Source: Chloroflexota bacterium (GTDB taxonomy: Bacteria; Chloroflexota; Anaerolineae; Promineifilales; Promineifilaceae). From it: 64,000 bases of DNA. Where the stretch lies: assembly GCA_017993775.1 (NCBI GenBank), contig JAGOMA010000005.1, positions 19,561 to 83,560 of the forward strand. The letters are read 5' to 3'. Below, one piece after another: positions 1 to 64,000 of this stretch. The notes under the pieces are model-generated. The model searched no databases. It was given only the letters and a program-made list of their open reading frames with translations, and had not been told where the DNA came from. The translations under genes and the position numbers were made by a program. Numbering within the stretch: the first letter of the stretch is position 1; each line of letters starts with the position of its first letter.

Positions 1-1502
1 AAAAGCAGCACCTCGCGGATAGTCGGCTGGTCGGTTAGCAGCATTGTCAACCGGTCCACGCCGGTGCCAAACCCGCCGTTCGGCGGCATGCCGTAGCGCA
101 TCGCCCGCAGATAGTCTTCGTCAATCGGGTTCAGTTCGTCGTCATCTTGGGCATACATTTCCTGCAAGGCTGCAAAACGGCGCTGCTGCTCCTGCGGGTC
201 GTTCAACTCGGTAAACGCATTGCCCAATTCCATGCCGGCGATGAAATACTCAAAACGCTCTACATGCAGCGGGTCGCCGGGGATGCCTTTGGCCAGCGGC
301 GAAATATCGCGGGGGTATTGGGTGATAAAGGTCGGCTGGATGAGGTTCGGTTCGACAAAATCGCCCAGCAGGCCATCTACCAGTTTGCCCCAACTGGCTC
401 CCGGTGGCGTTTGGGTAGCCACGCCGCGCGATTTGCCCATCTGCTGAATGGCTTTGGCCAATGGCTCGGCTTCCGGGAACTGAACATAATCGATGCCGGT
501 AAATTCCAGAATCGCGTCTCGCATGGAAATGCGGTTCCACGGTGGGGCCAGGCTGATTGTGTGACCCTGGTAGGTGATGGTTGTCGTACCCAGAACATGC
601 TGGGCCACGTAGGCTAGCATGCGCTCGGTGAAATCCATCACGTCGTTGTAATCCCAGTAAGCAGCATAAAACTCGAGCTGGGTAAATTCGGGGTTGTGTT
701 TGAAGCTGACGCCTTCGTTGCGGAAGTCACGGCCGATTTCGTAGACGCGTTCGTAGCCGCCCACCAGGAGCCGTTTGAGGTAAAGTTCAAAGGAGATACG
801 CAGGTAGAGTTCTTGTTTGAGCTGGTTGTGATGGGTGGTAAACGGCCGTGCCGCCGCCCCGCCATACAAAGGCTGCAGAATGGGGGTTTCCACTTCCAAA
901 AAGTCGTGGTCTTCAAAAAAGCGGCGCAGCGCGCTGATGGTTTTGGCGCGGGCGCGGAACACATCGCGCACTTCGGGATTGACCGCGAGGTCAGCGTAAC
1001 GCTGGCGATACCGCTCTTCTACATCGGTGAAAGCGCTGTAGCGCACCAACTCGCCGTCAACCTCTTGCTCTTTGACCACCGGCAGTGGGCTGACGGCTTT
1101 GCTGAGGAGCTTCCAGTCGGAAACGCGCAGGCTTACTTCTCCGGCGCGGGTGCGAAAGAGGACGCCGGTTGCCTGCACAAAATCGCCCAGATCGAGCAGT
1201 TTGCGGAAGATGGCGTGGGATTCTTCGCCTACTTCTTCGCGGCGGATGAAAAGTTGGAAACGGCCGTGTCCATCCACAATATGCGCAAACACCGTCTTGC
1301 CCATATCCCGCATACTCACCAACCGGCCACACACCGTGGCTTTCACTTCTTCCGTTTCGGCGGCGGCGTTAAACGCCTGCATCGCTTCCGTGGTTGTATG
1401 CGTGCGTTCGCTCCGCAGCGGATACGGCTCAATGCCTGCCTCTTCCAATCGCGCCAATTTTTCCAGGCGCTGCTGCTCTAAATGCGTTGGCTGCCAGCTC
1501 AT
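1..1502 (-). CDS. lysS: lysyl-tRNA synthetase (class II), 3-prime end truncated at window edge
   Basis: Reverse-complement translation from ATG at 1502-1500 gives [32 protein letters not shown]... through ...[33 protein letters not shown]. This is the class II motif-3 region typical of LysRS and the OB-fold N-terminus. It has no stop inside the window, so it is absent from the ORF track; the plus-strand ORFs 147-617 and 696-1481 are its shadows. Confidence 0.9.
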   Translation of the reverse strand, partial: [500 protein letters not shown]

Positions 1503-1576
1503 GATGTCCTCTCCTGAATCAACAAAAAGCCCGTGTCGAGCACGGGCTGAAAAATCTATCACTGTCCTAAAAATCG

Positions 1577-2062
1577 CTAGTCGATTTTGACAACCCGAAA
1601 CTCCGTGATGCCTCGCGGAGCCTTGATACGCACAATATCATTCACCTTTGCGCCTAATAGGGCAACGCCTAACGGGCTTTCATTGGAAATGCGGCCTTCC
1701 GTAGGATCGGCCTCGGCGGCGCCAACCAGGTGGTAACGCTCTTCTTCGTCGAAGCCTACTTCCACCACAGTCACCCAATCACCCACGCGCACGTAATCAT
1801 GCGGGCCGTTGTCATCTTTGATCACCTGGTAATTTTTCAGGATTTCTTCAATTTCTTGAATGCGTCCTTCCAGAAATGATTGGGCATTCCGGGCCGCTTC
1901 CAATTCGGCGTTATCGATAAAATCGTCATCAGGGCCGTCGTCAAAAGCGCGCTGCAAACGGTCGGCGACTTCCTCCCGACCAACTGTGACCAATTGTTCG
2001 AGTTCTTTTTGTAATTTTATGAGACCTTCGGCTGTTACCAGGTAAGGTTTTCTCGTCGTCAT
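1577..2062 (-). CDS. greA: transcription elongation factor GreA
   Basis: 161 aa with an N-terminal coiled coil (LIKLQKELEQL...) and a C-terminal FKBP-like domain (YVRVGDWVTVVEVGFDEEERYHLVG). Classic greA-lysS adjacency. Confidence 0.9.
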   Translation of the reverse strand: MTTRKPYLVTAEGLIKLQKELEQLVTVGREEVADRLQRAFDDGPDDDFIDNAELEAARNAQSFLEGRIQEIEEILKNYQVIKDDNGPHDYVRVGDWVTVVEVGFDEEERYHLVGAAEADPTEGRISNESPLGVALLGAKVNDIVRIKAPRGITEFRVVKID

Positions 2063-2300
2063 ATATAACCCCCAATATAAGGGAAAACCGCTGCTGCCAG
2101 CGGCTCGTCGCCAGTAAAATTTGATTTAGGGGCGGAATTATATCAGAATTAGGCGCTTTGTAAAGTGTAAATAACCGCTCGTTTGTTCTACCCCCTGACG
2201 GCCGTATGGCCGGTTGGTGAGAGTTGGTGGAATGGCACGGACGGCCGTCTCAGATCATGTTACACTTTTTGCCGAAAACAACGTTGCAGGAAGGCAATTC

Positions 2301-3620
2301 ATGGGTAAGGCGCTTCAAGTTTTTATATTGGTTTGTTTGTTGGTCGGAATGGCAGCTTGTCGTTCAGCGCCCGACATGGTGGAAACGGCCGTGTCGCCTA
2401 CCTTCACGCCTACTGCCACGCCGCCGCCGCCAACACCAGTCCCAACCCACACCCCCACATCTGTTCCCACGCTAACCCCAACCCCGGAACCAACCCGCTT
2501 TGCGCCGCCGGACATTCATTATTTGCAAGCGGCCGTCACTGCGGCCCTGGCCGATTTCGATGGCCTGAGCAGTTACGTCATTACCGATCTGACGACCGGC
2601 GACCAGATCCGCCATGATCCTGATCTGGTAATTGCCGGCATGAGTCTGATCAAAATCCCGCTGCTGGTGGAGACCTTTCGCGCGTTGAACAATCCGCCCG
2701 ACGTGGAGCAAACCAAGCTGTTGACCCAAACCACGTCGCTTTCCAGCAATTTTGCCGCCAATTTGCTGCTGCGCGATGTGGTTGGCGGCGGCGATATTTT
2801 TGCCGGCGCCGACACGCTAACACAGTCGATGCGCGATCTGGGCCTGTACAACACCTTTATTGCCGTGCCCTATGACATGGAGCCGGGAAACGGCCGTCTC
2901 GCCACCTACCTTACCCCGGCCAACCAGCGCACCGACCTGACCACCCATCCCGACCCCTACCGCCAGACAACGATTGGTGACCTGACGGCCGTTACCCGCA
3001 TGATCTACGACTGCGCCGAACACGACAGCGGCCTGCTGCGCGAGATGTATCCCCACGAACTCACGGCCGTGGAATGTCAGGAAATATTGTCCCTGATGGA
3101 AGAAAACAACCTGGCCCGGCTGCTGGAACGCGGCCTGCCCAATGGCGTGGTCATGGCCCACAAAGTCGGCTGGATCGACGACACGCACGGCAACATCGGC
3201 ATTGTCTTTGGTCCTGAGCGCGACTATCTGGTGGCCCTGGCGCTCTACTCGCCGGGCTGGTTGGAGTGGGAAATCAGCGCGCCGCTGTTTGAAACCGTGT
3301 CGCGGCTGGCGTATGCCCATTTTAATGATCCGGATGCTTACCCGGCCGCGCTGCTGGCTGCGCCGCCAGACATACCCCCCACGCCAACGGCCGTGCCTAC
3401 CCCGGCATATCCGCAAGCCATCGTCTTTGGCACAGCCGGCGTCGGGCTGACCCTGCGCGCCACCCCTGGCGGCGTCGAAGTGGTTGTGTTACCGGAAGGC
3501 GCCGTAGTAAGCCTGCTGGATACCGCGCCGCAACTACAAGATGGCCTCAGATGGCGGCATGTACGCACGCCAGCCGGTGAAGAAGGCTGGGTTGGCGAAG
3601 ACTTTCTAACATTTAATTAG
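2301..3620 (+). CDS. lipoprotein with class A beta-lactamase-like (serine hydrolase) domain and C-terminal SH3b-like domain
   Basis: ATG at 2301 gives MGKALQVFILVCLLVGMAAC (lipobox-like), followed by a Pro/Thr-rich linker. It carries an SxxK motif (AGMSLIK), an SDN-like loop (LSSNFAANLLL) and a KTG-like motif (HKVGWIDD). The C-terminus (GEEGWVGEDFLTFN) is a bacterial SH3-like fold. The ORF track start at 2214 is TTG. Confidence 0.55.
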   Translation: MGKALQVFILVCLLVGMAACRSAPDMVETAVSPTFTPTATPPPPTPVPTHTPTSVPTLTPTPEPTRFAPPDIHYLQAAVTAALADFDGLSSYVITDLTTGDQIRHDPDLVIAGMSLIKIPLLVETFRALNNPPDVEQTKLLTQTTSLSSNFAANLLLRDVVGGGDIFAGADTLTQSMRDLGLYNTFIAVPYDMEPGNGRLATYLTPANQRTDLTTHPDPYRQTTIGDLTAVTRMIYDCAEHDSGLLREMYPHELTAVECQEILSLMEENNLARLLERGLPNGVVMAHKVGWIDDTHGNIGIVFGPERDYLVALALYSPGWLEWEISAPLFETVSRLAYAHFNDPDAYPAALLAAPPDIPPTPTAVPTPAYPQAIVFGTAGVGLTLRATPGGVEVVVLPEGAVVSLLDTAPQLQDGLRWRHVRTPAGEEGWVGEDFLTFN

Positions 3621-3693
3621 GGGCTGGCGGCTGGAGAAAATAGAAAACCAGGCAGAGCGCGCAACGCAAGACGCTCTGCCTGCCATGTTTACG

Positions 3694-4338
3694 CTAATTG
3701 AGCGAGAAAATGCCCTGGTCTTCTTTGGGCATCAGACGCATGTATTTCAGCTCTTGCCGGTAGATTTTTGTCAGTTCGTTGAGTACGCTGGTGGCTTTGT
3801 CGTTTTCCAGAAACGCCTGTTTTTGTTCGGCATCCACCTGTATGGCGGCCGCAGCCAGGAAAATCAGGTCTTCCGGATCCGTCGGCATCTGGTCGGAATC
3901 GAATTCGACGTGTCCGGTATCGGCTAAGATGCGCAGGTATTCGGCCACCAATGGCAGCAGGCGATTGGCCGCCTGCGCCAGCGCCTGTTCCGTTTCAGCA
4001 GCGAATGGGAAGTCTTCCATGGTCCCCATAAGGTAGGCGCGATCGTGATTTAACGAGAGGATGCGGAAACGTTCCGTGCCCACGGTCATGAGCAGGAGAC
4101 GGCCGTCTTCCAAACGTTCTACCTCTACAATCTCCGCCACACAGCCCACTTCATACGGATCGGCTACCGGCCCGCCCTCAGCAACGCCGCTGCGAATGAG
4201 AACCACGCCAAACGGCCGTTTATCATCCAGACAAAACTGGATCATCTCCCGGTACCGTTCTTCAAAAACATGCAGCGGCAGCGGCATCCCCGGAAACAAC
4301 ACGGTATTTAAAGGAAAAAGCGGCAATTCAAACATCAC
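3694..4338 (-). CDS. Lon protease N-terminal (LON substrate-binding) domain protein
   Basis: 214 aa; LPLFPLNTVLFPGMPLPLHVFEERYREMI... is the typical Lon-N / PUA-like domain organisation. Confidence 0.6.
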   Translation of the reverse strand: MMFELPLFPLNTVLFPGMPLPLHVFEERYREMIQFCLDDKRPFGVVLIRSGVAEGGPVADPYEVGCVAEIVEVERLEDGRLLLMTVGTERFRILSLNHDRAYLMGTMEDFPFAAETEQALAQAANRLLPLVAEYLRILADTGHVEFDSDQMPTDPEDLIFLAAAAIQVDAEQKQAFLENDKATSVLNELTKIYRQELKYMRLMPKEDQGIFSLN

Positions 4339-4355
4339 AAAACCCCCTTATCTAC

Positions 4356-4386
4356 CTGATATAAAAACGGGACGAAATTCATCGCC
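4356..4386 (-). terminator. intrinsic terminator downstream of pckA
   Basis: Minus-strand hairpin AAACGGGGCGA-tgaatt-TCGTCCCGTTT followed by a U-run, immediately after the pckA stop. Confidence 0.45.
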
Positions 4387-4438
4387 CCGTTTCATACTAT
4401 ACAATTATCCGAACTTAAAAATCAACCTTACTCACCCA

Positions 4439-6051
4439 TTACTGAGCTTTCGGCGCGGCTGCCTTAACTTCATCCGTCACGCCATCTTCAAATTGCTTGA
4501 AATTGTTGTTAAACATCTCCACCAATTTCTTCGCCTGTACGTCATAAGCCGCCCCATCCGTCCAGGTCGCCCGCGGATTCAACACGTCGTCCGGCACGCC
4601 TTCCACTTTCTTGGGGATTTGCAGGCCAAAGAATGGTTCCGTGGTCGTTTCCACGTTGTCCAATTCGCCATTCAACGCGGCCGTAACCATGCGGCGCGTA
4701 TACCCCAACTTCATACGGCTGCCCACACCGGCCGGGCCACCCGTCCACCCGGTATTCACCAGCCAGACCACAGAATCGTGTTTGTCGATCTTCTCGCCCA
4801 GCAGTTTGGCGTACACACCCGGATGCAAGGGCATAAACGGCGCGCCAAAACAAGCGCTGAAGTTAGGCTGCGGTTCAGTGACGCCGCGTTCCGTGCCGGC
4901 TACCTTGGCAGTATACCCGCTCAAGAAGTGGTACATTGCCTGTTCTTTCGTCAATTTGCTGATGGGAGGGAGCACACCAAACGCATCGGCCGTCAGGAAC
5001 ATCACATTACGCGGATGGTTGCCATACCCTTCGGGGTCAGCATTGTCGATGTGAGTGATCGGGTAGCTGGCGCGTGTGTTTTGTGTGTGTGTGCCATCAT
5101 CCAAATCCACCCGGCGGGTCTCACTATCAAAAATTACGTTCTCTAAAATTGTGCCAAACCGGCGCGTGGTCTGATAAATTTCCGGCTCGCCCTTCGGATC
5201 CAGACGGATTACCTTCGCGTAACAGCCGCCCTCAAAGTTAAAGACGCCGTCATCGCTCCAGCCATGCTCGTCGTCGCCAATCAGGGTACGATTCGGATCG
5301 TTGCTCAACGTGGTTTTGCCCGTGCCGCTCAGGCCAAAGAACAAAGCCGTATCGTCGCGGTCGGCGCCATAGTTGGCGCTGCAATGCATGCTCAACACGC
5401 CTTCTTTGGGCAAATAATAATTCATCGCCGAGAAAATGCTCTTCTTAATTTCACCGGCGTATTCCGTGCCGCCAATCAATACCATGCGCTTGCCAAAATC
5501 AACGAGGATAAAGGTCTGGCTGTTGGTGCCGTCAACGGCCGGGTCGGCCTTAAAGCGCGGCATGTCGATGACCGTGAACTGCGGGACATGATTTTGCAGC
5601 TTTTCCCGATTTGATTCACGAATAAACATATTCCGCGAAAACAAGTTGTGCCAGGCATATTCATTGATGATGCGCACCGGCATCCGATACCGTTCGTCTG
5701 CGCCGGCATAGCCATCAAACACAAAGATGTCGCGGTTCTGAATGTACGCCATCATTTTGCTGTGCAGCGTATCAAATTTTTCTTGCGAAAACGGCCGATT
5801 CACCTTACCCCACCAAATATCATTCTCGCTGGTGGGTTCTTTGACAACAAATTTATCGTTCGGAGAGCGGCCAGTATGGTCGCCTGTGCTTACGACAATC
5901 GGGCCAAGGTGAACAATGTTCCCTTCGCGACGTCGAATGATTTGTTCGTACAGCATGGAAGCTGAAAGGTTCCAATATACTGTACCTGGATTACTAATGC
6001 CGTGATTTTCCACCCCATAGTTGCTTACAAATGGGCCAAAGTTTTGCATGG
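4439..6051 (-). CDS. pckA: phosphoenolpyruvate carboxykinase (ATP)
   Basis: Kinase-1a motif GLSGTGKTTLS and overall ATP-PEPCK similarity. Start chosen at MQNFGPF, which has AGGAGA 6 nt upstream; the ORF track begins 11 codons earlier. Confidence 0.9.
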
Positions 6052-6265
6052 TTTCTCTCCTATTCACAAATAAACGAAACAAACTCTACCTGACAATTAG
6101 TGTACTTGGGCAAGCAAACAAAAACAACTCACAAGCAAACAAAACCGTCACGAATTATTCGTGAAAAATGTCACAAAAGCAATTTGTTGAGAATTCAACG
6201 GGTTGTGACTATGAGACGTTGCCGATAAAATAACTGTTATGCCTGAAATGAACAAGGAGGTAGAT

Positions 6266-6364
6266 ATGGATCCGATTGGTTTGTTAGTGATGGGTGTGTT
6301 TATTATTCTCGTCGCCGTTGCGGCTATTGTTCCCGGATTTCAGCGCAAGAGAGAAGAGCAGTAA
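6266..6364 (+). CDS. small hydrophobic peptide (32 aa), hypothetical
   Basis: Strong RBS AGGAGG 6 nt before ATG. Sequence MDPIGLLVMGVFIILVAVAAIVPGFQRKREEQ is a single TM helix with a basic C-terminus. Below the ORF-track size cutoff. Followed by a strong hairpin terminator. Confidence 0.35.
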   Translation: MDPIGLLVMGVFIILVAVAAIVPGFQRKREEQ

Positions 6365-6380
6365 ACGGAACGTGGCGCAG

Positions 6381-6439
6381 CGTCAGGCGTCAAATGTCAT
6401 CCTGGCGTAATGGCAGCCGCATGACATTTGACGCCTGAC
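6381..6439. terminator. bidirectional hairpin terminator
   Basis: Near-perfect inverted repeat CGTCAGGCGTCAAATGTCAT ... ATGACATTTGACGCCTGAC lying between the small plus-strand ORF and the minus-strand ABC transporter stop. Confidence 0.5.
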
Positions 6440-6445
6440 CATACA

Positions 6446-8410
6446 TCATGACGCTTCGAGCATGATATTTTCGTCGTTGATCTTGGGTTTGAATTGTGTT
6501 TCGTATAAATTCGCATACAGGCCATCTTGCGCCAGCAGCGATTCGTGTGTGCCTTTTTCGACCAACTGCCCCTTCTCCATAACCAGAATGACATCGGCCG
6601 CCAGGATGGTGGAAAGCCGGTGGGCAATGACCAGGCTGGTGCGCCCTTTCATCACCCGCTGCAAGGCTTCTTGAATCAACGCTTCCGATAGCGAGTCGAG
6701 GTGAGATGTAGCTTCGTCTAATACCAGGATGCGCGGGTTTTTGAGGATGACGCGGGCGATAGCAATGCGCTGACGCTCGCCGCCGCTGAGGCGGTAGCCG
6801 CGTTCTCCGACAACGGTGTCGTAGCCGTCGGGCAGGTCGGCGATGAAATCGTGAATGTTGGCGGCTTTGGCGGCGGCAATCATTTGCGCTTCGCTGGCGT
6901 CGGGTTTGGCGTAGAGCAGGTTGGCGCGGATGGTGTCGTAGAACAGGTAGGTTTCTTGGGTGACCATGCCGATGTTGTTGGCCAGGGTGTGCAGGGTGAG
7001 GTCTTTGATGTCGTGGTTGTCGAGGAGGATACGGCCGTTTGTCGGATCATACAAGCGCGGTATGAGATAGGTAATGGTCGTCTTGCCAGCTCCGCTGGGA
7101 CCCACCAGCGCCACCAACTGTCCTGGTTCGATGGTAAAGTCGATGGCTTGCAAGGCCCAACGGTTGAGAACGGGCACGGCCGTTTCCTCATCTTGCGCCT
7201 CGCCATCGCGCTGTTTGCCCCGCTTCAGGTGTACATCACTGCCGCCCCAGCCAAAACGGGCGATCTCTTGCAGTCCCACCTGCCCGCTTTCCTGGTCTAC
7301 GTAGGTAAAGGCGACATCCTGAAATTGCAGACGGCCGTTCACCTGTTCCAGCGCTACCGCCTCCGGCTTCTCCTGAATCTCCACCGGCATATCCAACGCC
7401 TCAAACACCCGCTCGAAACTCACCATGCTTTGCGCAAACTCCACCGGCGCATTGGTCAGGGCCATCAGCGGGCCATAAAGCTGGTTCAGATAGGCGCCAA
7501 ATGCCACAATCGTGCCAATGGTAAAGGCATCCTGCAAAACCAGCAGGCCGCCCACCCAATAAACCACGGCCACGCCCACCGCGCTCACCACGCTGAGCAG
7601 CATAAAAAACCAGCGCCCGATCACCGCCGAACGAATGCCGATATCACGCACTTCGGCCGCGTCGTGGCTAAATCGATCCACCTCACGTCGTTCGCGGCCA
7701 AATAATTTCACCAGCAGCGCCCCGCTGACATTCAGCGTCTCGTTCATGGTGGCGTTCATCTCGGCGTTGTGCTCCATCGACCTGCGGCGCAAATCGCGCA
7801 GCACACGCCCAATGCGCCGCGCCGGCAGCACAAACAGGGGCAAAATGGCCAGCGCCAGCAGCGTCAGCCGCCATTCCAGGGCCAACATAATCGCCAGCGT
7901 GGCTACCAATGAGACAATGTTGGAGATAATGGTCACCAGCGTGTTGCTGATGGCTTGCTGCGCGCCAACCACGTCGTTGTTCAGCCGCGACATCAGCTCG
8001 CCAGTGCGCGTCTGGGTGAAAAAGCGCAGCGACATATGCTGCATGTGTTCGTAGAGCGTGCAGCGCAAGTCAAAAATCACCCCTTCGCCAATTTGCGAAT
8101 TTAAGTTTCGCTGCCACACGCCGATGACGCCGTTTACCAGTGGGATCAAGACCATGCCCAGAGCGACCAGATTTAGCAGGGTGTAGTTTTTTTCAGGCAG
8201 AGCGGTGTCGATGAGGGCGCGCATGAGCAGCGGCGACAGCAGCGACAGACCGGTAATGAGCAAAATTGTAACCAGCAGCAGGACAACCTGACCTTGATAC
8301 GGCCGTGCAAAGTCCCACACCCGCCACAACAAATCCCGCGTAATCGTCGGTCGATCTTGCGCTTCGTCGTGCCGGATATACGCAAACCAACCACCACCAT
8401 GAAAAGCCAT
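6446..8410 (-). CDS. ABC transporter, fused permease/ATP-binding exporter (MsbA-like)
   Basis: Six-TM exporter domain followed by an NBD with Walker A (GPSGAGKTT), ABC signature (LSGGERQRIAIAR) and Walker B (ILVLDEATS). Start chosen at MAFHGG with GGAGGA 5 nt upstream. Confidence 0.85.
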   Translation of the reverse strand: MAFHGGGWFAYIRHDEAQDRPTITRDLLWRVWDFARPYQGQVVLLLVTILLITGLSLLSPLLMRALIDTALPEKNYTLLNLVALGMVLIPLVNGVIGVWQRNLNSQIGEGVIFDLRCTLYEHMQHMSLRFFTQTRTGELMSRLNNDVVGAQQAISNTLVTIISNIVSLVATLAIMLALEWRLTLLALAILPLFVLPARRIGRVLRDLRRRSMEHNAEMNATMNETLNVSGALLVKLFGRERREVDRFSHDAAEVRDIGIRSAVIGRWFFMLLSVVSAVGVAVVYWVGGLLVLQDAFTIGTIVAFGAYLNQLYGPLMALTNAPVEFAQSMVSFERVFEALDMPVEIQEKPEAVALEQVNGRLQFQDVAFTYVDQESGQVGLQEIARFGWGGSDVHLKRGKQRDGEAQDEETAVPVLNRWALQAIDFTIEPGQLVALVGPSGAGKTTITYLIPRLYDPTNGRILLDNHDIKDLTLHTLANNIGMVTQETYLFYDTIRANLLYAKPDASEAQMIAAAKAANIHDFIADLPDGYDTVVGERGYRLSGGERQRIAIARVILKNPRILVLDEATSHLDSLSEALIQEALQRVMKGRTSLVIAHRLSTILAADVILVMEKGQLVEKGTHESLLAQDGLYANLYETQFKPKINDENIMLEAS

Positions 8411-8530
8411 ACCATTCCTCCATTCCATAAGGAAGAGCGCAGATAGTCAGTCTGCGCTCTCCATGTTTTGCTGTGGGCTTAGGATACCACGATTTGGTCG
8501 GCTGCCTGTTAGAAACGTCTTAACATACGC

Positions 8531-9337
8531 TCACTGCATCAACCCGGCCGTCAGCAATCGGTCGTGGACATCGTTGAAAGCGTCCACCTGCGGCTGGGTA
8601 ATTGTGCCAGCGGCTAGCAAATCGTCTAACATTTTTTGTTGATTTTGCCCCATACTGCCAGACGCCGGTGGACCAGCAGCGATTATCCCGTCCATCAAGG
8701 CGTGAATCGTATCAAAAAGATCGGCTTCGTCTTGTGTGATTACGTTTTGCGCGACGGCCTGGGCCAGCATGTCGGCTCGCTGCGCCGCTTCGGAATTGGC
8801 GCTGCCCATGCCCATGCCCATGCCGGCGGGCATCGCCTGGCCGCTGCCGAGGGCGCGCACGTAATTGATAACGTCCCAGCGCGCTGTTTCTTCAAACGCG
8901 GTTTGCCAGGCGGGCATGGCCGAATTGAAGGGATCGTGCGCCCCGCCTTCGCTGATGCGCCAATAGAGGTAATCGTCGCCCAACATCTGGCTGGTGTGGG
9001 CCACGGGCGCAGGCTGCGGGTCCAGGTTGGCGGCGCCGGGGCCATCGCCCATGCCGCTTTCGCCGTGGCAGACCACGCAGTATTTGGTAAAAATTTCCTG
9101 GCCGCGCGCCAGCGATTCGTCGTCGGCGGCGATGGGGCTGGTCAGTCCGGCATATTCTTCGGGGACGGGCGCATTGTGGCGGGCCATCATGCCGCCGCCC
9201 ATGCCCATCATGCCCATGCCTCGGCTCTGGGTGGTTGGGGTGGGCACGGCCGTTTCCGCCCCTTCTCCATTTCCTGCCACCGGCCCACAACCAACCAAAA
9301 TCAGCCAGACAGCAAACAACAATACAATCTGTTTCAT
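8531..9337 (-). CDS. c-type cytochrome lipoprotein with Met-rich (MGMMGMGGGMM / MPAGMGMGMG) motifs
   Basis: Signal/lipobox MKQIVLLFAVWLILVGCG and a single CXXCH (CVVCHG). The Met-Gly repeats resemble the Cu(I)-binding Met motifs of Cop/Pco proteins. It is the last gene of the copper cluster. Confidence 0.7.
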   Translation of the reverse strand: MKQIVLLFAVWLILVGCGPVAGNGEGAETAVPTPTTQSRGMGMMGMGGGMMARHNAPVPEEYAGLTSPIAADDESLARGQEIFTKYCVVCHGESGMGDGPGAANLDPQPAPVAHTSQMLGDDYLYWRISEGGAHDPFNSAMPAWQTAFEETARWDVINYVRALGSGQAMPAGMGMGMGSANSEAAQRADMLAQAVAQNVITQDEADLFDTIHALMDGIIAAGPPASGSMGQNQQKMLDDLLAAGTITQPQVDAFNDVHDRLLTAGLMQ

Positions 9338-9377
9338 TTTCTTCTCCAAAAAGTTTTGTAACGATACAGACCCCAAG

Positions 9378-9436
9378 GGTTTGCTCAGGCGAATTTGAAT
9401 TATTCGGGTATCAAACCCTTGGGGTCTTGCCAGAGA
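9378..9436 (-). terminator. REP-like hairpin (family A) downstream of Prx-like gene
   Basis: GACCCCAAGGGTTTG ... CAAACCCTTGGGGTC inverted repeat with a ~25-nt loop. Confidence 0.4.
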
Positions 9437-9462
9437 AACCTGAACAATGACAAGGTTTTTAC

Positions 9463-10044
9463 TTATTTGAGGTTCTCTTGAATTTGCGCCGTCAGTTCAT
9501 TTACCGGCACATACATCGTGCCGCCGTTTTGCGGCGCGCCATAATCACGAATCCAGGCGATACGGCCGTTACCATCCACCAGAATAAACGTATGCCCCGG
9601 CTCGCCGCCCGCCGTCGCCCACTGCATCACATCATACGCCTCCGGCACCTGCTTGCTGGGGTCGCTGAGCAGCGGCGTGGTAACGCCATATTCCGCCGCG
9701 CCGCCCACCAACTGCTCCACCGGGTCCACCGTAATGCTTATCAACTGCACGCCAAGCTGCTGAAAGGTTAGGTCTTGTTGCAGATCCACGATCTGCTGCA
9801 TGCAGGGCGGTCAACCCACCGCCATGTGGAAAAACAACAGAACAGGCGTGCCGGCATACTCACTGAGCGAAACAGTTTGCCCGGTCACGTCCGGCAAACT
9901 AAAGTCCGGCGCCAACGCACCGACTTGCACACCCGTAGGCTCAGCCTCCGGCGTGCCGGCGCTGCCACAAGCCGCCAGCGCCAACAGCAACAAAAACGCC
10001 AGCGGCGCCAGCCAACGATGCTTAATCACTCTAAAATCGTTCAT
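9463..10044 (-). CDS. peroxiredoxin/AhpC-TSA-like thiol peroxidase lipoprotein with in-frame TGA (candidate selenocysteine, UxxC) at 9811-9813
   Basis: Two ORF-track entries (9811-10320 and 9463-9801) are in the same frame, separated only by TGA. The upstream part has RBS GGAGG, MNDFRVIKHRWLAPLAFLLLLALAACGS (lipoprotein signal) and ...APDFSLPDVTGQTVSLSEYAGTPVLLFFHMAVG. Then comes TGA, then PPCMQQIVDL...GVQLISITVDP...PLLSDPSKQVPEAYDV...HTFILVDGNGRIAW. This places the TGA exactly where Prx/AhpC proteins have the peroxidatic Cys (FxxxxxxCPTE), giving U-P-P-C. A 7-bp stem / GUG-loop hairpin starts 14 nt downstream of the UGA. Confidence 0.5.
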
Positions 10045-10103
10045 TTTTGAACCCTGCCTCCAATTAAATTGAGCTTTTCGCACTGCCGCATCCCATAGGA
10101 ACG

Positions 10104-10313
10104 ATTCCGCACCGCGTAGGAACGGTTCCGCACCGCGTAGCAATGGTTCCGCACCGCGTAGCAATGGTTCCGCACCGCGTAGGAACGGTTCCGCACCGCG
10201 TAGGAACGGTTCCGCACCGCGTAGGAACGGTTCCGCACCGCGTAGCAATGGTTCCGCACCGCGTAGCAATGGTTCCGCACCGCGTAGCAACGGTTCCGCA
10301 CCGCGTAGCAATG
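10104..10313. repeat. 21-bp tandem repeat array, ~10 units (TTCCGCACCGCGTAGGAACGG / TTCCGCACCGCGTAGCAATGG)
   Basis: Ten head-to-tail units of two alternating variants, lying between the copA stop (10337) and the Prx-like start (10044). They produce spurious 7-aa periodic ORFs (EPLLRGA..., VPHRVAM...) on both strands. Confidence 0.85.
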
Positions 10314-10336
10314 GTTCCACAGCAAAGTACGAGCCT

Positions 10337-12823
10337 CTACAACTTTACCCGCCGCAAGCGTAAGGAGTTGCTGACCACGCTGATACTGGAAAAGGCCATC
10401 GCGCCGGCGGCCAGAATGGGATGAAGCTGGCGCAAAAAGTCCGGCGCCCAAGCAAACGGGGCCAAAATCCCAGCGGCAATGGGGATGAGGGCGGTGTTGT
10501 AACCAAACGCCCAGATGAGGTTTTCTTTGATGTTGCGCATGGTGGCTTTGGACAGCTTAATCGCCTGCGGCACGCTGCGCAAATCGCCGCGCATCAGGGT
10601 GACATCGGCCGTTTCCATAGCCACGTCTGTGCCCGTGCCAATGGCCAGACCCACGTTAGCCTGCGCCAGCGCCGGGGCGTCGTTGATGCCATCACCGACC
10701 ATGCCGACGATGTACCCCTCGTCCTGTAATTTCTTGACATAGGCGGCTTTGTCGCCGGGCAGCACTTCGCCAAAGACACGATCAATGCCGACTTCGGCGG
10801 CGATGGCTTGGGCGGTGGCTTCGTTGTCGCCGGTCATCATGACGACCGTCAGGCCCAAATTGTGCATGGCCTGGACCGCTTCTTTAGAACCATCTTTGAT
10901 GGTGTCGGCGACGCCGATGAGGGCGCTGGCCTGACCGTCTATGGCCAGCCACATCGCTGTTTTGGCTTCGGCTTGCAGGGTTTGGGCTTTGGCAGCCAGT
11001 CCGTTGAGATGGACAGCCTGCCGCTCCATCAGGCGCAGATTGCCCAGCAGTACGTCACGGCCGTCTACTCTGGCGCGTATACCAAAGCCGGCAATGCCTT
11101 CAAAATCTGTCGGCTGGCTGAGGGATAAGCCCTGTTCGTTGGCCGCGCGCACAATCGCCTCGCCCAACGGATGCTCGGAGCCGCGCTCGGCGCTGGCCGC
11201 CAGGCGGAGGAATTCGGCGTGCGGAGTGCGGAGTGCGGAATCGGAAATAATCACGTCGGTGACAGAGGGTTGGCCTTTGGTGAGCGTACCGGTTTTGTCC
11301 AGCACGATGGCGTTGAGCTTGTGGACCTGCTCCAGGGCGGCGCTGTTCTTGAAGAGGATGCCATGTTCGGCGCCCTTGCCCACGCCGACCATGATGGAGG
11401 TGGGGGTAGCCAGACCCATGGCGCAGGGACAGGCGATGACGAGAACGGCCGTTAACCGAATCAACGCCGCCACAAAATCACCCGTCACCAGATACCAGAC
11501 GATAAACGTCAGCACGGCCGCGCCGATCACAAAGGGCACAAAATAAGCCGCTACCTGATCTACCACGCGCTGGATAGGCGCCTTGGAACCCTGAGCCTGC
11601 TCTACCAGCTTGATAATTTGCGCCAGGGCCGTCTGTTTGCCCACCTTGGTAGCCTCGAATTTGAGCAAACCCTGTTTGTTGATGGTCGCGCCAATCACGG
11701 CGTCACCGACAGTTTTGTCGACCGGCAAGCTTTCGCCGGTGATCATGCTTTCGTCGAGGGTGGAACGGCCGTCAACCACCACGCCATCCACCGGCACCTT
11801 TTCGCCAGGACGCACAATCACCAGGTCGCCCTGCATCACCTCAGCGATAGGAATGTCCAGTTCTTGCTCATCGCGCACGACGCGGGCGGTCTTGGCTTGC
11901 AAGCCGATAAGTTTTTTGATGGCCTCGCTGGTGCGTCCTTTGGCGCGCGCTTCCATCAGCTTGCCTAAAACGATGAGCGTAATGATCATCGCGGAAGTTT
12001 CGAAGTAAACGTGGTGGCCGAGGGCCATACTGCCCAGTGTCAGAGCGATGAGTACGGCAATGCTGTAGAAATAGGCCACCGATGACCCCATCGCCACCAG
12101 CACGTCCATATTGGCGCTGCGATTGCGCAGGCTTTTGTAAGCGCCCACGTAATAATCCCAGCCGACGTAAAACTGCACCGGCGTGGCCAGAGCGAAAAAC
12201 AGCCAGTTGACCCAAATGGCGTGCGACCATTCACCCAGCAGGCCAAAATCGCGGCTCATGCTGAGCAAAAACAGGGGCACGGAAAACACGAGGCCGACCA
12301 GGAGGCGGCGCTCCTGGTGTTTGACTTCGGCTTCGCGGGCGGCGGCTTCGGCATCTTCCAGGGTGTCAGCGGCAACGGCCCCGTCGCCTGAGGAGACCAC
12401 ATCATAACCAGCCTGGCGCACGGCAGCGACCAGATCGCCCCGCGTAACCGCGCCAGGAGCGTAGCGCACGATGGCCTTCTCGTTGGCGTAATTGACTTCG
12501 GCGGATAGCACGCCGTCTACCTTATTCAGGCGGCGCTCGATGGTGTTGGCGCAGTTGGTGCAGGTCATGCCCAGGAGCGGGAGTTCGGCAACGGCCGTGG
12601 GCACTTCATACCCTGCCTTCTCGATACGCGCAATCACCTGCGCCGCCACATCTTGCGGCTTCACCAGCGCCGGATCATAGGTAAACGTCACTTTCTCGCT
12701 GGCATAATTCACCGTTGCGCCAGCGACCCCTTCCACTTTCTTGGCGCTGCGTTCCACGGTCGCCACACAGTTGGCGCAGGTCATGCCCACAACGGGCAAA
12801 GTAAGTTGCTTCTGTTCGGACAT
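10337..12823 (-). CDS. copA: copper-translocating P1B-type ATPase
   Basis: Two N-terminal HMA domains (GMTCANC, GMTCTNC), a CPC motif ([11 protein letters not shown]), DKTGT and GDGINDAP. Start at MSEQKQL with GAGGA 5 nt upstream. Confidence 0.9.
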
Positions 12824-12897
12824 AGGTCCTCGGTGCGTAAAAATGATTGGCCGGCAGGGCAGCATTTTGGCCGCCTGCCGGCCAAATATTTCTACCG

Positions 12898-13119
12898 CTA
12901 ATTAATCTGAATTAACCCTTCGGGCGGGTAGTTGATCTCTTGGAGCAGCGATTGAATCTGGCTCCAGGACGCCGGAGCGTCCCACTGCACGGTAACTTGC
13001 TTGCTGGCTTGTTCCGCCTTGACGCTTTTCACGCCGGCCAGTTCGCTTACTTCTGATTCGATGGTGTGGGTGCAGTGACCACAGCTAATGTTTGGAACGG
13101 TAAATGTTTTGCTTTCCAT
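12898..13119 (-). CDS. copZ: copper chaperone (HMA domain) CopZ
   Basis: 73 aa; [21 protein letters not shown] metal-binding loop with the ferredoxin-like HMA fold. Confidence 0.8.
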
Positions 13120-13146
13120 GGGAATTCTCCTTGTCTGAGTATGAAA

Positions 13147-13425
13147 TTATTTCTTGCCTGTTACTTCAAAAACGTTGGTGATTTCTTGCAGCATACGCTC
13201 CCGCTCAGCGGGATCGTCGCCGCGAATGGCGGAGGTAACGCAGGTGTGCAGGTGATTGTCCAGCATAAGTGTGTTGACTTTAGACAGCGCAGCCTGCACA
13301 GCCTGAATCTGCTGGATGATGTCGATGCAGTACACATCGTCGTTGACCATGCGCTCGATGCCTTTGATATGCCCGGCCGCACTGGCCAGACGCTGTGTCA
13401 CTGCTTTTTTTGTCGTGTCGTCCAT
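13147..13425 (-). CDS. csoR: copper-sensing transcriptional repressor CsoR (CsoR/RcnR family)
   Basis: 92 aa; ...RLASAAGHIKGIERMVNDDVYCIDIIQQIQAVQAALSKV...LHTC. The conserved C-H-C Cu(I) ligands are present (C..H..C pattern). Confidence 0.8.
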   Translation of the reverse strand: MDDTTKKAVTQRLASAAGHIKGIERMVNDDVYCIDIIQQIQAVQAALSKVNTLMLDNHLHTCVTSAIRGDDPAERERMLQEITNVFEVTGKK

Positions 13426-13440
13426 ATCGATTTACCTCGC

Positions 13441-13473
13441 TAGACCCCACCCCCCTGTGGGGGGGGGGGTACA
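13441..13473. promoter_or_regulatory. candidate CsoR operator: TAGACCCCACCCCCC-TGT-GGGGGGGGGGTACA
   Basis: GC-rich pseudo-palindrome (C-tract / G10 tract) flanked by TA...TA, 16 bp upstream of the csoR start. It resembles the known poly-C/poly-G CsoR operators. Confidence 0.45.
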
Positions 13474-13788
13474 AAAAAGAGTATAGATCGGGACATGCCA
13501 GTTGTCAAATGAGTGTTTGGCGGATTGAGTCGCAGCCGGTTTCAACCGGCGTTGCTGTGCAGCCGGGGCGTTTACGCCTCGGCGGAACCGCCCCAGGCAA
13601 TTACAGTGCGCGAGTATGCAACGCTCTAGTTTGGCAACAGCAGCGAGAGGTTAAGCGGCGACATTTGTGGTTTAATTCAGCGGGATGAGGGGGAACGGCC
13701 GTTCCCCCATGCGATCATGGACAAACCCACCCGAAAGCGTTAAAAATAAGGCCAACGGTTTACAATCAATTTAAAGAGGAAACGCGCT

Positions 13789-15144
13789 ATGCCCAACACA
13801 AGCGATAAAATATTTGTCATCGGCCATCTCAACCCGGACACCGACGCCATCGCCTCGGCAATGGGTTATGCCTGGCTGCTGCAAGACAAAGAAGGCGAAA
13901 AAATCGTCGCCGCTCGCGCCGGCCAACTGAACCCCCAAACCATCTGGGTGCTCAAACGATTGCAGCTCGACCCGCCCACTCTCCTCCCAGATGCGTCCCC
14001 CAGATTTGAATCCATTTGCCACCGCCTGAACACCACCACCCCAGAGCGCCCCCTGCGCGAGGCGTGGGCCATCGCCAACCGCACCGGCGGTACCGCCCCC
14101 GTCGTCACCGACGATGGCAAACCCTTTGGGCTGGTTACCGTACTCAGCCTGTTCAAATTCCTCAGTGAAGCCGTGGGGCCGCACCCGCGCCGCGAGGAAA
14201 TCCGGCTGGCCGAACTTTTGGATCGGCCGTGCAGCGAAGCCTGTGATACCGAAGTGCCGCGCTTCCCCATCAAAAGCCGCATCAAAGACGCCTTGCCGCG
14301 CATTCTGCGCGAAGAGCGCAGCGAATTTTGGGTGATCGATGACCACGGCAATTATGCCGGTGTGTTTCGCCAACGCGAAGCCCTGAAGCCACCCCGGCTG
14401 AAGCTGATCATGGTAGACCACAACGAAACCGGCCAAGCCCTGGGCGCATTGGACGAAGCCGACTTGCTGGAAATTCTGGATCATCATCGCCTGGGGAATC
14501 CTACCACGCGCCTGCCCATCCGGTTTACGGTGGATGTGGTGGGCAGCACCAGCACACTTGTCTCGGAGCGAATCAACGAAGCGGGGTTAAGCGCGCCTCC
14601 GCCGCTGGCCGGGTTGTTGTTGGCCGGGTTGTTGTCCGACACCCTCATTCTCACATCACCCACGACGACGGAACGGGACCATGAAGCGGCGGCGCGGTTG
14701 GCGCGTTGGGCATTTGTGCGTGGGTCGATGTTGGAAGGGGAAACGATTGAGACATACGGCCGTCAAATTCTGGAAGCAGGCGCCGGCCTATCCTCACGCT
14801 CGCCGGAAGAAATTGTCAGCGCCGACTTCAAACTATATGAAACAGACGGCATTGAATTTGGCATTTCCCAGGCAGAAGTGACCAATTTTGCCCAACTGGA
14901 CGAACATTTAGACGCTTTGCGCGGCGCGCTTATCGATCTGAAAGAAGCTCGCGGCCTCCGATTTGCCATGCTTATGGTCACAGATGTGGTACGGCGCACC
15001 AGCCGCCTGATTATCACCGACGAACTGCCGGAATTAGAGGTTCTGCCTTATCCACGACTGGCCGACCATTCTTTGGAAGCGGTGGATGTGGTGTCACGCA
15101 AGAAACAACTGCTGCCGGTTGTGTTTGGCGCATTGGAAGGCTAA
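13789..15144 (+). CDS. CBS-domain-containing family II (DHH/DHHA2) inorganic pyrophosphatase-like protein
   Basis: N-terminal DHH motif (IFVIGHLNPDTDAIASAMGYAWLL), an internal CBS pair (APVVTDDGKPFGLVTV...) and a C-terminal DHHA2 (LLLAGLLSDTLILTSPTTTERD). Confidence 0.7.
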   Translation: MPNTSDKIFVIGHLNPDTDAIASAMGYAWLLQDKEGEKIVAARAGQLNPQTIWVLKRLQLDPPTLLPDASPRFESICHRLNTTTPERPLREAWAIANRTGGTAPVVTDDGKPFGLVTVLSLFKFLSEAVGPHPRREEIRLAELLDRPCSEACDTEVPRFPIKSRIKDALPRILREERSEFWVIDDHGNYAGVFRQREALKPPRLKLIMVDHNETGQALGALDEADLLEILDHHRLGNPTTRLPIRFTVDVVGSTSTLVSERINEAGLSAPPPLAGLLLAGLLSDTLILTSPTTTERDHEAAARLARWAFVRGSMLEGETIETYGRQILEAGAGLSSRSPEEIVSADFKLYETDGIEFGISQAEVTNFAQLDEHLDALRGALIDLKEARGLRFAMLMVTDVVRRTSRLIITDELPELEVLPYPRLADHSLEAVDVVSRKKQLLPVVFGALEG

Positions 15145-15150
15145 GCCGGA

Positions 15151-16119
15151 ATGCGCGCTGATCGCCTGATCTCGCTGCTGATGCTGCTGCAAACGAACGG
15201 CCAGATGACCGCCCAGGAGCTGGCCGACCGCCTGGAAGTTTCGCCGCGCACCATTTACCGCGATTTAGACGCCCTGAGCATCGCCGGTGTGCCGGTGTAT
15301 GCCGAACGCGGGCCGCAGGGCGGCTGTTCCTTGTTGGAAAGCTACCGCACCAACCTGACCGGCTTCACCGACAAGGAGGTGCGGGCGCTGTTTATGTTCA
15401 CGGTTCCTGGTTTGTTGGCGGATTTGGGCGCGGACAAAGCCTCGCAGGCGGCAATGTTGAAGTTAACGGCCGTTCTGCCCGCCCCCTTTCGCCCTGATGT
15501 AGACAAAGTACGCGAACGCATTTTGCTGGACACGGCCGTCTGGTTCCAGCCCGCCGAACCCACCCCCTACCTTTCGCTGGTGCAAGAAGCCGTATGGACC
15601 GATCATCGCCTGCGCATGACGTACCGGCGCGGCGATGGACAGTGGGTGAAGCGGCTGGTCGATCCGTATGGTCTGGTCGCCAAGGCCAACGTGTGGTACA
15701 TGGTGGCCGGCGTGTACCATACCGTTTACACTTTTCGCGTTTCGCGTATTCAGGACGCAGAATTGAGCGACAGTGTATTTGAACGGCCGTCAACCTTCCA
15801 CCTACCCGACTATTGGAAAACATGGTGCGCGCAATTTGAAAAACAGATGGCCCAATACCCAGTCACACTGCGCGTTTCCCCGGCCGGCGTCACGCCTGTC
15901 GTACAACTGTTTGGCGAAGGCATGGTGGCGCTGCTAACCGCCGCCCCCATCGACGAAGACAGCTGGGTGACCATCAACCTGCCGTTTGGCTCGATGGAAG
16001 ATGCCTGCCGCCAGTTGTTGGGATTGGGAACGGCCGTCGAAGTCACCGCCCCCCTCGAACTACGCCAACACCTACATAAAAGCGCCCTGGCCGTTGCGGC
16101 CGCTTACAAAGCCTCATAA
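15151..16119 (+). CDS. HTH + WYL domain transcriptional regulator (YafY-like)
   Basis: N-terminal DeoR-like HTH (RLISLLMLLQTNGQMTAQELADRLEVSPRTIYRDLDAL) followed by WYL-type and C-terminal WCX-like regions. Confidence 0.7.
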   Translation: MRADRLISLLMLLQTNGQMTAQELADRLEVSPRTIYRDLDALSIAGVPVYAERGPQGGCSLLESYRTNLTGFTDKEVRALFMFTVPGLLADLGADKASQAAMLKLTAVLPAPFRPDVDKVRERILLDTAVWFQPAEPTPYLSLVQEAVWTDHRLRMTYRRGDGQWVKRLVDPYGLVAKANVWYMVAGVYHTVYTFRVSRIQDAELSDSVFERPSTFHLPDYWKTWCAQFEKQMAQYPVTLRVSPAGVTPVVQLFGEGMVALLTAAPIDEDSWVTINLPFGSMEDACRQLLGLGTAVEVTAPLELRQHLHKSALAVAAAYKAS

Positions 16120-16935
16120 CCAACCTTGCAGCCCATAAACCACCAATCCCACATACTCCTTTAGCGCCCGCGTCGTCATCTCCAGATACTGCGCTTCCGG
16201 AACCCAATTGAGCGCCTGCACGGCCAGGTCGGGCGCAAACATTAGCGCCCAATCTGCATCCGTCACCTGAAAATCGGCCGCCGCCGGAATGACCACAAAG
16301 CCCTGCGCCTCAAACAAGCGCACAGAACGCGGCATGTGGGTCGCCGACGTCACCAGCAAAATGCGTTTTTCGCCAGTCGCAGCCAACATCTCGCGAGTAA
16401 ACAAGGCATTCTCATAGGTATTACGCGACCGCGCTTCCAGCACCAGCGCTTCCGGCGGTACGCCCAACACGCCCAAAAACGTAGCCATCGTTTCCGCGCC
16501 GCTGGGAATGCCTTCCGGATTTACCCAGGGAACCGTGCCGCCCGAAACCACGATCTTAGCCGCTTTGCCCTGGCGATAGAGCCACGCGCCCAAAATCTCG
16601 CGGTCGCCCGCTTCGTTCACTTCCACCAATGTGCGCGGAGCAATTTGCGGCAGCGCGCCGCTGCCCAACACCACAATCGCCTCAGCGGTCGGCCACTCGG
16701 CGGGCGGTCGAAACTGCTGCTCCAGCGAACGGGTGATGGTGTAAGCGGTCATGCGCGTGCTGCTGAGCCACAAGAGGATAACGGCCGTTACCAACACCAC
16801 CCGCTGCCCTCGCGGCCATCGCCCCAAAAACATCGCCGCTATAACCAAAACAATCGTTATCCCCAAGGGATATATCAAAACAGGCAAAAATTTGGAGAAA
16901 AAGATAAACATGACTTGAGCGTCCTGCCGGATCAA
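16114..16935 (-). CDS. YdcF/DUF218 family membrane-anchored protein
   Basis: N-terminal TM helices followed by a DUF218-like domain (IVVLGSG...IVVSGG...). Confidence 0.6.
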   Translation of the reverse strand: MIRQDAQVMFIFFSKFLPVLIYPLGITIVLVIAAMFLGRWPRGQRVVLVTAVILLWLSSTRMTAYTITRSLEQQFRPPAEWPTAEAIVVLGSGALPQIAPRTLVEVNEAGDREILGAWLYRQGKAAKIVVSGGTVPWVNPEGIPSGAETMATFLGVLGVPPEALVLEARSRNTYENALFTREMLAATGEKRILLVTSATHMPRSVRLFEAQGFVVIPAAADFQVTDADWALMFAPDLAVQALNWVPEAQYLEMTTRALKEYVGLVVYGLQGWL

Positions 16936-16971
16936 GATAGACTTAACCGATTATCAATTTGGGATTAAGAG

Positions 16972-17844
16972 ATGAAGATAGCCGTATTATCAGATATTCA
17001 TGGCAATTTGCCAGCCTTACAAACCGCCACCCAAGACATCGAGGCCTGGCAGCCAGACCTCGTTGTGGTTGATGGCGACATCGTCAACCGTGGGCCTTTG
17101 TCGCTGGACTGCCTGGAATTTATCCAGACGAAACAACGCACGGCCGATTGGCGCGTCGTGCGCGGCAACCACGAAGATTATTTACTCGCCTGCGACCGGC
17201 CAGATGCGCCGCGCAGCGGTCCGGAATATGAACTGTGGCGGTTTGCCTTTTGGGCGCACGATCAATTGAATGGTCATCTGGCCGCTTTACAAACGCTGCC
17301 CAATCAATTTAGCTGGACCGCGCCGGATGGCAGCGAATTTCGCGTGGTCCATGCGTCTATGCGCAACAATCGCGACGGCATCTACGCCGATTCCAGCGAC
17401 GACGTGTTGTACCAACAAATCGCGCCGGTGCCGGGCGTGTTTGTCACGGCCCACACCCACCGGCCGCTTATCCGCCGGTTTAATGATTCGTTGGTGGTGA
17501 ACGTCGGCTCTGTGGGCGCGCCGTTTGATCGGGATACGCGGGCGAGTTACGGCCGTTTCCTGTGGACCCATGACGGCTGGCAATCAGAAATTATCCGCCT
17601 GCCCTATGACATCGCTCAAACCGAACGTGATTACGTCGAATCCGGCTTTTTAGGCGAAGCCGGTCCGCTGGCCCAACTCATGCTGGTAGAACTGCGCCGC
17701 GCCGGCGGCCTGATCTACCGCTGGGCCAAACGCTACCAGGACGCCGTTCTGGCCGAAGAGATCGATTTAGCTGAGAGTGTGCGCGAACTATTGCATGATG
17801 AAGATTTACGGCCGTTCCTCGGCGCGCCCGGCTGGACACTTTAG
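16972..17844 (+). CDS. metallophosphoesterase (calcineurin-like phosphoesterase)
   Basis: MKIAVLSDIHGN...VVDGDIVNRGP...RGNHE motifs (DxH...GDxxDRG...GNHE). Confidence 0.75.
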   Translation: MKIAVLSDIHGNLPALQTATQDIEAWQPDLVVVDGDIVNRGPLSLDCLEFIQTKQRTADWRVVRGNHEDYLLACDRPDAPRSGPEYELWRFAFWAHDQLNGHLAALQTLPNQFSWTAPDGSEFRVVHASMRNNRDGIYADSSDDVLYQQIAPVPGVFVTAHTHRPLIRRFNDSLVVNVGSVGAPFDRDTRASYGRFLWTHDGWQSEIIRLPYDIAQTERDYVESGFLGEAGPLAQLMLVELRRAGGLIYRWAKRYQDAVLAEEIDLAESVRELLHDEDLRPFLGAPGWTL

Positions 17845-17853
17845 AAACCACCC

Positions 17854-18681
17854 ATGACCCAATCCCACCCCATCCTTTACGACGCACATATGCACACGCC
17901 TCTTTGCAAACATGCCAGCGGTCAGCCAGAAGAGTACGCCGCCGCCGCCAACCGGCGCGGCCTGGCCGGCATCGTCATCACCTGCCATAATCCCGGCCCC
18001 TCCCCGGACTGGTCGCCGCAGGTGCGCATGTCCATTAACCAGTTCGACGAATATGTGGACCTGGTGGCGCGAGCCAGAGAAACGTGGCACGGCCGTGTCG
18101 ATGTGCGCCTCGGTTTGGAATGCGATTACCTGCCCGGCATGGAAGCCTGGATAGAATCCCTGCTCAACCGCGCGCCCTATCATCATGTCCTCGGTTCCAT
18201 CCATCCCCAACTCGATTATTACCGCGACGCCTACGATCACGGCGATCCTGTCGCCTTCCAGCAAACTTACTTCGACCATCTGGCGCAGTCGGCCGAAAGC
18301 GGGCTGTTTGATACCATCGCCCACCCCGACCTGGTGAAAAACGTCTTTCCGCGCGCCTGGCGCCTGGATCGACTGTTGGACGATGTGCGCCGCAGTCTGG
18401 ACCGCATCGCCGCCACCGGCGTGGCGATGGAACTCAACACTTCCGGCCTGCACAAACGCATCCGCGAAATGAACCCCAACTCCATCATTCTGGCCGAGAT
18501 GCGCCTTCGCAACATCCCCGTGGTGATCGGCTCCGATGCCCACGACCCCAGCCGCGTGGCCGCCGACTTTTTACCGGCGATGGATTTGCTGGCCGCTGCT
18601 GGCTACGCGCAAATCAGCTTCTTCCTCAACCGCCAGCGTCACGACGTGAGCCTGGAAGCCGCCCGCGCCAGCCTGACTTAA
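17854..18681 (+). CDS. PHP-family histidinol-phosphatase-like protein (HisJ/HisK type)
   Basis: YDAHMHTPLC N-terminal PHP His motif plus later His/Asp ligands (GSIHP, IAHPD, GSDAHD). Confidence 0.65.
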   Translation: MTQSHPILYDAHMHTPLCKHASGQPEEYAAAANRRGLAGIVITCHNPGPSPDWSPQVRMSINQFDEYVDLVARARETWHGRVDVRLGLECDYLPGMEAWIESLLNRAPYHHVLGSIHPQLDYYRDAYDHGDPVAFQQTYFDHLAQSAESGLFDTIAHPDLVKNVFPRAWRLDRLLDDVRRSLDRIAATGVAMELNTSGLHKRIREMNPNSIILAEMRLRNIPVVIGSDAHDPSRVAADFLPAMDLLAAAGYAQISFFLNRQRHDVSLEAARASLT

Positions 18682-18695
18682 ACGCGAGGGGTTTA

Positions 18696-18737
18696 AAAAT
18701 AAAAGACCCCAAGGGTTCTTGAAACCCTTGGGGTCTT
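18696..18737. terminator. bidirectional hairpin terminator (REP-like family A) followed by (TAATCTT)x5
   Basis: AAGACCCCAAGGGTTCTTGAAACCCTTGGGGTCTT perfect stem, lying between convergent PHP phosphatase and ybbN-like genes. Followed by a 7-bp tandem repeat. Confidence 0.6.
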
Positions 18738-18780
18738 CATCTTTAATCTTTAATCTTTAATCTTTAATCTTCAATCCTGG

Positions 18781-19560
18781 CTAGAAAATCGCCGAAGCCA
18801 ACTGCTGGCGATAAGCGCGGGCCAGCGGGTCGTTTTCCCCCAATAGCTCAAACAAGCCCAACATGACTTTCTTCGCCTCGCCGTCGCGGTGGGTTTTGTC
18901 GCGGTGGACCACGGTAAGCAGGCTGTAAAGCGCCGTGGAATATTCACGGCGACGCATGGCGTCGGCGGCCTGACGGTAAAGCGCGTCGATTTCGCCAGAG
19001 CCAGAAAAGCGGCTCTGATAGGCGTCACACAAGAACTGCGCCAGGGGGAGCAGTTTATTAGCCGCTTCCGTCTGAGGCGCGGCGGGAAAATCTTGCAGTT
19101 TGGGCAACGCATTGCAGCCATCTGCCTTTTGTAAAAGATCGCGGGCTTGTTGCAGTCGGCTGGCGGGATCATTGGCTGCGGCCTGGCCATTGCCGTTGGC
19201 GGGCGGCTGATCTGCCGTTTTTCCGGCGGCCTTGGGCAGGCGTTGCAGGAATTGGCGCACCATCGGTTCCGGCTGCGCGCCGACAAATTCATCCACCAAT
19301 TTGCCGTTTACAAAGGCTTTGACGTTAGGAATGCCGCGCACGCCGTACTGCATGGCTAACTGTTGATTGTTGTCGGAGTTGACTTTGGCCAGGGTAAAGG
19401 CACTGTTGGGCTCGTTGGCCAATCGCTCTAACACCGGACCCAACATGCGGCACGGCCCGCACCAGGGCGCCCAAAAATCGACCAGCACCGCTTCTTGATG
19501 GGAGCGGTCTACCACTTGCGTCTGAAAATCCGCCTGATTGACATTGATTACTTTGCTCAT
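18781..19560 (-). CDS. thioredoxin-domain plus TPR-like chaperone (YbbN/CnoX family)
   Basis: N-terminal thioredoxin WCGPC motif (VDFWAPWCGPCRMLGP) and a C-terminal helical TPR-like half. Confidence 0.75.
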   Translation of the reverse strand: MSKVINVNQADFQTQVVDRSHQEAVLVDFWAPWCGPCRMLGPVLERLANEPNSAFTLAKVNSDNNQQLAMQYGVRGIPNVKAFVNGKLVDEFVGAQPEPMVRQFLQRLPKAAGKTADQPPANGNGQAAANDPASRLQQARDLLQKADGCNALPKLQDFPAAPQTEAANKLLPLAQFLCDAYQSRFSGSGEIDALYRQAADAMRRREYSTALYSLLTVVHRDKTHRDGEAKKVMLGLFELLGENDPLARAYRQQLASAIF

Positions 19561-19949
19561 ACCTTACCTCAACTTTTCAGGTGTAAAACTGGGGCATACG
19601 TTACCTGAAAAGCGTAAGAAATGTATCAAAACGGCCGTTTCCCTTACACAACCCTTACAAATTCTTAGCCCAACGATAACCGTGTCTTAAACGGCCGTTA
19701 ACACCTGCCCCCTACTGCTTAACAACTTTTACAGCCAGGCCTGGCAGCCGGTCGAATTTCAGAAGCGAATGGCACGGCCGTGCCCCACGCCATGCCCGCC
19801 CCTGCCACAAGCCCGCAAATAAGAGATAAAACAGTTCATACGGCCGTCTTACACTTCTCTGACTTACTTCTAACATTCATCCATACAATAGAAGCATACA
19901 CAAAAAGTAAACACCTGAACTTGTTTCAGATGATTGTTGGAGGATGATC

Positions 19950-21860
<1,911 letters not shown>

Positions 21861-21937
21861 GGCTGCGGCCTGAATTCCGGTAACCAACAGAGCGAAGGGC
21901 GGGCCTGTGCCCGCCCTTTTTTGACATTGGAGACAAT

Positions 21938-22666
21938 ATGTTTGGCGATTATGATGAGTATCGACGGCGTTACGGCCGTTCCCAACCACAACCCATCACC
22001 GAAATCCCTTCGCGGCCAACAACCAGGGGCGGAATGAATGGGGAATACGGCCGTTTGCGCCAGGAACTGGCCCAACTGCAAGCCAGCGCCGCTGAATGGC
22101 GCGAAGCAGCCGAGACCTGGTATACCACGGCCAAACAACAACAGGCCGACCTGAAACGGCTGGAAAACCAATTGGCTTCCGCCAACCGCCAACTGGCGAC
22201 GCTAAACAAACAGGCAGCCACGCCCGCCCAGCCGCCGGTCGCCGAACGGCCGTCGGTAGACAGCGCCGATGCGTGGCGCGAGAAATATGCCCGTCTGGCG
22301 GCCGATTATGAAAACAGCAAAAAGCGGCTGGAGCAGCGGTATACTTTAGAAGCGCAGCACAATCAGACAAAACTCCTGCGCGACATGCTGCCCCTGGCCG
22401 ATAATTTAGACCGCGCCCTGGCCCATCAAGACGGCCAGGACGACGCCGGTCTGGCGTTGATTCGCAAATTGTTTCTGGCGACTTTGGCGGAGTATGGGGT
22501 GCAGCCGATTGTGGCCGAGGGACGGCCGTTTGACCCGCTGTTTCATGAAGCAGTAGGCGTCATAACCAATCCTGCCGCCGCTGGCAGGGTAGCTGCCGTA
22601 GAAGAGACCGGCTACACTTACCAGGATAAACTTCTGCGCCCGGCGCGCGTGTTGGTGGCGGAGTAA
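21938..22666 (+). CDS. grpE: nucleotide exchange factor GrpE
   Basis: Coiled-coil N-terminus followed by the GrpE core (DNLDRA..., KLLRPARV). Confidence 0.85.
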   Translation: MFGDYDEYRRRYGRSQPQPITEIPSRPTTRGGMNGEYGRLRQELAQLQASAAEWREAAETWYTTAKQQQADLKRLENQLASANRQLATLNKQAATPAQPPVAERPSVDSADAWREKYARLAADYENSKKRLEQRYTLEAQHNQTKLLRDMLPLADNLDRALAHQDGQDDAGLALIRKLFLATLAEYGVQPIVAEGRPFDPLFHEAVGVITNPAAAGRVAAVEETGYTYQDKLLRPARVLVAE

Positions 22667-22716
22667 CACGGCTTTAGTCGTCAGTCTCCAAGCGCAAATC
22701 TCTTTCCGAGGGACTT

Positions 22717-23709
22717 ATGAAAGTACAGGATTATTATCAGACACTCGGTGTGAGTAAAAACGCCGACGAAAAAACAATTAAAAAAGCGTATCGCAAGCTG
22801 GCGCGGCAATATCACCCGGACGTCAATCCCGGTGACAAAGGCTCCGAAGAGCACTTTAAGGCCATTAACGAGGCGTATGAAGTGCTGAGCGACGCCGACA
22901 AACGCCAAAAGTATGACCAGTTTGGCGCGCAGTGGCAGCAGTACGAACGGACCGGCGGCCGGGCGGAAGATTTTAACTGGTCGCAGTGGGCGGCGCAGCC
23001 CGGCGGCGGGCAGTCACATACCCGCACGGTAAGCCCAGAGGAATTTGCCCAGATGTTTGGCGGCGGCAGCGGCAGCGGCGGCTTTTCCGATTTTTTTGAG
23101 ACGTTGTTTGGCGGCGCAGGACGGGCGCAAAGTGGCGGCTATGGATTTGGCGACTTTAACACCCGGCAGACGGCGCAGCCCAGGCCACGAACCGGCCGCG
23201 ACGTGGAACACACAGTGCAGGTGACGTTGGAAGAAGCGTTTCAGGGCGCGACCCGTACTTTGCAATGGGACAACGGCCGTTCCATTCAGGCCAAAATCCC
23301 GCGCGGCGTCGATACCGGCTCGCGTATCCGTCTCAGCGGTCAGGGCGAAACCGGTCAGGCCGGCGGGCCAACCGGCGACCTGTACCTGCTGGTGGAGATG
23401 CTGCCCCACGCCACGCTGCAGCGTGATGGCGATGATTTGAAATTGAAGCTGCCGGTGGATTTGTATACGGCCGTTCTCGGCGGCCAGGTTGAGGTACGAA
23501 CCATCGACAAAAGCGTCACCCTGACCATTCCGGCGGAAACGGCCAACGGCAAGGTGTTCCGGCTGGGTGGTCTGGGCATGCCCAATTTGCGCCAGCCGGA
23601 CAAACGCGGCAACTTATACGTGACGGTGGAAATCAAACTGCCGCAAAAATTAACGGTTCGGGAAAAGGAATTGTTCGCAGAACTACGCGAGCTAAGGAAC
23701 GCGGATTAA
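22717..23709 (+). CDS. DnaJ-class co-chaperone lacking Zn-finger (CbpA-like, type II J-protein)
   Basis: J-domain with HPD (YHPDVNP), a G/F-rich region and C-terminal substrate-binding domains. No CxxCxGxG repeats. Confidence 0.8.
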
Positions 23710-23779
23710 ACCACAAGGAACCTTCGGAAGGTTGAATAGGTGAGTAACCATCATAGAGTATGAAGCAGCCAGTTATCCC

Positions 23780-24010
23780 AGCGAAGCAACCATTCCTCCC
23801 GCGTCGGAACCATTTCTCCCGGTGAAGCAACCATTTCTCCCGGTGAAGCAGCCATTTCTCCCGCGTCGGAATCATTTCTCCCGGTGAAGCAGCCATTTCT
23901 CCCGCGTCGGAACCATTTCTCCCGGCGAAGCAACCATTTCTCCCGGTGAAGCAACCATTTCTCCCACGTCGAAATCATTTCTCCCGGTGAAGCAACCATT
24001 TCTCCGGGGG
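23780..24010. repeat. 21-bp tandem repeat array, ~10-11 units (AACCATTTCTCCCGGTGAAGC / AACCATTTCTCCCGCGTCGGA)
   Basis: Head-to-tail units of two alternating variants in the convergent intergenic space between the dnaJ-like gene and lipoprotein 24100-24675. The consensus is about 65% identical to the reverse complement of the 10104-10313 array unit. Confidence 0.85.
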
Positions 24011-24099
24011 ATAACTCATTTGGGTGTTTGCAGATTGGGCGCAAGATTGCGCGCCATATCGTTATAGCCGTGAGCCGTGTTCCATTTCTGGCTAACAGC

Positions 24100-24675
24100 T
24101 TACGGCTGACGATTTCCCCCTGTCGAAACAACCGCTTCGGCAATAGATTTAACAAAAGGCAGTTCGGCCAACTGCTTAACTTGCTCGCCGGTGGCCTGGC
24201 CCTCGGAAAAGTTCATCACGCCGACGGCCGTGCGGGTCACAGTCATAGATTCGGCCAAGACGGCCGTTTGCGCTTCCGTCGGCGCGGCGTAAAACTGCAC
24301 TACCACATCATACACCTTCTGCGGCTCAGAAAACGCGCCTTTTAGTTTATCCGCCGGGTCAATGGCCGTTACGGCCACGATGGTGTGGTTGGCTTGCAGA
24401 GCGGCGAGAGCGGAAACGGCCGTTGCCGGTACATACGCCTGAAATTGATACTCGCCCACCGGGTCAAATAACACAATACCTGCTTCGCCTAACTGACGCT
24501 CCGTTTCCGCATTCAACGTGCCGGATAATTGCACCAGCACATAAGCGCCTTCCTGCTGATCCATCATGACCTGCACCTGCTCCGGCAGGGTGTCAACGGA
24601 CCCCTTCACCGGGGCGCACGTCGCCAGAAACGCCAACATCAACAAGCTTCCTAAAATCGCCCCTAACGCTTTCAT
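24100..24675 (-). CDS. lipoprotein resembling the N-terminal prodomain-like region of the adjacent S8 protease
   Basis: Signal/lipobox MKALGAILGSLLMLAFLATCAP. Its body shares a pattern with the subtilase N-terminal region (VxVQL...L...AxVPAxAV...). Confidence 0.5.
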   Translation of the reverse strand: MKALGAILGSLLMLAFLATCAPVKGSVDTLPEQVQVMMDQQEGAYVLVQLSGTLNAETERQLGEAGIVLFDPVGEYQFQAYVPATAVSALAALQANHTIVAVTAIDPADKLKGAFSEPQKVYDVVVQFYAAPTEAQTAVLAESMTVTRTAVGVMNFSEGQATGEQVKQLAELPFVKSIAEAVVSTGGNRQP

Positions 24676-24836
24676 GATTTGTCCTCCTGTCTTTATGCAG
24701 ACCCTAAGGGTTTGAGGAAACCCTTAGGGTCTTGCAATATGTCTACCCATACAACGATGTGGAGGCGCTGTTTGTTCCTGTGTACTCGAGATGGTGCGCT
24801 CTAACGGCCGTCCGTCAGAGCGCACCTGAGTCAGGC

Positions 24837-27557
24837 TTATCTGGTGAGCGAAGGGACGAAAAGGTCGCAGTTGTGGTTGACAAAGGAGGATGGGTCGCTG
24901 CCGCCGGTTTGCAATATGCCCGCATCACGAAAATAGGAGACCACGCCAAACGGGTAATGGACCGGCTGCGGGCAGGTAACCGGGGTCGCGTCGTTGAACT
25001 GAATGAACCAGCGCACCACGCGGGCATGATTGGCGATGGTTTCGCCCACCGCCACACGCCAATAAAGGCCACCGCCATCACTCATCAATTCGGTGTCGTT
25101 GTAGTAATGGGAACGGCCGTCGTCCGTATACACCCGCGCCCCTTCTACCGTGAAAGACGTGGTGGAAGGTACCTGCAGCCGCACATAACTGCCCGGCGCG
25201 GCAAACCCGCTGTTGCTGAGCGTGGTATACAGATAAAATGCGCCGCCGACAAACGTGCCAACGGCAGGCGAAAATGTTGTTGTGGCCGTTAAATTGGCCG
25301 GTTTAAGCACGGTCACCGATGCCAGGCCATATGGCTGCGACGAAAGAAGGCTGGAGGCTTCCACATGAATCCGCCAGGAACCGGGCACGCCGCTGGTCAC
25401 TTTTACATATTCGACCGTATCGTCGGAGGTTTGCGAAGAGCCGACTTGCACGCCGCTGCCATCGTAGACCTTCACATCCAGGTCATTTACCACATCATCA
25501 AAATTTCCAGATACCGGATCGGCCCAGGTAAGGACGACGCGAACCTCATCGAAGCCGGCGGGTACGGTGAAATAATGGTCGTTGCTATTGCCGGTGGCTG
25601 CAAAAGAATTGGTCCAAAAAGTGACGTCGCTAATGCCGCTCTGGTCGTAGATGGCGTGGAAGGTGTTGAGCATGCCACGGCCGTAATGAGCCGTATCCGT
25701 GCCGCCCACATCAGTCGCCGAGGCGATAAACGCCGCTTTCACCACCTCCGGCCAGCCAATGTACTGTGGATAAGCGTCCAAAAACTGCGCCACGCCGCCG
25801 GTCACCTGCGGCGCGGCCATGCTGGTGCCATTCCAGGCGTCGTAATACCGGCTGTCGCCATAAAAATACCAACCTACCGGCGACGTAATTTTAACGCCGG
25901 GAGCCATAATATCTGGTTTTACGCGTACGCTGCCGTCGTTATCTACATCAATCGGACCATAATTGCTGAAACAGATGCGTTCCCCTGGCGGCCAATCCCG
26001 GTCGCCTATGCTGTTGCAAGAGGTCACATCCACGTTGGGCCAGTTGCCGTCTTTCACCGCGCCCACGGTGATGGCGTTTTTGGCCGTGCCCGGGCTGCGC
26101 GAAAGCAGATTGTCGTTGTGGGTAATGATAACCATGTTCATCCAGTTGCCGGAATATTCGCCGCGCACAGCTCTATCGGCCAACTGCGAGCTGACGGCAT
26201 AGGTGCCATTGCCGCCGCCCCAACTGTTGTTGGAAACATGGCCGCCGTGGGCTGCGCCACGCTGCAGGGATGCCTGAAAATCGGCGTCATAATAACCGTA
26301 GCCAAACGGAACATTGCAGCAAAGACGATAGATCAAAAAGTTTACATCTGGGGCGATGCCCTGCCAGGCCAGATCGCCGCTTTGCACGCCGCTGCCGCCA
26401 ATGCTGCCGGCGACGTGCGTGCCGTGGCTGTCTATGGCTGCCGCGTCTGTGCTGACGGTGGGATACCAGGCGTATTGATCGACGATGCGGCTGAGCGGCA
26501 GGTCGGGATGGTAGACGCTGCCCTGGTGGGCAATGCCGGAATCCATGATCATGACGTTGATGTCTGTGCCGTCGAAGCCGCTGCTTTTGAGGATGTCGCT
26601 GCCGGTAGCCAGATTGCCTTCTAGATTGGCGCGGATTTCGGCGGGGGTGTTGGGCACGGTGGGGGTTTCGGCCGAACCAGATTCGTAGCGGATTTGTTCG
26701 TGGATGAGCTGCACGGCCGTGTTCGCGGCCAGCGCGGCCACATGTTTAGTCGGAATCACTCCTTCAATCAGGTGCATGGCTGCATCAGAACGGCGTTCGA
26801 TGGTCATCAGGGTGTTTAGTTCGGCCAGTTGGGTGTCTGTGGGCGTCTCAAAAAGCTGCACGGTGACGGCGACACTGGCGTCGGGGTCAGCGAGGCTGTT
26901 TAACCGGGCTTGCAAACCATCGGTGATGTGGAAAGCGGCCGGAACCTGCCCAACGAAATTGATTTTGCCCTGGTCGATGGCGGCGGAAACGGCCGTTACC
27001 GCCGCTGCCGGAATTTTGGCGTACAGGGATAATTTATCCAGCGGGTCGCCAAAAACCACACCCTGCGCCTGCAACGATTCGATCAACGCCAGGTCAACCG
27101 GATAGGTGAACTGCATCGCCAGAAATTCGGCCGACGCAGGGGCGGCGGCGAGCTGCTGGCGCAAATCGGCGGCCATGCCGGGGATCACAACGAGACTGTT
27201 TTGGGCGCCAAAGCGGATGACGCTGGGGTCGATGTCGCTGTTTGCTTTGGCGGCGGGTGGACCGCCATCTGTGTGGCGGATGGTGGTTGGGTCGTCGAGG
27301 TATTGGCCGGTGAGTTTGTCGTAACCCATATGGGCTTCGGTGAGCGTGGCGGTAACGGCCGTGTCCGCGCCAGTCTGCAACAAACTGGCCACATTCGGGT
27401 CTTCGGCTGTGCCCCATCGGGCATAGGCGGCGACCTGATCCTCATCCAGCCCTACCTGGCTGCCTTCTTGCGCGGGCGGCAGCGCAAAACTGCCCTGGGA
27501 AAACAACAGCACAGCGGCAAAAAGAGTCAAAACAAATATCCATTTTGCGGTTTTCAT
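24837..27557 (-). CDS. secreted subtilisin-like serine protease (peptidase S8) with large N- and C-terminal extensions
   Basis: Signal peptide, Asp (VMIMDSGIA), His (HGTHVAGSIGG) and Ser (GTSMAAPQVTGG) catalytic motifs; 906 aa. Confidence 0.85.
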   Translation of the reverse strand: MKTAKWIFVLTLFAAVLLFSQGSFALPPAQEGSQVGLDEDQVAAYARWGTAEDPNVASLLQTGADTAVTATLTEAHMGYDKLTGQYLDDPTTIRHTDGGPPAAKANSDIDPSVIRFGAQNSLVVIPGMAADLRQQLAAAPASAEFLAMQFTYPVDLALIESLQAQGVVFGDPLDKLSLYAKIPAAAVTAVSAAIDQGKINFVGQVPAAFHITDGLQARLNSLADPDASVAVTVQLFETPTDTQLAELNTLMTIERRSDAAMHLIEGVIPTKHVAALAANTAVQLIHEQIRYESGSAETPTVPNTPAEIRANLEGNLATGSDILKSSGFDGTDINVMIMDSGIAHQGSVYHPDLPLSRIVDQYAWYPTVSTDAAAIDSHGTHVAGSIGGSGVQSGDLAWQGIAPDVNFLIYRLCCNVPFGYGYYDADFQASLQRGAAHGGHVSNNSWGGGNGTYAVSSQLADRAVRGEYSGNWMNMVIITHNDNLLSRSPGTAKNAITVGAVKDGNWPNVDVTSCNSIGDRDWPPGERICFSNYGPIDVDNDGSVRVKPDIMAPGVKITSPVGWYFYGDSRYYDAWNGTSMAAPQVTGGVAQFLDAYPQYIGWPEVVKAAFIASATDVGGTDTAHYGRGMLNTFHAIYDQSGISDVTFWTNSFAATGNSNDHYFTVPAGFDEVRVVLTWADPVSGNFDDVVNDLDVKVYDGSGVQVGSSQTSDDTVEYVKVTSGVPGSWRIHVEASSLLSSQPYGLASVTVLKPANLTATTTFSPAVGTFVGGAFYLYTTLSNSGFAAPGSYVRLQVPSTTSFTVEGARVYTDDGRSHYYNDTELMSDGGGLYWRVAVGETIANHARVVRWFIQFNDATPVTCPQPVHYPFGVVSYFRDAGILQTGGSDPSSFVNHNCDLFVPSLTR

Positions 27558-27722
27558 ATCACCTCCTGAGTGAAACGGGACCTGTTAAAATGATGGGCAT
27601 CAGGGTCCATGGCAAGACGCAAAGCCATCCTGCCTCGCGTCGTCACCGGCAAATAATAATTTGCATTGTAACATACCGCCGGAAAAGGCTGTGGCTAATT
27701 TTTAGTGGATGGGTGGGGAAAA

Positions 27723-27763
27723 ACCGCTGCGGACGGCCGTTTGCAAACGGCCGTCCGCAGCGC
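27723..27763 (-). terminator. hairpin terminator built on ACGGCCGT palindromes
   Basis: GCTGCGGACGGCCGTTTGCAAACGGCCGTCCGCAGC perfect inverted repeat just downstream of the stop of ORF 27775-28098. Confidence 0.5.
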
Positions 27764-27774
27764 CAATGGAGGAA

Positions 27775-28098
27775 TCAGGCAGGCAGGTCTTCTTTGCGGG
27801 CTTTGCCCATGGCGATGAAGCCGGGCATACGATGCCAGGTGCGGTCTTCGATGGTTTTGCGCGAGGTGGAGAGAGTGAGACGGCCGTTGGCCGCATCAAA
27901 CCCTTCGATAAATTCCATCGGTATAAAATAATGCTCGCCAATTTCAAAAGAAAAAATTTCCAGATAGGCCGCATAATGCAGTTCGGCCGGATTTACATCT
28001 TCCAGGCGATGATATAAATGTGTGGCCTCGCCCAATCGGTGACCATCTTTCGTCCAAATTTCCGCATGTTTTTTGATTGTTAGAATCGAGTTTTCCAT
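27775..28098 (-). CDS. hypothetical protein (107 aa)
   Basis: ORF with a terminator downstream; no recognisable motifs. Confidence 0.35.
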   Translation of the reverse strand: MENSILTIKKHAEIWTKDGHRLGEATHLYHRLEDVNPAELHYAAYLEIFSFEIGEHYFIPMEFIEGFDAANGRLTLSTSRKTIEDRTWHRMPGFIAMGKARKEDLPA

Positions 28099-28170
28099 GA
28101 CGCTCCCTTTGGCTGGTAAGTTGGGAAGATAAGCTCCATTTTAGCATAAAACAGGTCGCTTACCGACAAA

Positions 28171-29088
28171 TCATAACCAATGTCGCCGGCGCAAATACAT
28201 AATAATTAAAACTGTAACCAGAATGCCGGTGAGGGTGATGAGGTAGAACGGCAAAGGATGCGAGCCATATGGCAGCTGCACATTCATGCCAAAAATGGTC
28301 GGCAGCACCGTAAGCGGCACGCTAAGCAGCGTCACCAGAGTCAGCAAACGCACAACTTCGTCGATGCGATGTGAGGCCAACGTGTCCAGCGTCTCCGACA
28401 AACCGGCCACGATCTCTTTCTGTTCGTCCAGCATCAACAACAGTTGGGCCAGATGGTCGCCAATGTCGCCCCAGTAAATATCCAGATCGTCGTGAATAAA
28501 GGTCCAGTTGCCTTTTTCCAGTTCGCGCACCACATCAAGCTGGGGATGCAAAATGTGCCGCAAAGAGATGACATCCCGGCGAACGATGGCCAGGTCTTGC
28601 AAAATTTTAGGTGTGTTTGGGCCAAAAAGATCTCGTTCGACCTGAATAATATTTTGATTGACTTTATGCAGGATGGGGTAGCAGTAATTGACGAGTGTGT
28701 TTAACAATTCATAGAGGAGCGGGCTGGCGCCGTGCCCCATCATGCGTTGGCGAACGTCGGGATCAGATTGGAGACGGCCGTACAGCTCATTTAGCGGCTT
28801 CAAATCCCCACGGTGCGACGTCACCAGCAGCCCTTCCGTGACAAAAATATCCACTTCGGCCGGTCGGCAAATCAGACTTGCCGCGTCCCAGCGAGGAAGT
28901 TGGGTCACAATGAACAGGTAATTGTCGTAATGATCCAGTTTGGGGACTTCCAATTCGGTCAGGCAATCACTCAGATTGAGCGGATGAAATTGAGGATACC
29001 GTTGGCCCAACGCCTCAATATCTGCGGGCGTTGGTTGGACAATGTTGATCCAGGTCACCCGGTCGGTCTGCAAGATGGTAGTAGTCAT
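28171..29088 (-). CDS. corA: magnesium/cobalt transporter CorA
   Basis: C-terminal two TM helices with the signature GMN motif (IFGMNVQLP); 305 aa. Confidence 0.85.
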   Translation of the reverse strand: MTTTILQTDRVTWINIVQPTPADIEALGQRYPQFHPLNLSDCLTELEVPKLDHYDNYLFIVTQLPRWDAASLICRPAEVDIFVTEGLLVTSHRGDLKPLNELYGRLQSDPDVRQRMMGHGASPLLYELLNTLVNYCYPILHKVNQNIIQVERDLFGPNTPKILQDLAIVRRDVISLRHILHPQLDVVRELEKGNWTFIHDDLDIYWGDIGDHLAQLLLMLDEQKEIVAGLSETLDTLASHRIDEVVRLLTLVTLLSVPLTVLPTIFGMNVQLPYGSHPLPFYLITLTGILVTVLIIMYLRRRHWL

Positions 29089-29163
29089 GCCGGTGATATT
29101 AGTTGAGAAAAAGGTGGTTGTCTAGCAGCTGCCAGAATTCTGGCAAGAGGTCACTCGTTTTAG

Positions 29164-29364
29164 CAGCAATTCTCAATTGGGGCTTGGTATTTGCGTGAAC
29201 AAGCTCGTTTCTGCCCTATTTACGCTCAAATGTCATGCTGAACGAAGTGAAGCATCCCTATGGCCTCGGATTTTCCAGGGGACTGGGATGCTTCGGAGGA
29301 TACTTCGGCAGGCTCAGCACAGGCTCTCAGCATGACATCTTTCTCGTCAAATTGAGAATTGCTG
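29164..29364. mobile_element. MITE-like non-autonomous element (~201 bp) with 15-16 bp terminal inverted repeats and 9-bp target-site duplication
   Basis: Left TIR CAGCAATTCTCAATTG (29164-29179) and right TIR CA(A)ATTGAGAATTGCTG (29348-29364). Flanking direct repeat TCGTTTTAG at 29155-29163 and 29365-29373. The interior is itself a long imperfect palindrome. No ORF. Confidence 0.55.
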
Positions 29365-29444
29365 TCGTTTTAGCTTTGGCGTTTCCAGATTGGTCCAATC
29401 TTGAAGATTGGACCAATCTTCCCAGGTTAAAAAACTGATTCGAT

Positions 29445-29855
29445 TTATGCGAGTTTAATTACGCGTCTGGGCTTAAGCCGCAGCACCACAAACGACTCAT
29501 CTTGCCAGGAAACCAGGTCTTTGGCCGCATCTTCCGGCGATTCGTAATGATGGGTGATTCGCGCCGCCACACTGTGGTCAGGATCGTCCTCCAGCGTCAG
29601 ATCGCCATCGATCAGGTAACAAGGTGATCCGGCGGGATCGCCGCCGATGGACAGGCAGCCCTTCGGCACAGCCATCGCGTTGGCCACTTTGCGCGCTTCG
29701 CGCAGGGAAAACACAATCAGGTCGTCGTTGTCCAGCATGAACCAGACGGGAACGGTGTGGGGATACCCGTCGGGGCGTATGGTGGTGAAGCGAACGACCA
29801 CCGGTTTGGCTAAAATTGCACGGGCGCGATCATCAAATGTTGTCATATTGCTCAT
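29445..29855 (-). CDS. pyridoxamine 5-prime-phosphate oxidase-like FMN-binding family protein
   Basis: 136 aa split-barrel family pattern (VVRFTTIRPDGYPHTVPVWF...). Confidence 0.6.
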   Translation of the reverse strand: MSNMTTFDDRARAILAKPVVVRFTTIRPDGYPHTVPVWFMLDNDDLIVFSLREARKVANAMAVPKGCLSIGGDPAGSPCYLIDGDLTLEDDPDHSVAARITHHYESPEDAAKDLVSWQDESFVVLRLKPRRVIKLA

Positions 29856-30008
29856 TTCCTTTTGTTCGTGCGGTGTGGGTGGTTTATATCACAGGTGTTC
29901 TGAACGGAAACGTGAAAGAAGGAAAAGGGAAAAAGTGAAAAGTCCTATGCGATCTTCGTCTCTTTGCCCTCTTGGCGTTGGTATCCAGCTTTTTAGACCT
30001 GCTGAGAC

Positions 30009-30458
30009 TTATTCTTTGGGCCGGTTCAAAGCCCGGTCGGCCAGACCAGGGCCAACGACCATGACCAGGGAGGCAATGGCTTTGCCGGATTGGGTGATGG
30101 CGAACACGTCGGCATACCCGACAGAGGCGCAGGTAGCGATGTAGTAGAAAGCATCGACATACGTGGTAATTTTGGGGTTGGCGTCTTTTTCGGCGGCATA
30201 GAAGGCGGCGGCGGCGGCGCCTAAAAAACCAAAAGCCGAATCCAGCGGATTGCCCTCAACCCAGGTCAGGAACGTATCTTCCCAGGCGTTTTTTTGTTCC
30301 AACAGGCCAGACAGGTAATCTTTTAGCTGGCTGCCGGAAACGCCGAGCCAGGTTTGCAGGAAGTCGGCAGGAGGAGGCACGGCCGTTTCCTTCTCGTTTT
30401 TCGGCACACTGGCCAACAAAGTATCCAGAGCATGCTCTTGTTCGGGCGTTAGCATCAT
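30009..30458 (-). CDS. small two-TM potassium-channel-like (Ion_trans_2) protein with GYAD filter
   Basis: TM1, a pore helix plus filter (YYIATCASVGYADVFAIT, compare T-V-G-Y-G-D), then TM2. Confidence 0.4.
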   Translation of the reverse strand: MMLTPEQEHALDTLLASVPKNEKETAVPPPADFLQTWLGVSGSQLKDYLSGLLEQKNAWEDTFLTWVEGNPLDSAFGFLGAAAAAFYAAEKDANPKITTYVDAFYYIATCASVGYADVFAITQSGKAIASLVMVVGPGLADRALNRPKE

Positions 30459-30473
30459 TTCTTATCGCTTGCG

Positions 30474-30980
30474 CTACAGGCTGCGCTTGTAGACGTCATC
30501 GCGGGCGGCGGTGTAATCTTCGCGGCGGGCGATCTGTTCCTGGCGTTCTTCGAGTTCATGGTGCAGGGTAACGGCCGTTTTATCCAGTTCGGCCCGCAGC
30601 GTTTGCAGCCGTTCTATCATCGCCACACTTTCCGCCCGCTCGGTTAGCTGCCCAGATTGAATGGTAAGTTCTGTCAGGAGGGTTTGTAAGCGTTCGATTT
30701 CCACCTGCACGGCCGCCAGGGCCAGGGCAAAGGTTTTTTGCTGCTCCGCCAGAGTATCGGTGTCGGAGCGGCCCTGGGCCTGAGCGGTACGCCAGGCCGT
30801 TTCGGCGCGCTTGTGGCGCACCAATGCCTGTGCCAGTTCGTCTTGCAAAGCGTCCAGGCGCTGCTGCGTCTGGCGAATCAGGTCAGCAACCGGGTCAGAC
30901 ACGGCCGTTTCCGATTCTTCGCTAAACAAATCGGAGACGGCCGTTTGCCACACCTGTCGCACTTTGGCCCATAATTTCAT
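30474..30980 (-). CDS. PspA/IM30-like coiled-coil protein
   Basis: 168 aa, entirely coiled-coil. Its N-terminus resembles PspA (LIRQTQQRLDALQDELAQAL). Co-located with flotillin/NfeD. Confidence 0.45.
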   Translation of the reverse strand: MKLWAKVRQVWQTAVSDLFSEESETAVSDPVADLIRQTQQRLDALQDELAQALVRHKRAETAWRTAQAQGRSDTDTLAEQQKTFALALAAVQVEIERLQTLLTELTIQSGQLTERAESVAMIERLQTLRAELDKTAVTLHHELEERQEQIARREDYTAARDDVYKRSL

Positions 30981-30983
30981 TGC

Positions 30984-33017
30984 TTACTTCGCCGCCGCCC
31001 GCAGGTAAAAGTCCTCAAAAGGCAAGTCGCGGATAATGGGCAAGCTGTCCATTGCCGCCTGCGCTTTGGTGACGGCCGGGTCGTCTTTTACTTTTTCGGC
31101 AAGCAAATTCAGCACATCGCCCACCGATTGCCCCTTCAGTTTGTTCAGATTCAGGTTTCCTTCGGCCAGCCGAATAATTTCCGGCACCAGCATAGCCAGT
31201 TCCATAACGCTGGTAGCGCCGTTGGCAGGTTGAGTCAGGCTGGTGTCGGCGGCGTTGCCAGTGACCTTGTTTAACAACTGTTGACCAATTTCCAGTAACG
31301 GCCGTGGCGTACTACCAATCACTTCGCCCAAACCATCAGACATCGTCACCATCCGCAGCAGCGAAGCCGCCGCATTCGGATCGCCAATCATCTTCACATT
31401 CATCGAAGCCATCGCCTTAGCCATGGCCTCCGATTTGGCTACTTCAATTTGCACCTGAGCGTCCAATTGCAGCTTCAACAACTCCACGCGCTGCGCGACG
31501 CCATCATACGCCGCCAACGCTTCAGCCTTGGCCTTAGCCCCTTCCGCTTCGGCCAACGCCTTCGCCTTCACCGCATCCGCCTCACGCATGGCCGCCTCCG
31601 CCTTAGCCTTTAATACATCGGCCTCTGCCAAACCGGCCGCCGACGCCTTCGCTTTCGCCGCTTCGGCGCGCAGTTTATCGGCTTCCGTTTCGGCGACTGC
31701 CTGTGTGCGCACCGTCTCGGCTTGCTTCAAAGCCGCCTCAGCCTCAGCGGCGGCGCGAGCTTTCAGAGCCGCCGCTTCAGCCTCGGCTTCGCGCTGCTTG
31801 CGTAAGGCTTCTAACTCAATGCGGTTTTTCTGCTCAATCATCGCCTTTTGCGCCTCACGCTCTGCCTGAATGATGCTGATTTTTGCTTCGCGCTGCGCCT
31901 GCTGGGTGGCTTCCACTGTCTTAACAGCCTGCGCCGCTTCCTCGCGTTTGGCCAAAACCAGCAGCCGTTCTTGTTCAGCATGTTCACGCTCTTGTTCGGC
32001 GTGTACCAGAGCAATCTGGCGCTGCTGGTCCGATAGCTCCAGGGTTTGCCGGCGCGTCAACTCTGTCGCCATGATTTCTTGCGTTTTGCGCTCATTTTGG
32101 ACAGCCAGTTCTTGTTCTTTTTCAATCTCCAGCAGCGCCACAGCCCGTTCTTTGGCAATACGCGCCTGCTCCGATTTTTGTAACTCTTCGAAGACTTGTT
32201 TATCGGCCTGCGCTTTTTCGGTAGCCTGCATCGTGCGGACTTCGCGTTCTTGCGTGGCCGCCGCCAAAGCCAGGTCACGGTCCAGATCGAGCCGTTGGCG
32301 GGCGGTGTCCGTATCGCGCTGTTTGATTTCGATCTCGGTTTTACGCTCAATGTCGTTGCGTTCACGCAGCGCCTGCTGAATGACCTGCGCGTTGGCGCGG
32401 GCGACCTGGGCCCCAAACACATCATCGGTGCCAAATGAACCCTGACGGGCTGCGCGCAGCGTGAGGATGGAAACAGATTCCAGCATTAGCCCGTTCTCTT
32501 CCAGGTCGGTTTTCAGGCGATTTTGCACTTCCTCAATAAACTTTTCGCGTTCCTGGTGCAGGCTCATCAAGGTGAAAGTTGCGGCCACGTCACGCAAGGC
32601 GCCATCTAGTTTGGCGTCGACTAATTCTTTGACGGTATTGCCATCCACCTGTTTGCCACCTATGGTGCGGGCGGCGTCCACAATGCCTTCGATGGTCGGG
32701 TTGACTTTGATGTAGATAATGACCTTAATATCGGCGTACTGCGGATCGATGGTGAGCAGGGCTGTTTCGCCGGTGCGCTCGATTTCGATCGCCATGGTGT
32801 TCAGGTCTACCCAGGTCAGTTCGTGGATGGTGCGGAAGACCCAGCCGCCGCCGTTCATAACGACTTTGGGCGGCATGGTGGCTTTGCCCAGGCCGCCGGT
32901 GCGCACAAAGGCCCGGTTGGGCGGAGTTTTGACGTAAGCGCGCAGAATGGAAAAGAAGAGCGTGACGCCAATAAAAATAATAACGACAATCGCGGCAAAT
33001 GGGATTATGTATTGCAT
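30984..33017 (-). CDS. flotillin-like SPFH/Band-7 protein (FloT/YuaG-like)
   Basis: N-terminal TM helix, an SPFH domain, then a long Ala/Glu-rich coiled coil (EA repeats); 677 aa. RBS GAGGAAC. Confidence 0.8.
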   Translation of the reverse strand: MQYIIPFAAIVVIIFIGVTLFFSILRAYVKTPPNRAFVRTGGLGKATMPPKVVMNGGGWVFRTIHELTWVDLNTMAIEIERTGETALLTIDPQYADIKVIIYIKVNPTIEGIVDAARTIGGKQVDGNTVKELVDAKLDGALRDVAATFTLMSLHQEREKFIEEVQNRLKTDLEENGLMLESVSILTLRAARQGSFGTDDVFGAQVARANAQVIQQALRERNDIERKTEIEIKQRDTDTARQRLDLDRDLALAAATQEREVRTMQATEKAQADKQVFEELQKSEQARIAKERAVALLEIEKEQELAVQNERKTQEIMATELTRRQTLELSDQQRQIALVHAEQEREHAEQERLLVLAKREEAAQAVKTVEATQQAQREAKISIIQAEREAQKAMIEQKNRIELEALRKQREAEAEAAALKARAAAEAEAALKQAETVRTQAVAETEADKLRAEAAKAKASAAGLAEADVLKAKAEAAMREADAVKAKALAEAEGAKAKAEALAAYDGVAQRVELLKLQLDAQVQIEVAKSEAMAKAMASMNVKMIGDPNAAASLLRMVTMSDGLGEVIGSTPRPLLEIGQQLLNKVTGNAADTSLTQPANGATSVMELAMLVPEIIRLAEGNLNLNKLKGQSVGDVLNLLAEKVKDDPAVTKAQAAMDSLPIIRDLPFEDFYLRAAAK

Positions 33018-33123
33018 GGTTCCTCTAATGTTTAGCGACAGGTTTCACCGATTAAACAGATTCTCGCTCGCCTATGGGTCTGGGAGAGGATGGGGAAACG
33101 CTGTTGGCTGATAAAAACGGCCG

Positions 33124-33831
33124 TTACTTGCGGCCTATGGGTACAACCGTATAACGTTTTTGCTGGGGATCGTAATCCACCAGAACAACTTCCATTTGAC
33201 TGCCAATCGGTTCCTCTTCGGTCGTGATGGCAAACACGTTGATAAGCGTACCGCCCTGGTCGCGCACACGCACCAAACCGTAACCCCCATCCACCCGCGG
33301 GCTGATGACAGCGCCGCGCCGCCCAATCAACCCGGAAGCGGACGTGGCTGTGGAGCTAATGGATGGCAGGGCGCGGCCAATAAGTCGGGAAAGGCGCGAG
33401 CTGATCAGGCCGCCGCCAATGAGAGAGACAGCCAGTGTGAGGATAAACGCCCAGGCCGGGTAGCTGCCGAAAACGGCCGTTACCAGACTATTCATCGTCC
33501 AACCCAGAAGGCCAACGCTGCCAAATAAAATCAGCAACACGACGAGCAGAGGCGCTTTGCCCACGCCAAGAAAGGCCAGGATAACCAACATATCCGGCAA
33601 ATCTCCGCCATCGAGATCCGCGTCCGCATCCAGGTCGGCGTCGGCATCCAGGTCGGCATCGAAGTCAGCGTCCAGGTCGGCATCGAAATCAGCGTCCAGG
33701 TCGGCGTCGGCATCGCCATCACCGCCGAGGCCGACAAGCTGGAGTGCTGTCAGCGCAACGCAAAAGATGAGCATGACGGTGAACGGCAAGTTGTACCAAA
33801 CAAAGATGGAGGCCAGGGTTTCAGTCAACAT
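33124..33831 (-). CDS. NfeD-like membrane protein (flotillin partner) with acidic (DADLDADF)n insert
   Basis: TM helices plus a C-terminal OB-fold-like soluble domain ([22 protein letters not shown]...). An 18-bp coding repeat gives ~10 D-A/D-L/D-F units between TM segments. Confidence 0.6.
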
Positions 33832-34217
33832 AACTACTCAGATTATCGTCGTTAGGTTAGCAGACAGGTTAGGGACACAGGCTTAACGACGATACAGATA
33901 ATATACGAAAAAACGGCCGTCCTGTTGCGTCCACGGAGTTAAAACGGCCGTATGCACCTTCCAGGCCATATTTTACCTTTTCTCGCCAGCTTAACCAGAC
34001 AACAAACCGTCATTCGCGCGGTTGTTACAAAGGAACGGCCGTTCCTTTGTTCGCTTTAGACATCAAAATGGGGTTGAGCAGATTAAAACTCTCTTGTAGA
34101 ATAATCCAGACAAAAAAACAATCGGACAATGACGCACCAAAAACTTGTCAACGGTAACCAGGACGTTACCACGAACAAAGCTTTTGCGTGCGTTTTTTTG
34201 TACCAAAGGGAAAATTC

Positions 34218-35675
34218 ATGGCGCACATACCACTGCCGCCCCCGTTCAACCATTACAAACTGGAACAGCAATTCTACGACGAAATGTTCACGCCCGACGC
34301 CACGCCTCGGCCGCAATACGTGGCGCTTTACCAGCGCTTGCTCACTATGTCGGCGCAAGATTTAGACCGCTACCAACAAGCGGCCGACGCTTCTTTTTTG
34401 CATCAGGGCATCACCTTCACGGTCTATGGCAATGAAGAAGGCACAGAAAAAATCTTCCCCTACGATTTGCTGCCGCGCATCATCACCCAGGCCGAATGGA
34501 CCATAATCGAAACCGGGCTAACGCAGCGCATTATGGCGCTCAATCTCTTCCTGCATGATGTGTACCACGAGGGAAAAATTCTGGCTGAAGGGGTTGTGCC
34601 GGTTGATCTGGTATTCAGCTGCCGCCATTTTCGCCGGGAAATGCGCGGCGTGGATGTGCCCGGCGGCATTTACGTGTCGGTGGTGGGCAGCGATTTGGTG
34701 CGTCTGGAAGACGGCCGTTTCGCTGTCCTGGAAGACAACCTGCGCGTACCCAGCGGCGTCTCCTACATGCTGGCCAACCGGCAGGTCATGAAACGCATCT
34801 TCCCCAACTTTTTCACCGGCTACGGCGTCCAGCCCACCAACCAATACGGCCAAAACCTGCTCGCCACCCTCAAAGCCCTCGCCCCCAACCAATCCGCCGA
34901 CCCGGTGGTGGTGCTGCTGACGCCCGGCGTTTTTAATTCCGCCTACTACGAACACACCTTCCTGGCCCGCCAGATGGGCATTGAGCTGGTAGAAGGGCGC
35001 GACCTGCTTGTCCACAACAACTTCGTCTACATGCGCACCACCCGCGGTTTGCAGCGCGTCGACGTGATCTACCGCCGCCTGGATGACGATTTTCTCGATC
35101 CGCTGGCCTTCCGGCACGATTCAATTTTGGGCGTATCCGGCCTGTTCAACGCCTACCGCGCCGGCAATGTCTCTCTGGCAAACGCCATCGGCACAGGCGT
35201 CGCCGACGACAAGGCGCTGTACGCCTACGTGCCCAAAATCATCCGCTATTACCTGAACGAAGAACCCATTTTGCCGAACATCGAAACCTATCTCCTGGAG
35301 GATAACGCCCAACGCCAACACGTTTTGGCAAATTTAGAACATCTCGTAGTCAAGGCAGTTGGCGAATCCGGCGGTTACGGCATGTTGATTGGGCCACACA
35401 GCACGGCCGTCGAACGCGCCGAATTTAAAGAACGCATCGAGGCCAATCCGCGCAACTACATCGCCCAGCCCACCCTGTCGTTGTCACGCGCCCCCTGTTT
35501 TATAGATGGGGAAGTGGATGCGCGGCATGTGGATTTACGGCCGTACATCCTCTATGGCAAAGAAATCAAAATTGTGCCCGGCGGCCTGACGCGGGTAGCC
35601 CTTAAACGCGGCTCCCTGGTCGTCAACTCCTCCCAGGGCGGCGGCAGCAAAGACACCTGGGTCTTGTACGAATAA
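34218..35675 (+). CDS. circularly permuted ATP-grasp protein (CP_ATPgrasp_1 / DUF404-DUF407 type)
   Basis: Family-typical sequence, and a conserved three-gene context with the Alpha-E and transglutaminase-like genes downstream. ATG at 34218; the track start at 34188 is GTG. Confidence 0.75.
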
Positions 35676-35820
35676 CAACCATCCCCTGGAGAAAACACAC
35701 CTCCAGGGATTCATCTTAAAAGACTTCATGAATGGAACACCACACCACGAATAAAAATCCGCAGATTTTGATCCGCGTTTATCCGCGTTTATCCGAATCC
35801 TATTCTCAAGGGAGAACAGC

Positions 35821-36768
35821 ATGTTATCACGCGTAGCCGACAGCCTCTACTGGTTAAGCAGATATCTGGAACGCGCCGAACACACCACCCGGCTAACCAG
35901 CGTCTATTTCGACTTAATCCTCGACCAATCCAGCCGCATGGGCGACGACCGGTACCAACGCTTATTAAAAAATATCCACGCCACCGAATACCAACACCTG
36001 CCGTTCGACGAAGAAACCACCATCAGCCTGCTTGTTTTGGATCGCAAAAATCCCTGGTCGGTCGTATCTTCCATCAACCAGGCGCGGGAAAATGCCCGCC
36101 AGGTGCGCGAACAAATCAGCTCCGAGTTGTGGATGCAAATCAATCAACTTTATTTGATGATGAGTCCACCCTACGACGCCTGGGAAAACCAGCCCCAGAT
36201 GCTCATGCAGCAGCTCATTCAGCATCTTTACCAGATTGGCGGAATCGCCGACGCCACCATGAGCCATAACGAAGGCTGGCAATTTATGCAGCTGGGCCGC
36301 TACAGCGAACGCGCCAACAGCATCCTCCGCCTGGTGGACATCCATTTCGAGGCGGTGATCGACCGGCCGCCGCAAGCCGAAGACCACATGGATTGGATCG
36401 CTCTGTTGAAAAGCTGCACCGCCTTCGAGGCGTATTGCAACGTCTACACAGCCGACCTGACACCGGCGCGCATCGCCGAATTTTTACTGCTCAACGCTGA
36501 ATTCCCCCACTCACTCCACTTTTCTATCAATATGATGCGCCAGGCGCTCAAACAAATCGCCATCATTACCCAAAGCCACCGCAACCAGGAGCTTAACCGC
36601 CGGGCCGGCCGTTTACAGTCTGTGCTGCAATTCAGCCAGATCGATGAAGTGCTGGCCGACGGACTGCACGATTTCCTGAAAGGCATTCAGCAGCAGAGCC
36701 AGGCCATCCACGACACCGTTTATCAGGTGTATATCACCTTCCCGGTGGTCGAAGAATTACCCATTTAA
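35821..36768 (+). CDS. Alpha-E domain protein (DUF403)
   Basis: N-terminus SRVADSLYWLSRYLERAEHTTRL is characteristic of Alpha-E proteins. RBS AAGGGAGAA. Confidence 0.75.
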   Translation: MLSRVADSLYWLSRYLERAEHTTRLTSVYFDLILDQSSRMGDDRYQRLLKNIHATEYQHLPFDEETTISLLVLDRKNPWSVVSSINQARENARQVREQISSELWMQINQLYLMMSPPYDAWENQPQMLMQQLIQHLYQIGGIADATMSHNEGWQFMQLGRYSERANSILRLVDIHFEAVIDRPPQAEDHMDWIALLKSCTAFEAYCNVYTADLTPARIAEFLLLNAEFPHSLHFSINMMRQALKQIAIITQSHRNQELNRRAGRLQSVLQFSQIDEVLADGLHDFLKGIQQQSQAIHDTVYQVYITFPVVEELPI

Positions 36769-36804
36769 GGGGACCAGACATACAATTGAGGAGATGTAGA
36801 ATCC

Positions 36805-37815
36805 ATGAAGGTTGTCAACCCCACAGAATATTATCAACAACGTAGGACGCCCAGTATGCAAGTTGCCCCCACCCATTATCGTCTGCGCCATCACACACGG
36901 TTTCGCTACAGCGCCCCCATCACCGAAAGTTATATGGAAGTACGAATGCAGCCCCTGTCTGATGGGAATCAGGTCTGCCATTCGTTTGAGTTAACCGTCG
37001 AGCCGCCATCGCGGATCATGAGTTATCGTGATCCGTTGGGCAACCTGGTGCATCATTTCAACGTCCCGGGGCAGCACGCGCAATTGACCATCAAAACGGA
37101 AGCAGTGGTGGAATGTCGTCCGGCGACGACGCTGCCACCGGCGCTGACGACACGAGCCTGGGCCAGCGTCGATACGTTGCGCCAAAACGCGCAGTATTGG
37201 GATTATTTAGCGCCCAGTCAATTTACCAACCCCACGGCCGGACTGGTGGACCTGGCAAAGGAAATTGGAGTGAACCGGCGCATGGACCCGCTGACGCTGC
37301 TCAGATGGGTGAACACGGCCGTTTACGAAATGTTCGACTACGCCCCAGACAGCACCAAAGTCGATTCCCCCATCGACGAAGCCCTGGCGGCGCGGCGCGG
37401 CGTCTGCCAGGATTTCACCCATATCATGATCGCCCTGGTGCGCCAGGTGGGCATTCCCTGCCGCTACGTCAGCGGCTACCTCTTCCACCGCGACAAGGAA
37501 GATCGTTGGCTGGAAGACGCTTCCCACGCCTGGGTCGAGGCCATGCTGCCGGACGTAGGCTGGTTGGGCTTCGACCCCACCAACAATCTTATCGCCGACG
37601 ACCGGCACATTCGGGTGGCTCTAGGGCGCGATTACGCCGACGTGCCGCCGACGCGCGGCATCTTTCGCGGCGAGGCAGAGACGGAGCTGGATGTGGGCGT
37701 CCAGGTCGCCCGCACAGATGAACCGCTGCCGTCCCAAACGCGCCTGCTGCCACAGGTCGATTGGCATCCACCGGCAGCGGATGGGTATCAGCAGCAGCAG
37801 CAGCAACAGCAGTAA
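36805..37815 (+). CDS. transglutaminase-like cysteine protease with Bact_transglu_N domain; C-terminal poly-Gln
   Basis: Catalytic Cys (RGVCQDFTHIMIAL), His (ASHAWVEA) and Asp (GFDPTNN). Ends in Q8 encoded by a (CAG/CAA)8 tract. Confidence 0.8.
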   Translation: MKVVNPTEYYQQRRTPSMQVAPTHYRLRHHTRFRYSAPITESYMEVRMQPLSDGNQVCHSFELTVEPPSRIMSYRDPLGNLVHHFNVPGQHAQLTIKTEAVVECRPATTLPPALTTRAWASVDTLRQNAQYWDYLAPSQFTNPTAGLVDLAKEIGVNRRMDPLTLLRWVNTAVYEMFDYAPDSTKVDSPIDEALAARRGVCQDFTHIMIALVRQVGIPCRYVSGYLFHRDKEDRWLEDASHAWVEAMLPDVGWLGFDPTNNLIADDRHIRVALGRDYADVPPTRGIFRGEAETELDVGVQVARTDEPLPSQTRLLPQVDWHPPAADGYQQQQQQQQ

Positions 37816-37939
37816 GGAACGCGGATTAAGTAACCCAGAGGAGATTAGAGATTGGAGACTGGACCAATCTCCAATCTCCAATCTCCAATCGCAGTTCTGA
37901 AAGTTATTGAATTCTGTGCGAAAAATCAGCTGGGGGTCT

Positions 37940-40552
<2,613 letters not shown>

Positions 40553-40810
40553 GGTTTTTTAACCATCCTTCTGTCAAATATCTTCTTATTCCTCCTGTAT
40601 TGTCCCTTTTTCGCGTCAGAAATGGGTTAGAAAGGCATAAGAGATACGTTGGCAGCGTCGTCTAAGGGTGGGAAACGGCCGTAAGGAATTCGTAATCTGC
40701 GCCCTATTTTTTTGTAATAAGTTACCCCTATTCTGCTGAAGTACCGATGGCGGCTGCTTGCCCCGGCAACGCAGCCTAAACAAGAACACACATTAAAAGG
40801 AGTCTCAGAC

Positions 40811-41542
40811 ATGAAAAAAGTATTGATACCGGCATTGGGTTTGCTGCTGTTGATTGTGTTGGCGGCGTGTGGGGGAAATACGGCCGTAACCGAGCCGATG
40901 AGTGGGGAAACGGCCGTGATGGAAGACAAACCAACCGACGCCATGACCAATGAATCGATGACCAGCCACAATGACAACGCCGCCATGAGCGACACATCCA
41001 GCGAGGCGATGGACAACCACAATGACGACATGACCATGCAAGACACCGGCACGGAAGCCGCCGATGGCGACATGGCAGAAGCCAGCATGGACACAATGGC
41101 CGAGAAACCCGCCTGGCAAACCATCGCCCTGACCAACGCGCAGTCCGGCGAAACTTTCACCCTGGGCGGCTTTGCCGGTAAAACCGTATTTGTCGAGCCG
41201 ATGGCCACCTGGTGCACCAACTGCCGCCAGCAGTTGGGCAATGTCGCGCAAATCCGCGAACAGTTTGGTGATGATGTGATTTTCATCGCCCTCAGTCTGG
41301 AAACCAACCTGAGCCATGAAGAGCTGGCTCGCTACGCCGCCGATCAAGGGTTCGACTGGCACTTCGCCGTGATGACGCCGGAAATGCTGCAATCTTTGGC
41401 CGAAACATACGGCCGTACCATCACCAACGCGCCTTCCACCCCGCACTTCATCATCCGCGCCGACGGCACGTACACCGACCTGAAGACAGGCGTCGATTCG
41501 CCCGAACAGTTGGTGCAGTTTATTCAGGGCGCGCAAAGCTAA
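40811..41542 (+). CDS. TlpA/ResA-like thiol:disulfide oxidoreductase lipoprotein with Met/Asp/His-rich N-terminal region
   Basis: Lipobox LLLLIVLAACGG, an acidic Met-rich low-complexity stretch, and a thioredoxin fold with WCTNC. RBS AGGAG. Confidence 0.7.
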   Translation: MKKVLIPALGLLLLIVLAACGGNTAVTEPMSGETAVMEDKPTDAMTNESMTSHNDNAAMSDTSSEAMDNHNDDMTMQDTGTEAADGDMAEASMDTMAEKPAWQTIALTNAQSGETFTLGGFAGKTVFVEPMATWCTNCRQQLGNVAQIREQFGDDVIFIALSLETNLSHEELARYAADQGFDWHFAVMTPEMLQSLAETYGRTITNAPSTPHFIIRADGTYTDLKTGVDSPEQLVQFIQGAQS

Positions 41543-41552
41543 CGGAATTTAT

Positions 41553-41613
41553 CTCGCGTGAAGCATGATGCGTGATGCGAGAAACTTGCTCACGCATCAC
41601 GCTTCTCAGAGTC
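41553..41613. repeat. palindromic element family C (GAAGC-ATGATGCGTGATGCG ... CGCATCACGCTTC)
   Basis: Inverted repeat between tlpA-like and ccdA. A near-identical perfect 20-bp-arm copy lies at 56131-56183. Confidence 0.6.
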
Positions 41614-41624
41614 CCCCTACTCCT

Positions 41625-42293
41625 ATGAACGAACTTCTCGAAGCATTTATCCTCGGCAACAGCGCCATCCTGACCAATGTTTGCATTTTGCCCCTCTACC
41701 CTGGCCTGATCGCCTTTATGGCCGGTAACGCAGCCAACGAGCGGGCGCAAAAAGCCACCAAATGGCTCGGAATACTAGTTCTGCTCGGTGTTTTAAGCCT
41801 GATGATCATCGTGGGAGCGCTCCTCTATGGCTTCCAACAATCATTTGGCAATGTTCTCCCCATCCTGCTGCCGATTATTTACCTGGTCATCATTTTTTTG
41901 GGCGTTTTGATGCTGTTTGGGCATAACCCATTCAAGCGGCTGACGACGATGCAGGTTCCGGCGCTGCGCAATCCCTACCTGGCGGCTTACGTTTACGGCC
42001 TGCTTTTAGGCCCCATGACGCTGCCCTGTGCCGGTCCTATCATTTTAAGCGCCTTTTTATTAGGCGCCGGCAGCTTTTCTGGCCTGGCAGATGGACTTTT
42101 GTACTTCTTCGCTTTTGGATTGGGTTTTGGCTGGCCTCTTGTGCTGCTGCCGCTGTTGGCGTCGACTTTACAGCGCCGCTTTACACGCTGGACCACGCAA
42201 AATTACACGCTTTTAACGCGGGTGTCTGGCATGTTGCTGGTTGGAATTGGCCTATTGGGCGTTTACACCGATCTGCTGCCAAACATTTTATGA
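41625..42293 (+). CDS. ccdA: cytochrome c-type biogenesis protein CcdA (DsbD-like transmembrane electron carrier)
   Basis: Polytopic membrane protein with the conserved Cys in TM1 and TM4 (LTNVCILPL, LPCAGPII); paired with tlpA-like gene. Start chosen at MNELLEA. Confidence 0.7.
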   Translation: MNELLEAFILGNSAILTNVCILPLYPGLIAFMAGNAANERAQKATKWLGILVLLGVLSLMIIVGALLYGFQQSFGNVLPILLPIIYLVIIFLGVLMLFGHNPFKRLTTMQVPALRNPYLAAYVYGLLLGPMTLPCAGPIILSAFLLGAGSFSGLADGLLYFFAFGLGFGWPLVLLPLLASTLQRRFTRWTTQNYTLLTRVSGMLLVGIGLLGVYTDLLPNIL

Positions 42294-42428
42294 TGGTATC
42301 AGCCTGCTGCAGGTATGATCCATCTGTCGCTCGAATCGGCTGAGGCAAATTCGCTCGTCAATTACGGACAAAAGCAGCGCAAAAGATTAACGATTTCCAC
42401 AGATTTGAAAATTCGTCCTGCAAATTAC

Positions 42429-42457
42429 GTGACAAGTTGGAATAAATTGTGTATTAT
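42429..42457 (+). promoter_or_regulatory. near-consensus sigma70-type promoter (GTGACA-17 bp-TATTAT)
   Basis: Read directly: -35 gTGACA at 42429-42434, a 17-bp spacer, and -10 TATTAT at 42452-42457, in an AT-rich intergenic region. Confidence 0.5.
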
Positions 42458-42463
42458 CATAAC

Positions 42464-42669
42464 TAAGCTTGAAGAGGTTAGGGTTGAGGGAAAATTCCTC
42501 CCCCCCCAAAAACTGGCACGAGAGAAACGCGACTGGAACACCTGAATCAAGCTTAGGGTAATGTTTCCTCTCCCTCAACCCTTGGCATTGCCCGTTAGCC
42601 CATGCACCGCCCTCCTGGTGTATGGGCCCTGATTAAGAAACCGCCCTCTTTATTGAGGGCGGTTTTTTT
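42464..42669 (+). ncRNA. candidate small RNA (~200 nt) with own promoter and intrinsic terminator
   Basis: Starts ~7 nt after the -10 and ends at the hairpin AAACCGCCCTC-tttattg-AGGGCGGTTTTTTT (42638-42669). Contains paired segments AAGCTTGA/TCAAGCTT and GGGTTGAGGGA/TCCCTCAACCC. No convincing ORF (best is 24 codons with poor SD). Confidence 0.4.
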
Positions 42670-42671
42670 AT

Positions 42672-44120
42672 TTACGGATGTTCACAGCCATGTCGCCAGA
42701 CACGGCCGTCACGAGCCAACAAAGCGTCTGCGGCCTCCGGTCCCCGGCTGCCAGGCGCATACTCTGTCACCGGCGGCGTACCCGTCATCTGCCAGCCAGA
42801 CAGTATCGGGTCCACAAGCTGCCAGGCCGCCTCAATGCCGTCGCTGCGGGTAAAAAGCGAAGCATCACCCCGAATGGCATCCAGCAGCAGCCGCTCATAG
42901 GCATCTGGCAGCGAATTGCCTTTGAACGAAGATTGATAATGGAACTCCATATCCACGGAGTCTGTCACCCGCGCATCGGGTACTTTTGCTTCAAACTTGA
43001 GGTGTATCCCCTCATCCGGCTGAATACAAATCGTCAGGATATTGGAAGTGAAATCTCCATCATCCAGGCCTTCAAACATCAAGTGCGGCGGTTTTTGAAA
43101 CTGGATGACAATCTCCGAATTTTTACGTATCAGCGCCTTGCCAGAACGCAGATAAAAAGGCACTCCTTGCCAACGCCAATTATCTACATAGAGCTTGAGC
43201 GCCGCATAGGTTGGCGTTTGCGAGCCTTCGGCCACGCCTTCTGCATCACGATAGCCGACATATTGGGCGCGCACCGTATCGGCCAGGGAAATTGGGCGCA
43301 CCGAATTTAACAATTTCACTTTCTCGTTACGCACTGCATCAGCGGCAAACGAAGCGGGCGGCTCCATGGCCACCAGGGCCAACAACTGCATCAGGTGGTT
43401 TTGAAACATATCGCGCACGACGCCAGCCTCGTCATAATAACCGGCGCGATGCCCGACATCCACGCTTTCGGTAACTGTAATTTGCACGTTATCGATGTAA
43501 TTACGGTTCCAGATAGGCTCGAAGATGGTGTTGGCAAAACGAAAATACAGAATGTTTTGCGCGGTTTCCTTGCCCAGGTAATGATCGATGCGGTAAACCT
43601 GATGTTCCAGAAATACGCCGTGAACCGCCTCGTTCAATTCCTTGGCCGAGGCCAGGTCATGGCCGAATGGCTTTTCGATAACAATGTGCCGCCAGCCGTG
43701 GTCTGGTTCGCGGGCCATGCCTGCGCCGCCCAGGTTTTTGATGATCGGCACAAAGAAATTGGGCGCTGTCGCCAGATAATACAGTCGGTTGGAAGGTCCG
43801 GATTCCAGGTTGCCGAGATAGGCGCGTAAATTTTCAAAATCTACCGAATTGTCCAGGTTGCCCCGAAAATACCAGACGCGTGATTTGAATATTTGCCAGG
43901 TTTCAGGCGTATAAGAATCGGCGGCGAACTCTTCTACGCCAGTTTGTAATTGATCGCGGAAATAATCGTGGGTCCAATCGCGGCGCGCAAAACCAACGAT
44001 GTTGAAGGCCGGCAGGCGATCTTTGCGGAACGAGCTAAAAAGCGCCGGGATGAGTTTTCGTTGGGTCAGGTCGCCTGTAGCCCCGAAAATGATAATGGTA
44101 ATCGAATCGTTTTTGTCCAT
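42672..44120 (-). CDS. zwf: glucose-6-phosphate 1-dehydrogenase
   Basis: IIFGATGDL NADP-binding N-terminus and the RIDHYLGKE active-site motif. Confidence 0.95.
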   Translation of the reverse strand: MDKNDSITIIIFGATGDLTQRKLIPALFSSFRKDRLPAFNIVGFARRDWTHDYFRDQLQTGVEEFAADSYTPETWQIFKSRVWYFRGNLDNSVDFENLRAYLGNLESGPSNRLYYLATAPNFFVPIIKNLGGAGMAREPDHGWRHIVIEKPFGHDLASAKELNEAVHGVFLEHQVYRIDHYLGKETAQNILYFRFANTIFEPIWNRNYIDNVQITVTESVDVGHRAGYYDEAGVVRDMFQNHLMQLLALVAMEPPASFAADAVRNEKVKLLNSVRPISLADTVRAQYVGYRDAEGVAEGSQTPTYAALKLYVDNWRWQGVPFYLRSGKALIRKNSEIVIQFQKPPHLMFEGLDDGDFTSNILTICIQPDEGIHLKFEAKVPDARVTDSVDMEFHYQSSFKGNSLPDAYERLLLDAIRGDASLFTRSDGIEAAWQLVDPILSGWQMTGTPPVTEYAPGSRGPEAADALLARDGRVWRHGCEHP

Positions 44121-44175
44121 TGTGTGAGTTTCCTAGGGTGTCGTGGCGCAAAGGTTTGCGTGGGGGTAACGGCCG

Positions 44176-45642
44176 TTACGCATTATAAGTCGTCGCGGTG
44201 ATGTTGCCGCCTTCCCCCGTCCAGTTTGTGTGGAAGAATTGACCGCGCGGCTGATCGACACGCTCGTAAGTGTGCGCGCCAAAATAATCACGCTGCGCCT
44301 GAATCAAATTAGCCGGCAGCCGTTCCCGGCGGTAGCCGTCAAAAAAGGAAAGCGCGCTGGACATAGCCGGAACAGGCACGCCAAATTGCGCAGCCTGGGC
44401 GACGACACGACGCCAGGCGGCCTGCGCAGCCAGAATTTGCTCTTTGAAATAAGGAGCAAGCAAGAGATTGGTCAATTCAGGGTTGTGGTCGTAGGCGGCT
44501 TTGATTTTGTCTAGAAACGCGGCGCGGATGATGCAGCCCTCGCGCCACATCAGAGCGATGCCGCCGTAGTTCAGGCTCCAGCCGTATTCCTGCGACGCAT
44601 TGCGGAAAAGCATGTATCCCTGGGTGTACGAGATGATTTTGGCGGCGTAGAGGGCTTCGCTGAGGTCGTTGATGAAGGTGGCCCGGTCGCCGCTGAACGC
44701 TGATTGCGGACCATGAAGTTCGGCGGCGGCAGCGACACGCTCATCCTTGAGCGCGGAGAGGAAGCGGGCAAAGACGGCTTCGCCGATAAGCGTCAGCGGG
44801 ATGCCGTGATCCAGGGCGGCCACGGCCGTCCACTTTCCCGTCCCCTTTTGCCCGGCCGAATCCACAATTTTGTCCACCAGCGGCGCGCCGTCTTCTGCCT
44901 GAAAGGCCAGAATGTCGGCCGTGATCTCGATGAGATAGGAATCGAGCTTACCCTGGTTCCAGCTGGCAAAAATACGGCTCATCTCAGCCGGGGACACGCC
45001 CACCACAGTGCGCAACAGATCATACGCTTCGCTGATGAGCTGCATATCGCCATATTCGATGCCATTGTGAACCATTTTTACAAAATGACCGGCGCCATCT
45101 TCGCCTACCCAATCGCAGCAAGGCGTACCATCGGCCACCTTGGCGGCGATTGCCTGAAAAATATCTTTGATGTGTGGCCATGCGGCCGGTGAACCGCCGG
45201 GCATGAGTGAAGGACCATGGCGCGCGCCTTCTTCGCCGCCGGATACGCCGCTGCCAACAAACAAGAACCCTTTGGCTTCCAATTCACGGGTGCGGCGAGT
45301 GGTATCCTGGTAATTGGAATTGCCGCCATCGATGATAATGTCTCCCGGCTCAAGATAGGGCAAAACCTGATCGATCACGGCGTCTACCGGGCCGCCCGCT
45401 TTTACCATGAGCATGACACGGCGCGGTCTTTTTAGCATAGTTGCCAATTCGGCAATAGAATAGGCGCCGAGAATTGGTCTGTCTTGGGCATTGCCCTTTA
45501 AGAATTCATCGGTAACGGCCGTTGTGCGATTATACACAGCCACCGTAAACCCATGGTCCGCCATATTTAGAACCAGGTTCTGGCCCATCACCGCCAGACC
45601 AATTAACCCAATATCAGCAGCGCCTTTACGATCATCGTCCAT
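44176..45642 (-). CDS. gnd: 6-phosphogluconate dehydrogenase (decarboxylating)
   Basis: [16 protein letters not shown] Rossmann motif and full-length similarity; adjacent to zwf. Confidence 0.9.
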
Positions 45643-46125
45643 AATTTTTTCAATCTCCTTGTATTCGCTTCACGCAAATTGAACACTTTTGTGGTGACAT
45701 ACACTTAAAAATGAGCCTGCCCACCCATTGTAGAGTGTTTTCCGCAGGAGCCATCAGGGCGTCGGACCATGCCCTGCGGTTTAGATGTGCCGGGTCTGGT
45801 GGTTTTTACAACCACCCGATCAGATGAGCAACATATCCGGGCTGGATATAAGAAACGGGTGAACATCGTTACGGGTAAATATGTGATTTATGACGTTTAC
45901 GGAACCACGACTTTGTAGTACTCTAGGGTTAATTGAGTCATAGCAATCAACTTCATTTAAAGATTTACCCCACAATAAGTTTTTTATTTTACGGCAACGC
46001 ATTTTTCCAGACTAATCTGCAATGATACTACCACTTATTCGTGTACTGTACGGCGAAAGCTAAGGTAGACATCATCTCTGGCTCGCGGGTATGGAAAAAT
46101 TGCAACATGAGCATAGGAGTAACAC

Positions 46126-48135
46126 ATGGTTATTGAATTTGGACGCGACGTTTGTGGTGATCTAACCAATACGGAACGACGTGAATGGCTTGTTACCAAC
46201 GGTATCGGCGGCTTTGCCTCCGGCACCATTGCCGGCTTGTTGACCCGTCGTTATCATGGCCTGTTGTTCGTGCCCATGCAGCCGCCCGTTGGCCGCATGT
46301 TGTTTGTGTCTAAAATTGAGGAAACGGCCGTTTACGCCAAACACACCTACCCCCTGCACGTCGATCGCTGGACAGGCGGCCTGCTGGAGCCTAACGGCTA
46401 CCAACAATTAGAACAATTCCAACTCATCGGCACAACCCCCGTGTGGACCTTCGCCTTCGCCGACGCCCAATTGGAAAAACGCATCTGGATGCAGCAAGGC
46501 GCCAACACTACCTACGTTCAGTACCATTTTCGGCGAGGCACAGAACCCCTTACCCTCAACACGCGGGTGCTGGTCAACTACCGCAACGCCCACAACAACT
46601 CCCATGTCGATTCCTGGGATATGAAAATCGAACCCATTAAAAAAGGGCTAAAAGTAACCGCCTACGATGGAGCCATGCCCTATTACCTGCTCAGCGACCG
46701 GGCTGTCGCCACGGCCCAACACGATTGGTACCGCCGCTTCTTCCTCATGCGCGAAGCCAATCGCGGCCTGGATGCCATCGAAGATCATCTACATGCCGGT
46801 GATTTTGAGGTCACTCTCCAGCCGGGTGAATCCGTTACCTTCGTCTTCAGCACCGAAGCCAGACCTAATATGGATGGCGCTGCGGCTTTTGCCGAACGCC
46901 AGCAATACGAGGCCTCCTTGCTGGCCAAAGCCCAATACACCTGCTCCGATCCCGCCTACAAACCATACATCGATCAACTCATCCTGGCGGCCGACCAGTT
47001 TGTGGTTAAACGGCCGTTACCCACCCGCCCCAACGGCCGTTCCATTCTCGCCGGCTACCACTGGTTCAGCGATTGGAGCCGCGACACCATGATCGCCCTC
47101 CCCGGCCTGCTGCTCACCACCGGCCGGTTTGAAGACGCCGCCACCATCCTGCGCACCTACGCCTACTTCATCGACCAGGGCATGCTGCCCAACCGCTTCC
47201 CCGACGGCGCCGACAAACCCGAATACCACGCCGTTGACGCCACCCTCTGGTATTTCCAGGCCATCCACGCCTACTACACAGCCACCAAAGACACCCAACT
47301 CGTCCGCGAACTATTTCCTGCCCTCCAGGACATCATCGCCTGGCACCAGCGCGGCACCCGCTACAACATCGGCGTCGATCCGCAAGATGGGCTGCTGTTC
47401 GCCGGCGAAGAAGGCCACCGCCTCACCTGGATGAACGCCGAAACCGCAGAATGGGTCGTCACCCCGCGCATCGGCAAACCGGTAGAAGTCAACGCCCTCT
47501 GGTACAACGCCCTCTCCATCATGGCTGAATTTGCCGCCATGTTCGGCTACGAAAGCCCCAATTACCAGGAAATGGCCCAAAAAGCCAAAACCGGTTTCGC
47601 CCGCTTTTGGGACACCGAACACAACTATTGCTACGACATCATCGACGTACCGGGGGCAGACGGCAGCAAAACCCACGACGGCCGTCTCCGACCCAATCAA
47701 CTCTTCGCCGTCTCCCTCCCCTACAGCCCTCTGCCGCCCAAACAACAAAAACGAGTCGTCGATGTATGCAGCCATCACCTGCTCACCTCCCACGGGCTGC
47801 GCACCCTCACCCGCAGCGACCCCGGCTACATCGGCAGCTACGGCGGCGACGATTGGCAGCGTTCAGCCGCTTACCATCAGGGCACCGTTTGGAGTTGGCT
47901 CCTGGGACCATTTGTCCAGGCACATCTGCGCGTTTATAATGACCTGGAACAAGCGCAAACCTTCCTGGTCCCCCTGTTTCATCACCTTTCCGACTATGGC
48001 GTTGGCAGTATCGCCGACGTTTTCGATGGCGATCCGCCCTTTACGCCCCGCGGCTGCATTGCCAAAGCCTGGAGCGTGGGCGAATTCCTCCGCATTTGTC
48101 AGATCGCCTTCATGACCATGGAGACGCAAAAGTAG
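46126..48135 (+). CDS. glycogen debranching enzyme-like protein (amylo-alpha-1,6-glucosidase / GDE_C, GH133-like)
   Basis: N-terminal GDE_N-like region plus an (alpha/alpha)6-barrel region (WFSDWSRDTMIALPGLLLTTGRFEDAATIL...). RBS AGGAG. Confidence 0.75.
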   Translation: MVIEFGRDVCGDLTNTERREWLVTNGIGGFASGTIAGLLTRRYHGLLFVPMQPPVGRMLFVSKIEETAVYAKHTYPLHVDRWTGGLLEPNGYQQLEQFQLIGTTPVWTFAFADAQLEKRIWMQQGANTTYVQYHFRRGTEPLTLNTRVLVNYRNAHNNSHVDSWDMKIEPIKKGLKVTAYDGAMPYYLLSDRAVATAQHDWYRRFFLMREANRGLDAIEDHLHAGDFEVTLQPGESVTFVFSTEARPNMDGAAAFAERQQYEASLLAKAQYTCSDPAYKPYIDQLILAADQFVVKRPLPTRPNGRSILAGYHWFSDWSRDTMIALPGLLLTTGRFEDAATILRTYAYFIDQGMLPNRFPDGADKPEYHAVDATLWYFQAIHAYYTATKDTQLVRELFPALQDIIAWHQRGTRYNIGVDPQDGLLFAGEEGHRLTWMNAETAEWVVTPRIGKPVEVNALWYNALSIMAEFAAMFGYESPNYQEMAQKAKTGFARFWDTEHNYCYDIIDVPGADGSKTHDGRLRPNQLFAVSLPYSPLPPKQQKRVVDVCSHHLLTSHGLRTLTRSDPGYIGSYGGDDWQRSAAYHQGTVWSWLLGPFVQAHLRVYNDLEQAQTFLVPLFHHLSDYGVGSIADVFDGDPPFTPRGCIAKAWSVGEFLRICQIAFMTMETQK

Positions 48136-48236
48136 GTTCCAATTCACAAAAAGGATTCGCCGATTGGCGGAGGTCGGCAGCGCGTAACCGGACAGCGGTA
48201 ACAAACCAGATCCAAACTCTTTCTTAAGGAATTTAC

Positions 48237-49487
48237 ATGCAGCAGTTTTTTCTTAACCAGCTCGAACAAAGATTTGTCCGTTACGTACAGATCGATACGC
48301 AAAGCGACGAAAAGGGAACGGCCGTTCCCAGCACCGAGAAACAGCTTGATTTATTGCGCTTGCTGGCCGATGAGATGCGCGCCCTGGGCGTAGAAGATGT
48401 CCTCCTCACCGATTACGCCTGCGTAATGGGAACCATTCCGGCCACCATGCCCGCCGCTGACATCCCCACCGTCGCTTTTCTGGCCCACGTGGATACCGCC
48501 CCGGCGTTTAGCGGCACGGCCGTTAAACCCCTCATTCACCGCAAGTACGACGGCCGTCCCATCACCCTGCCCGACGATCCCACCCAGGTTCTCAACGCCG
48601 CCAACTCCCCCGAACTGGCCGGTAAGATTGGCGAAGACGTCATCACCGCCAGCGGCACAACGCTACTGGGCGCCGACGACAAGGCCGGCGTAGCCATCAT
48701 CATGACCATGGCCGAACACCTGCTGGCCCACCCGGAAATCCCCCACGGCCCTATCCGTCTTTGCTTCACTCCCGACGAAGAAATCGGCCAGGGCGTGGGA
48801 CGCATGAACCTGGACGACCTGGCCGCCGATGTAGCCTACACCCTGGACGGCGGCGACGCCGGCGAAGTGACCTACGAAACCTTCTCCGCCGACAAAGCTG
48901 TGGTAACGCTTACCGGCGTCTCCACCCACCCGGGCACGGCCAAAGGGGTGCTGGTCAACGCCCTGACGTTGGCCTCCAACCTGATCCAGCAGCTGCCGCA
49001 AGACAGCCACACGCCGGAGACGACACACGGCCGTCAGGGATTCATCTTCCTCTACAGCCTGCAGGGCACGGCCGCCGCCGCCAACCTGCAATTTATCCTA
49101 CGCGACTTCGAAGTGGAAGGCTTGCAAGCCTACGGCGACCAGATTCGCGCCGTCGCTGCCCACATTCAGGCCGCCGAACCCCGTGCGCGCATCGAAGTAG
49201 CCATCACGCCGCAGTACCGCAACATGCGCTACTGGCTGGAAAAAGACAAAACCCCCGTGGAGATGGCCGAAAAAGCCCTGGCGCGGGTCGGCATCCCCGT
49301 CATTTCGCAGCCCATTCGCGGCGGCACGGACGGCTCCTGGCTGACGGCCAAAGGGCTGCCCACGCCCAACCTCTTCACCGGCATGCACAACTGCCACGGC
49401 CCGCTGGAGTGGGTGACGCTGCAAGACATGGCCCGCGCCACCGAGGTCTGCGTGCATCTGGCCCAGGTCTGGGCCGAAGCCGGCTAA
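48237..49487 (+). CDS. pepT: peptidase T (tripeptide aminopeptidase, M20B)
   Basis: FVRYVQIDTQSDE..., HVDTAP, GADDKAGVA and TPDEEIG metal-ligand motifs typical of PepT. Confidence 0.85.
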   Translation: MQQFFLNQLEQRFVRYVQIDTQSDEKGTAVPSTEKQLDLLRLLADEMRALGVEDVLLTDYACVMGTIPATMPAADIPTVAFLAHVDTAPAFSGTAVKPLIHRKYDGRPITLPDDPTQVLNAANSPELAGKIGEDVITASGTTLLGADDKAGVAIIMTMAEHLLAHPEIPHGPIRLCFTPDEEIGQGVGRMNLDDLAADVAYTLDGGDAGEVTYETFSADKAVVTLTGVSTHPGTAKGVLVNALTLASNLIQQLPQDSHTPETTHGRQGFIFLYSLQGTAAAANLQFILRDFEVEGLQAYGDQIRAVAAHIQAAEPRARIEVAITPQYRNMRYWLEKDKTPVEMAEKALARVGIPVISQPIRGGTDGSWLTAKGLPTPNLFTGMHNCHGPLEWVTLQDMARATEVCVHLAQVWAEAG

Positions 49488-49671
49488 GCTTGCCCCAGAG
49501 TGGTCCAATCTCCTTGCGGAGTAAAATTAAATGGTACTGTTATAAGGGCGACCCGATGGGTCGCCCGGTTTGCGTTTTGGGCCAGCGGGCTATTCACTGC
49601 TACCACCAAGCCCTATCGAAATGCGGTATAATCCGCAGCCAATAAGACCCAACAAAACGAGGCAACCAGCC

Positions 49672-50841
49672 ATGAGCATAGCCATTGATTCAACTTATAC
49701 CGTGCAAACGTTAACCGACCTGGTGCAAATCAATTCCGTCAACCCGGAATTATCGCCGGAGGGGGCGGGCGAAACGGCCGTCGCCGCCTACGTCGCCCAG
49801 GCGCTGCGCACAATGGGTCTGGAAGTGACCACCTACGACCTTGGCCCCAGACGGATGAACGTGGTGGGCGTGCTGACAGGGACGGGCAACGGCCGTGCCC
49901 TGCTCCTGAACGCCCACATGGACACGGTGGGCGTGGGCGGCATGGTTAATCCCTTTGGCGCGGTGATGCGCGACGGCCGTTTATACGGCCGTGGCGCGCA
50001 AGACATGAAGGGCAGCCTGGCCGCCATGATCGCCGCCGTCAAAGCCCTGGTCGATGGCGGGGTGCAGTTGGCCGGGGATGTGCTGCTAACGGCCGTGGCC
50101 GACGAAGAATACGCCAGCATCGGCACAGACGATCTCGTGCGCCACGTCACCGCCGACGCCGCCATCGTCACCGAACCCACCGATATGAGCCTCTGCCGCG
50201 CCCATCGCGGCTTCATCTGGTTCGAAGTGGAAACGATTGGCCGCGCCGCCCACGGCAGCCGCTACACCGAAGGCGTCGACGCCATCACCCATATGGGCCG
50301 CTTCCTGGTAGAGCTGGAAGCATTGGGGCAGGAACTGCTGCAGCGGCCGCCCCACCCGCTGGCCGGACCACCCTCCATCCACGCCTCGCTGCTGCAAGGC
50401 GGCAGCGAACTCAGCGTCTATCCGGCGCGCTGCACCCTGAAACTGGAACGGCGCACCATCCCCGGCGAGACGGTGGCCCAGGCCACGGCCGAACTCCAGG
50501 CGCTCATCGACCGGTTGGCGGCGGCTGATCCTGATTTTCGGGCGACGGTACGGCCGTTTTTCGACCGCGAGCCGTTTGAGGTTGCCGCCGACGCGCCGAT
50601 TGTGCAGGCGCTGGCCCAGGCAGGCACGGCCGTTTTGCGCCAGCCGCCCGCCCACACCGGAGCCACCTTCTGGACCGACGCCGCCATCCTGGCAGCCGCA
50701 GGCATAGACACTGTGCTGATGGGACCTATCGGGGCCGGGCTGCATAGTGACGAAGAGTGGGTTGAGGTACAATCCGTGCTGGATCTGGCGCAAATTTTAG
50801 CGGAAACGGCCGTCAACTTTTGCAAATTACCTATAGACTAG
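49672..50841 (+). CDS. M20 family metallopeptidase (ArgE/DapE-like deacylase)
   Basis: NAHMDTV, GAQDMKG and ADEE motifs. Start chosen at MSIAIDS; the ORF track extends 34 codons upstream. Confidence 0.8.
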   Translation: MSIAIDSTYTVQTLTDLVQINSVNPELSPEGAGETAVAAYVAQALRTMGLEVTTYDLGPRRMNVVGVLTGTGNGRALLLNAHMDTVGVGGMVNPFGAVMRDGRLYGRGAQDMKGSLAAMIAAVKALVDGGVQLAGDVLLTAVADEEYASIGTDDLVRHVTADAAIVTEPTDMSLCRAHRGFIWFEVETIGRAAHGSRYTEGVDAITHMGRFLVELEALGQELLQRPPHPLAGPPSIHASLLQGGSELSVYPARCTLKLERRTIPGETVAQATAELQALIDRLAAADPDFRATVRPFFDREPFEVAADAPIVQALAQAGTAVLRQPPAHTGATFWTDAAILAAAGIDTVLMGPIGAGLHSDEEWVEVQSVLDLAQILAETAVNFCKLPID

Positions 50842-50879
50842 AGACCGGAGGCTCGTCCAGTCTCCATATTCATCGACCT

Positions 50880-51893
50880 ATGACGCAACAAAGCCGAATG
50901 AAAGAACAAAAAACAGCCCGCCGGCGGCAAGAAATGCGCGCCAGTTTACTGCTGCCCGTCGGCATCACCTTCGTCGTCTGGCTGGCGGGGCTGGTGGCCT
51001 ATTTACTGCTGCCAGGGCAGTTTTATGCCGTCGTTACCCTGCTCGTCGGGCTGGGGATGTTCATTTTTCTGTTTATCTGGACGCGCAACGCCACGCGGCG
51101 GGTGCGCCGTCTGGCTATTTTGCTGGCCGTTCCGGCGCTGATTGGCATCGCCCTGGGCATGGTTTACGGCAGCGCCACCTACACGCTGCTGGGCGTAGGG
51201 GTGTCGATGATTTTGCTGGTCCTACAACGGGTCATCGAAACGCCGATCTCGTTTCGGTTTGCGCTGCGCCATTTCCAGAACGGCCGTATCGAAGCCGCCC
51301 TCGATCTCGTCAACCGGGCCATCAACGCCCGGCCGGAATACTGGCAATCTTACCAGCTGCGGGCCATGATTTACCTGACCAAATTGGACTTTTTGCGCGC
51401 CGAAAAAGACGCCCTGGCAGCCATCGAGCGCAACCCCAAAGCCCACCCCGCCCTGAACACCCTCGGCCAGACCTACCTGGCCGAAGAACGGTTTGCCGAG
51501 GCGGCGGAGGTATACGGCCGTGCCCTTGACCTGGCCCCCAGTTACGCCCTCTACTACTACCACCTGGGGCTGGCGCAGTACCGTCTGGAGCAGTTTGACG
51601 CCGCCGCCGACTCGTTGGCCTCGGCCACCCAAAGCACCCTGCCCATCGTCGAATACGACCTGCAAACCTATTACTATCTGGGGCGCAGCCTGGAAAATCT
51701 CGGCGAAACGGATCTGGCGGCGGAAGCCTTCACGGAAATGGCCAAATTTACCGCCGGCCTCTGGCCGCTCCAACGGCAGATGGCCAACCAACCCGACTAC
51801 CCCCACCTGGCCCACATGCGCGCCGATCTGGCTGATCTGTCCCAACGTCTGCCCGCAGAAACGTCAGACCAGCCAAAGCCAACCAGACCCTAA
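50880..51893 (+). CDS. membrane-anchored TPR-repeat protein
   Basis: Four hydrophobic helices followed by TPR-like repeats (YWQSYQLRAMIYL..., ALNTLGQTYL..., YYYHLGLAQY...). Confidence 0.55.
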   Translation: MTQQSRMKEQKTARRRQEMRASLLLPVGITFVVWLAGLVAYLLLPGQFYAVVTLLVGLGMFIFLFIWTRNATRRVRRLAILLAVPALIGIALGMVYGSATYTLLGVGVSMILLVLQRVIETPISFRFALRHFQNGRIEAALDLVNRAINARPEYWQSYQLRAMIYLTKLDFLRAEKDALAAIERNPKAHPALNTLGQTYLAEERFAEAAEVYGRALDLAPSYALYYYHLGLAQYRLEQFDAAADSLASATQSTLPIVEYDLQTYYYLGRSLENLGETDLAAEAFTEMAKFTAGLWPLQRQMANQPDYPHLAHMRADLADLSQRLPAETSDQPKPTRP

Positions 51894-52015
51894 GGGTTTG
51901 GTTCCTGAATAGTTAGACCTTCTGGGCCTCAAACCCTGAGGGTCTTCCCGGACCCTCAGGGTTTTGCTCATGAATAACCAGACCTTCTGGGACTCAAACC
52001 CTGAGGGTCTTACCA
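51893..52015. repeat. two tandem REP-like hairpins (family A: GACCCTNAGGGTTT ... AAACCCTGAGGGTCTT)
   Basis: Each copy is stem GACCCT(A/C)AGGGTTT, a ~36-nt loop containing AGACCTTCTGGG, then AAACCCTGAGGGTC. The same stem occurs at 9378-9436, 18696-18737 and 24700-24740. Confidence 0.6.
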
Positions 52016-52046
52016 GAAAAACTTAAACATTTACCAGGAATTTATT

Positions 52047-52706
52047 ATGCAACTTTACATGATTCGTCACGGTCAAAGCTATGTCAATCTACCGGATTGG
52101 GACAAAGGCAACATGGACGCCGGGCTGACCAACCTGGGCCAACAACAGGCGGCCGCCCTGGCAAAATGGCTGCCCGACCACCTGACCCACGTGGACGCCC
52201 TCTATGCCAGCACCATGAAACGGGCGCAAGAAACGGCCGCGCCGCTGGCCGCCGCCTACGGCCTGACCATTCAGCCGGATGATCGCTTGCGCGAGATTGG
52301 CAACAACCGCCTGGACCACACCCCCTGGCCGAGTGATGGTTTGCCGGAATACAGCGATTATTGGGGATCGGAACGGCCGTTTTCCTCCATTACTCCCGAC
52401 TACGACAACGGCGAAAGCCTGATGCACTTCCGCGTGCGCGTTGGCATGTTCATCGAAAGCCTCATCGAAAAACACCGCAGCGAAATCATCGTGGCTGTCT
52501 GCCACGGCGGCGTCATCGAGCTAACCTACGACCACGTCTTCAACATTGGCCCCTGGCGGCGCTGCGAAGTATGGACCAAAAACACTGGCATCACCCGTTT
52601 CGAGCTGGTGGAACACCCCACCCGCGAAACCTGGCGGCTGCACTACCACAGCCGCGCCGAACATCTTGCCAACTTAAACATGCCAGCCAGTAAGACGACA
52701 AATTAA
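52047..52706 (+). CDS. histidine phosphatase family protein (phosphoglycerate mutase-like)
   Basis: MIRHGQS catalytic RHG motif and a downstream His (CHGG). Confidence 0.8.
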
Positions 52707-52811
52707 TCTCGACAGCGTTTCACCTGAAATCCGAATTGCGTTATACTGATAAGGGGACTGGAAAATTCCTTCCTTCAATCTTCATTCTACAAAACCTACC
52801 GGAGAAGCTGC

Positions 52812-54440
52812 ATGGCAAAAAGCGAACCATTATCCAATGTAGACGCCGCCTGGCTGGGCATGGAAGACCCAACCAACCTCATGATGGTGACCGGCATCCT
52901 GACCTTCAAAGAGGTCGTAGAACTGGAAGTCATCAAAGAAGTGCTGCGTAAACGTTTCCTGAAATTTGATCGCTTCACCCAACGCATCGTGCAAAATCGC
53001 CTGCCGCTGGCTGCGCCCTATTGGGAAGATGATGAAGATTTCGACCTCAACGCCCACATCCACCGCATTGCTCTGCCTGCTCCTGGCAATCAGGCTGCGC
53101 TTCAAGAACTCGTCAGCGACCTGATGAGCACGCCGCTGGACTTCACCAAACCACCCTGGCAAATGCATCTGGTGGAAAATTTTGGCGAAGGCTGCGCGGT
53201 GATTGTCCGCCTGCACCATGCCGTAGCCGATGGGATGGCTCTCATCTACGTCCTGCTGTCGCTGACCGATATGACGCCAGAAGCTTCGCTGAACCATCCT
53301 GAAGTAGTTGCAGAGCCAAAAGCGGCGGGCGCGCGCGGCGGGATGGTGGGCGCGCTGTTTAAGCAGGCGGGTTCGACCCTGCGGACGACACGCCGCCTGA
53401 CCGGCCGCGTCGTCAACGAAGGGCTGGAAACCTTGAGCAATCCTTCTCGGGCCATGGATCTGGCCATTCAGGGAACGGACGCGGCCGTTGCCGCCGGCCG
53501 CCTGGTCTTTCGCACACCCGATCCGCCAACCATTTTCCGGGGCGAATTAGGCGTCTCTAAACGCGCTGCCTGGTCCAAGCCCCTGCGCTTAAAAGAAGTC
53601 AAAGCCATCAAAAGCATCACCGGCACAACGGTGAACGACGTGTTGATTGCCGCCATGGTGGGCGGGCTGCGCCGCTATATGCTGGCGCGAAATCAGACGG
53701 TCGACGGCCTCAATTTCCGCGCGGCCGTGCCGGTAAATTTACGCAAACAAGAAGAGATGGGCACGCTGGGCAATAAATTTGGCATTGTGTACCTGTCCTT
53801 GCCGGTGGGCATTGAGGATCCGTTTGATCGCTTGCAGGTGATACACAAGCGCATGGATGAGCTGAAAAACACGCCGGAAGCGGCGGTAGCCATTGGCATC
53901 TTGAACGCGATTGGCATGTCGCCTCCGGAGGTGCAGGCGCAGTCGGTGTCTATGTTTGCCAGCAAGGCCACGGCCGTTATGACCAACGTCCCCGGCCCGC
54001 CCATCCCACTCTATTTGGCCGGTAAAAAGATTGAAAACCTGATGTTTTGGGTTCCGCAAGCCGGCCGCGTGGCGTTGGGCATTTCCATTCTCAGCTACGC
54101 CGGCAAGGTGTATCTGGGCGTGAACACCGATACCGGCCTGGTTCCAAACCCGGATGAAATTATCCATTATTTTTATGAAGAGTTTGAGGCGTTGTTAGAC
54201 CTGGTGCGTCAGATCGAAGAGGAAGCGGCCGCCAAAGCGCCGATCACGGCCCAGATTAATATCAATCTGGCCAACGCCGCCGACCTGGACGTTTTGCCGG
54301 GCATTGGCCGGACGATGGCGGAGCGGATTGTGGCCTACCGTGAGGAAAACGGCCGTTTCACCACCATTCAAGATCTCATCCACGTCACCGGTATCAACGA
54401 ATCCAAATTAGGGCTCATTAAGGACCACATCACAATTTAA
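52812..54440 (+). CDS. wax ester synthase/diacylglycerol acyltransferase (WS/DGAT) fused to C-terminal ComEA-type helix-hairpin-helix domain
   Basis: HHxxxDG active site (HHAVADG), the WS/DGAT N- and C-domains, and a C-terminal ~65 aa ININLANAADLDVLPGIGRTMAERIVAYREENGRFTTIQDLIHVTGINESKLGLIKDHITI matching ComEA HhH_3. Confidence 0.8.
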   Translation: MAKSEPLSNVDAAWLGMEDPTNLMMVTGILTFKEVVELEVIKEVLRKRFLKFDRFTQRIVQNRLPLAAPYWEDDEDFDLNAHIHRIALPAPGNQAALQELVSDLMSTPLDFTKPPWQMHLVENFGEGCAVIVRLHHAVADGMALIYVLLSLTDMTPEASLNHPEVVAEPKAAGARGGMVGALFKQAGSTLRTTRRLTGRVVNEGLETLSNPSRAMDLAIQGTDAAVAAGRLVFRTPDPPTIFRGELGVSKRAAWSKPLRLKEVKAIKSITGTTVNDVLIAAMVGGLRRYMLARNQTVDGLNFRAAVPVNLRKQEEMGTLGNKFGIVYLSLPVGIEDPFDRLQVIHKRMDELKNTPEAAVAIGILNAIGMSPPEVQAQSVSMFASKATAVMTNVPGPPIPLYLAGKKIENLMFWVPQAGRVALGISILSYAGKVYLGVNTDTGLVPNPDEIIHYFYEEFEALLDLVRQIEEEAAAKAPITAQININLANAADLDVLPGIGRTMAERIVAYREENGRFTTIQDLIHVTGINESKLGLIKDHITI

Positions 54441-54478
54441 AGACGACTGGCATATGACAATCTTCAGGAGAGGAGCAA

Positions 54479-56125
54479 ATGGCTAAACGAGAAGCGCTTT
54501 CCAGTGTAGACGCCGCCTGGTTGGGCATGGAAGACCCCACCAACCTCATGATGGTCTCCGGTATTTTGACCTTTGATGAGGTATTGGATTTTGATGAATT
54601 TATCCAGGTCGTGGTACACCGCTGGCTGAGATTTGACCGCTTCCGGCAGCGCGTGGTGCATCCGAAACGGCCGTTAGCCGGCCCGCAGTGGGAGTTCGAC
54701 CCCAATTTCAACATCAACGCCCACGTTCACCGCGTCGCCTTGCCGGCCCCCGGCGACTACCACACGCTGCAAAACATGATCAGCGACCTGATGAGTACGC
54801 CCCTCGATTACAGCAAGCCTTTGTGGCAGTGTCATTTCATCGAAGGCTACGAACAGGGCACGGTCGTCATGTCGCGGCTGCATCACGCCATCGCCGATGG
54901 CATCGCCCTGATGTACGTGCTGCTGTCGATGGCCGACACATCGCCGGAAGCTTCTCTGAACCACCCCACCGTACAAACCGATGAAACCCGTCGCGAGCGC
55001 AGCGGTCGGTTTGGTTTGTTGGGGTCGCTGGCGCGGCAGGCGTCGACGGCCGTACACACCGCCCGCGACGTCACCGGCCTCCTCGTCCATGAAGGGCTAG
55101 AAACCGTCAACAATCCCTCTCACGCCGTCGATAGGGCCGTGCAAGGCACCGAAGCGGCGCTGGCCGCCGGCCGTCTCATCTTCCGCACGCCTGATCCCAA
55201 GACATTGTTCAAGGGCGAGTTGGGCGTCGCCAAACGCGCATCCTGGTCCAGACCACTGTCCTTGGCCGAAGTGAAAGCCATCAAAAACGTCACCGGCGGC
55301 ACCGTCAACGATGTGTTAGTCTCGGCCATGACCGGCGCGGTGCGCGCCTACATGCAGCAGCGCGGCGCGCCTGTGGACGGGGTAGCCTTCCGGGCGGCCA
55401 TGCCGGTGAATATCCGGCCGCCTGAAAAAATGGAAGAGCTGGGCAACCAATTTGGCATCATTTATCTGACGCTGCCTGTGAACATAGGCGATCCATTGGA
55501 CCGCCTGGTTGAGGTGCGGCGGCGGATGGAAGAATTGAAAAACACCCCCGAAGCGGTGGTCGCCTTTGGCATTCTGAAGGGGATTGGCATGTCGCCGGCG
55601 GAAGCGCAGACCCGTATGGTAGATATGTTTGGCAGCAAGGCAACGGTGGTAATGACCAACGTGCCAGGGCCGCAAATGCCTCTGTATATTGCCGGGAAAG
55701 AATTGGCCGGAATTATGGCCTGGGTGCCGCAATCTGGCCGGGTGGCGCTGGGACTCAGCATCATCAGCTACAATGGCAAAGTGTTCGTCGGCGTAAACAC
55801 CGACGAAGGGCTGGTCCCAGACCCGGATGCCATCATGGATGCATTCTATGCCGAGTTTGACAACTTGCTGGAGTTGGCGCGGCAGGTAGAGGCGTTGCCC
55901 AAGCAGGCGGCTCCGGCGAAAGGGGCAAATGTGGCGCTGGTAAATGTGAACACGGCCGTTCTGGCCGACCTGGAAATCTTACCGGGGGTTGGAGCCAGCA
56001 TCGCGCAGCGGATCATTGCCTACCGCGACGAGCATGGCCCCTTCCCCACCGTCGAATCGCTGACTCAGGTGACCGGCATTGGGAGCAAAAAATTACAGCT
56101 TTTTGCCGACCAGATTACTGTGTAA
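54479..56125 (+). CDS. WS/DGAT acyltransferase fused to C-terminal ComEA-type HhH domain (tandem paralog)
   Basis: HHAIADG and the same architecture. C-terminus VALVNVNTAVLADLEILPGVGASIAQRIIAYRDEHGPFPTVESLTQVTGIGSKKLQLFADQITV. About 60% identical by eye to the upstream copy. Confidence 0.8.
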   Translation: MAKREALSSVDAAWLGMEDPTNLMMVSGILTFDEVLDFDEFIQVVVHRWLRFDRFRQRVVHPKRPLAGPQWEFDPNFNINAHVHRVALPAPGDYHTLQNMISDLMSTPLDYSKPLWQCHFIEGYEQGTVVMSRLHHAIADGIALMYVLLSMADTSPEASLNHPTVQTDETRRERSGRFGLLGSLARQASTAVHTARDVTGLLVHEGLETVNNPSHAVDRAVQGTEAALAAGRLIFRTPDPKTLFKGELGVAKRASWSRPLSLAEVKAIKNVTGGTVNDVLVSAMTGAVRAYMQQRGAPVDGVAFRAAMPVNIRPPEKMEELGNQFGIIYLTLPVNIGDPLDRLVEVRRRMEELKNTPEAVVAFGILKGIGMSPAEAQTRMVDMFGSKATVVMTNVPGPQMPLYIAGKELAGIMAWVPQSGRVALGLSIISYNGKVFVGVNTDEGLVPDPDAIMDAFYAEFDNLLELARQVEALPKQAAPAKGANVALVNVNTAVLADLEILPGVGASIAQRIIAYRDEHGPFPTVESLTQVTGIGSKKLQLFADQITV

Positions 56126-56130
56126 GCAGC

Positions 56131-56183
56131 GTGAAGCGTGATGCGTGATGCGTGCCCCAAAACGCATCACGCATCACGCTTCA
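56131..56183. terminator. perfect 20-bp-arm inverted repeat (family C) between convergent genes
   Basis: GTGAAGCGTGATGCGTGATGCG-tgccccaaaa-CGCATCACGCATCACGCTTCA. Confidence 0.6.
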
Positions 56184-56750
56184 AAGACCAGACATATCGC
56201 GCAGGTAGCGGCGGGCGCCGGCGCGATTCAGCTCTTCTTCCAGCCGCAGTTTGTAGATTTCCAGGTTTTCTAACGGCCGTTTCAGATTATAACTTTCCAC
56301 CTGCTTATTAATCTGCGCCGCTTTCTCATCCAATTTTCGCACTTCGTCATCCCAACCAATCACCAGCCCGCTGCGAATCCCTTCGTCCTGGACAAACCGA
56401 TATTCCTGTTCATAACGCCGCCAGACGCGGATTACCTGCACGCGAAAAGCGTCGATTTGCTCTTGAATGCCGTTGCGTTGGGCCAGCCAGGCGGGCACCA
56501 TCTGGTTATCTTTCAACAGGCTGTTGGCTATTTCGTTGTTAGCGCTGTAGGGATTTTGGTTCAGGTTCAGCGGTTTGCCTTTGCCGGGAAGATTATCGAA
56601 CAAGCCTTGCTGACGGCCGTCTTCAATCAAATCCTCAATCAAATTTGACCGGTCAAAACGCAACCGCAGCCGGTGCTCAATCAGCCGCTCACGCTCCTCT
56701 TGCTGCGCCTGCAATTCTTCCGGTGTTTCCTTGCGTTCGTCGTCCATCAT
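56181..56750 (-). CDS. DUF1992 (DnaJC28-like) domain protein
   Basis: LIEDGRQQGLFDNLPGKGKPLNL core typical of DUF1992. Confidence 0.6.
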   Translation of the reverse strand: MMDDERKETPEELQAQQEERERLIEHRLRLRFDRSNLIEDLIEDGRQQGLFDNLPGKGKPLNLNQNPYSANNEIANSLLKDNQMVPAWLAQRNGIQEQIDAFRVQVIRVWRRYEQEYRFVQDEGIRSGLVIGWDDEVRKLDEKAAQINKQVESYNLKRPLENLEIYKLRLEEELNRAGARRYLRDMSGL

Positions 56751-56914
56751 TCATCCTCGCTGCCATGTAAAAACTGGTCTTATTGTAACTGCACGGCCGT
56801 TTGTGCCCGCCAGATACTAATCCGACTTTTAGCGAATACAAAACAGGATTGGACGGATCGCAAAAAAAAGGGAAAATTACCCGCCACTTTCGCGGGTGAA
56901 CACAAACCACCCAA

Positions 56915-57820
56915 TTGAATCGGAGAATAACTTTGCAGAAAACAAAATGGCACGCTTACGAAACGATCTATCATGGATATCACACCGTTACAGGCACCCT
57001 GAAGGTAACCCAAGGCATTCTCAGCCCGCGCCTGCGAAACCGACGCGATATTTTTGTCTATTTGCCCCCGTCTTATGCCCACAGCGACCGGCGCTATCCG
57101 GTGCTCTACATGCACGACGGCCAAAATCTCTTTGATAACGCCCTTAGTTTTGCCGGTGAATGGCGCGTTGATGAAACCATGGAACGGCTGGCCTATGAAC
57201 AACAATTAGAAGCGATTGTTGTGGGCATTCCCAATATGGGCCAGCACCGGATGGACGAGTACAGCCCATTCCATCACGTCGGGTACGGCGGCGGCAAAGG
57301 GGATGAATACCTGGGGTTTATCGTCCACACCCTCAAACCGCTGATCGACCAGGATTTTCGCACCCTGCCAGACAAGCGGCACACCGGCATCATGGGATCG
57401 TCCATGGGCGGGCTGATTAGTTTGTACGCCTTTTTTGCTCATACGGCCGTCTTCGGTTTCGCCGGAGTGATGAGTCCATCGCTCTGGTTTGCCGATTACG
57501 CCATGCTGGCCTACGTGGGCGAAGCTGAATTTAACCCCGGCCGCCTTTATCTGGATGCCGGCACGCGCGAATACGGCGACGCCAACCATGAAACCACTCG
57601 CCCACGCACCCAATCGCGGCGCTACTATGCCAGCGTGCGCCGCCTGAAGCGGATTTTGGTCAACAAAGGCTACCGGCCACAGCGCGACCTGCTGCATGTG
57701 GAAGAAAAATGGGCAGCGCACAACGAAGCCGCCTGGGAACGACGCCTGCCGTCCGCGATTGAGTTTTTTTTACGCGACAAAGATTATACAAACGGAACCG
57801 GTGAACTGTTGTCGAATTGA
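56915..57820 (+). CDS. esterase family alpha/beta hydrolase (esterase D / enterochelin-esterase-like)
   Basis: VYLPPSY...YPVLYMHDG and nucleophile elbow GSSMGG. The track start at 56915 is TTG with no clear SD, so the start is uncertain. Confidence 0.65.
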   Translation: MNRRITLQKTKWHAYETIYHGYHTVTGTLKVTQGILSPRLRNRRDIFVYLPPSYAHSDRRYPVLYMHDGQNLFDNALSFAGEWRVDETMERLAYEQQLEAIVVGIPNMGQHRMDEYSPFHHVGYGGGKGDEYLGFIVHTLKPLIDQDFRTLPDKRHTGIMGSSMGGLISLYAFFAHTAVFGFAGVMSPSLWFADYAMLAYVGEAEFNPGRLYLDAGTREYGDANHETTRPRTQSRRYYASVRRLKRILVNKGYRPQRDLLHVEEKWAAHNEAAWERRLPSAIEFFLRDKDYTNGTGELLSN

Positions 57821-57855
57821 GGCTTGCTGGACAATCGTTCGGTTTTGCTTTGGCA

Positions 57856-57888
57856 AGATAGGACCAATCTTGGAGATTGGTCCTATCT
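57856..57888. repeat. perfect 33-nt palindrome (family B: AGATAGGACCAATCT-TGG-AGATTGGTCCTATCT)
   Basis: Related GATTGGTCC/GGACCAATC cores occur at 29385-29420 and 37845-37890 (the latter followed by (CTCCAAT)x3). Confidence 0.6.
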
Positions 57889-58026
57889 AAACCACGGACA
57901 TATTGGCGAGCGCGGCCCAACTTTTGCCGCCCGATTGCGTACAGAATCGTGCCCACCCCGGCCGCGCAGCGCCGAGGTTACAAAATCCGCCTGACCGGGT
58001 AATAAACTGAGAGAATCGGGAATCTT

Positions 58027-58845
58027 ATGGCCGCTTCAACAAATTCCAAGTTTAATATACACATGCTACGGCAACAATTAAACCAACTGTTCGCCTCAAT
58101 TTTGCCTGTTGCGCCACCAGGAACAGATAAACCTGTGCGGACAACGGCCGTTACCCGCCGCCGACTCCTCATGATTATCACGCTCATTGTTGCCGGCGTA
58201 TTGCTGTGGCAAATCCGCCAACCAGCTATGGAACTGCTCTCCCTGGTCGGCGACCAGGAAGCCGTCAGCGCCTTCCTGAAAAGTTACGGCGCATTAGGCC
58301 CCTTGGTGCTGGCTGTCGCGCAGTTGGTGCAAGTCATTATCGCGTTTATCCCCGGACACGTTTTTCTCATCGCCGCTGGATACGTGTATGGCTTCTGGCC
58401 CGCCCTGGTTCTGAACATGGTGTGCATTGTCGCCGCCAGTCAACTGGCGTTTGCCCTGGCGCGGTGGATGGGACGGCCGTTAGTCGAACGCCTGGTAGAC
58501 AAAGAACTGCTCGATCGCTGGTATCGCATCGGCGAAAAACAAGGCTTCTTCTTTTTCACCATCGCCTTCGTCCTACCCGTCTTCCCCACCGATGCAATGA
58601 ATTTTGTTGGCGGATTATCCGGCATCTCCGGCGCAAAATTCCTGGCCGCCAGCATTTTGGGACGGCTGCCCAGCGCCATCATACTCACCATGATCGGCGC
58701 TTACGGCTTAGAATTCAGCCGGTCCACCTGGGGAACCATTGGCGCGTTAGCCGGAATCGCCTTAATTACGGGTCGGATTCTCGTCGCCCGCATCGAAGCC
58801 CGCCACACCATCGCCAACCAAACGGAAGACGACGAGCAGACGTAG
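58027..58845 (+). CDS. TVP38/TMEM64 (DedA/SNARE-associated) family membrane protein
   Basis: Polytopic protein with the family motif region (FIPGHVFLIAAGYVYGFWPAL..., FPTDAMNFVGGLSGISGAKFL). Confidence 0.7.
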   Translation: MAASTNSKFNIHMLRQQLNQLFASILPVAPPGTDKPVRTTAVTRRRLLMIITLIVAGVLLWQIRQPAMELLSLVGDQEAVSAFLKSYGALGPLVLAVAQLVQVIIAFIPGHVFLIAAGYVYGFWPALVLNMVCIVAASQLAFALARWMGRPLVERLVDKELLDRWYRIGEKQGFFFFTIAFVLPVFPTDAMNFVGGLSGISGAKFLAASILGRLPSAIILTMIGAYGLEFSRSTWGTIGALAGIALITGRILVARIEARHTIANQTEDDEQT

Positions 58846-58940
58846 GCTCTAGGCTGCTAGCTCCAGGCTGTACTATGAAAATCTGTTAGATAACAACATG
58901 GGGACTGCGGGGTACAAATACCGGGCGGAATCCACCGGCA

Positions 58941-61900
58941 TCACTCCCGACTTGTTCTTTCCCCGTGGCCCAGCAGAGAGTCTGCCCCTAACGCCGCTTG
59001 TGCCCTGACCACCACAGTATCCAGCGACACATCCAACATTGCATTTAAAGCCAACCCCAATTCCTCCGGCGGCAACTCCTGGCTCTTTTCCGCCAACCAG
59101 GCTTTAATCCACTCTCTCGCCTCCCAAAATGTCGCCAAATGCGAGCGTACATAAGCGGCCAGGGCGATGGCTTCCGGGCGCTGCCCTTCTGCATAACGTA
59201 ATTCAACCATGCCAGCCAACACAAACAGCGTTAAGCCCTTGTCGCCCTGCATCATCGCCTGCTCCATGGCCTGCGAAAGCAGCCCGTTTGCCTGGGTTAA
59301 ATCCCCCCGCCGCACCCAAACGCGAGCCAGTTGACACAACACATAAGCCCTGATCCATGGATTATGGGCATCGGTCAGAAATGTCAAACTCTGCTCATAC
59401 TGGCTTTGCGCCGCCAGCCAATCCTGCCGGCCAAAGCCCAGCTCCCCCAGACCGCGATAGTAATAGCCCAGACCCACCGACATATGCTGCGCCTGGAAAA
59501 TGGCGTGAGCCTTTTCATACGCTTCACTGGCGGCAGCCAAATCTCCCTGAATGCGCTGTAGTTCGCCCCATTCCCAATGCGCCCAGGCCAGGCCGCCCTC
59601 ATCGTTGATCTTGGCGAAGCCGTCAATGCTTTTTTGCCGTAAGGCCAGCGATAGATCAAAATCGCCCAAACGGGCAGCCGCGATACTTTGCCAGGAGTAC
59701 ATGCTGGCCACCATTTTTTGTTCGCCGACCGATGCATACAGCTCGGCCGATGCCTGGTATTGCTGAATGCTCTGGCGATACTGGCCGGCAGAGATGCTGG
59801 TGTCGCCCATGTTGTACAAGACGGAGGCCGCGCCGCGCGGCACATTGAGCGCCTGATAGATGCGCTGGCATTCCTCTAGCAGGCGAAAGGCTTCGTCGTA
59901 ATTGCGGCGGATGGCTTCCAGGTAGCCCATCGTTTGCAGATTTTGGGCCAATTGCAGCCGATTGCCGATGTGGCGGCTGAGGGCGATGGATTCGCCCAGG
60001 TATTGGCGTGCTTCGTCCCAGCGGGTGAGGTCGATGAGTGAGCCGCCGTAAATGTTGAGAGCCACGGCCGTTTCCCACGCATCCCCCTTTTCACGCAGCA
60101 GGGCCAGGCAGCGGGTAAACATGGCCAGCCCGGCGTCCATGTCCAGATGCCAGGCGCTGATCAGCGCCAGGTAGGCATAAGGCAGCGTTGCCTGCACAGA
60201 TTCCTCGATCTTGGGCAACAGCGCCAGGGCGCGCTGGCACAGGGCGCGTGTTTTCTGGCTGGTGAGTTCGTAATTAAGCGACCAGGTACTCAGCACCAGG
60301 AGGTAAAACAGCGTGCGCCAGGTTTCGGGCATATCGTCGCCGCCGGCCACGGCCGTTTCCAACCGTTCCACGCCCACGCTCAACAAGGCATGAAAATCGC
60401 TCAACAAGGCGCGCGCCGAGTAAAAAATCAGCAGGCCGTCCAGCGAAGCATTCACGCGGGCGTACTCTCCCTGCGCCAGCGCCCACAGCCAGGCAGCGCG
60501 GATGTTGTCTTCCTCCAATTCCACCAGGTCGAAGGTTTCTTTTTGATTGGGGCCTTTCATGGCCTCGCCCTGCTCGCGCAGAAATTGGTTGAAATAGACG
60601 CTGTGCCGGTCGGAGACGGCCTGGAGCGTTGCGGGCACGGCCGTTAACCGCTCATGGGCATACTGGCGCAGCAGCTCGTGAATCTGGAAACGGCCGTTTT
60701 CCTCCCGCCACAACAGCGATTTGGTCACCAGACCCATCAGGTCGCGCAGCGACGCGCCGGTAACTGCCTGCGCCGCCTGCCGCGAAAAACTGCCATAAAA
60801 CACCGAGCAGGCGGCAAAAATTTGCTGTTCCGGCGGCGTCAGCAGCCGCCAGGAATAATCAAACACCGCCCGCAAACTGCGCTGCCGTTCCGGCACGTCA
60901 TGCTGCGTCGTTTCCAGAAAATCCAGGCTAGAGGCCATCTCCGTGATAATTTCGGCCGGGGTTAGCAGCGCCAGCCAACCGGCGGCCAATTCGATGCCCA
61001 GCGGCAGACCATTGACGAGTTGGCAAATGCGAATGATCGCCATCTGGTTTTCGCGCGTCAGGGCAAAATCGGGCGAGGTGCGCTGCGCGCTCTGCACAAA
61101 CAGTTTGACGGCGCTGTACTCAGCGGCGTTGGCCTGGGCAGCCAGTTCCGGCGGCGGCGTTTGCATGCCGGCCACCTGGTAAACCTGTTCGCCGCGCACG
61201 TTCAGGCGCAGGCGCGAGGTGGCCAGGATTTTCACGCCGGGCGCGGCCGTCAGAATGTCGGCCGGCAAATGCACCCCTTCGCCAGACAGCAAATGCTCAA
61301 AATTGTCCAGCACCAGCAGCAGCGATTGGTGGCGCAAAATATCCAACAGCTGCTGGCGAGGAGATTCGCTTTCGGCAAAAAAGTTCAGGCGCAGAGCGGA
61401 GGTGAGCGCCGCCAGAATGAAATCAGGCGCGGTGAGGGGGGCCAGAGGCACAAAATAGACGCCATCGGGGAAAACGGCGCGCTCGCCGTTGACGTACCGT
61501 CTGGCCAACTGCAAGGCCAGGCGCGTTTTGCCGCTGCCGCCGGGACCAACCAGCGTCAGCAGGCGGCAGGCGGGGTCGGCAAAGAGCCGGTTGATTTCCG
61601 CCAGTTCGTCCTGCCGCCCGACAAAGGGAGTGAGTTGGGCGGGCAGGTAGGAGCGCGATGGTTTGGGCGGCACGGCCGTGTCCCCTTCAACCACCGCAAT
61701 TCGTTCACCAGAAGGTGGTTGGGTTGGTGTGGCGGCCCATTGACCCGCTTTAATCTGGCCCAGCAATGTCATCGTTTCCGGTTCCGGGGCGATGTCTAGC
61801 TCCTCAGCCAGGGTTTGCACGCAAAAATCGTACTGGCGAATTGCCTCGGCGCGCTGGCCCATTTGGGCGTAGAGGCGCATCAGCAGCCGGTGGGCGGCTT

Positions 61901-62459
61901 CGTTCAACAGGTCCAGAGAGAGCCAGCGCCGGGCGTGGGCTACGGCCGTTTCCCAGGCTCCTTTTTCCCCCGCTGCCTGCGCCAGACGCTGCAAAGCGTC
62001 GCCAAATTGGCGGCGCAACCGTTCCGCTTGATCGTACTGCCAGGCGTCAAAATCGGGCGCGTCGCGCAGAGTAAACCCGGCCATGAAGTCGCCCCGGTAG
62101 AGGGCAACGGCCGTTTCCAACCCTGTCTCATCCCCGGTGGCACAGCCGGATTGAAAAGCCGCCACATCAACCCAGGCGTCAGGGTGGGGCAAAAAAGCGA
62201 CCTGATCGCGCTCTACCAGCAGCCGGCCTTCGCCGATCATCTGGTTGATTTCCCACAAGGTGCGACGCAGGTAGGCCAGGGCGCGTGATTGGTCGGCTTC
62301 CGGCCAGAAGCGGGCGGCCAGGGCTTCGCGGCTGTGGGGCACGGCCGTTACAGACAGGTAAGCCAACAGCGCCACCGCCTTCCGTCGATCGGTTCCCGCC
62401 GCCTGTCCACCCAGGCTAATTTGTGCCGCGCCAAGAAAATAAAGCCGTAGTTCAGCCAA
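58941..62459 (-). CDS. SARP/AfsR-family (OmpR-type wHTH + BTAD) - NB-ARC ATPase - TPR large regulatory protein
   Basis: N-terminal wHTH region (LRLYFLGAAQISLGG...ALLAYL...FWPE), BTAD helices, a P-loop (LVGPGGSGKTRLALQLARR) and NB-ARC, then about 500 aa of TPR. Start placed at in-frame TTG 62459-62457 (GAGGTGG upstream). The longer track ORF overlaps a well-supported divergent gene. Confidence 0.75.
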   Translation of the reverse strand: MAELRLYFLGAAQISLGGQAAGTDRRKAVALLAYLSVTAVPHSREALAARFWPEADQSRALAYLRRTLWEINQMIGEGRLLVERDQVAFLPHPDAWVDVAAFQSGCATGDETGLETAVALYRGDFMAGFTLRDAPDFDAWQYDQAERLRRQFGDALQRLAQAAGEKGAWETAVAHARRWLSLDLLNEAAHRLLMRLYAQMGQRAEAIRQYDFCVQTLAEELDIAPEPETMTLLGQIKAGQWAATPTQPPSGERIAVVEGDTAVPPKPSRSYLPAQLTPFVGRQDELAEINRLFADPACRLLTLVGPGGSGKTRLALQLARRYVNGERAVFPDGVYFVPLAPLTAPDFILAALTSALRLNFFAESESPRQQLLDILRHQSLLLVLDNFEHLLSGEGVHLPADILTAAPGVKILATSRLRLNVRGEQVYQVAGMQTPPPELAAQANAAEYSAVKLFVQSAQRTSPDFALTRENQMAIIRICQLVNGLPLGIELAAGWLALLTPAEIITEMASSLDFLETTQHDVPERQRSLRAVFDYSWRLLTPPEQQIFAACSVFYGSFSRQAAQAVTGASLRDLMGLVTKSLLWREENGRFQIHELLRQYAHERLTAVPATLQAVSDRHSVYFNQFLREQGEAMKGPNQKETFDLVELEEDNIRAAWLWALAQGEYARVNASLDGLLIFYSARALLSDFHALLSVGVERLETAVAGGDDMPETWRTLFYLLVLSTWSLNYELTSQKTRALCQRALALLPKIEESVQATLPYAYLALISAWHLDMDAGLAMFTRCLALLREKGDAWETAVALNIYGGSLIDLTRWDEARQYLGESIALSRHIGNRLQLAQNLQTMGYLEAIRRNYDEAFRLLEECQRIYQALNVPRGAASVLYNMGDTSISAGQYRQSIQQYQASAELYASVGEQKMVASMYSWQSIAAARLGDFDLSLALRQKSIDGFAKINDEGGLAWAHWEWGELQRIQGDLAAASEAYEKAHAIFQAQHMSVGLGYYYRGLGELGFGRQDWLAAQSQYEQSLTFLTDAHNPWIRAYVLCQLARVWVRRGDLTQANGLLSQAMEQAMMQGDKGLTLFVLAGMVELRYAEGQRPEAIALAAYVRSHLATFWEAREWIKAWLAEKSQELPPEELGLALNAMLDVSLDTVVVRAQAALGADSLLGHGERTSRE

Positions 62460-62640
62460 TTTCCACCTCGTTCCAGGGCAAATTATAACGCAAAAGGCGG
62501 GCAACTGGCCGAGTTGGGCAAAGTCGCTCGCCGAAACGTTTTCCGAAACGGCCGTCGCAACGAAGGGGAAACGGCCGTCTCCTAAACTGTCTATATCGAT
62601 AACAAACACATCGAAAACTGACAAAAGGAGCGAGGACATC

Positions 62641-63120
62641 ATGTTAGGTAATCTACAAATCAACCCGCAAGGGATCATTAATTCGCAAGCCACCGCCTAC
62701 GAAGCCTCTCGTTCCCACTACGCCAAGGTCTTCTCGCGGCTGGCAATGACAGCCAAGTGGCGTCAATTTTGCGCCTGGCTCACGGGCAGCCACCGCGAAC
62801 TGCTCAATTTGAATGCTTGCGGGCAGGTGAACGGCCGTCATTACCTGGGTGTGCGTCTGGTCCCGCTGGCGCAAATCACCGGCAGCGAAGGGCGCGCCGC
62901 CGACTACGACATCGACTTTTTGCCCCGCCAGCAGCACGACGAAGACCGCTGGGTCGGCGTGGCCACCGCCCGCAGAATGGGCAAACCGATGCCGCCGGTA
63001 GAGCTGGTGCAAATCGGCCGCAACTACTTTGTCCGCGATGGTCACCATCGCATCTCCATCGCTCGCGCTCTGGGCGAGCTGGAAATTGAAGCTGAAGTAA
63101 CCCGTTGGGAAACCAACTAA
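62641..63120 (+). CDS. ParB-like nuclease (ParBc) domain protein
   Basis: Strong RBS AAGGAG. The C-terminal VELVQIGRNYFVRDGHHRISIARALG carries the DGHHR ParB/Srx-type motif; 159 aa. Confidence 0.55.
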   Translation: MLGNLQINPQGIINSQATAYEASRSHYAKVFSRLAMTAKWRQFCAWLTGSHRELLNLNACGQVNGRHYLGVRLVPLAQITGSEGRAADYDIDFLPRQQHDEDRWVGVATARRMGKPMPPVELVQIGRNYFVRDGHHRISIARALGELEIEAEVTRWETN

Positions 63121-63296
63121 CACATTTTGGCAATCCCTACTGGAAACCGCATCCGTGAGCAATCGGGGGTGCGGTTTTTTGATTTGAGAGCTGTCCCAGC
63201 GCTCCTATCAGCCCATACAGGATTGACATCTGCCGTGATTGGGGTAGCATTTGCCCATTAACCACACTGATTCAGCATATGTTTAGGAGAATTCCC

Positions 63297-64000
63297 ATGG
63301 AAAAGAAGCTCGCAGAATTAAAGCGACGTCTGCTAGAAGTTGACGATTTGAATGGCGCGACGGCCGTTTTGAATTGGGATCAGGCAACCTACATGCCCCC
63401 AGCCGGAGCGGCTGCCCGTGGCCGCCAGCTCGCCACCCTCAGCCAGATGGCGCACGAAAAGTTTGTCGCCCCGGAAATTGGCAAGCTGTTGGATGATTTA
63501 CGGCCGTATGCCGAATCCCTGCCCTACGACAACGACGACGCCAGCCTCATTCGCATCACCCGCCGCCAATACGACAAGTCCACGAAAGTTCCCTCCACCC
63601 TGCTGGGCGCGTTTTACCAACATTCAGCCGCAACCTATCAGGTGTGGACTCAGGCGCGGCCGGCCAATGATTTTACGGCCGTGCAACCCTACCTGGAAAA
63701 AACCCTCGACTTCAGCCGCCAGATCGCCAATTGCTTCCCCGGCTACGACCACATCGCCGATCCCCTCATCGACTTTTCCGACGAAGGCATGAAAGCCGAA
63801 TCGGTTCGCGCCTTGTTCAGCGAACTGCGCGCCCAACTGGTTCCCATTGTCCAGGCCATCATCGCCCAACCAGAGGCCGATAACAGCTGCCTGCACCATT
63901 CCTTCCCCGAAACCGACCAGTTGGCATTTGGCAAAAAAGTCATCGAGGCCTACGGCTTCGACTTCAAAGGCGGGCGGCAAGACAAAACCCACCATCCCTT
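63297..64000 (+). CDS. carboxypeptidase Taq-like metallopeptidase (M32), 5-prime part, continues beyond window
   Basis: RBS AGGAGA 6 nt before ATG 63297. MEKKLAELKRRLLEVDDLNGATAVLNWDQATYMPPAGAAARGRQLATL matches the M32 N-terminus. No stop in the window, so it is absent from the ORF track. Confidence 0.8.
   Translation, partial: MEKKLAELKRRLLEVDDLNGATAVLNWDQATYMPPAGAAARGRQLATLSQMAHEKFVAPEIGKLLDDLRPYAESLPYDNDDASLIRITRRQYDKSTKVPSTLLGAFYQHSAATYQVWTQARPANDFTAVQPYLEKTLDFSRQIANCFPGYDHIADPLIDFSDEGMKAESVRALFSELRAQLVPIVQAIIAQPEADNSCLHHSFPETDQLAFGKKVIEAYGFDFKGGRQDKTHHP

Follow-up and report, generated by a model that had tools for sequence, protein, structure and literature searches.

The cyanobacterial highly iterated palindrome HIP1 (GCGATCGC) (Elhai 2015, PMC4390886; Xu et al. 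2018, PMC5861425) and the alternate HIPs of exceptional cyanobacteria (TCGATCGA, GGGATCCC, GGCGCC, rCCGGy, and GCsGC) are repeated sequences for which a biased-conversion ratchet has been proposed by Elhai (Elhai 2015, PMC4390886). The palindromic octamer described here, ACGGCCGT, resembles HIP1 in being a GC-rich 8-bp palindrome in which an outer base pair encloses a 6-bp core, in its density of approximately 1 to 3 copies per kb and its tens-fold enrichment, in the occupation of all three reading frames as well as intergenic DNA, and in having one-off variants biased toward the first and last base and a conservation between genomes that is above background. HIP1 copies are periodic at the tens-of-kilobases scale. 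The two elements differ in that the core is CGATCG in cyanobacterial HIP1 and CGGCCG, with no GATC, in the Chloroflexota octamer, and cognate methyltransferases are known for HIP1. Among the alternate cyanobacterial HIPs, related lineages exchange the outer bases on one core or keep the core alone, and the occurrence of ACGGCCGT, TCGGCCGA, or bare CGGCCG in the Chloroflexota parallels that of GCGATCGC versus TCGATCGA.

Other systems share some of these features. RAATTY of C. jejuni is a methylated DNA-uptake or "self" signal, and, like ACGGCCGT, RAATTY, the Neisseria DUS, and the Pasteurellaceae USS occur about once per kilobase, encode peptides that are over-represented in the proteome, and form some intergenic hairpins. 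However, DUS and USS are asymmetric 9- to 12-mers enriched in terminators and intergenic DNA, whereas ACGGCCGT is palindromic, mostly intragenic, and dense in phage-like DNA and has a local strand-polar footprint. The E. coli very-short-patch (VSP) Dcm/Vsr (CCWGG) and methyl-directed Dam/MutH (GATC) systems couple a methylated palindrome to a site-specific nick and short or long excision. Biased repair by VSP and methyl-directed mismatch repair changes site frequency, and the sign of the ACGGCCGT footprint fits 5'-to-3' excision from a nick, but VSP repair makes its sites more or less frequent by some tens of per cent, compared to 30- to 70-fold for ACGGCCGT, and no vsr, mutH, or dcm-like genes were found in the sequence available. 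Like ACGGCCGT, Chi is an over-represented octamer in a G/T-rich context, may serve in protection or recombination, and is acquired by phages as well, but it is asymmetric, oriented with replication, and enriched only a few-fold.

Abundance and distribution of the octamer

The DNA analysed, a 64-kb stretch (the window), comes from a Promineifilaceae-like Chloroflexota MAG and spans a housekeeping region. It contains 127 exact copies of ACGGCCGT (2.0 per kb), which start at the following positions, each copy running from start to start+7:

Part 1: 842, 1260, 2198, 2241, 2385, 2890, 2985, 3063, 3387, 4099, 4212, 7031, 7176, 7331, 8299, 9246, 9562, 11057, 11445, 11765, 12591, 13695, 14756, 15466, 15532, 15783, 16030, 16781, 17549, 17808, 18089, 19631, 19691, 19774, 19840
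Part 2: 21240, 21805, 21972, 22047, 22246, 22522, 23273, 23467, 24224, 24260, 24416, 24804, 25113, 25677, 26713, 26989, 27355, 27733, 27747, 27880, 28774, 30379, 30571, 30901, 30937, 31298, 33117, 33473, 33913, 33944, 34035, 34711, 35403, 35537, 37315, 38098, 38444, 38527, 39032
Part 3: 40049, 40675, 40880, 40910, 41409, 42702, 44169, 44822, 45515, 46324, 47010, 47033, 47678, 48318, 48516, 48550, 49027, 49774, 49889, 49973, 49985, 50089, 50550, 50626, 50806, 51280, 51514, 52373, 53970, 54349, 54667, 55046, 55952, 56273, 56613, 56793, 57443, 58144, 58473
Part 4: 60064, 60349, 60637, 60690, 61672, 61942, 62107, 62341, 62548, 62571, 62831, 63360, 63500, 63675

Dinucleotide shuffles gave an expectation of 1.67 copies (maximum of 5 in 100 shuffles), and Markov models of order 2, 3, and 4 gave 2.8, 4.9, and 11.1, respectively; expectations at orders 5 and 6 were high (50 and 98) solely because these models already contain 6- and 7-mers of the motif itself. 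The runner-up palindromic octamer had 8 copies. Genes on the plus strand held 62 copies, genes on the minus strand 50, and intergenic DNA 15, for a density of 1.94 per kb in coding and 2.34 per kb in non-coding DNA, and the spacing was Poisson-like (CV of 0.95; variance/mean of 1.05 per 4 kb). These results partly confirmed what an earlier sequence-only reading had observed. Its hyper-abundant palindromic octamer over the whole window, in genes of both strands and between genes, held up against the 1.7 to 4.9 copies expected, including at the Markov order 3 that it had named as a check, but it had over-counted the copies (about 3 per kb, 150 to 200 in all) and put the enrichment at about 100-fold rather than the 26- to 76-fold found here, depending on the null model. 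Nor was its extended motif found as described: the 14-mer GAAACGGCCGTTTC had no exact occurrence in the 64-kb window, AACGGCCGTT had 28 and AAACGGCCGTTT 5, and the flanks showed only a statistical preference, for GGAA before and TTCC after ACGGCCGT. Its phasing and hairpin coordinates also required correction, as described below. Three regions illustrate the local variation in density:

19631..19847: dnaK upstream region (383 bp), 4 copies (19631, 19691, 19774, 19840)
49570..50841, + strand: M20 peptidase gene, more densely occupied than any other gene of the window (8 copies within 1.27 kb, 49774-50806)
4220..7030: longest stretch without copies (2.8 kb), taking in the whole PEPCK gene (4439-6082)

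The local density upstream of dnaK is approximately 10 per kb in unconstrained DNA, and a comparison of the four copies there revealed no flanking repeat in common. The copy-free stretch is not significant, since about 0.45 such gaps are expected (Poisson, mean of 499 bp).

Codon phase and saturation

The 112 copies within ORFs were distributed over the phases ACG-GCC-GTn, nAC-GGC-CGT, and nnA-CGG-CCG-Tnn as 54, 38, and 20 (48, 34, and 18%), which is not the "overwhelming" ACG-GCC-GTn phasing previously claimed; the bias is modest and exists because only certain peptides can host the motif. Every one of the 54 Thr-Ala-Val (TAV) tripeptides in the window was encoded as ACG-GCC-GTn and every one of the 38 [YHND]-Gly-Arg as nAC-GGC-CGT, compared to 9.6 and 2.1 expected from codon usage, and 20 of the 22 compatible xRPx peptides were motif encoded (0.4 expected). 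TAV itself was 6-fold over-represented, with 8.9 copies expected from amino-acid frequencies. The motif-encoded share of compatible peptides was 11/11, 11/11, 12/12, 15/16, 14/15, and 13/14 in relatives and 66/67 in mobile elements. One-base variants fell mostly at the outer positions, with 26 at positions 1/8 versus 9 internal in the window and 85 versus 36 when pooled, and the most frequent internal variant was C to T at the first C of CGGCCG. Because essentially all compatible peptides carry the motif and intergenic DNA is occupied too, these results demonstrate that the pressure for ACGGCCGT acts on DNA and is near-saturating, with the protein sequence bent toward the motif. The conclusion of DNA-level selection in the sequence-only reading was therefore right, but saturation and the intergenic copies, not the frame bias that it gave as the reason, carry it.

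The likeness to HIP1 that it had also proposed was borne out when the same quantities were measured on HIP1. In cyanobacterial loci, 28 of 29 AIA and 20 of 21 [SGRC]DR peptides were HIP1 encoded, the phases were split 28/20/12 (47, 33, and 20%), the HIP1-encoded tripeptide occurred 29 times versus 4.1 expected, and the outer-base variants matched. Its interpretation as a whole was thus supported in part, for the HIP1 likeness and the DNA-level pressure but neither for the frame-bias argument nor for hairpins as a general property.

A strand-polar GC-skew footprint

The ACGGCCGT sites sit at a switch in GC skew, with the 5' side G-rich and the 3' side C-rich on both strands. The 5' skew was +0.37 at 3 to 10 nt, +0.17 at 11 to 20 nt, +0.15 at 21 to 40 nt, and +0.07 at 41 to 70 nt, and the 3' side mirrored it; the footprint thus reaches approximately 70 nt and fades within about 70 to 100 nt. 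Its symmetry held for coding orientation, for each of the three phases, and for intergenic sites. The footprint was seen at 87% of individual sites (p = 3e-34 versus random positions) and was strongest at synonymous positions. At four-fold sites, G and C were.518 and.238 upstream and.213 and.556 downstream, compared to a background of.326 and.413, while C/(C+T) was.374 upstream and.665 downstream and G/(A+G).573 and.306. Words enriched in the 5' flank were GTGG, GGTG, GTGT, TGTGG, and GGTGG. No footprint was detected at incomplete sites, neither at 85 one-off ACGGCCGV nor at 222 BCGGCCGV sites, demonstrating that this symmetric strand-polar feature is exclusive to the complete octamer. At four-fold sites it is a direct C-to-G swap in which T is not gained, which simple single-strand deamination does not predict, so that selection may favor G-rich 5' arms, for example through a protein or RecA-type preference. 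Synonymous divergence near the sites was slightly but not significantly lower (0.116 versus 0.157). Motif-dense mobile elements were saturated with the motif yet had almost no footprint, and therefore saturation and footprint are separable. At HIP1, no GC-skew footprint was present at 100 chromosomal and 96 plasmid sites. The roughly 70-nt skew switch is thus a new feature relative to HIP1 and may offer a clue to the underlying mechanism; it is consequently not established that all HIPs share one mechanism.

Related lineages and mobile elements

ACGGCCGT was present at 0.6 to 4 copies per kb in seven other Chloroflexota loci, whether related or distant, and in contigs resembling phages or plasmids. 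The ACGGCCGT form was found in the window, L001, L201 to L205, and L065, while L004 had TCGGCCGA in its place (17 copies; 1.4 expected) and L002 and L003 were enriched for CGGCCG with the outer bases not fixed; each of these variants is represented by single loci of 7 to 20 kb, and the pairs of TCGGCCGA recovered by scanning metagenomes were mostly due to chance. Conservation of sites between relatives, a check that the sequence-only reading had suggested, was far above that of other octamers: 19 of 19 window sites were retained in L201 (0.57 to 0.64 for other octamers) and 7 of 9 in L205 (0.14 to 0.24). Orthologous sites in the window and its relatives showed no indels, and site gains involving an amino-acid change fell in variable regions. 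Orthologous sites were also compared in one gene:

37940..40552, - strand: clpB, five copies (38098, 38444, 38527, 39032, 40049)

Across six genomes (84 to 96% amino-acid identity), two of these sites were present in all six and the other three in two to four, and the alternative states were mostly changed at positions 1/8 (for example, CCGGCCGT and ACGGCCGC). Taken together, these comparisons demonstrate that ACGGCCGT arises via point substitution, not insertion, and is kept or regained across lineages. The motif also fills phage- and plasmid-like DNA, with 1.5 to 4 copies per kb in the phage-like locus L081, which encodes a terminase small subunit, and in 44 other IMG/VR loci; because these loci are dense in it, ACGGCCGT is no restriction target.

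Proposed mechanism and alternative explanations

ACGGCCGT is best read as the highly iterated palindrome of a Promineifilaceae-like Chloroflexota lineage and the functional counterpart of HIP1, built from the core CGGCCG (an EagI-type site), which differs from that of HIP1, and a lineage-specific outer base pair. Methyltransferase- or repair-driven bias and a recombination signal are the leading mechanisms, and we tentatively favor, at somewhat less than even odds, a HIP-type element that is maintained through site-specific nick-and-repair, probably linked to methylation. The full octamer would be read by a symmetric (dimeric), site-specific enzyme system, in which an orphan cytosine methyltransferase that modifies the CGGCCG core would most likely work alongside a nicking or mismatch-type endonuclease. 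Each strand would be nicked at the site, followed by 5'-to-3' excision and resynthesis over tens of nucleotides, and mismatches in near-cognate sequences would be settled in favor of the site-bearing strand, a biased-conversion ratchet that would push copy number up. Recurrent excision would leave the complementary strand single-stranded, so that both strands would acquire a 5' flank rich in G/T and a 3' flank rich in C/A. The sign of the footprint would fit each strand's 5' flank being the part that stays unpaired once the site has been nicked or broken and 5'-to-3' excision has followed. The sites may serve the cell in strand discrimination during repair, as recombination hotspots, or as a "self" mark, but the ratchet would explain their abundance without any such use. 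The enzymes are purely inferred, since neither the window nor any fetched chromosomal locus contained a methyltransferase, Vsr/MutH-like, or restriction gene. Elhai's G-meC rule is not transferable to the A..T outer pair of ACGGCCGT, being inapplicable if the first C is methylated, because A precedes that C.

The motif could instead mark DNA as "self" by its methylation or act as an uptake signal in natural transformation, a role now proposed for HIP1 as well, and would then have spread by preferential uptake and recombination of motif-bearing DNA. The density of about 1 to 2 per kb and the over-represented motif-encoded peptides are the expected product of such a drive, as the USS/DUS work of Redfield and colleagues reportedly found, and the few intergenic copies that form hairpins recall DUS pairs in terminators. 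HIP1 raises transformation in a way that depends on methylation (10.1101/2024.09.10.611283) and correlates with uptake machinery (10.64898/2026.06.24.733823). However, uptake predicts neither a symmetric strand-polar footprint tied to the complete octamer nor phage-like genomes saturated above host density, terminators and intergenic DNA are not enriched overall, and the window holds no competence genes other than ComEA-like HHH_3 domains fused to acyltransferases. Uptake therefore fits a palindromic, mostly intragenic, strand-polar motif that is dense in phage-like contigs less well, and we consider it rather unlikely. Another reading is a palindromic Chi-like recombination hotspot or anti-nuclease signal, at which broken DNA would be processed up to the site and RecA loaded on the 3' tail, with selection favoring sites and G/T-rich 5' arms both in the chromosome and in phages facing the host nuclease. 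The 5' flank of each strand would correspond to that 3' tail and carries GT-rich words typical of Chi and RecA-preferred DNA, phage- and plasmid-like contigs outdo the chromosome in copies, as if the site protected incoming DNA, and a Chi-like role has already been suggested for HIP1. This role nonetheless appears unlikely: known Chi sites are asymmetric, replication-oriented, and only few-fold enriched, post-Chi tails are kilobases long while the footprint fades within about 70 to 100 nt, mobile elements have sites without GT-rich arms, and selection could hardly be sustained on each of the roughly 10^4 sites in a genome, the saturation suggesting drive.

The requirement for a complete octamer would also suit a binding site for an abundant chromosome-organising protein of the nucleoid-associated or condensin-loading type, whose dimer would touch G-rich DNA outward both ways, with selection keeping sites and flanks. 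Each half-site has the same flank preference (GGAA-ACGG) with no selection for complementarity between sides, synonymous divergence near sites is slightly, although not significantly, down, and a link between HIP1 and chromosome architecture has been reported (PMC5861425). We find such a protein improbable as the cause, for it leaves unexplained the conversion of every compatible codon triplet, the saturation of phage-like genomes, and the random rather than regular spacing. A by-product of codon or amino-acid usage, a miniature mobile element, and an assembly or sequencing artefact were considered since the motif is mostly genic and some related MAGs derive from long reads, but nothing positive speaks for them and they are almost certainly wrong. 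Shuffling synonymous codons left 29 copies versus 127, of which 15 were the untouched intergenic copies, codon usage accounted for only 9.6 of the 54 TAV sites, and all three phases and intergenic DNA were occupied. Orthologous sites lacked indels, flanks shared only a compositional preference, and the motif was present in independent NCBI, ENA, JGI, and IMG/VR assemblies made by differing methods; together, these results refute this reading.

Extended palindromes

Three hairpins had been noted earlier, and all exist, at slightly different coordinates:

13689..13708: 20-bp perfect palindrome GGGGGAACGGCCGTTCCCCC, copy at centre, directly after the stop of ORF 13395-13688
27725..27762: 38-bp perfect palindrome CGCTGCGGACGGCCGTTTG/CAAACGGCCGTCCGCAGCG, one copy per arm (27733, 27747)
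34027..34050: 24-bp perfect palindrome ACAAAGGAACGGCCGTTCCTTTGT, copy at centre, intergenic

That the octamer generally nucleates hairpins, as had been claimed, was true of only these 3 of the 127 sites. Flank complementarity at ACGGCCGT sites was at the level given by per-position base frequencies, and predicted folding energy around them did not differ from that of random genomic flanks bearing the motif. The palindrome extended at most 1 bp beyond the octamer at 115 of 127 sites and at least 6 bp at only two, including 13689..13708, compared to about 0.1 expected. The 38-bp palindrome lies between genes, upstream of where the S8 peptidase gene starts (27557), and the 24-bp palindrome precedes the ATP-grasp gene (34188) by 138 nt.

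Results

Abundance, reading phases and codon saturation of the octamer

An exact count of the palindrome ACGGCCGT (a CGGCCG core with an outer A and T; hereafter the octamer) gave 127 copies in the 64-kb window, or 2.0/kb. Dinucleotide-preserving shuffles led us to expect 1.67 copies (maximum 5), and maximal-order Markov models 2.8 (order 2), 4.9 (order 3) or 11.1 (order 4), for an observed/expected ratio of 26 (Markov order 3) to 76 (shuffles). Markov orders 5 and 6 come near the observed count only because those models are built from the octamer's own 6- and 7-mers. The octamer is the top-ranked 8-mer of the window, the ranks below it are its overlaps (CGGCCGTT, AACGGCCG and others), and the runner-up palindromic octamer has 8 copies. 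The hyper-abundance noticed in a sequence-only reading is thus real, at lower values than the 150 to 200 copies and approximately 100-fold enrichment estimated there. As for extended forms, AACGGCCGTT occurs 28 times and AAACGGCCGTTT 5 times, and GAAACGGCCGTTTC does not occur.

Reading phases were taken from a greedy ORF set spanning 90% of the window. The octamer was read as ACG-GCC-GTn in 54 cases, as nAC-GGC-CGT in 38 and as nnA-CGG-CCG-Tnn in 20, with 15 copies intergenic, and the phasing, previously described as overwhelmingly ACG-GCC-GTn, is therefore a moderate bias. The octamer does lie both in genes and in intergenic DNA, as had been stated: 112 copies (88%) are inside ORFs, and the density is about equal in coding (1.94/kb) and non-coding DNA (2.34/kb). 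Spacing was Poisson-like at scales up to 4 kb within the 64-kb window (CV 0.95; variance/mean 1.05 per 4-kb bin). The longest octamer-free stretch (4220-7030, 2.8 kb) spans the whole PEPCK gene, whose nearest relatives beyond the family come from cyanobacteria and Nitrospinota (64% identity); this gap is not significant under Poisson spacing. The dnaK upstream region (19561-19943) has four copies in 383 bp, approximately five times the average density.

Peptides compatible with the octamer were almost always encoded by it. Within the ORF set, all 54 Thr-Ala-Val tripeptides were encoded ACG-GCC-GTn (9.6 predicted from codon usage), as were all 38 [Tyr/His/Asn/Asp]-Gly-Arg by nAC-GGC-CGT (2.1 predicted) and 20 of the 22 compatible x-Arg-Pro-x by nnA-CGG-CCG-Tnn (0.4 predicted); over the three phases together, the codon-usage prediction is 12 copies against the 112 in coding DNA. 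A synonymous-codon shuffle within genes left 29 octamers, 15 of which were the intergenic copies outside the shuffle, and would have yielded 32 variants mismatched at positions 3/6, of which 0 were observed. Codon or amino-acid bias as the cause is ruled out by these predictions and the shuffle. The pressure acts on DNA, as the sequence-only reading had suspected, and is close to saturating. The protein sequence is also bent towards the octamer: the excess of TAV and ETAV seen by eye in the translations is borne out by 54 TAV versus 8.9 expected from amino-acid frequencies (its permutations number 4 to 15 each) and by 12 ETAV versus 0.5 expected.

One-base variants in the window numbered 26 at the two outer positions versus 9 at the six inner positions, and 85 versus 36 when pooled over seven loci (199 kb). 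The most frequent inner variant in the pooled set was ATGGCCGT/ACGGCCAT, a C->T change at the first C of CGGCCG.

A strand-polar footprint at complete octamers

Flanks of 273 chromosomal sites were pooled symmetrically. On the 5' side, (G-C)/(G+C) was +0.37 at 3-10 nt, +0.17 at 11-20, +0.15 at 21-40, +0.07 at 41-70 and +0.03 at 71-100, and the 3' side was the mirror image, so that the GC skew switches across the site (hereafter the footprint). T was slightly more frequent than A on the 5' side, and the 5' arm was rich in GT-rich words (GGGG, GTGG, GGTG, GTGT, TGTGG, GGTGG) and poor in CA-rich words. The footprint was symmetric when sites were oriented by coding strand, was seen in all three phases and at intergenic sites, and peaked at third codon positions. 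At four-fold sites, G was.518 and C.238 upstream and C was.556 and G.213 downstream, against a background of G.326 and C.413; at two-fold sites, C/(C+T) was.374 upstream and.665 downstream, and G/(A+G).573 and.306, respectively.

The footprint was present at 87% of individual window sites (p = 3e-34 versus random positions) and in the distant chromosomal locus L065, and was weaker around TCGGCCGA, a variant octamer with outer T..A on the same core, in the chromosomal locus L004. It was absent at CGGCCG outside the octamer, at GGCC and at last-base-only variants (n=85). Bound strictly to the complete octamer, the footprint provides a new kind of clue, namely that something directional befalls the DNA at these sites.

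Conservation of sites in relatives and lineage variants

The window ClpB matches MBP6470193.1, from a MAG labelled 'Chloroflexota bacterium', at 100% identity, and its nearest named relatives are from Candidatus Promineifilaceae, Ardenticatenaceae and Ca. Leptofilum. ClpB homologues were used for synteny, as the relatives found in a PEPCK scan were too distant. Each ClpB locus carried many more octamers than the 0.7 to 1.7 expected, and codon saturation was present in every locus tabulated.

Table. Octamers in related chromosomal loci (locus; identity to the window protein; octamers; length)
L201; ClpB 96%; 44; 22.6 kb
L202; ClpB 93%; 23; 22.6 kb
L203; ClpB 87%; 28; 22.6 kb
L204; ClpB 85%; 28; 22.6 kb
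L205 (Ca. Leptofilum, 6.36-Mb genome); ClpB 84%; 26; 22.6 kb
L065 (MAG); PEPCK 58%; 27; 21.6 kb
L001 (Promineifilaceae MAG); PEPCK 78%; 9; 14 kb

Sites were kept between genomes at rates well above those of background octamers. All 19 window sites compared with L201 (90-95% nucleotide identity) were kept, versus 0.57 of other octamers or 0.64 of those with an identical peptide; in the comparison with L205 (about 74-79% identity), 7 of 9 were kept versus 0.14, or 7 of 8 versus 0.24 at the same peptide. A further comparison of related genomes gave 6 of 7 versus 0.28. Where one lineage lacked a site despite the same peptide, the sequence there was usually another octamer on the CGGCCG core (NCGGCCGN), and gained sites with an amino-acid change fell in variable regions, such as DnaK column 1716 (AAV / EAA / EAV / TAV / TAV). 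Synonymous divergence, plotted against distance to sites, showed a small, non-significant dip near them.

Other lineages differ in the outer bases. In L004, TCGGCCGA takes the place of ACGGCCGT (17 copies versus 1.4 expected); TCGGCCGA pairs among the metagenome matches listed were mostly chance pairs and add little support for this variant. Two further chromosomal loci, L003 (JBFMFT010000264.1) and L002, have CGGCCG without fixed outer bases (58 in 7.4 kb and 42 in 20.5 kb, respectively) and no flank skew; this richness may represent a hexamer-type highly iterated palindrome (HIP) or a compositional or repeat effect.

Phage- and plasmid-like contigs

An IMG/VR scan for octamer pairs yielded 45 loci (395 kb) with 965 copies at 1.5-4 copies/kb, and TAV was octamer-encoded in 66 of 67 cases in these mobile elements. 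One contig, L081, encodes a terminase small subunit and a DnaC-like loader and looks like a phage. Another, the 100-kb 'viral' contig L097 (IMGVR_UViG_3300033417_000002; 3.7 octamers/kb), encodes ParA, an anti-repressor, a lytic transglycosylase and an FtsK/TraB-like ATPase, a gene content that would suit a conjugative element or a phage-plasmid better than a phage. The footprint was nearly absent in these octamer-dense elements. The octamer is enriched in the host and more so in phage- and plasmid-like contigs; since mobile DNA does not avoid it, this argues against a restriction target, and we ruled out a restriction-modification site under avoidance, which would be depleted.

Hairpins, mobile elements and assembly artefacts

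The sequence-only reading had the octamer nucleate perfect hairpins outside genes, and three intergenic extended palindromes are indeed real:

13689-13708, unstranded, extended palindrome at an intergenic octamer site
27725-27762, unstranded, extended palindrome with two octamer copies at intergenic sites
34027-34050, unstranded, extended palindrome at an intergenic octamer site

They are exceptions rather than a general property of the sites. The palindrome extends by at most 1 bp at 115 of 127 sites, complementarity between the two flanks equals the expectation from per-position base frequencies, and the predicted folding energy of sites with their flanks is that of random genomic flanks around the octamer. 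Flank complementarity and folding energy at expectation rule out general selection for a hairpin or cruciform.

REP and MITE repeats are intergenic, insertion-spread units of at least 20 bp with conserved flanks, whereas the conserved unit here is 8 bp only, the flanks show compositional preference, and most copies are in ORFs. In codon alignments covering five syntenic genes as well as ClpB, DnaK and DnaJ, 0 indels fell at octamer sites, and we therefore rejected insertion of a small mobile element. The octamer was present in NCBI, ENA, JGI and IMG/VR assemblies built by differing methods. It is not a hairpin element, a mobile element or an artefact.

Comparison with cyanobacterial HIP1

We took a HIP to be a GC-rich palindromic octamer that is the dominant 8-mer, at roughly 0.5-2.5 copies/kb and at least 15-fold over expectation. 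The octamer has this abundance and rank, occurs in all frames and in non-coding DNA beyond codon or amino-acid usage, deviates by one base preferentially at the first and last positions with the core hexamer kept, and is conserved above background octamers, also at the same peptide. HIP1 (GCGATCGC, CGATCG core) was measured in cyanobacterial regions around kaiC and in 150 kb of the Nostoc PCC 7120 alpha plasmid. In a Synechococcus elongatus-like kaiABC locus there were 70 HIP1 copies in 21.5 kb; HIP1 encoded 28 of 29 Ala-Ile-Ala (3.7 expected; AIA was 7-fold over-represented) and 20 of 21 [SGRC]-Asp-Arg, and its phases of 28/20/12 are nearly the same split as the octamer's. No statement of HIP1 codon saturation and AIA excess in that form was found in the HIP1 literature examined. 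One-base variants biased to the outer bases and conserved sites have been described for HIP1 (PMC4390886, PMC5861425), and periodicity of its sites over tens of kilobases has been reported (Xu et al. 2018, PMC5861425).

The two palindromes are thus alike in codon saturation, tripeptide excess, phase split, outer-base variant bias and conservation, and the resemblance to HIP1 suggested by the sequence-only reading holds on measured HIP1 loci. They are unlike in the footprint, which was absent at the 100 chromosomal and 96 plasmid HIP1 sites examined. The octamer is a HIP by behaviour and falls outside the HIP1 sequence family (cyanobacterial GCGATCGC or derivatives with a CGATCG/GATC core), because core and phylum, here that of a Chloroflexota MAG, both differ.

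Gene content and search for enzymes

A Pfam scan of all 50 window ORFs described an ordinary chromosomal region, encoding a class II aminoacyl-tRNA synthetase, PEPCK, an ABC exporter, a P-type metal ATPase, DnaK-GrpE-DnaJ, ClpB, G6PD, 6PGD, a glycogen debranching enzyme, M20 peptidases and a BTAD-NTPase-TPR regulator. There were no DNA methyltransferase, Vsr, MutH or restriction genes among these ORFs, no competence genes in the window, and no Rfam families or tRNAs in scans of it. In search of a cognate (orphan) enzyme for the core or full site, a signature scan detected no m5C methyltransferase in any fetched locus. The N4/N6 part of the scan, with Pfam run on its candidates, yielded one Dam-like methyltransferase and two of N6_N4 type, confined to two of the phage-like loci, which is no consistent association with the octamer.

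Discussion

These results demonstrate a saturating, DNA-level, substitution-based process that needs the full 8-bp palindrome and operates on chromosomal and mobile DNA, accompanied in chromosomes by a symmetric strand-polar footprint. The best explanation, which we advance tentatively, is site-specific nicking or cutting followed by repair, with a symmetric enzyme system and copies ratcheting upwards. Such a system would recognize the octamer and nick or cut there, after which a tract of tens of nucleotides would be excised 5'->3' and resynthesized. That geometry would leave the 5' flank of each strand unpaired, which would match the sign of the footprint as well as the two-fold-site shifts from C to T and from A to G. 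If near-cognate mismatches were repaired towards the strand with the (methylated) site, copies would ratchet up. Dcm/Vsr drives such a ratchet weakly in E. coli. A biased-repair ratchet has been proposed for HIPs by Elhai (PMC4390886). Nick-and-repair has weak points: the window and fetched loci yielded no enzyme, four-fold sites swap C to G without the T gain that plain deamination predicts, mobile elements have the octamer nearly without the footprint, and HIP1 has none.

The octamer might instead mark methylated self DNA or DNA for uptake, which we consider unlikely. DNA uptake sequences (DUS/USS) are asymmetric 9-12-mers with frequent inverted terminator pairs and intergenic enrichment, whereas the octamer is palindromic, has about equal coding and non-coding densities and lies in extended hairpins at 3 of 127 sites. 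Such sequences are preferentially taken up through competence machinery with a motif-specific receptor, and competence genes are missing from the window. A palindromic Chi-like recombination or anti-nuclease signal would fit the GT-rich words of the 5' arm and the extra density in phages, but the length scale and asymmetry of known Chi, which is recognized by RecBCD/AddAB and co-aligned in orientation with replication, speak against it for a site that is its own reverse complement, and we regard it as quite unlikely. A binding site for a putative abundant chromosome-organizing protein is a further reading, which we judge improbable. Codon bias, a mobile element or an artefact, against which the shuffles, the orthologous alignments and the range of assemblies all stand, can be practically discounted.

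A bolder form of nick-and-repair is possible, if doubtful: ACGGCCGT would mark approximately 10^4 places per genome that are repeatedly nicked or cut on both strands by dedicated enzymes, with a short tract resynthesized each time. Acting as a sequence-level gene drive on chromosome, plasmids and phages alike, the process would create new copies from synonymous positions and even from non-synonymous ones, and the GC-skew switch would be the mutational scar it leaves. If so, these Chloroflexota would offer the first direct genomic read-out of how HIPs are made, and lineages that differ in the outer pair (A..T, T..A or none) would be a natural experiment for the responsible genes.

The observation itself is solid, and the HIP1 comparison is measured. 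To our knowledge, HIP1 has been known for three decades (since the 1990s) with no agreed function or origin. The literature we found on iterated palindromes concerned cyanobacteria throughout, and we found in it no prior account of ACGGCCGT, of CGGCCG over-representation or of Promineifilaceae with such an element. New here is HIP behaviour in another phylum, on a new core and with a new flank footprint. An independent HIP with the same quantitative behaviour makes the phenomenon general and not a cyanobacterial oddity. A second HIP phylum permits comparative tests, such as for genes co-occurring with HIPs in both phyla, and lineage-specific outer bases provide contrasts within one family. Distortion of codon usage and tripeptide content by the octamer has consequences for annotation, detection of horizontal gene transfer and phylogenetics, and the octamer could act as a host signature for binning and for assigning phages and plasmids to these Chloroflexota, which are abundant in wastewater and soil.

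Other features of the window and loci

In L202, 12718-13599 and 19191-22592 hold an Mrr-type (methylation-dependent) restriction gene adjoining clpB and a mutS whose intein has a LAGLIDADG domain. In the window, a lipoprotein signal peptide is present on a TlpA/AhpC-TSA-like thiol-disulfide oxidoreductase (9463-10320, minus strand) whose reading frame is broken into two ORFs by an internal TGA (9813-9811), exactly at the first Cys of its CxxC redox motif (..FFHMAVG-TGA-PPCMQQ..). The pair may encode a selenocysteine (UxxC) protein or else be a pseudogene; a hairpin downstream has no statistical support (z = -0.47). Two related 21-bp tandem arrays without the octamer lie in intergenic or small-ORF regions, at 10096-10318 (10.6 copies of TAGCAACGGTTCCGCACCGCG, 95% match) and 23762-24005 (11.8 copies of GAAGCAACCATTTCTCCCGGC). 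Adjacent paralogous wax-ester-synthase/DGAT acyltransferases (52812-54440 and 54479-56125, both plus strand) each have a C-terminal ComEA-like helix-hairpin-helix (HHH_3) DNA-binding domain, an unusual fusion.

Follow-up and report, generated by a model that had tools for sequence, protein, structure and literature searches.

In the 64-kb stretch of DNA that we analysed (the window), a predicted selenoprotein gene occupies the fourth place in the order csoR-copZ-copA-selenoprotein-cytochrome c (table 1). The original prediction had located it between copA and a Met-rich cytochrome c in a copper operon, and the identification of the neighbouring genes by Pfam bears this out. The promoter-like sequence upstream of csoR is the single TTGACA-17-TATACT site within positions 8400-13600. 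The tandem repeat between copA and the selenoprotein gene has about 10 copies in the window and in loci L092 and L093, and 5 in L094 and L095; L002 carries a diverged 21-nt array at the same place. The orthologue of the cytochrome c gene is found directly 3' of the selenoprotein gene in seven loci.

Table 1. Features of the copper operon and of the predicted selenoprotein gene, in coordinates of the 64-kb window.
Feature	Coordinates	Strand	Description
csoR-type copper-sensing repressor	13147..13425	-	Pfam Trns_repr_metal, 89.4 bits
Sigma-70-like promoter TTGACA-17-TATACT	13480..13508	-	Upstream of csoR; consensus match only
copZ-like HMA metallochaperone	12898..13119	-	Pfam HMA
copA, Cu(I) P-type ATPase	10337..12865	-	Pfam E1-E2_ATPase, Hydrolase, HMA x2; upstream of the selenoprotein gene
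21-bp tandem repeat array	10096..10318	.	10.6 copies; fills the stretch from copA to the selenoprotein gene
GGAGG ribosome-binding site	10057..10061	-	12 nt 5' of the ATG at 10044; read from the sequence
Predicted selenoprotein gene	9463..10044	-	193 codons including Sec78; predicted lipoprotein, AhpC-TSA/Redoxin fold
Signal peptide with lipobox L-A-A-C	9967..10044	-	Cys26 is the predicted lipidation site
In-frame TGA, predicted Sec78	9811..9813	-	Sole internal stop of gene 10044..9463
Active-site segment H73-M74-A-V-G-U78-P-P-C81	9802..9828	-	G-U-P-P-C centre
Putative SECIS hairpin	9780..9796	-	GCAGAUC-GUG-GAUCUGC; 7-bp stem 9796-9790 / 9786-9780, loop G-U-G 9789-9787
G-E-P-G-H151-T-F motif	9586..9606	-	His151 invariant, in Sec and Cys forms alike
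Perfect 16-bp inverted repeat	9368..9427	.	Between the selenoprotein and cytochrome c genes
Met-rich lipoprotein-like cytochrome c	8531..9337	-	One CVVCH; MGMMGMGGGMM and MPAGMGMGMG tracts; downstream of the selenoprotein gene

The gene runs from the ATG at 10044..10042 to the TAA at 9465..9463 on the minus strand. As had been proposed, it consists of two same-frame ORFs parted by a single TGA (9813..9811), and its read-through translation is identical to the one quoted in the original prediction: ...PVLLFFHMAVG-[TGA]-PPCMQQIVDL..., followed by GVQLISITVDP, PLLSDPSKQVPEAYDV and HTFILVDGNGRI. The read-through protein matches the Pfam families AhpC-TSA (94.7 bits, cutoff 26) and Redoxin (70.1 bits), and the matches to its orthologues run through the TGA and span residues 1-193. 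Within the Sec clade, the active-site segment FHMA.GCPPC is at least 95% conserved. Its H-M pair (residues 73-74) is invariant or nearly so in this clade only, and H151, T152 and F153 are invariant columns, H151 throughout the family. Of 82 family sequences, which comprise the window, 80 loci related to it and L082, 71 contain a strict L-x-[AG]-C lipobox-like pattern, and most of the others have LQAC, LPAC or LMAC. As sequence patterns, the signal peptide and the LAAC lipobox predict export and an extracytoplasmic, lipid-anchored location. Other in-frame TGA candidates with redox motifs were sought across the window, and only off-frame noise was obtained.

We then compared the window with 80 related loci from species-representative genomes, mostly of Chloroflexota with some Actinomycetota. 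All 80 have kept TGA at the homologous codon, far beyond what chance would give. With the window included, the count is 81 of 81 sequences, drawn from about 78 genomes, at protein identities as low as 46%. On either flank of the TGA, and in one and the same frame, the third codon position has the highest entropy. One orthologue (L081, protein P0003) has TGC at the Sec codon, and distant homologues have CxxC at the position of UxxC. The 'W' in protein P0002 corresponds to a TGA codon in its DNA. The universal TGA, the coding conservation on both flanks and the Cys homologues support the original proposal of a selenoprotein, and we regard it as almost certain that this TGA is a true Sec codon. 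TGA is also the terminal stop of 5 of the 32 window genes. Hence, UGA is not reassigned, and a genome-wide change of its meaning is ruled out.

The hairpin begins 14 nt past the UGA, its loop lies 21 nt from it, and when folded alone it has an energy of -8.1 kcal/mol. Published criteria for bacterial SECIS elements (bSECIS) comprise an apical loop of 3-9 nt, a stem of 4-16 bp, a G in the first two loop positions, a distance of 16-37 nt from the UGA and a minimum free energy of -7.5 kcal/mol or lower (PMC13188914). The window hairpin falls within all these limits, its loop being read as GUG or as C-GUG-G, so that the SECIS-type hairpin at canonical spacing of the original prediction agrees with the published model. 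Folded alone, the hairpins of 33 of the 81 orthologues are less stable than -7.5 kcal/mol. The pairing itself is under selection. Stem cells are paired in 93.9% of cases across the alignment, against 12-36% in slid controls. At pair 24/34, 69 sequences have G-C and 6 have A-U, by the synonymous changes CAG>CAA and CTG>TTG; at pair 25/33, 62 have A-U and 13 have G-C. Both pairs are fully compensatory, with no half-changes. Codon choice in the stem is narrow: Leu is encoded by CTG or TTG alone, Ile by ATC without exception, and the Asp codon, GAT or GAC, always matches its partner. The wobble base of the loop Val is free. Two distinct sequences of distant Cys forms have no comparably stable hairpin: folding of these positions yields only -0.1 and -2.0 kcal/mol, and G-U is missing from the loop. 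Rfam gave no match, either for the whole window at the gathering threshold or for 9700-9860 at E up to 10; Rfam contains no model for this type of bacterial SECIS element.

Proteins of PF00578 with a UxxC motif form the 'Prx-like thiol:disulfide oxidoreductase' family, a known predicted selenoprotein family separate from the Sec-peroxiredoxins (PMC13188914). That Sec-containing Prx-like proteins are a known class, as the original prediction had it, thus agrees with the literature. The gene fits this family (representative WP_010940744.1), as judged by the family definition, PF00578 and UxxC. None of the NCBIfam selenoprotein models reaches its cutoff on the window protein. The best sequence matches in the PDB are to ResA (E = 4e-10, or 2e-18 with a profile). 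U-P-P-C aligns with the C-E-P-C of ResA, with U on the first Cys, and the family has G-H-T-F where ResA has P-T-T-F, in a register that is uncertain by one residue. The conserved cis-Pro opposite CxxC was not found in the protein; His151 lies in the cis-Pro region of ResA/TlpA. A 3-D model was built for P0003, the natural Cys orthologue. The peroxiredoxin fold is present, and the BCP/PrxQ and AhpE types are the nearest in 3-D fold. It is highly probable, in our view, that the gene encodes a lipoprotein of the Prx-like thiol:disulfide oxidoreductase type, with UGA decoded as the Sec of UxxC.

The original prediction had set the UGA at the position of the peroxidatic Cys. Its UxxC centre in an AhpC-TSA (Prx-like) fold holds, and U does pair with the first Cys of CxxC in the Cys homologues. 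The peroxidatic position does not hold: in MAFFT and hhalign alignments, U78 falls on the Thr of the peroxiredoxin motif PxxxTxxC, three residues earlier, and C81 falls on the peroxidatic Cys. Both methods align the Prx Pro with Met74. The Prx Arg aligns with His151 in MAFFT alone, the hhalign alignment ending before that region, and the family has no invariant Arg column. With Met, Sec and His in place of Pro, Thr and Arg, the protein lacks the catalytic signature of peroxiredoxins, and it scores far under the cutoffs of the NCBIfam peroxiredoxin models (e.g. PrxU, 32 bits against 270). Judged from these alignments and scores, the protein is not a true peroxiredoxin. A Sec peroxiredoxin would use the selenol to attack peroxide and C81 to resolve the selenenic acid, acting as an extracytoplasmic peroxidase against copper-driven oxidative damage. 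AhpC-TSA is indeed the best Pfam match, and a selenol with a resolving Cys beside it has the chemistry to reduce peroxides. Beyond the missing PxxxT/SxxC motif, two observations make this reading unlikely. Cys-form homologues adjoin CcdA/DsbD_TM proteins, an arrangement typical of reductases, and the selenium-containing true peroxiredoxins are listed as TxxU, not UxxC (PMC13188914). Peroxidase activity may also occur in an oxidoreductase of this kind, because its reactive selenol could reduce peroxides.

The protein could instead bind copper in the manner of Sco, with M74, U78, C81 and H151, with or without H73, forming a Cu(I) site in which the selenolate is a ligand and not a redox nucleophile. 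It would accept copper exported by CopA, or metallate a partner such as the Met-rich cytochrome. Pfam SCO1-SenC matches above its cutoff (29.4 bits against 22.8), in the N-terminal half only. An hhalign alignment with a provisional Bacillus subtilis Sco sequence covers the whole domain at 96% probability; Cys45 of Sco falls on M74 and Cys49 on U78, and the Sco His comes within a few residues of H151. Such a site would also be consistent with the conservation of H-M in the Sec clade and of H151 throughout the family, with the recurrent synteny with copA, copZ and csoR, and with the remark of a 2026 review that in several of the newer selenoprotein families Sec may bind a metal (PMC13188914). 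The CxxxC and distal His of the Sco1/SenC copper site were nevertheless not found: the motif is UxxC (MxxxUxxC), the His is offset by a four-residue gap in an alignment that uses this provisional sequence, and most Sec-form loci lack copper neighbours. We find this reading doubtful. We are equally reserved about a related proposal, in which the Sec clade would be a copper-specialised branch and Met74, Sec78, Cys81 and His151 a selenolate-containing Cu(I) site outside the membrane; such a protein may receive copper directly from CopA or remove it from thiols that have been exported. If true, this improbable case would be the first of a selenoprotein integrated into a CsoR-controlled copper-efflux operon, where selenium would serve as copper ligand or as copper-resistant reductant.

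Public gene calls split the gene into ORFs of 77 and 112 residues in every record examined, and NCBI labels the C-terminal pieces 'peroxiredoxin family protein'. No Sec machinery was found in the DNA covered. ARAGORN detected no tRNA in the 64-kb window and three ordinary tRNAs in the 80 loci, with no tRNA-Sec; selA, selB and selD were absent from the window and from about 1.4 Mb of related loci in tblastn searches that used provisional sequences of E. coli SelD, SelA and SelB as queries; and family scans of 30 large window ORFs revealed no sel gene. Both observations would suit a TGA that is a true stop, in a pseudogene, through a sequencing error or between two small genes, yet this explanation is extremely unlikely and effectively refuted: a pseudogene is excluded because the TGA is conserved across 80 loci, purifying selection acts in one frame on both flanks, the hairpin has compensatory changes, homologues have Cys at this codon, neither half makes a complete thioredoxin fold, the second half has no signal peptide, and the C-terminal domain cannot start separately because 32 of 80 orthologues have no ATG in the first 12 codons past the UGA.

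The association with copper genes is recurrent in part of the family. A CopA-type or heavy-metal ATPase gene adjoins 20 of 81 Sec-form loci and 2 of the 3 Cys-form loci examined. About 60 of the 81 Sec-form loci are not beside copper genes. Hence, the copper role may hold only for a subset. Neighbour clustering revealed no universal neighbour; it retrieved copA, copZ and csoR in a subset of loci, and generic response regulators. In two Cys-form loci (L090 and L088), the homologue lies beside a metal ATPase and a CcdA/DsbD_TM protein, and L090 additionally has CsoR and a TrxR-like gene. A CcdA-like gene is nearby in only one or two Sec-form loci (L070 and, weakly, L047). Taken alone, a role in copper stress has in our view about an even chance of being right. 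A search of the literature for selenoproteins in Anaerolineae or in cop operons retrieved nothing specific. The link of this type of Prx-like selenoprotein to copper-export genes is new, the protein type itself being already known.

We propose the following model for the thiol:disulfide oxidoreductase. Gene 10044..9463 would yield one 193-residue selenoprotein and not two short ORFs. The hairpin in the coding sequence, with its 7-bp stem and G-U-N loop, would recruit SelB carrying Sec-tRNA(Sec) and direct the decoding of the UGA as Sec. The product, with its peroxiredoxin-like thioredoxin fold, would be exported and lipid-anchored via the lipobox Cys. U-P-P-C sits at the place of a thioredoxin-type CxxC and would therefore cycle between the selenol/thiol and selenenylsulfide states, so that the protein would act outside the cytoplasm as a thiol:disulfide oxidoreductase and not as a classical peroxiredoxin. 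The gene would be co-transcribed with csoR-copZ-copA and the Met-rich cytochrome c gene. The likely role of the protein would be to keep exported cysteine pairs reduced or copper-free during Cu(I) efflux through CopA. It may act on copper-handling proteins or on the CxxCH heme site of the adjacent cytochrome, and would draw its electrons from a membrane protein of the CcdA/DsbD type whose gene lies elsewhere in the genome.

If the Sec codon is real, more than 80 species in the Chloroflexota and Actinomycetota, among them abundant wastewater filaments, carry a selenoprotein that has gone unrecognised because gene callers split the gene in public records. This implies Sec use in lineages where it is scarcely discussed. 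The alignment shows cleanly a SECIS hairpin overlaid on a conserved helix and could help train models of bacterial SECIS elements. Sec and Cys forms are repeatedly linked to copper ATPases, CsoR and CcdA-like proteins, which points to a putative thiol/selenol-based copper defence of the envelope in monoderm bacteria.

Several known systems resemble parts of this locus. Like the fdhF-type SECIS of E. coli and the bSECISearch consensus, the hairpin lies in the coding sequence just 3' of the UGA and has G-U in a small apical loop; G23/U24 of the fdhF loop presumably correspond to G25/U26 of the window hairpin. Unlike the fdhF type, it has no evident bulged U in the stem, its loop is only 3-5 nt long and it has no Rfam match. 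BCP/PrxQ, AhpE and the Sec-peroxiredoxins (TxxU) share the Pfam family and the closest 3-D fold, but the window protein has Met, Sec and His in place of their catalytic Pro, Thr and Arg. Sco1/SenC proteins are thioredoxin-fold lipoproteins tied to copper, and the likeness extends to the above-cutoff Pfam match, to the alignment of M74 and U78 with both copper-binding Cys of Sco and to a conserved His nearby.

Two further systems concern reductases. The Scs (suppressor of copper sensitivity) proteins are thioredoxin-like CxxC proteins that protect against copper stress with a DsbD-like partner. They are alike in logic, a periplasmic CxxC being fed by a DsbD-type reductase against copper stress, in a comparison made by description only; L090 and L088 show a Scs-like arrangement for the Cys-form homologues, which we take as a lead only. 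ResA, TlpA and CcmG (DsbE) share with the window protein a UPPC-like motif (CEPC) and a predicted anchoring outside the membrane, and Cys-form homologues lie beside CcdA/DsbD_TM as ResA lies beside CcdA. The window protein differs from them by the predicted Sec in place of the nucleophilic Cys, by His151 in the cis-Pro region and by Sec-form loci that are mostly without an adjacent CcdA. The closest counterpart is the Prx-like family itself (UxxC/UxxU; Geobacter, Syntrophus, Desulfotalea), whose members have an AhpC-TSA domain with Sec first in UxxC and were likewise predicted from Cys/Sec pairs and a SECIS element. From these, the sequences described here differ by forming a separate Chloroflexota/Actinomycetota clade with FHMAxG-U-PPC and an invariant GHTF His, by their lipoprotein signal and by their recurrence beside copper ATPase genes.

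The gene is a single minus-strand frame whose sole internal stop is a TGA, as originally predicted, and all the peptides quoted with that prediction are found in its read-through translation. The product has 193 residues, with a signal peptide predicted from sequence that ends with the lipobox L-A-A-C; the domain that follows scores 94.7 bits against Pfam AhpC-TSA (cutoff 26) and 70.1 bits against Redoxin. When we searched proteins with this product, replacing selenocysteine (U) by Cys, most matches had about 113 residues, started at a Met four codons past the TGA and covered 58% of the query, because gene callers stop at the shared TGA. In public records the gene is consistently split, wrongly, into two ORFs. 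A one-genome-per-species scan gave 137 matching stretches, and we kept the best 80 loci, mostly from Chloroflexota and some from Actinomycetota. The TGA occupies exactly the homologous codon, in the context G-U-P-P-C, in 81 of 81 sequences (these best 80 of 137 loci and the window), at protein identities down to 46%, and nucleotide variability is maximal at codon position 3, in the same frame, on both sides of it. As to whether relatives keep the TGA or carry Cys, all 80 loci have TGA and the orthologue at locus L081 (protein P0003) has TGC. More distant full-length homologues have CxxC at this position, and the database 'W' of the homologue P0002 is TGA in the actual DNA. The conserved TGA, the coding signal on both flanks and the Cys homologues bear out the candidate, which is very well supported as a real selenoprotein gene.

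Features of the Sec gene, its operon and other genes of the window
Feature	Position	Strand	Description
Sec gene	10044..9463	minus	start codon ATG at 10044, GGAGG upstream; ends with TAA
Internal stop	9813..9811	minus	TGA, Sec78
Hairpin	9796..9780	minus	GCAGAUC-GUG-GAUCUGC, begins 14 nt past the UGA
Tandem repeat	10096-10318		21 bp, 10.6 copies, minus-strand unit CGCGGTGCGGAACCGTTCCTA; between copA and Sec gene
Inverted repeat	9368-9427		perfect, 16 bp, AGACCCCAAGGGTTTG / CAAACCCTTGGGGTCT, 28 nt apart
Cytochrome c	8531-9337	minus	lipoprotein-like N-terminus, one CVVCH heme site
Thioredoxin-TPR fusion	18781-19560	minus	roughly 5 kb past the cop operon
Wax-ester synthase/DGAT	52812-54440		first of tandem
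Wax-ester synthase/DGAT	54479-56125		second of tandem

Two other explanations of the interrupted frame were ruled out. The C-terminal half cannot be an independent gene, since 32 of the 80 orthologues lack an ATG within 12 codons past the TGA and have Leu, Asn, Ile or Val in place of Met. TGA is not reassigned, since it ends 5 of the 32 confident genes of the window.

The other stops of these genes are TAA (20) and TAG (7); for a sequence of 57% G+C, TAA is favoured unusually strongly and TGA stops are few. Neither tRNA-Sec nor selA, selB or selD was found in the 64-kb window or in about 1.4 Mb of related loci. Several genomes have two copies of the Sec-containing gene (L003 and L036, and L050 and L052, each pair sharing a contig; L005 and L012; L057 and L060), and therefore the family includes paralogues in which the TGA is retained in both copies. 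Locus L029 (JAIWHF010000120.1) is in a MAG that bears the label 'Methanosarcinales archaeon'; since it has the same sequence around the Sec codon as L015, L037, L038 and L042, all Anaerolineales loci, mis-binning of this contig is likely.

The proposal of a SECIS-type hairpin near the UGA also held: the structure agrees on all four criteria with the published model for bacterial SECIS elements (PMC13188914), and it shows compensatory pairs. When the 81 sequences are aligned without gaps, 93.9% of the cells for the seven proposed base pairs are paired, against 12-36% in a control where the partner strand was slid by 1-3 columns. One pair changes from G-C to A-U in 6 sequences (Gln CAG>CAA with Leu CTG>TTG, both synonymous) and another from A-U to G-C in 13 (Ile ATC to Val GTN with Asp GAT>GAC); there are no half-changes in these two pairs among the 81 sequences, every change being compensatory. 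Within the stem, Leu is encoded by CTG or TTG only (43% and 16% elsewhere in the same genes), Ile by ATC in every Ile-bearing sequence (58% elsewhere) and Asp by GAT or GAC, always matched to the partner (51% and 49% elsewhere), while the wobble base of the loop Val codon varies (GTG 28, GTC 18, GTT 32, GTA 1). The loop begins with G-U in every case, 21 nt past the UGA. The window hairpin has a folding energy of -8.1 kcal/mol, and the segment from UGA to +45 is at or below -7.5 kcal/mol in 74 of 81 sequences. No Rfam family matches the hairpin, and two distinct sequences of distant Cys-form homologues have no stable equivalent (-0.1 and -2.0 kcal/mol, loop without G-U). L081, a 911-bp metagenome contig and the only close orthologue with Cys, retains an intact GCAAAUC-GUG-GAUUUGC, apparently as a fossil SECIS left by a recent change from Sec to Cys.

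The residue replaced by Sec is not the peroxidatic Cys of the original prediction. MAFFT and hhalign both pair LFFHMAVG-U-PPC-MQQ with LFFYPLDF-T-FVC-PTE of human PRDX2, placing Met74, Sec78 and Cys81 opposite the Pro, the Thr and the peroxidatic Cys of PxxxTxxC. The family-invariant His151 lies opposite the Prx Arg (MAFFT), and the family has no invariant Arg. ResA is the best PDB sequence match, its C-E-P-C being opposite U-P-P-C (HMMER). We compared the AlphaFold model of a Cys orthologue (pLDDT 88) with solved structures, obtaining 17-18 for BCP/AhpE peroxiredoxins, 14-16 for ResA/DsbE/Etrx reductases and 11-12.5 for Sco proteins. Together with the motif alignments, this indicates a peroxiredoxin-like fold with a thioredoxin-type UxxC active site. 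Hence, the fold and UxxC motif originally proposed stand, but the Prx catalytic residues are missing. In the literature, the predicted selenoprotein family 'Prx-like thiol:disulfide oxidoreductase' is the one that combines PF00578 with UxxC, and true Sec-peroxiredoxins are catalogued as TxxU (PMC13188914; PMC1794560). Judged by its motif, the product appears to belong to this known UxxC family and, in catalytic terms, is probably not a peroxiredoxin. It matches no NCBIfam selenoprotein model at cutoff; the clade therefore appears to be missed by current annotation rules.

A selenolate-containing copper site is a less likely reading, suggested by an hhalign alignment to B. subtilis Sco (approximate sequence) that spans the whole domain, with the copper-binding Cys pair on Met74 and Sec78 and the His a few residues from His151. 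Pfam SCO1-SenC also matches the N-terminal half above cutoff, and H-M precedes Sec in the Sec clade only. The structural distance of Sco and its different motif argue against it.

Gene order confirms the predicted copper operon, with the gene between copA and a Met-rich cytochrome c: the minus strand carries a promoter-like site (TTGACA-17-TATACT), csoR, copZ, copA, the 21-bp repeats, the Sec gene, the inverted repeat and the cytochrome. In 20 of the 81 Sec-form loci there is a CopA-type ATPase within 6 kb, in most of them immediately upstream in the same orientation; of the 81, 12 have CopZ nearby, 11 have CsoR nearby and 7 have the cytochrome orthologue after the gene, and the other loci have unrelated neighbours. 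In about a dozen of the CopA-bearing loci the order csoR-copZ-copA-gene persists at a protein identity of only 52-63%. Neighbouring proteins are 98-99% identical to those of the window in L001 and 70-97% in L002 (an Ardenticatenaceae genome), and contigs of GCA_020051655.1 and GCA_020050275.1 encode a C-terminal piece identical to that of the window, amid the same neighbouring genes. A metal ATPase adjoins the homologue in two of three Cys-form loci examined: L090 (CsoR - HMBD - ATPase - x - homologue - CcdA/DsbD_TM - TrxR-like) and L088 (CcdA-like - homologue - Glrx-like - DUF2933 - cupredoxin-ATPase). Reductases typically have this arrangement, an extracytoplasmic thioredoxin-fold protein next to a CcdA/DsbD-type one, and such neighbours of the homologues suggest that the product may be an extracytoplasmic selenol/thiol-disulfide reductase. 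In the window genome, it would be expressed together with the copper-efflux genes and might keep exported cysteines reduced or copper-free, one candidate substrate being the CxxCH at which the cytochrome next to it binds heme.

The 21-bp repeat, found nowhere else in the window, is called as a 94-residue ORF by gene callers. Its copy number is polymorphic (10 in L092/L093, 5 in L094/L095, loci that all encode an identical C-terminal protein piece), and L002 carries in this place a 21-nt array that has diverged (core TGCGGAA). With its period of two helical turns, the repeat might serve as an array for protein binding or as a spacer for expression. The inverted repeat, between the Sec gene stop and the cytochrome start, might act in attenuation, in RNA processing or as an operator. 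Two Met-rich stretches of the cytochrome (MGMMGMGGGMM and MPAGMGMGMG) resemble those of proteins that bind Cu(I). The thioredoxin-TPR fusion could be a cytoplasmic redox partner. Both wax-ester synthase/DGAT genes carry a C-terminal helix-hairpin-helix (HHH_3) domain, an unusual fusion.

What this analysis adds is the breadth of the Sec clade, a clean SECIS covariation, the corrected identity of the residue replaced by Sec and a recurring linkage to copper ATPases. Peroxiredoxins such as human PRDX2 have PxxxTxxC with the peroxidatic Cys where this protein has Met, Sec and Cys81, while ResA has C-E-P-C at the place of U-P-P-C. Sco proteins are structurally more distant than either, and have CxxxC instead of UxxC.

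Follow-up and report, generated by a model that had tools for sequence, protein, structure and literature searches.

Tandem WS/DGAT acyltransferases of Chloroflexota carrying a C-terminal HHH_3 module, a possible built-in tether of lipid synthases to the nucleoid

Two adjacent genes of a Chloroflexota bacterium encode WS/DGAT acyltransferases, each of which ends in a double helix-hairpin-helix (HhH) module of the HHH_3 family. The genes lie in a 64,000-nucleotide stretch of DNA, hereafter the window, and the same fusion is present in some 20 protein clusters of independent Ardenticatenaceae assemblies, the closest named genome being that of Ca. Leptovillus affinis, a filamentous member of the Chloroflexota from wastewater and activated sludge. 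No paper describing a WS/DGAT-HHH_3 fusion was found, and public records name both proteins only as WS/DGAT family O-acyltransferases, in agreement with the earlier note on this DNA, which held the architecture to be undescribed. By analogy with the storage-inclusion proteins MLDS and PhaM, we tentatively propose that the tail may be a weak, multivalent tether to the nucleoid or another polyanion, mounted on a lipid synthase, with the ligand, the avidity and the physiological role all presumed. The architecture suggests that the cells may tie the synthesis of their lipid stores to the chromosome.

Paralog 1 (542 aa, NCBI MBP6470203.1) occupies positions 52812..54440 and paralog 2 (548 aa, NCBI MBP6470204.1) positions 54479..56125, both on the + strand, as are all features below unless stated otherwise. 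The two proteins share 59% identity over their full length in pairwise alignment. The 38-nt spacer between the genes (54441..54478) contains a Shine-Dalgarno or ribosome-binding-like motif at 54466-54475 (AGGAGAGGAG); no terminator-like site was found in it, the scanned region holding no more than expected by chance, and the paralogs are probably co-transcribed. The upstream neighbour (52047..52706) is a histidine-phosphatase gene (His_Phos_1, PF00300, 120.9 bits), for which an NCBIfam scan gave no specific family at or above its cut-off. A histidine-phosphatase gene adjoins the WS/DGAT gene or sits two genes away in eight loci (L001, L002, L005, L006, L038, L039, L040 and L041), and this linkage is kept regardless of the tail type. 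The downstream neighbours, all identified by Pfam, encode a DJC28_CD-domain protein (56181..56750, - strand), a PF00756 esterase (56915..57820) and a VTT/DedA-like membrane protein (58027..58845). This trio is also found in L001, L002 and L005 and downstream of an HHH_5-tailed enzyme in L041, and L006 keeps the VTT gene; the conserved trio may have a functional link to the WS/DGATs. Neither a fatty acyl-CoA reductase gene nor competence genes were found within the 64-kb window.

The acyltransferase cores carry the catalytic motif HHxxxDG at aa 135-141, which is translated as HHAVADG in paralog 1 (53214..53234) and HHAIADG in paralog 2 (54881..54901), and its residues H135, H136, D140 and G141 are invariant among 60 homologs. 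Both proteins exceed the gathering cut-offs of PF03007 (E 2.5e-43 and 2.1e-46 for paralogs 1 and 2, respectively) and PF06974 (E 4.6e-41 and 1.8e-40), as well as the cut-off of TIGR02946 (417.9 and 410.1 bits vs 309.95), so that the two tandem WS/DGAT paralogs described in the earlier note are borne out. An AF2 model of paralog 2 (mean pLDDT 81.4) has as its top Foldseek matches the WS/DGAT structures 6chj (7e-28, TMt 0.76) and 7nxg (3.4e-24), with NRPS condensation domains next. By sequence and model, both genes are members of the WS/DGAT family with a predicted two-domain condensation-like fold and predicted activity as wax ester synthase / acyl-CoA:diacylglycerol acyltransferase, which would esterify a fatty alcohol or diacylglycerol in an acyl-CoA-dependent reaction to wax ester or triacylglycerol.

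The C-terminal segment was confirmed as an HhH/ComEA-type module by the Pfam check that the earlier note had called for. PF12836 (HHH_3) matches aa 481-541 of paralog 1 with 66.8 bits and aa 486-547 of paralog 2 with 68.3 bits (gathering cut-off 27), the isolated tails score 72 and 73.7 bits, and TIGR00426, the HhH repeat region of ComEA, gives 58.3 and 64.9 bits (cut-off 53.1). The tails span aa 481-542 of paralog 1 (54252..54437) and aa 486-548 of paralog 2 (55934..56122). The paralog 2 tail retrieves from the PDB EEPD1 9yi2 as the best match (2.9e-17), then ComEA 8dfk (6.5e-15) and 8dss (7.4e-13). In sequence, the HHH_3 tails match HhH modules that bind DNA or RNA in ComEA, EEPD1, KIF22 and Tex, and all solved relatives matched at E <1e-3 are nucleic-acid-binding modules. 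In the model, the exit helix of the core (aa 449-472) is followed by a flexible linker (~aa 473-485; 55895..55933; pLDDT <50 at residues 476-484) and then by the tail, for which four helices (495-499, 506-519, 525-530 and 536-545) are predicted with pLDDT 85-94. The corresponding linker of paralog 1, located by alignment to paralog 2, spans ~aa 469-480 (EEEAAAKAPITA; 54216..54251). The tail therefore appears, from the model, to be a separate folded module on a disordered linker, which answers the earlier proposal to predict its structure. Two G-h-G hairpins flanked by helices are present, G497-I-G499 and G527-I-N529 in paralog 1 and G503-V-G505 and G533-I-G535 in paralog 2, the second hairpin of paralog 1 being degenerate.

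In ComEA, a lysine of hairpin 1 (K164 in B. subtilis, K166 in Geobacillus, K63 in Vc) is the best-conserved residue of the family and is needed for DNA binding, the K166A mutant giving no gel shift (PMC9747964). At this position paralog 1 has Met502 and paralog 2 has Ile508; in the column analysis, the 22 fused tails show L, M, T or I there and in no case Lys or Arg. The description of the tail as a motif-for-motif match to ComEA is thus overstated, since it stands for the HHH_3 family assignment and fails at this lysine and at the G-I-N hairpin of paralog 1; the domain family fits a dsDNA-binding role, but binding cannot be deduced from homology because the lysine essential in ComEA is missing. 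Other basic positions are fixed instead. The sixth residue after hairpin 1 is Arg in 21 of the 22 tails and Lys in the remaining one (R505 and R511 in paralogs 1 and 2), and the third residue after hairpin 2 is Lys in 22/22; the conserved basic residues of the second hairpin are K532 in paralog 1 and K537 and K538 in paralog 2. The invariant Lys at hairpin 2 +3 corresponds to T196 of ComEA-Gs, for which the published model shows a contact to a DNA phosphate (PMC9747964). Two closer equations with ComEA were rejected. The tails do not belong to the full ComEA family (TIGR01259, 61.6 and 65.9 bits vs a cut-off of 152.35, with only the HhH region aligning), nor do the proteins have a ComEA-like extracytoplasmic location, since the chain starts directly with the enzyme core (MAKSEPLSNVDAAW...) and carries no hydrophobic leader.

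The module is maintained as part of the protein. Four contigs carry exact copies of the fusion and many others near-identical ones, among them a 1.09-Mb contig of a Ca. Leptovillus affinis MAG, and the same continuous ORF is present in independent NCBI, ENA, JGI and Logan assemblies; mis-assembly, which the earlier note had named as a possible refutation, is thereby ruled out, and the survey of genomes that it suggested returned the recurrent fusion described above. The tail dN/dS of 0.18-0.20, obtained at saturating dS (~1.2-1.3), indicates purifying selection, and several tail residues are invariant across the 22 fused HHH_3 tails. It is very improbable that the tail is a functionless or near-neutral appendage, or that faulty assembly or gene calling created it. 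The repeated gain, swap and loss of tails described below would suit such an appendage, as would the fact that dN/dS is higher in the tail than in the core and reaches 0.4-0.7 in close comparisons of the paralog 1 tail, on very few substitutions; the selection on the tail, its invariant residues, its confidently predicted fold and the agreement of the assemblies all stand against it. For the linker, dN/dS is high or noisy.

The C-terminal position of the module proved to be a site of exchange. Among the 122 cases compared, a CCCH/DUF5763 knuckle is the majority tail (78), followed by HHH_3 (22) and HHH_5/DUF4332 (13), and the natural tail-less ortholog P0041 ends at the core-tail junction occupied by the linker in paralog 1, from which it follows that the tail is dispensable for the fold of the enzyme. 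Six of 29 distant WS/DGATs (including L010, L026, L028, L033 and L035) have Lys/Arg-rich C-terminal tails of charge +6 to +15. Tails were repeatedly gained, swapped and lost among related enzymes. In the phylogenetic tree, the HHH_3 clades of the two paralogs each have a CCCH-tailed sister clade (bootstrap 100% for both), and the HHH_3-bearing enzymes are never monophyletic (bootstrap 0%). The tree therefore dates the tandem duplication before the switch to HHH_3 tails (bootstrap 100%), and the earlier argument that the duplication implies a functional fusion is overturned. Tail types are matched in every tandem pair, HHH_3 with HHH_3 in three genomes and CCCH with CCCH in three genomes. The replacement of the tail in both ancient paralogs of one lineage, together with this matching, points to selection on tail function.

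The same matching could mean that the tail is a protein-protein module that pairs the two paralogs, or docks them to a partner, with DNA uninvolved. Heterodimerisation through (HhH)2 domains is documented for XPF-ERCC1 and Mus81-Eme1, as cited in PMC12988330, the ComEA lysine is replaced in the tails by a conserved hydrophobic residue, and the HHH_5-type tail has as its best PDB matches not only DNA enzymes but also subunits of protein complexes (one from a reaction centre and one from complex I), with a weak Pfam match to PsbU. We nevertheless consider this reading unlikely. Matched tails could equally reflect a common ligand, HHH_5-tailed enzymes are single-copy, a tail-less ortholog exists, a common docking partner is unlikely for three modules of unrelated structure, and the (HhH)2 domains of EEPD1, the closest solved relatives, self-associate negligibly (PMC12988330).

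The ligand could also, in line with the membrane or polyanion binding that the earlier note had allowed for, be a polyanion other than DNA, such as the anionic head groups of membrane or lipid-body-monolayer phospholipids, polyphosphate or RNA, by which the synthase would be recruited to or retained at its work site. WS/DGATs work at the membrane or lipid-body surface, and a conserved neighbour encodes a VTT/DedA-like membrane protein. The CCCH knuckles are basic (mean charge +3.7) and, like the Lys/Arg-rich distant tails, would bind any polyanion, and the DNA-binding lysine of ComEA is missing. This explanation is rather unlikely as well. With a mean net charge of -1.4 (about -2 for those of the window), the HHH_3 tails are weakly acidic, and the HHH_5 tails are about neutral, a poor fit to electrostatic binding of membranes; other HHH_3 domains cover the same range of charge, which makes charge uninformative; in addition, the solved relatives at E <1e-3 all bind nucleic acids, and polyphosphate was not detected in situ in these filaments in a published study.

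The proposed tether would work as follows. Two cytoplasmic WS/DGATs each carry a flexibly linked, independently folded double HhH module at the C-terminus, where it fills an accessory "slot". In related Chloroflexota enzymes this slot is taken by a basic CCCH zinc knuckle or by an HHH_5/DUF4332 module or is left empty, and in some distant phyla a Lys/Arg-rich tail occupies it. The slot would most probably serve for weak, sequence-independent binding of a polyanion in the cell, with nucleoid DNA as the likeliest candidate. A single tail would bind poorly, whereas avidity would come from many synthases gathering on a lipid body in formation, or from oligomers of the two paralogs, so that lipid-body formation, or the finished bodies, would be anchored to the chromosome; this might serve partitioning along the filament or protection of DNA. 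The tether reading draws support from the HHH_3 identity of the folded tail, its matches to nucleic-acid-binding HhH modules, the purifying selection, the fixed basic positions of the 22 fused tails, the precedents of MLDS, PhaM and the cooperating EEPD1 modules, and the varied modules of nucleic-acid-binding type at the same position, including the Lys/Arg-rich distant tails and the CCCH knuckle, for which three independent weak pointers lead to the MCM10/primase DNA-binding zinc finger. It is weakened by the absence of the ComEA lysine from all 22 tails, the slightly acidic, though uninformative, charge of the tails, the lack of stable DNA binding by isolated EEPD1 modules, the DUF5763-MCM10 resemblance being below significance (E 0.08-0.6), the HHH_5 matches to protein-complex subunits and the tail-less ortholog. 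A further weakening point is that no report of lipid bodies in Ca. Leptovillus was found, the only study found having looked for glycogen, PHA and polyphosphate.

A broader and more doubtful generalisation is that neutral-lipid synthases of Ardenticatenaceae-type Chloroflexota, and sporadically those of other phyla, possess at the C-terminus a dedicated "anchor slot" for interchangeable nucleic-acid-binding modules (CCCH, HHH_5, HHH_3 or Lys/Arg-rich), through which the synthase itself would connect lipid-body formation to the chromosome. If true, bacterial lipid droplets would follow an organising principle not recognised before, parallel to and independent of MLDS and PhaM. The positioning and inheritance of bacterial lipid bodies are poorly understood, and the few known cases involve separate basic-tailed tethers (MLDS, and PhaM/PhaF for PHA). 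A synthase with a built-in tail of DNA-binding type in at least three exchangeable versions would offer a compact and directly testable model for coupling storage-inclusion synthesis to the nucleoid, and the natural variants would be ready-made tail swaps for experiments. Attention is also drawn to neutral-lipid storage, a trait overlooked so far in the abundant filaments that Chloroflexota form in activated sludge. Should the tails bind membranes or partner proteins, they would still be a new targeting device for a biotechnologically interesting enzyme family.

Among known systems, the cores resemble the WS/DGATs of Marinobacter (6CHJ) and Acinetobacter (AbWSD1, 7NXG; AtfA type) in both Pfam domains, HHxxxDG, TIGR02946 and the best fold matches, but are only 20-23% identical to them. 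They add an extension of ~75 residues, comprising the end of the exit helix, the linker and the HHH_3 module, which has no counterpart in the two solved chains (390-411 residues) or in most of the distant WS/DGATs sampled. With ComEA (8DFK, 8DSS), the tails share the domain family, the two loop-joined HhH motifs and a C-terminal position behind a flexible linker. ComEA itself is an extracytoplasmic protein of DNA uptake with a signal peptide or membrane anchor, whereas the module of the window sits on a cytoplasmic enzyme and fixes the Arg at hairpin 1 +6 and the Lys at hairpin 2 +3 instead of the essential lysine.

EEPD1 (9YI2), the best PDB sequence match of the tail, is likewise hydrophobic (Val or Met) at the ComEA-lysine position. 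It shares with paralog 1 a G-I-N second hairpin, in one of its domains (domain 2), and its (HhH)2 modules are flexibly tethered to an enzyme-fold domain. Its modules bind dsDNA only when several cooperate, isolated domains showing no stable binding (PMC12988330). EEPD1 is a eukaryotic replication-fork protein with N-terminal modules, two per chain and four per dimer, whereas the window enzymes have one C-terminal module per chain on a lipid enzyme.

In carbon-storage inclusions, PhaF of Pseudomonas is a nucleoid tether of PHA granules. PhaM of Ralstonia attaches PHB granules to the nucleoid and has a basic C-terminal tail (PMC3556143). The parallel lies in an inclusion held to the nucleoid through the basic C-terminal tail of a granule-associated protein; the polymer and the protein family differ, and the tether there is not part of the synthase but a protein of its own. 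In Rhodococcus, the Lys-rich C-terminus of MLDS binds DNA non-specifically and ties lipid droplets to genomic DNA (PMC5504291), so that the localisation of lipid stores at the nucleoid raised in the earlier note has experimental precedents in MLDS and PhaM. As a lipid-droplet protein with a C-terminal, sequence-independent DNA-binding tail, MLDS is the closest functional analogue of the proposed mechanism. It is not homologous to the window proteins, and it is a structural droplet protein rather than a synthase, with a disordered Lys-rich PAKKA-repeat tail rather than a folded HhH module; a reading of the window tails as histone-H1-like Lys-rich tails of the PAKKA/AAKP type was accordingly rejected, given their folded HhH modules and charge of about -2. 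The proposed function would parallel that of MLDS and PhaM/PhaF, but with the tether built into the synthase.

Two adjacent genes on the forward strand, 52812..54440 (paralog 1; 542 aa, MBP6470203.1) and 54479..56125 (paralog 2; 548 aa, MBP6470204.1), encode WS/DGAT acyltransferases that each end in an HHH_3 tail, share 59% identity over their full length, and are separated by a 38-nt spacer containing a AGGAGAGGAG motif. Both proteins match the WS/DGAT catalytic domain PF03007 (E 1e-43 to 1e-46) and the C-terminal domain PF06974 (E 1e-40 to 1e-41) far above the curated cut-offs, as well as the full-length model TIGR02946 (418 bits for paralog 1 and 410 bits for paralog 2; cut-off 310). The HHxxxDG motif at aa 135-141 (paralog 1, HHAVADG; paralog 2, HHAIADG) is invariant across 60 homologs, in agreement with the earlier note, which had described two tandem enzymes of this family. 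In the AlphaFold2 model of paralog 2 (mean pLDDT 81.4, pTM 0.75), the enzyme body is confident; in a fold comparison it came closest to the solved WS/DGATs 6chj (E 7e-28) and 7nxg (E 3.4e-24), with NRPS condensation domains ranking next. Both proteins are named in NCBI only as "wax ester/triacylglycerol synthase family O-acyltransferase".

The assignment of the C-terminal segment to the ComEA-type HhH domains was borne out by HMM searches: the last 62-63 residues match PF12836 (HHH_3) with 66.8 and 68.3 bits in paralogs 1 and 2, respectively (cut-off 27), and TIGR00426, the HhH repeat region of ComEA, with 58.3 and 64.9 bits (cut-off 53.1), while the tails scanned alone reach 72-74 bits for HHH_3. 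Among solved proteins, the paralog-2 tail matches by sequence the tandem (HhH)2 domains of EEPD1 (2.9e-17) and the ComEA chains 8dfk (6.5e-15) and 8dss (7.4e-13), with KIF22 and Tex also among the matches. In the model of paralog 2, a long exit helix (aa 449-472) is followed by a disordered linker (residues 476-484, pLDDT below 50) and a tail folded with high confidence (pLDDT 85-94), whose helices span 495-499, 506-519, 525-530 and 536-545. Since the folded tail follows a disordered linker, the tail is predicted to be an independent module that is flexibly tethered to the enzyme. Between the window and the related locus L005 (dS about 0.8-1.3), the cores have dN/dS values of 0.06-0.09 and the tails 0.18-0.20, so that the tails are under selection, although less tight than that on the enzyme; that they are neutral appendages is very improbable.

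The fusion is real and recurs across genomes. Its closest counterpart in a named genome, at 98% identity, lies on a 1.09-Mb contig of the metagenome-assembled genome (MAG) of Candidatus Leptovillus affinis, and the pair is also found in other Ardenticatenaceae and Chloroflexota MAGs at 88-97%. The exact window proteins are present on 4 contigs, near-identical cluster members on many more contigs in NCBI, ENA, JGI and Logan, and the combination of PF03007, PF06974 and PF12836 in about 20 clusters (clustered at 90% identity); three related loci (L001, L002 and L005) preserve both the tandem arrangement and the genes around it. Mis-assembly is ruled out because the exact or near-identical pair recurs in multiple independent assemblies. 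A hybrid query (aa 400-548) was used in a representative search for fusions that had arisen independently in other phyla; multi-repeat HHH_3 proteins filled the ranking, and both parts were combined only in same-clade fragments among the matches listed, below which distant fusions would rank. The filamentous heterotroph Ca. Leptovillus lives in activated sludge; glycogen, PHA and polyphosphate are the only storage polymers that have been sought in it (PMC10746286).

The main new result of this work is that, by comparison of homologous proteins, the HHH_3 tail is one of several interchangeable modules at one position. The C-termini past the conserved core were classified in the 120 best homologs and the two window proteins (n=122). 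The HHH_3 type of both window proteins accounts for 22/122, whereas the most frequent type (78/122) is a CCCH knuckle with the consensus RCQAxTKSGxRCxNRxLDGSxYCxxHQ and a mean charge of +3.7, one example of which matches PF19067 (DUF5763) with 30.3 bits (cut-off 26.3). A third type (13/122), with the pattern "GIGPKFAERL...AAGI", belongs to HHH_5 / DUF4332 (36 and 28.6 bits, both above cut-off) and occurs on single-copy enzymes. The remaining nine proteins (466-481 aa) carry no tail. One of them, P0041 (469 aa), is a tail-less ortholog of paralog 1 with a genuine TAG stop located exactly at the junction of core and linker in two independent metagenome samples (L038 4035..4037 and L039 3058..3060); both contigs end 22-31 nt past this stop, before any second paralog could show.

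Three independent pointers, each below significance, connect the CCCH knuckle with the DNA-binding CCCH zinc finger of MCM10/primase: the Pfam family zf-primase (E 0.0095), a Foldseek match to MCM10 3ebe (E 0.59, TM 0.62, 2.6 Å over 35 columns), and a profile match to the PDB entries 3h15 and 3ebe (E 0.08). A profile search of a 5.8-billion-sequence database for other partners of the knuckle gave no match at E <= 1e-3. Among 29 distant WS/DGAT loci, six (L010, L026, L028, L031, L033 and L035), from Actinobacteria, Proteobacteria and another member of Chloroflexi, encode disordered Lys/Arg-rich C-termini with a net charge of +6 to +15 in the last 50 residues in five loci and a weak +1 in L031, whereas most other distant WS/DGATs sampled have acidic C-termini. 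The L026 tail contains PRRxKAA-like repeats reminiscent of the type of histone H1 and of MLDS, the Rhodococcus lipid-droplet protein with a DNA-binding tail.

To trace the history of the tails, an NJ tree was built from 460 columns of the enzyme core and bootstrapped with 200 replicates. The HHH_3 clades of paralog 2 and paralog 1 each group with a CCCH clade of their own, with 100% support in both cases, while the grouping of all HHH_3-bearing enzymes has 0% support. Mean core identities agree with the tree, the paralog-2 clade being 71.5% identical to its CCCH sister versus 60.7% to the paralog-1 clade. Genomes with CCCH tails (L004, L006 and L007) also carry both paralogs, in unchanged order, and the tail type is matched in every tandem pair with both ends visible (HHH_3/HHH_3 in L001, L002 and L005; CCCH/CCCH in L004, L006 and L007). 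The core tree, the paralog order and the matched tails therefore place the duplication before the HHH_3 tails, both copies having switched tail type in the same lineage. The argument that the duplication shows the fusion to be functional is thus reversed; the switch of both copies in one lineage nevertheless argues more strongly that it matters which kind of tail is present. The HHH_3 tails of the two clades are 50-59% identical, equal to their identity with the best free HHH_3 domains, a comparison that fits either one capture or two; these free domains sit in multi-repeat HHH_3 proteins, one with an SLBB domain. Proteins with 2-7 tandem HHH_3 repeats form a very large population among the homologs P0121-P0270, some longer than 1000 aa (P0122, 1199 aa; P0134, 1723 aa; P0158, 2455 aa).

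The hairpin-1 lysine of ComEA (K164 in B. subtilis, K166 in Geobacillus, K63 in V. cholerae) is conserved like the HhH signature itself; K166A gives no gel shift, and K164A decreases transformation more than 100-fold (PMC9747964). None of the 22 fused tails has Lys or Arg in this column, which is Leu in 11, Met in five, Thr in three and Ile in three (Met502 in paralog 1, Ile508 in paralog 2). The lysine is likewise missing in most of the multi-repeat proteins, to which the tail is more closely related than to any other free domains, and among the 473 free HHH_3 domains nearest to the tails, only 25% have Lys or Arg in the column. Other basic positions are nearly constant: hairpin-1 +6, an Ala in ComEA, is Arg in 21 fused tails and Lys in one (R505 in paralog 1, R511 in paralog 2), and hairpin-2 +3, the position of the ComEA-Gs phosphate contact T196 in the published model, is Lys in all 22 (K532 and K538), while hairpin-2 +2 is Lys/Arg only in the paralog-2 clade (11/22 overall). 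The net charge of the HHH_3 tails is -1.4 ± 1.3; as a proxy for DNA binding, net charge or pI was rejected as not discriminating, with bona fide HHH_3 domains spanning -10 to +12. Thus, the close ComEA match claimed in the earlier note holds at the level of HhH domain scores and fails at the DNA-binding lysine; the tail might bind DNA by homology, but the ComEA-like reading is weakened because this lysine is missing. EEPD1 resembles the fused tails in having Val or Met at the lysine column in both domains, and its domain 2 shares with the paralog-1 clade a second hairpin G-I-N rather than G-I-G. The flexibly tethered (HhH)2 modules of EEPD1 do not bind DNA stably alone, four per dimer being needed together (PMC12988330).

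A protein-protein module, pairing the paralogs or docking a partner, would fit both the hydrophobic replacement of the ComEA lysine and the matched tails within pairs, but it accords poorly with HHH_5-tailed enzymes being single copy and with the EEPD1 HhH domains not associating with themselves, and we regard it as unlikely. The best PDB sequence match to the HHH_5-type tail of P0043 is 8yy9 (E 9e-4), a photosynthetic "reaction center protein O chain", which outranks DNA polymerase IV and topoisomerase V; this match hints that the HHH_5 subtype also serves in protein complexes. Binding of anionic lipid surfaces, polyphosphate or RNA, also rather unlikely, would suit the basic tails and is a poor fit with the acidic HHH_3 tails.

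The ligand common to HHH_3, HHH_5, the basic CCCH knuckle of MCM10 type and the Lys/Arg-rich tails would be a polyanion, most plausibly nucleoid DNA, and because it would be common to all tail kinds we tentatively favour, at somewhat less than even confidence, a tail that acts as a weak, sequence-independent tether coupling the formation or position of lipid bodies to the chromosome, a function that we wholly infer. A single tail would bind weakly and irrespective of sequence, and avidity would make the tether effective once the nascent lipid body is covered with many copies of the synthase or, alternatively, if the paralogs oligomerise. No other protein in the window was found to carry the same tail as a shared localisation tag.

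A His_Phos_1 gene (52047..52706) lies immediately upstream of paralog 1, and such a gene precedes the WS/DGAT gene, adjacent or two genes away and irrespective of tail type, in all related loci whose flanks are long enough (the window, L001, L002, L005, L006, L038, L039, L040 and L041). Downstream, at 56181..58845, are genes for a DJC28_CD protein, a PF00756 esterase and a VTT/DedA-like membrane protein, a trio also found downstream in the divergent HHH_5 locus L041, with a DegV gene next. Because these neighbours recur across tail types, they may form a conserved neutral-lipid gene neighbourhood, in which, speculatively, the His_Phos_1 phosphatase could supply diacylglycerol; none of the conserved neighbours reached the cut-off of an NCBIfam family. 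The rest of the window contains ordinary chromosomal housekeeping genes (PEPCK, DnaK-GrpE-DnaJ, ClpB, G6PD, 6PGD, glycogen debranching); neither a fatty acyl-CoA reductase nor a competence gene was found in the 64 kb, no tRNA gene or Rfam family at the gathering threshold in 1..64000, and promoter and terminator scans gave counts no better than shuffled sequence. Two long ORFs without a family match, 38204..40630 (+), antisense to the ClpB gene 37940..40552, and 40805..41536 (-), antisense to the redoxin-like gene 40811..41542, are probably shadow ORFs of a GC-rich genome and not genes. A conserved three-gene set at 34188..37815 encodes CP_ATPgrasp_1/2 (circularly permuted ATP-grasp), Alpha-E domain and transglutaminase-like proteins. 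At 30984..33831 (-), an unusually long SPFH/Band 7 protein (677 aa) adjoins a YqiJ_N (NfeD-like) membrane protein, a typical SPFH-NfeD pairing but with a large extension. The cluster 13789..18681, comprising a DHH-DHHA2-CBS phosphoesterase, an HTH-WYL-WCX regulator, a DUF218 protein (-), a calcineurin-like metallophosphoesterase and a PHP-domain protein, may be related to nucleotide signalling or repair.

The searchable literature, outside which many subscription journals lie, contains no paper combining wax ester synthase in this sense with a helix-hairpin-helix, ComEA or DNA-binding domain, consistent with the suggestion that the architecture was undescribed, and no mention of DUF5763. Enzyme and tail each belong to known families; what is new is their combination and, above all, the exchangeable tail slot, which bears on how bacteria organise storage inclusions and is directly testable. 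Experiments provide precedents from other protein families: MLDS ties Rhodococcus lipid droplets to genomic DNA (PMC5504291), and PhaM attaches PHB granules to the nucleoid (PMC3556143). In the present case, the synthase would carry its own tether.
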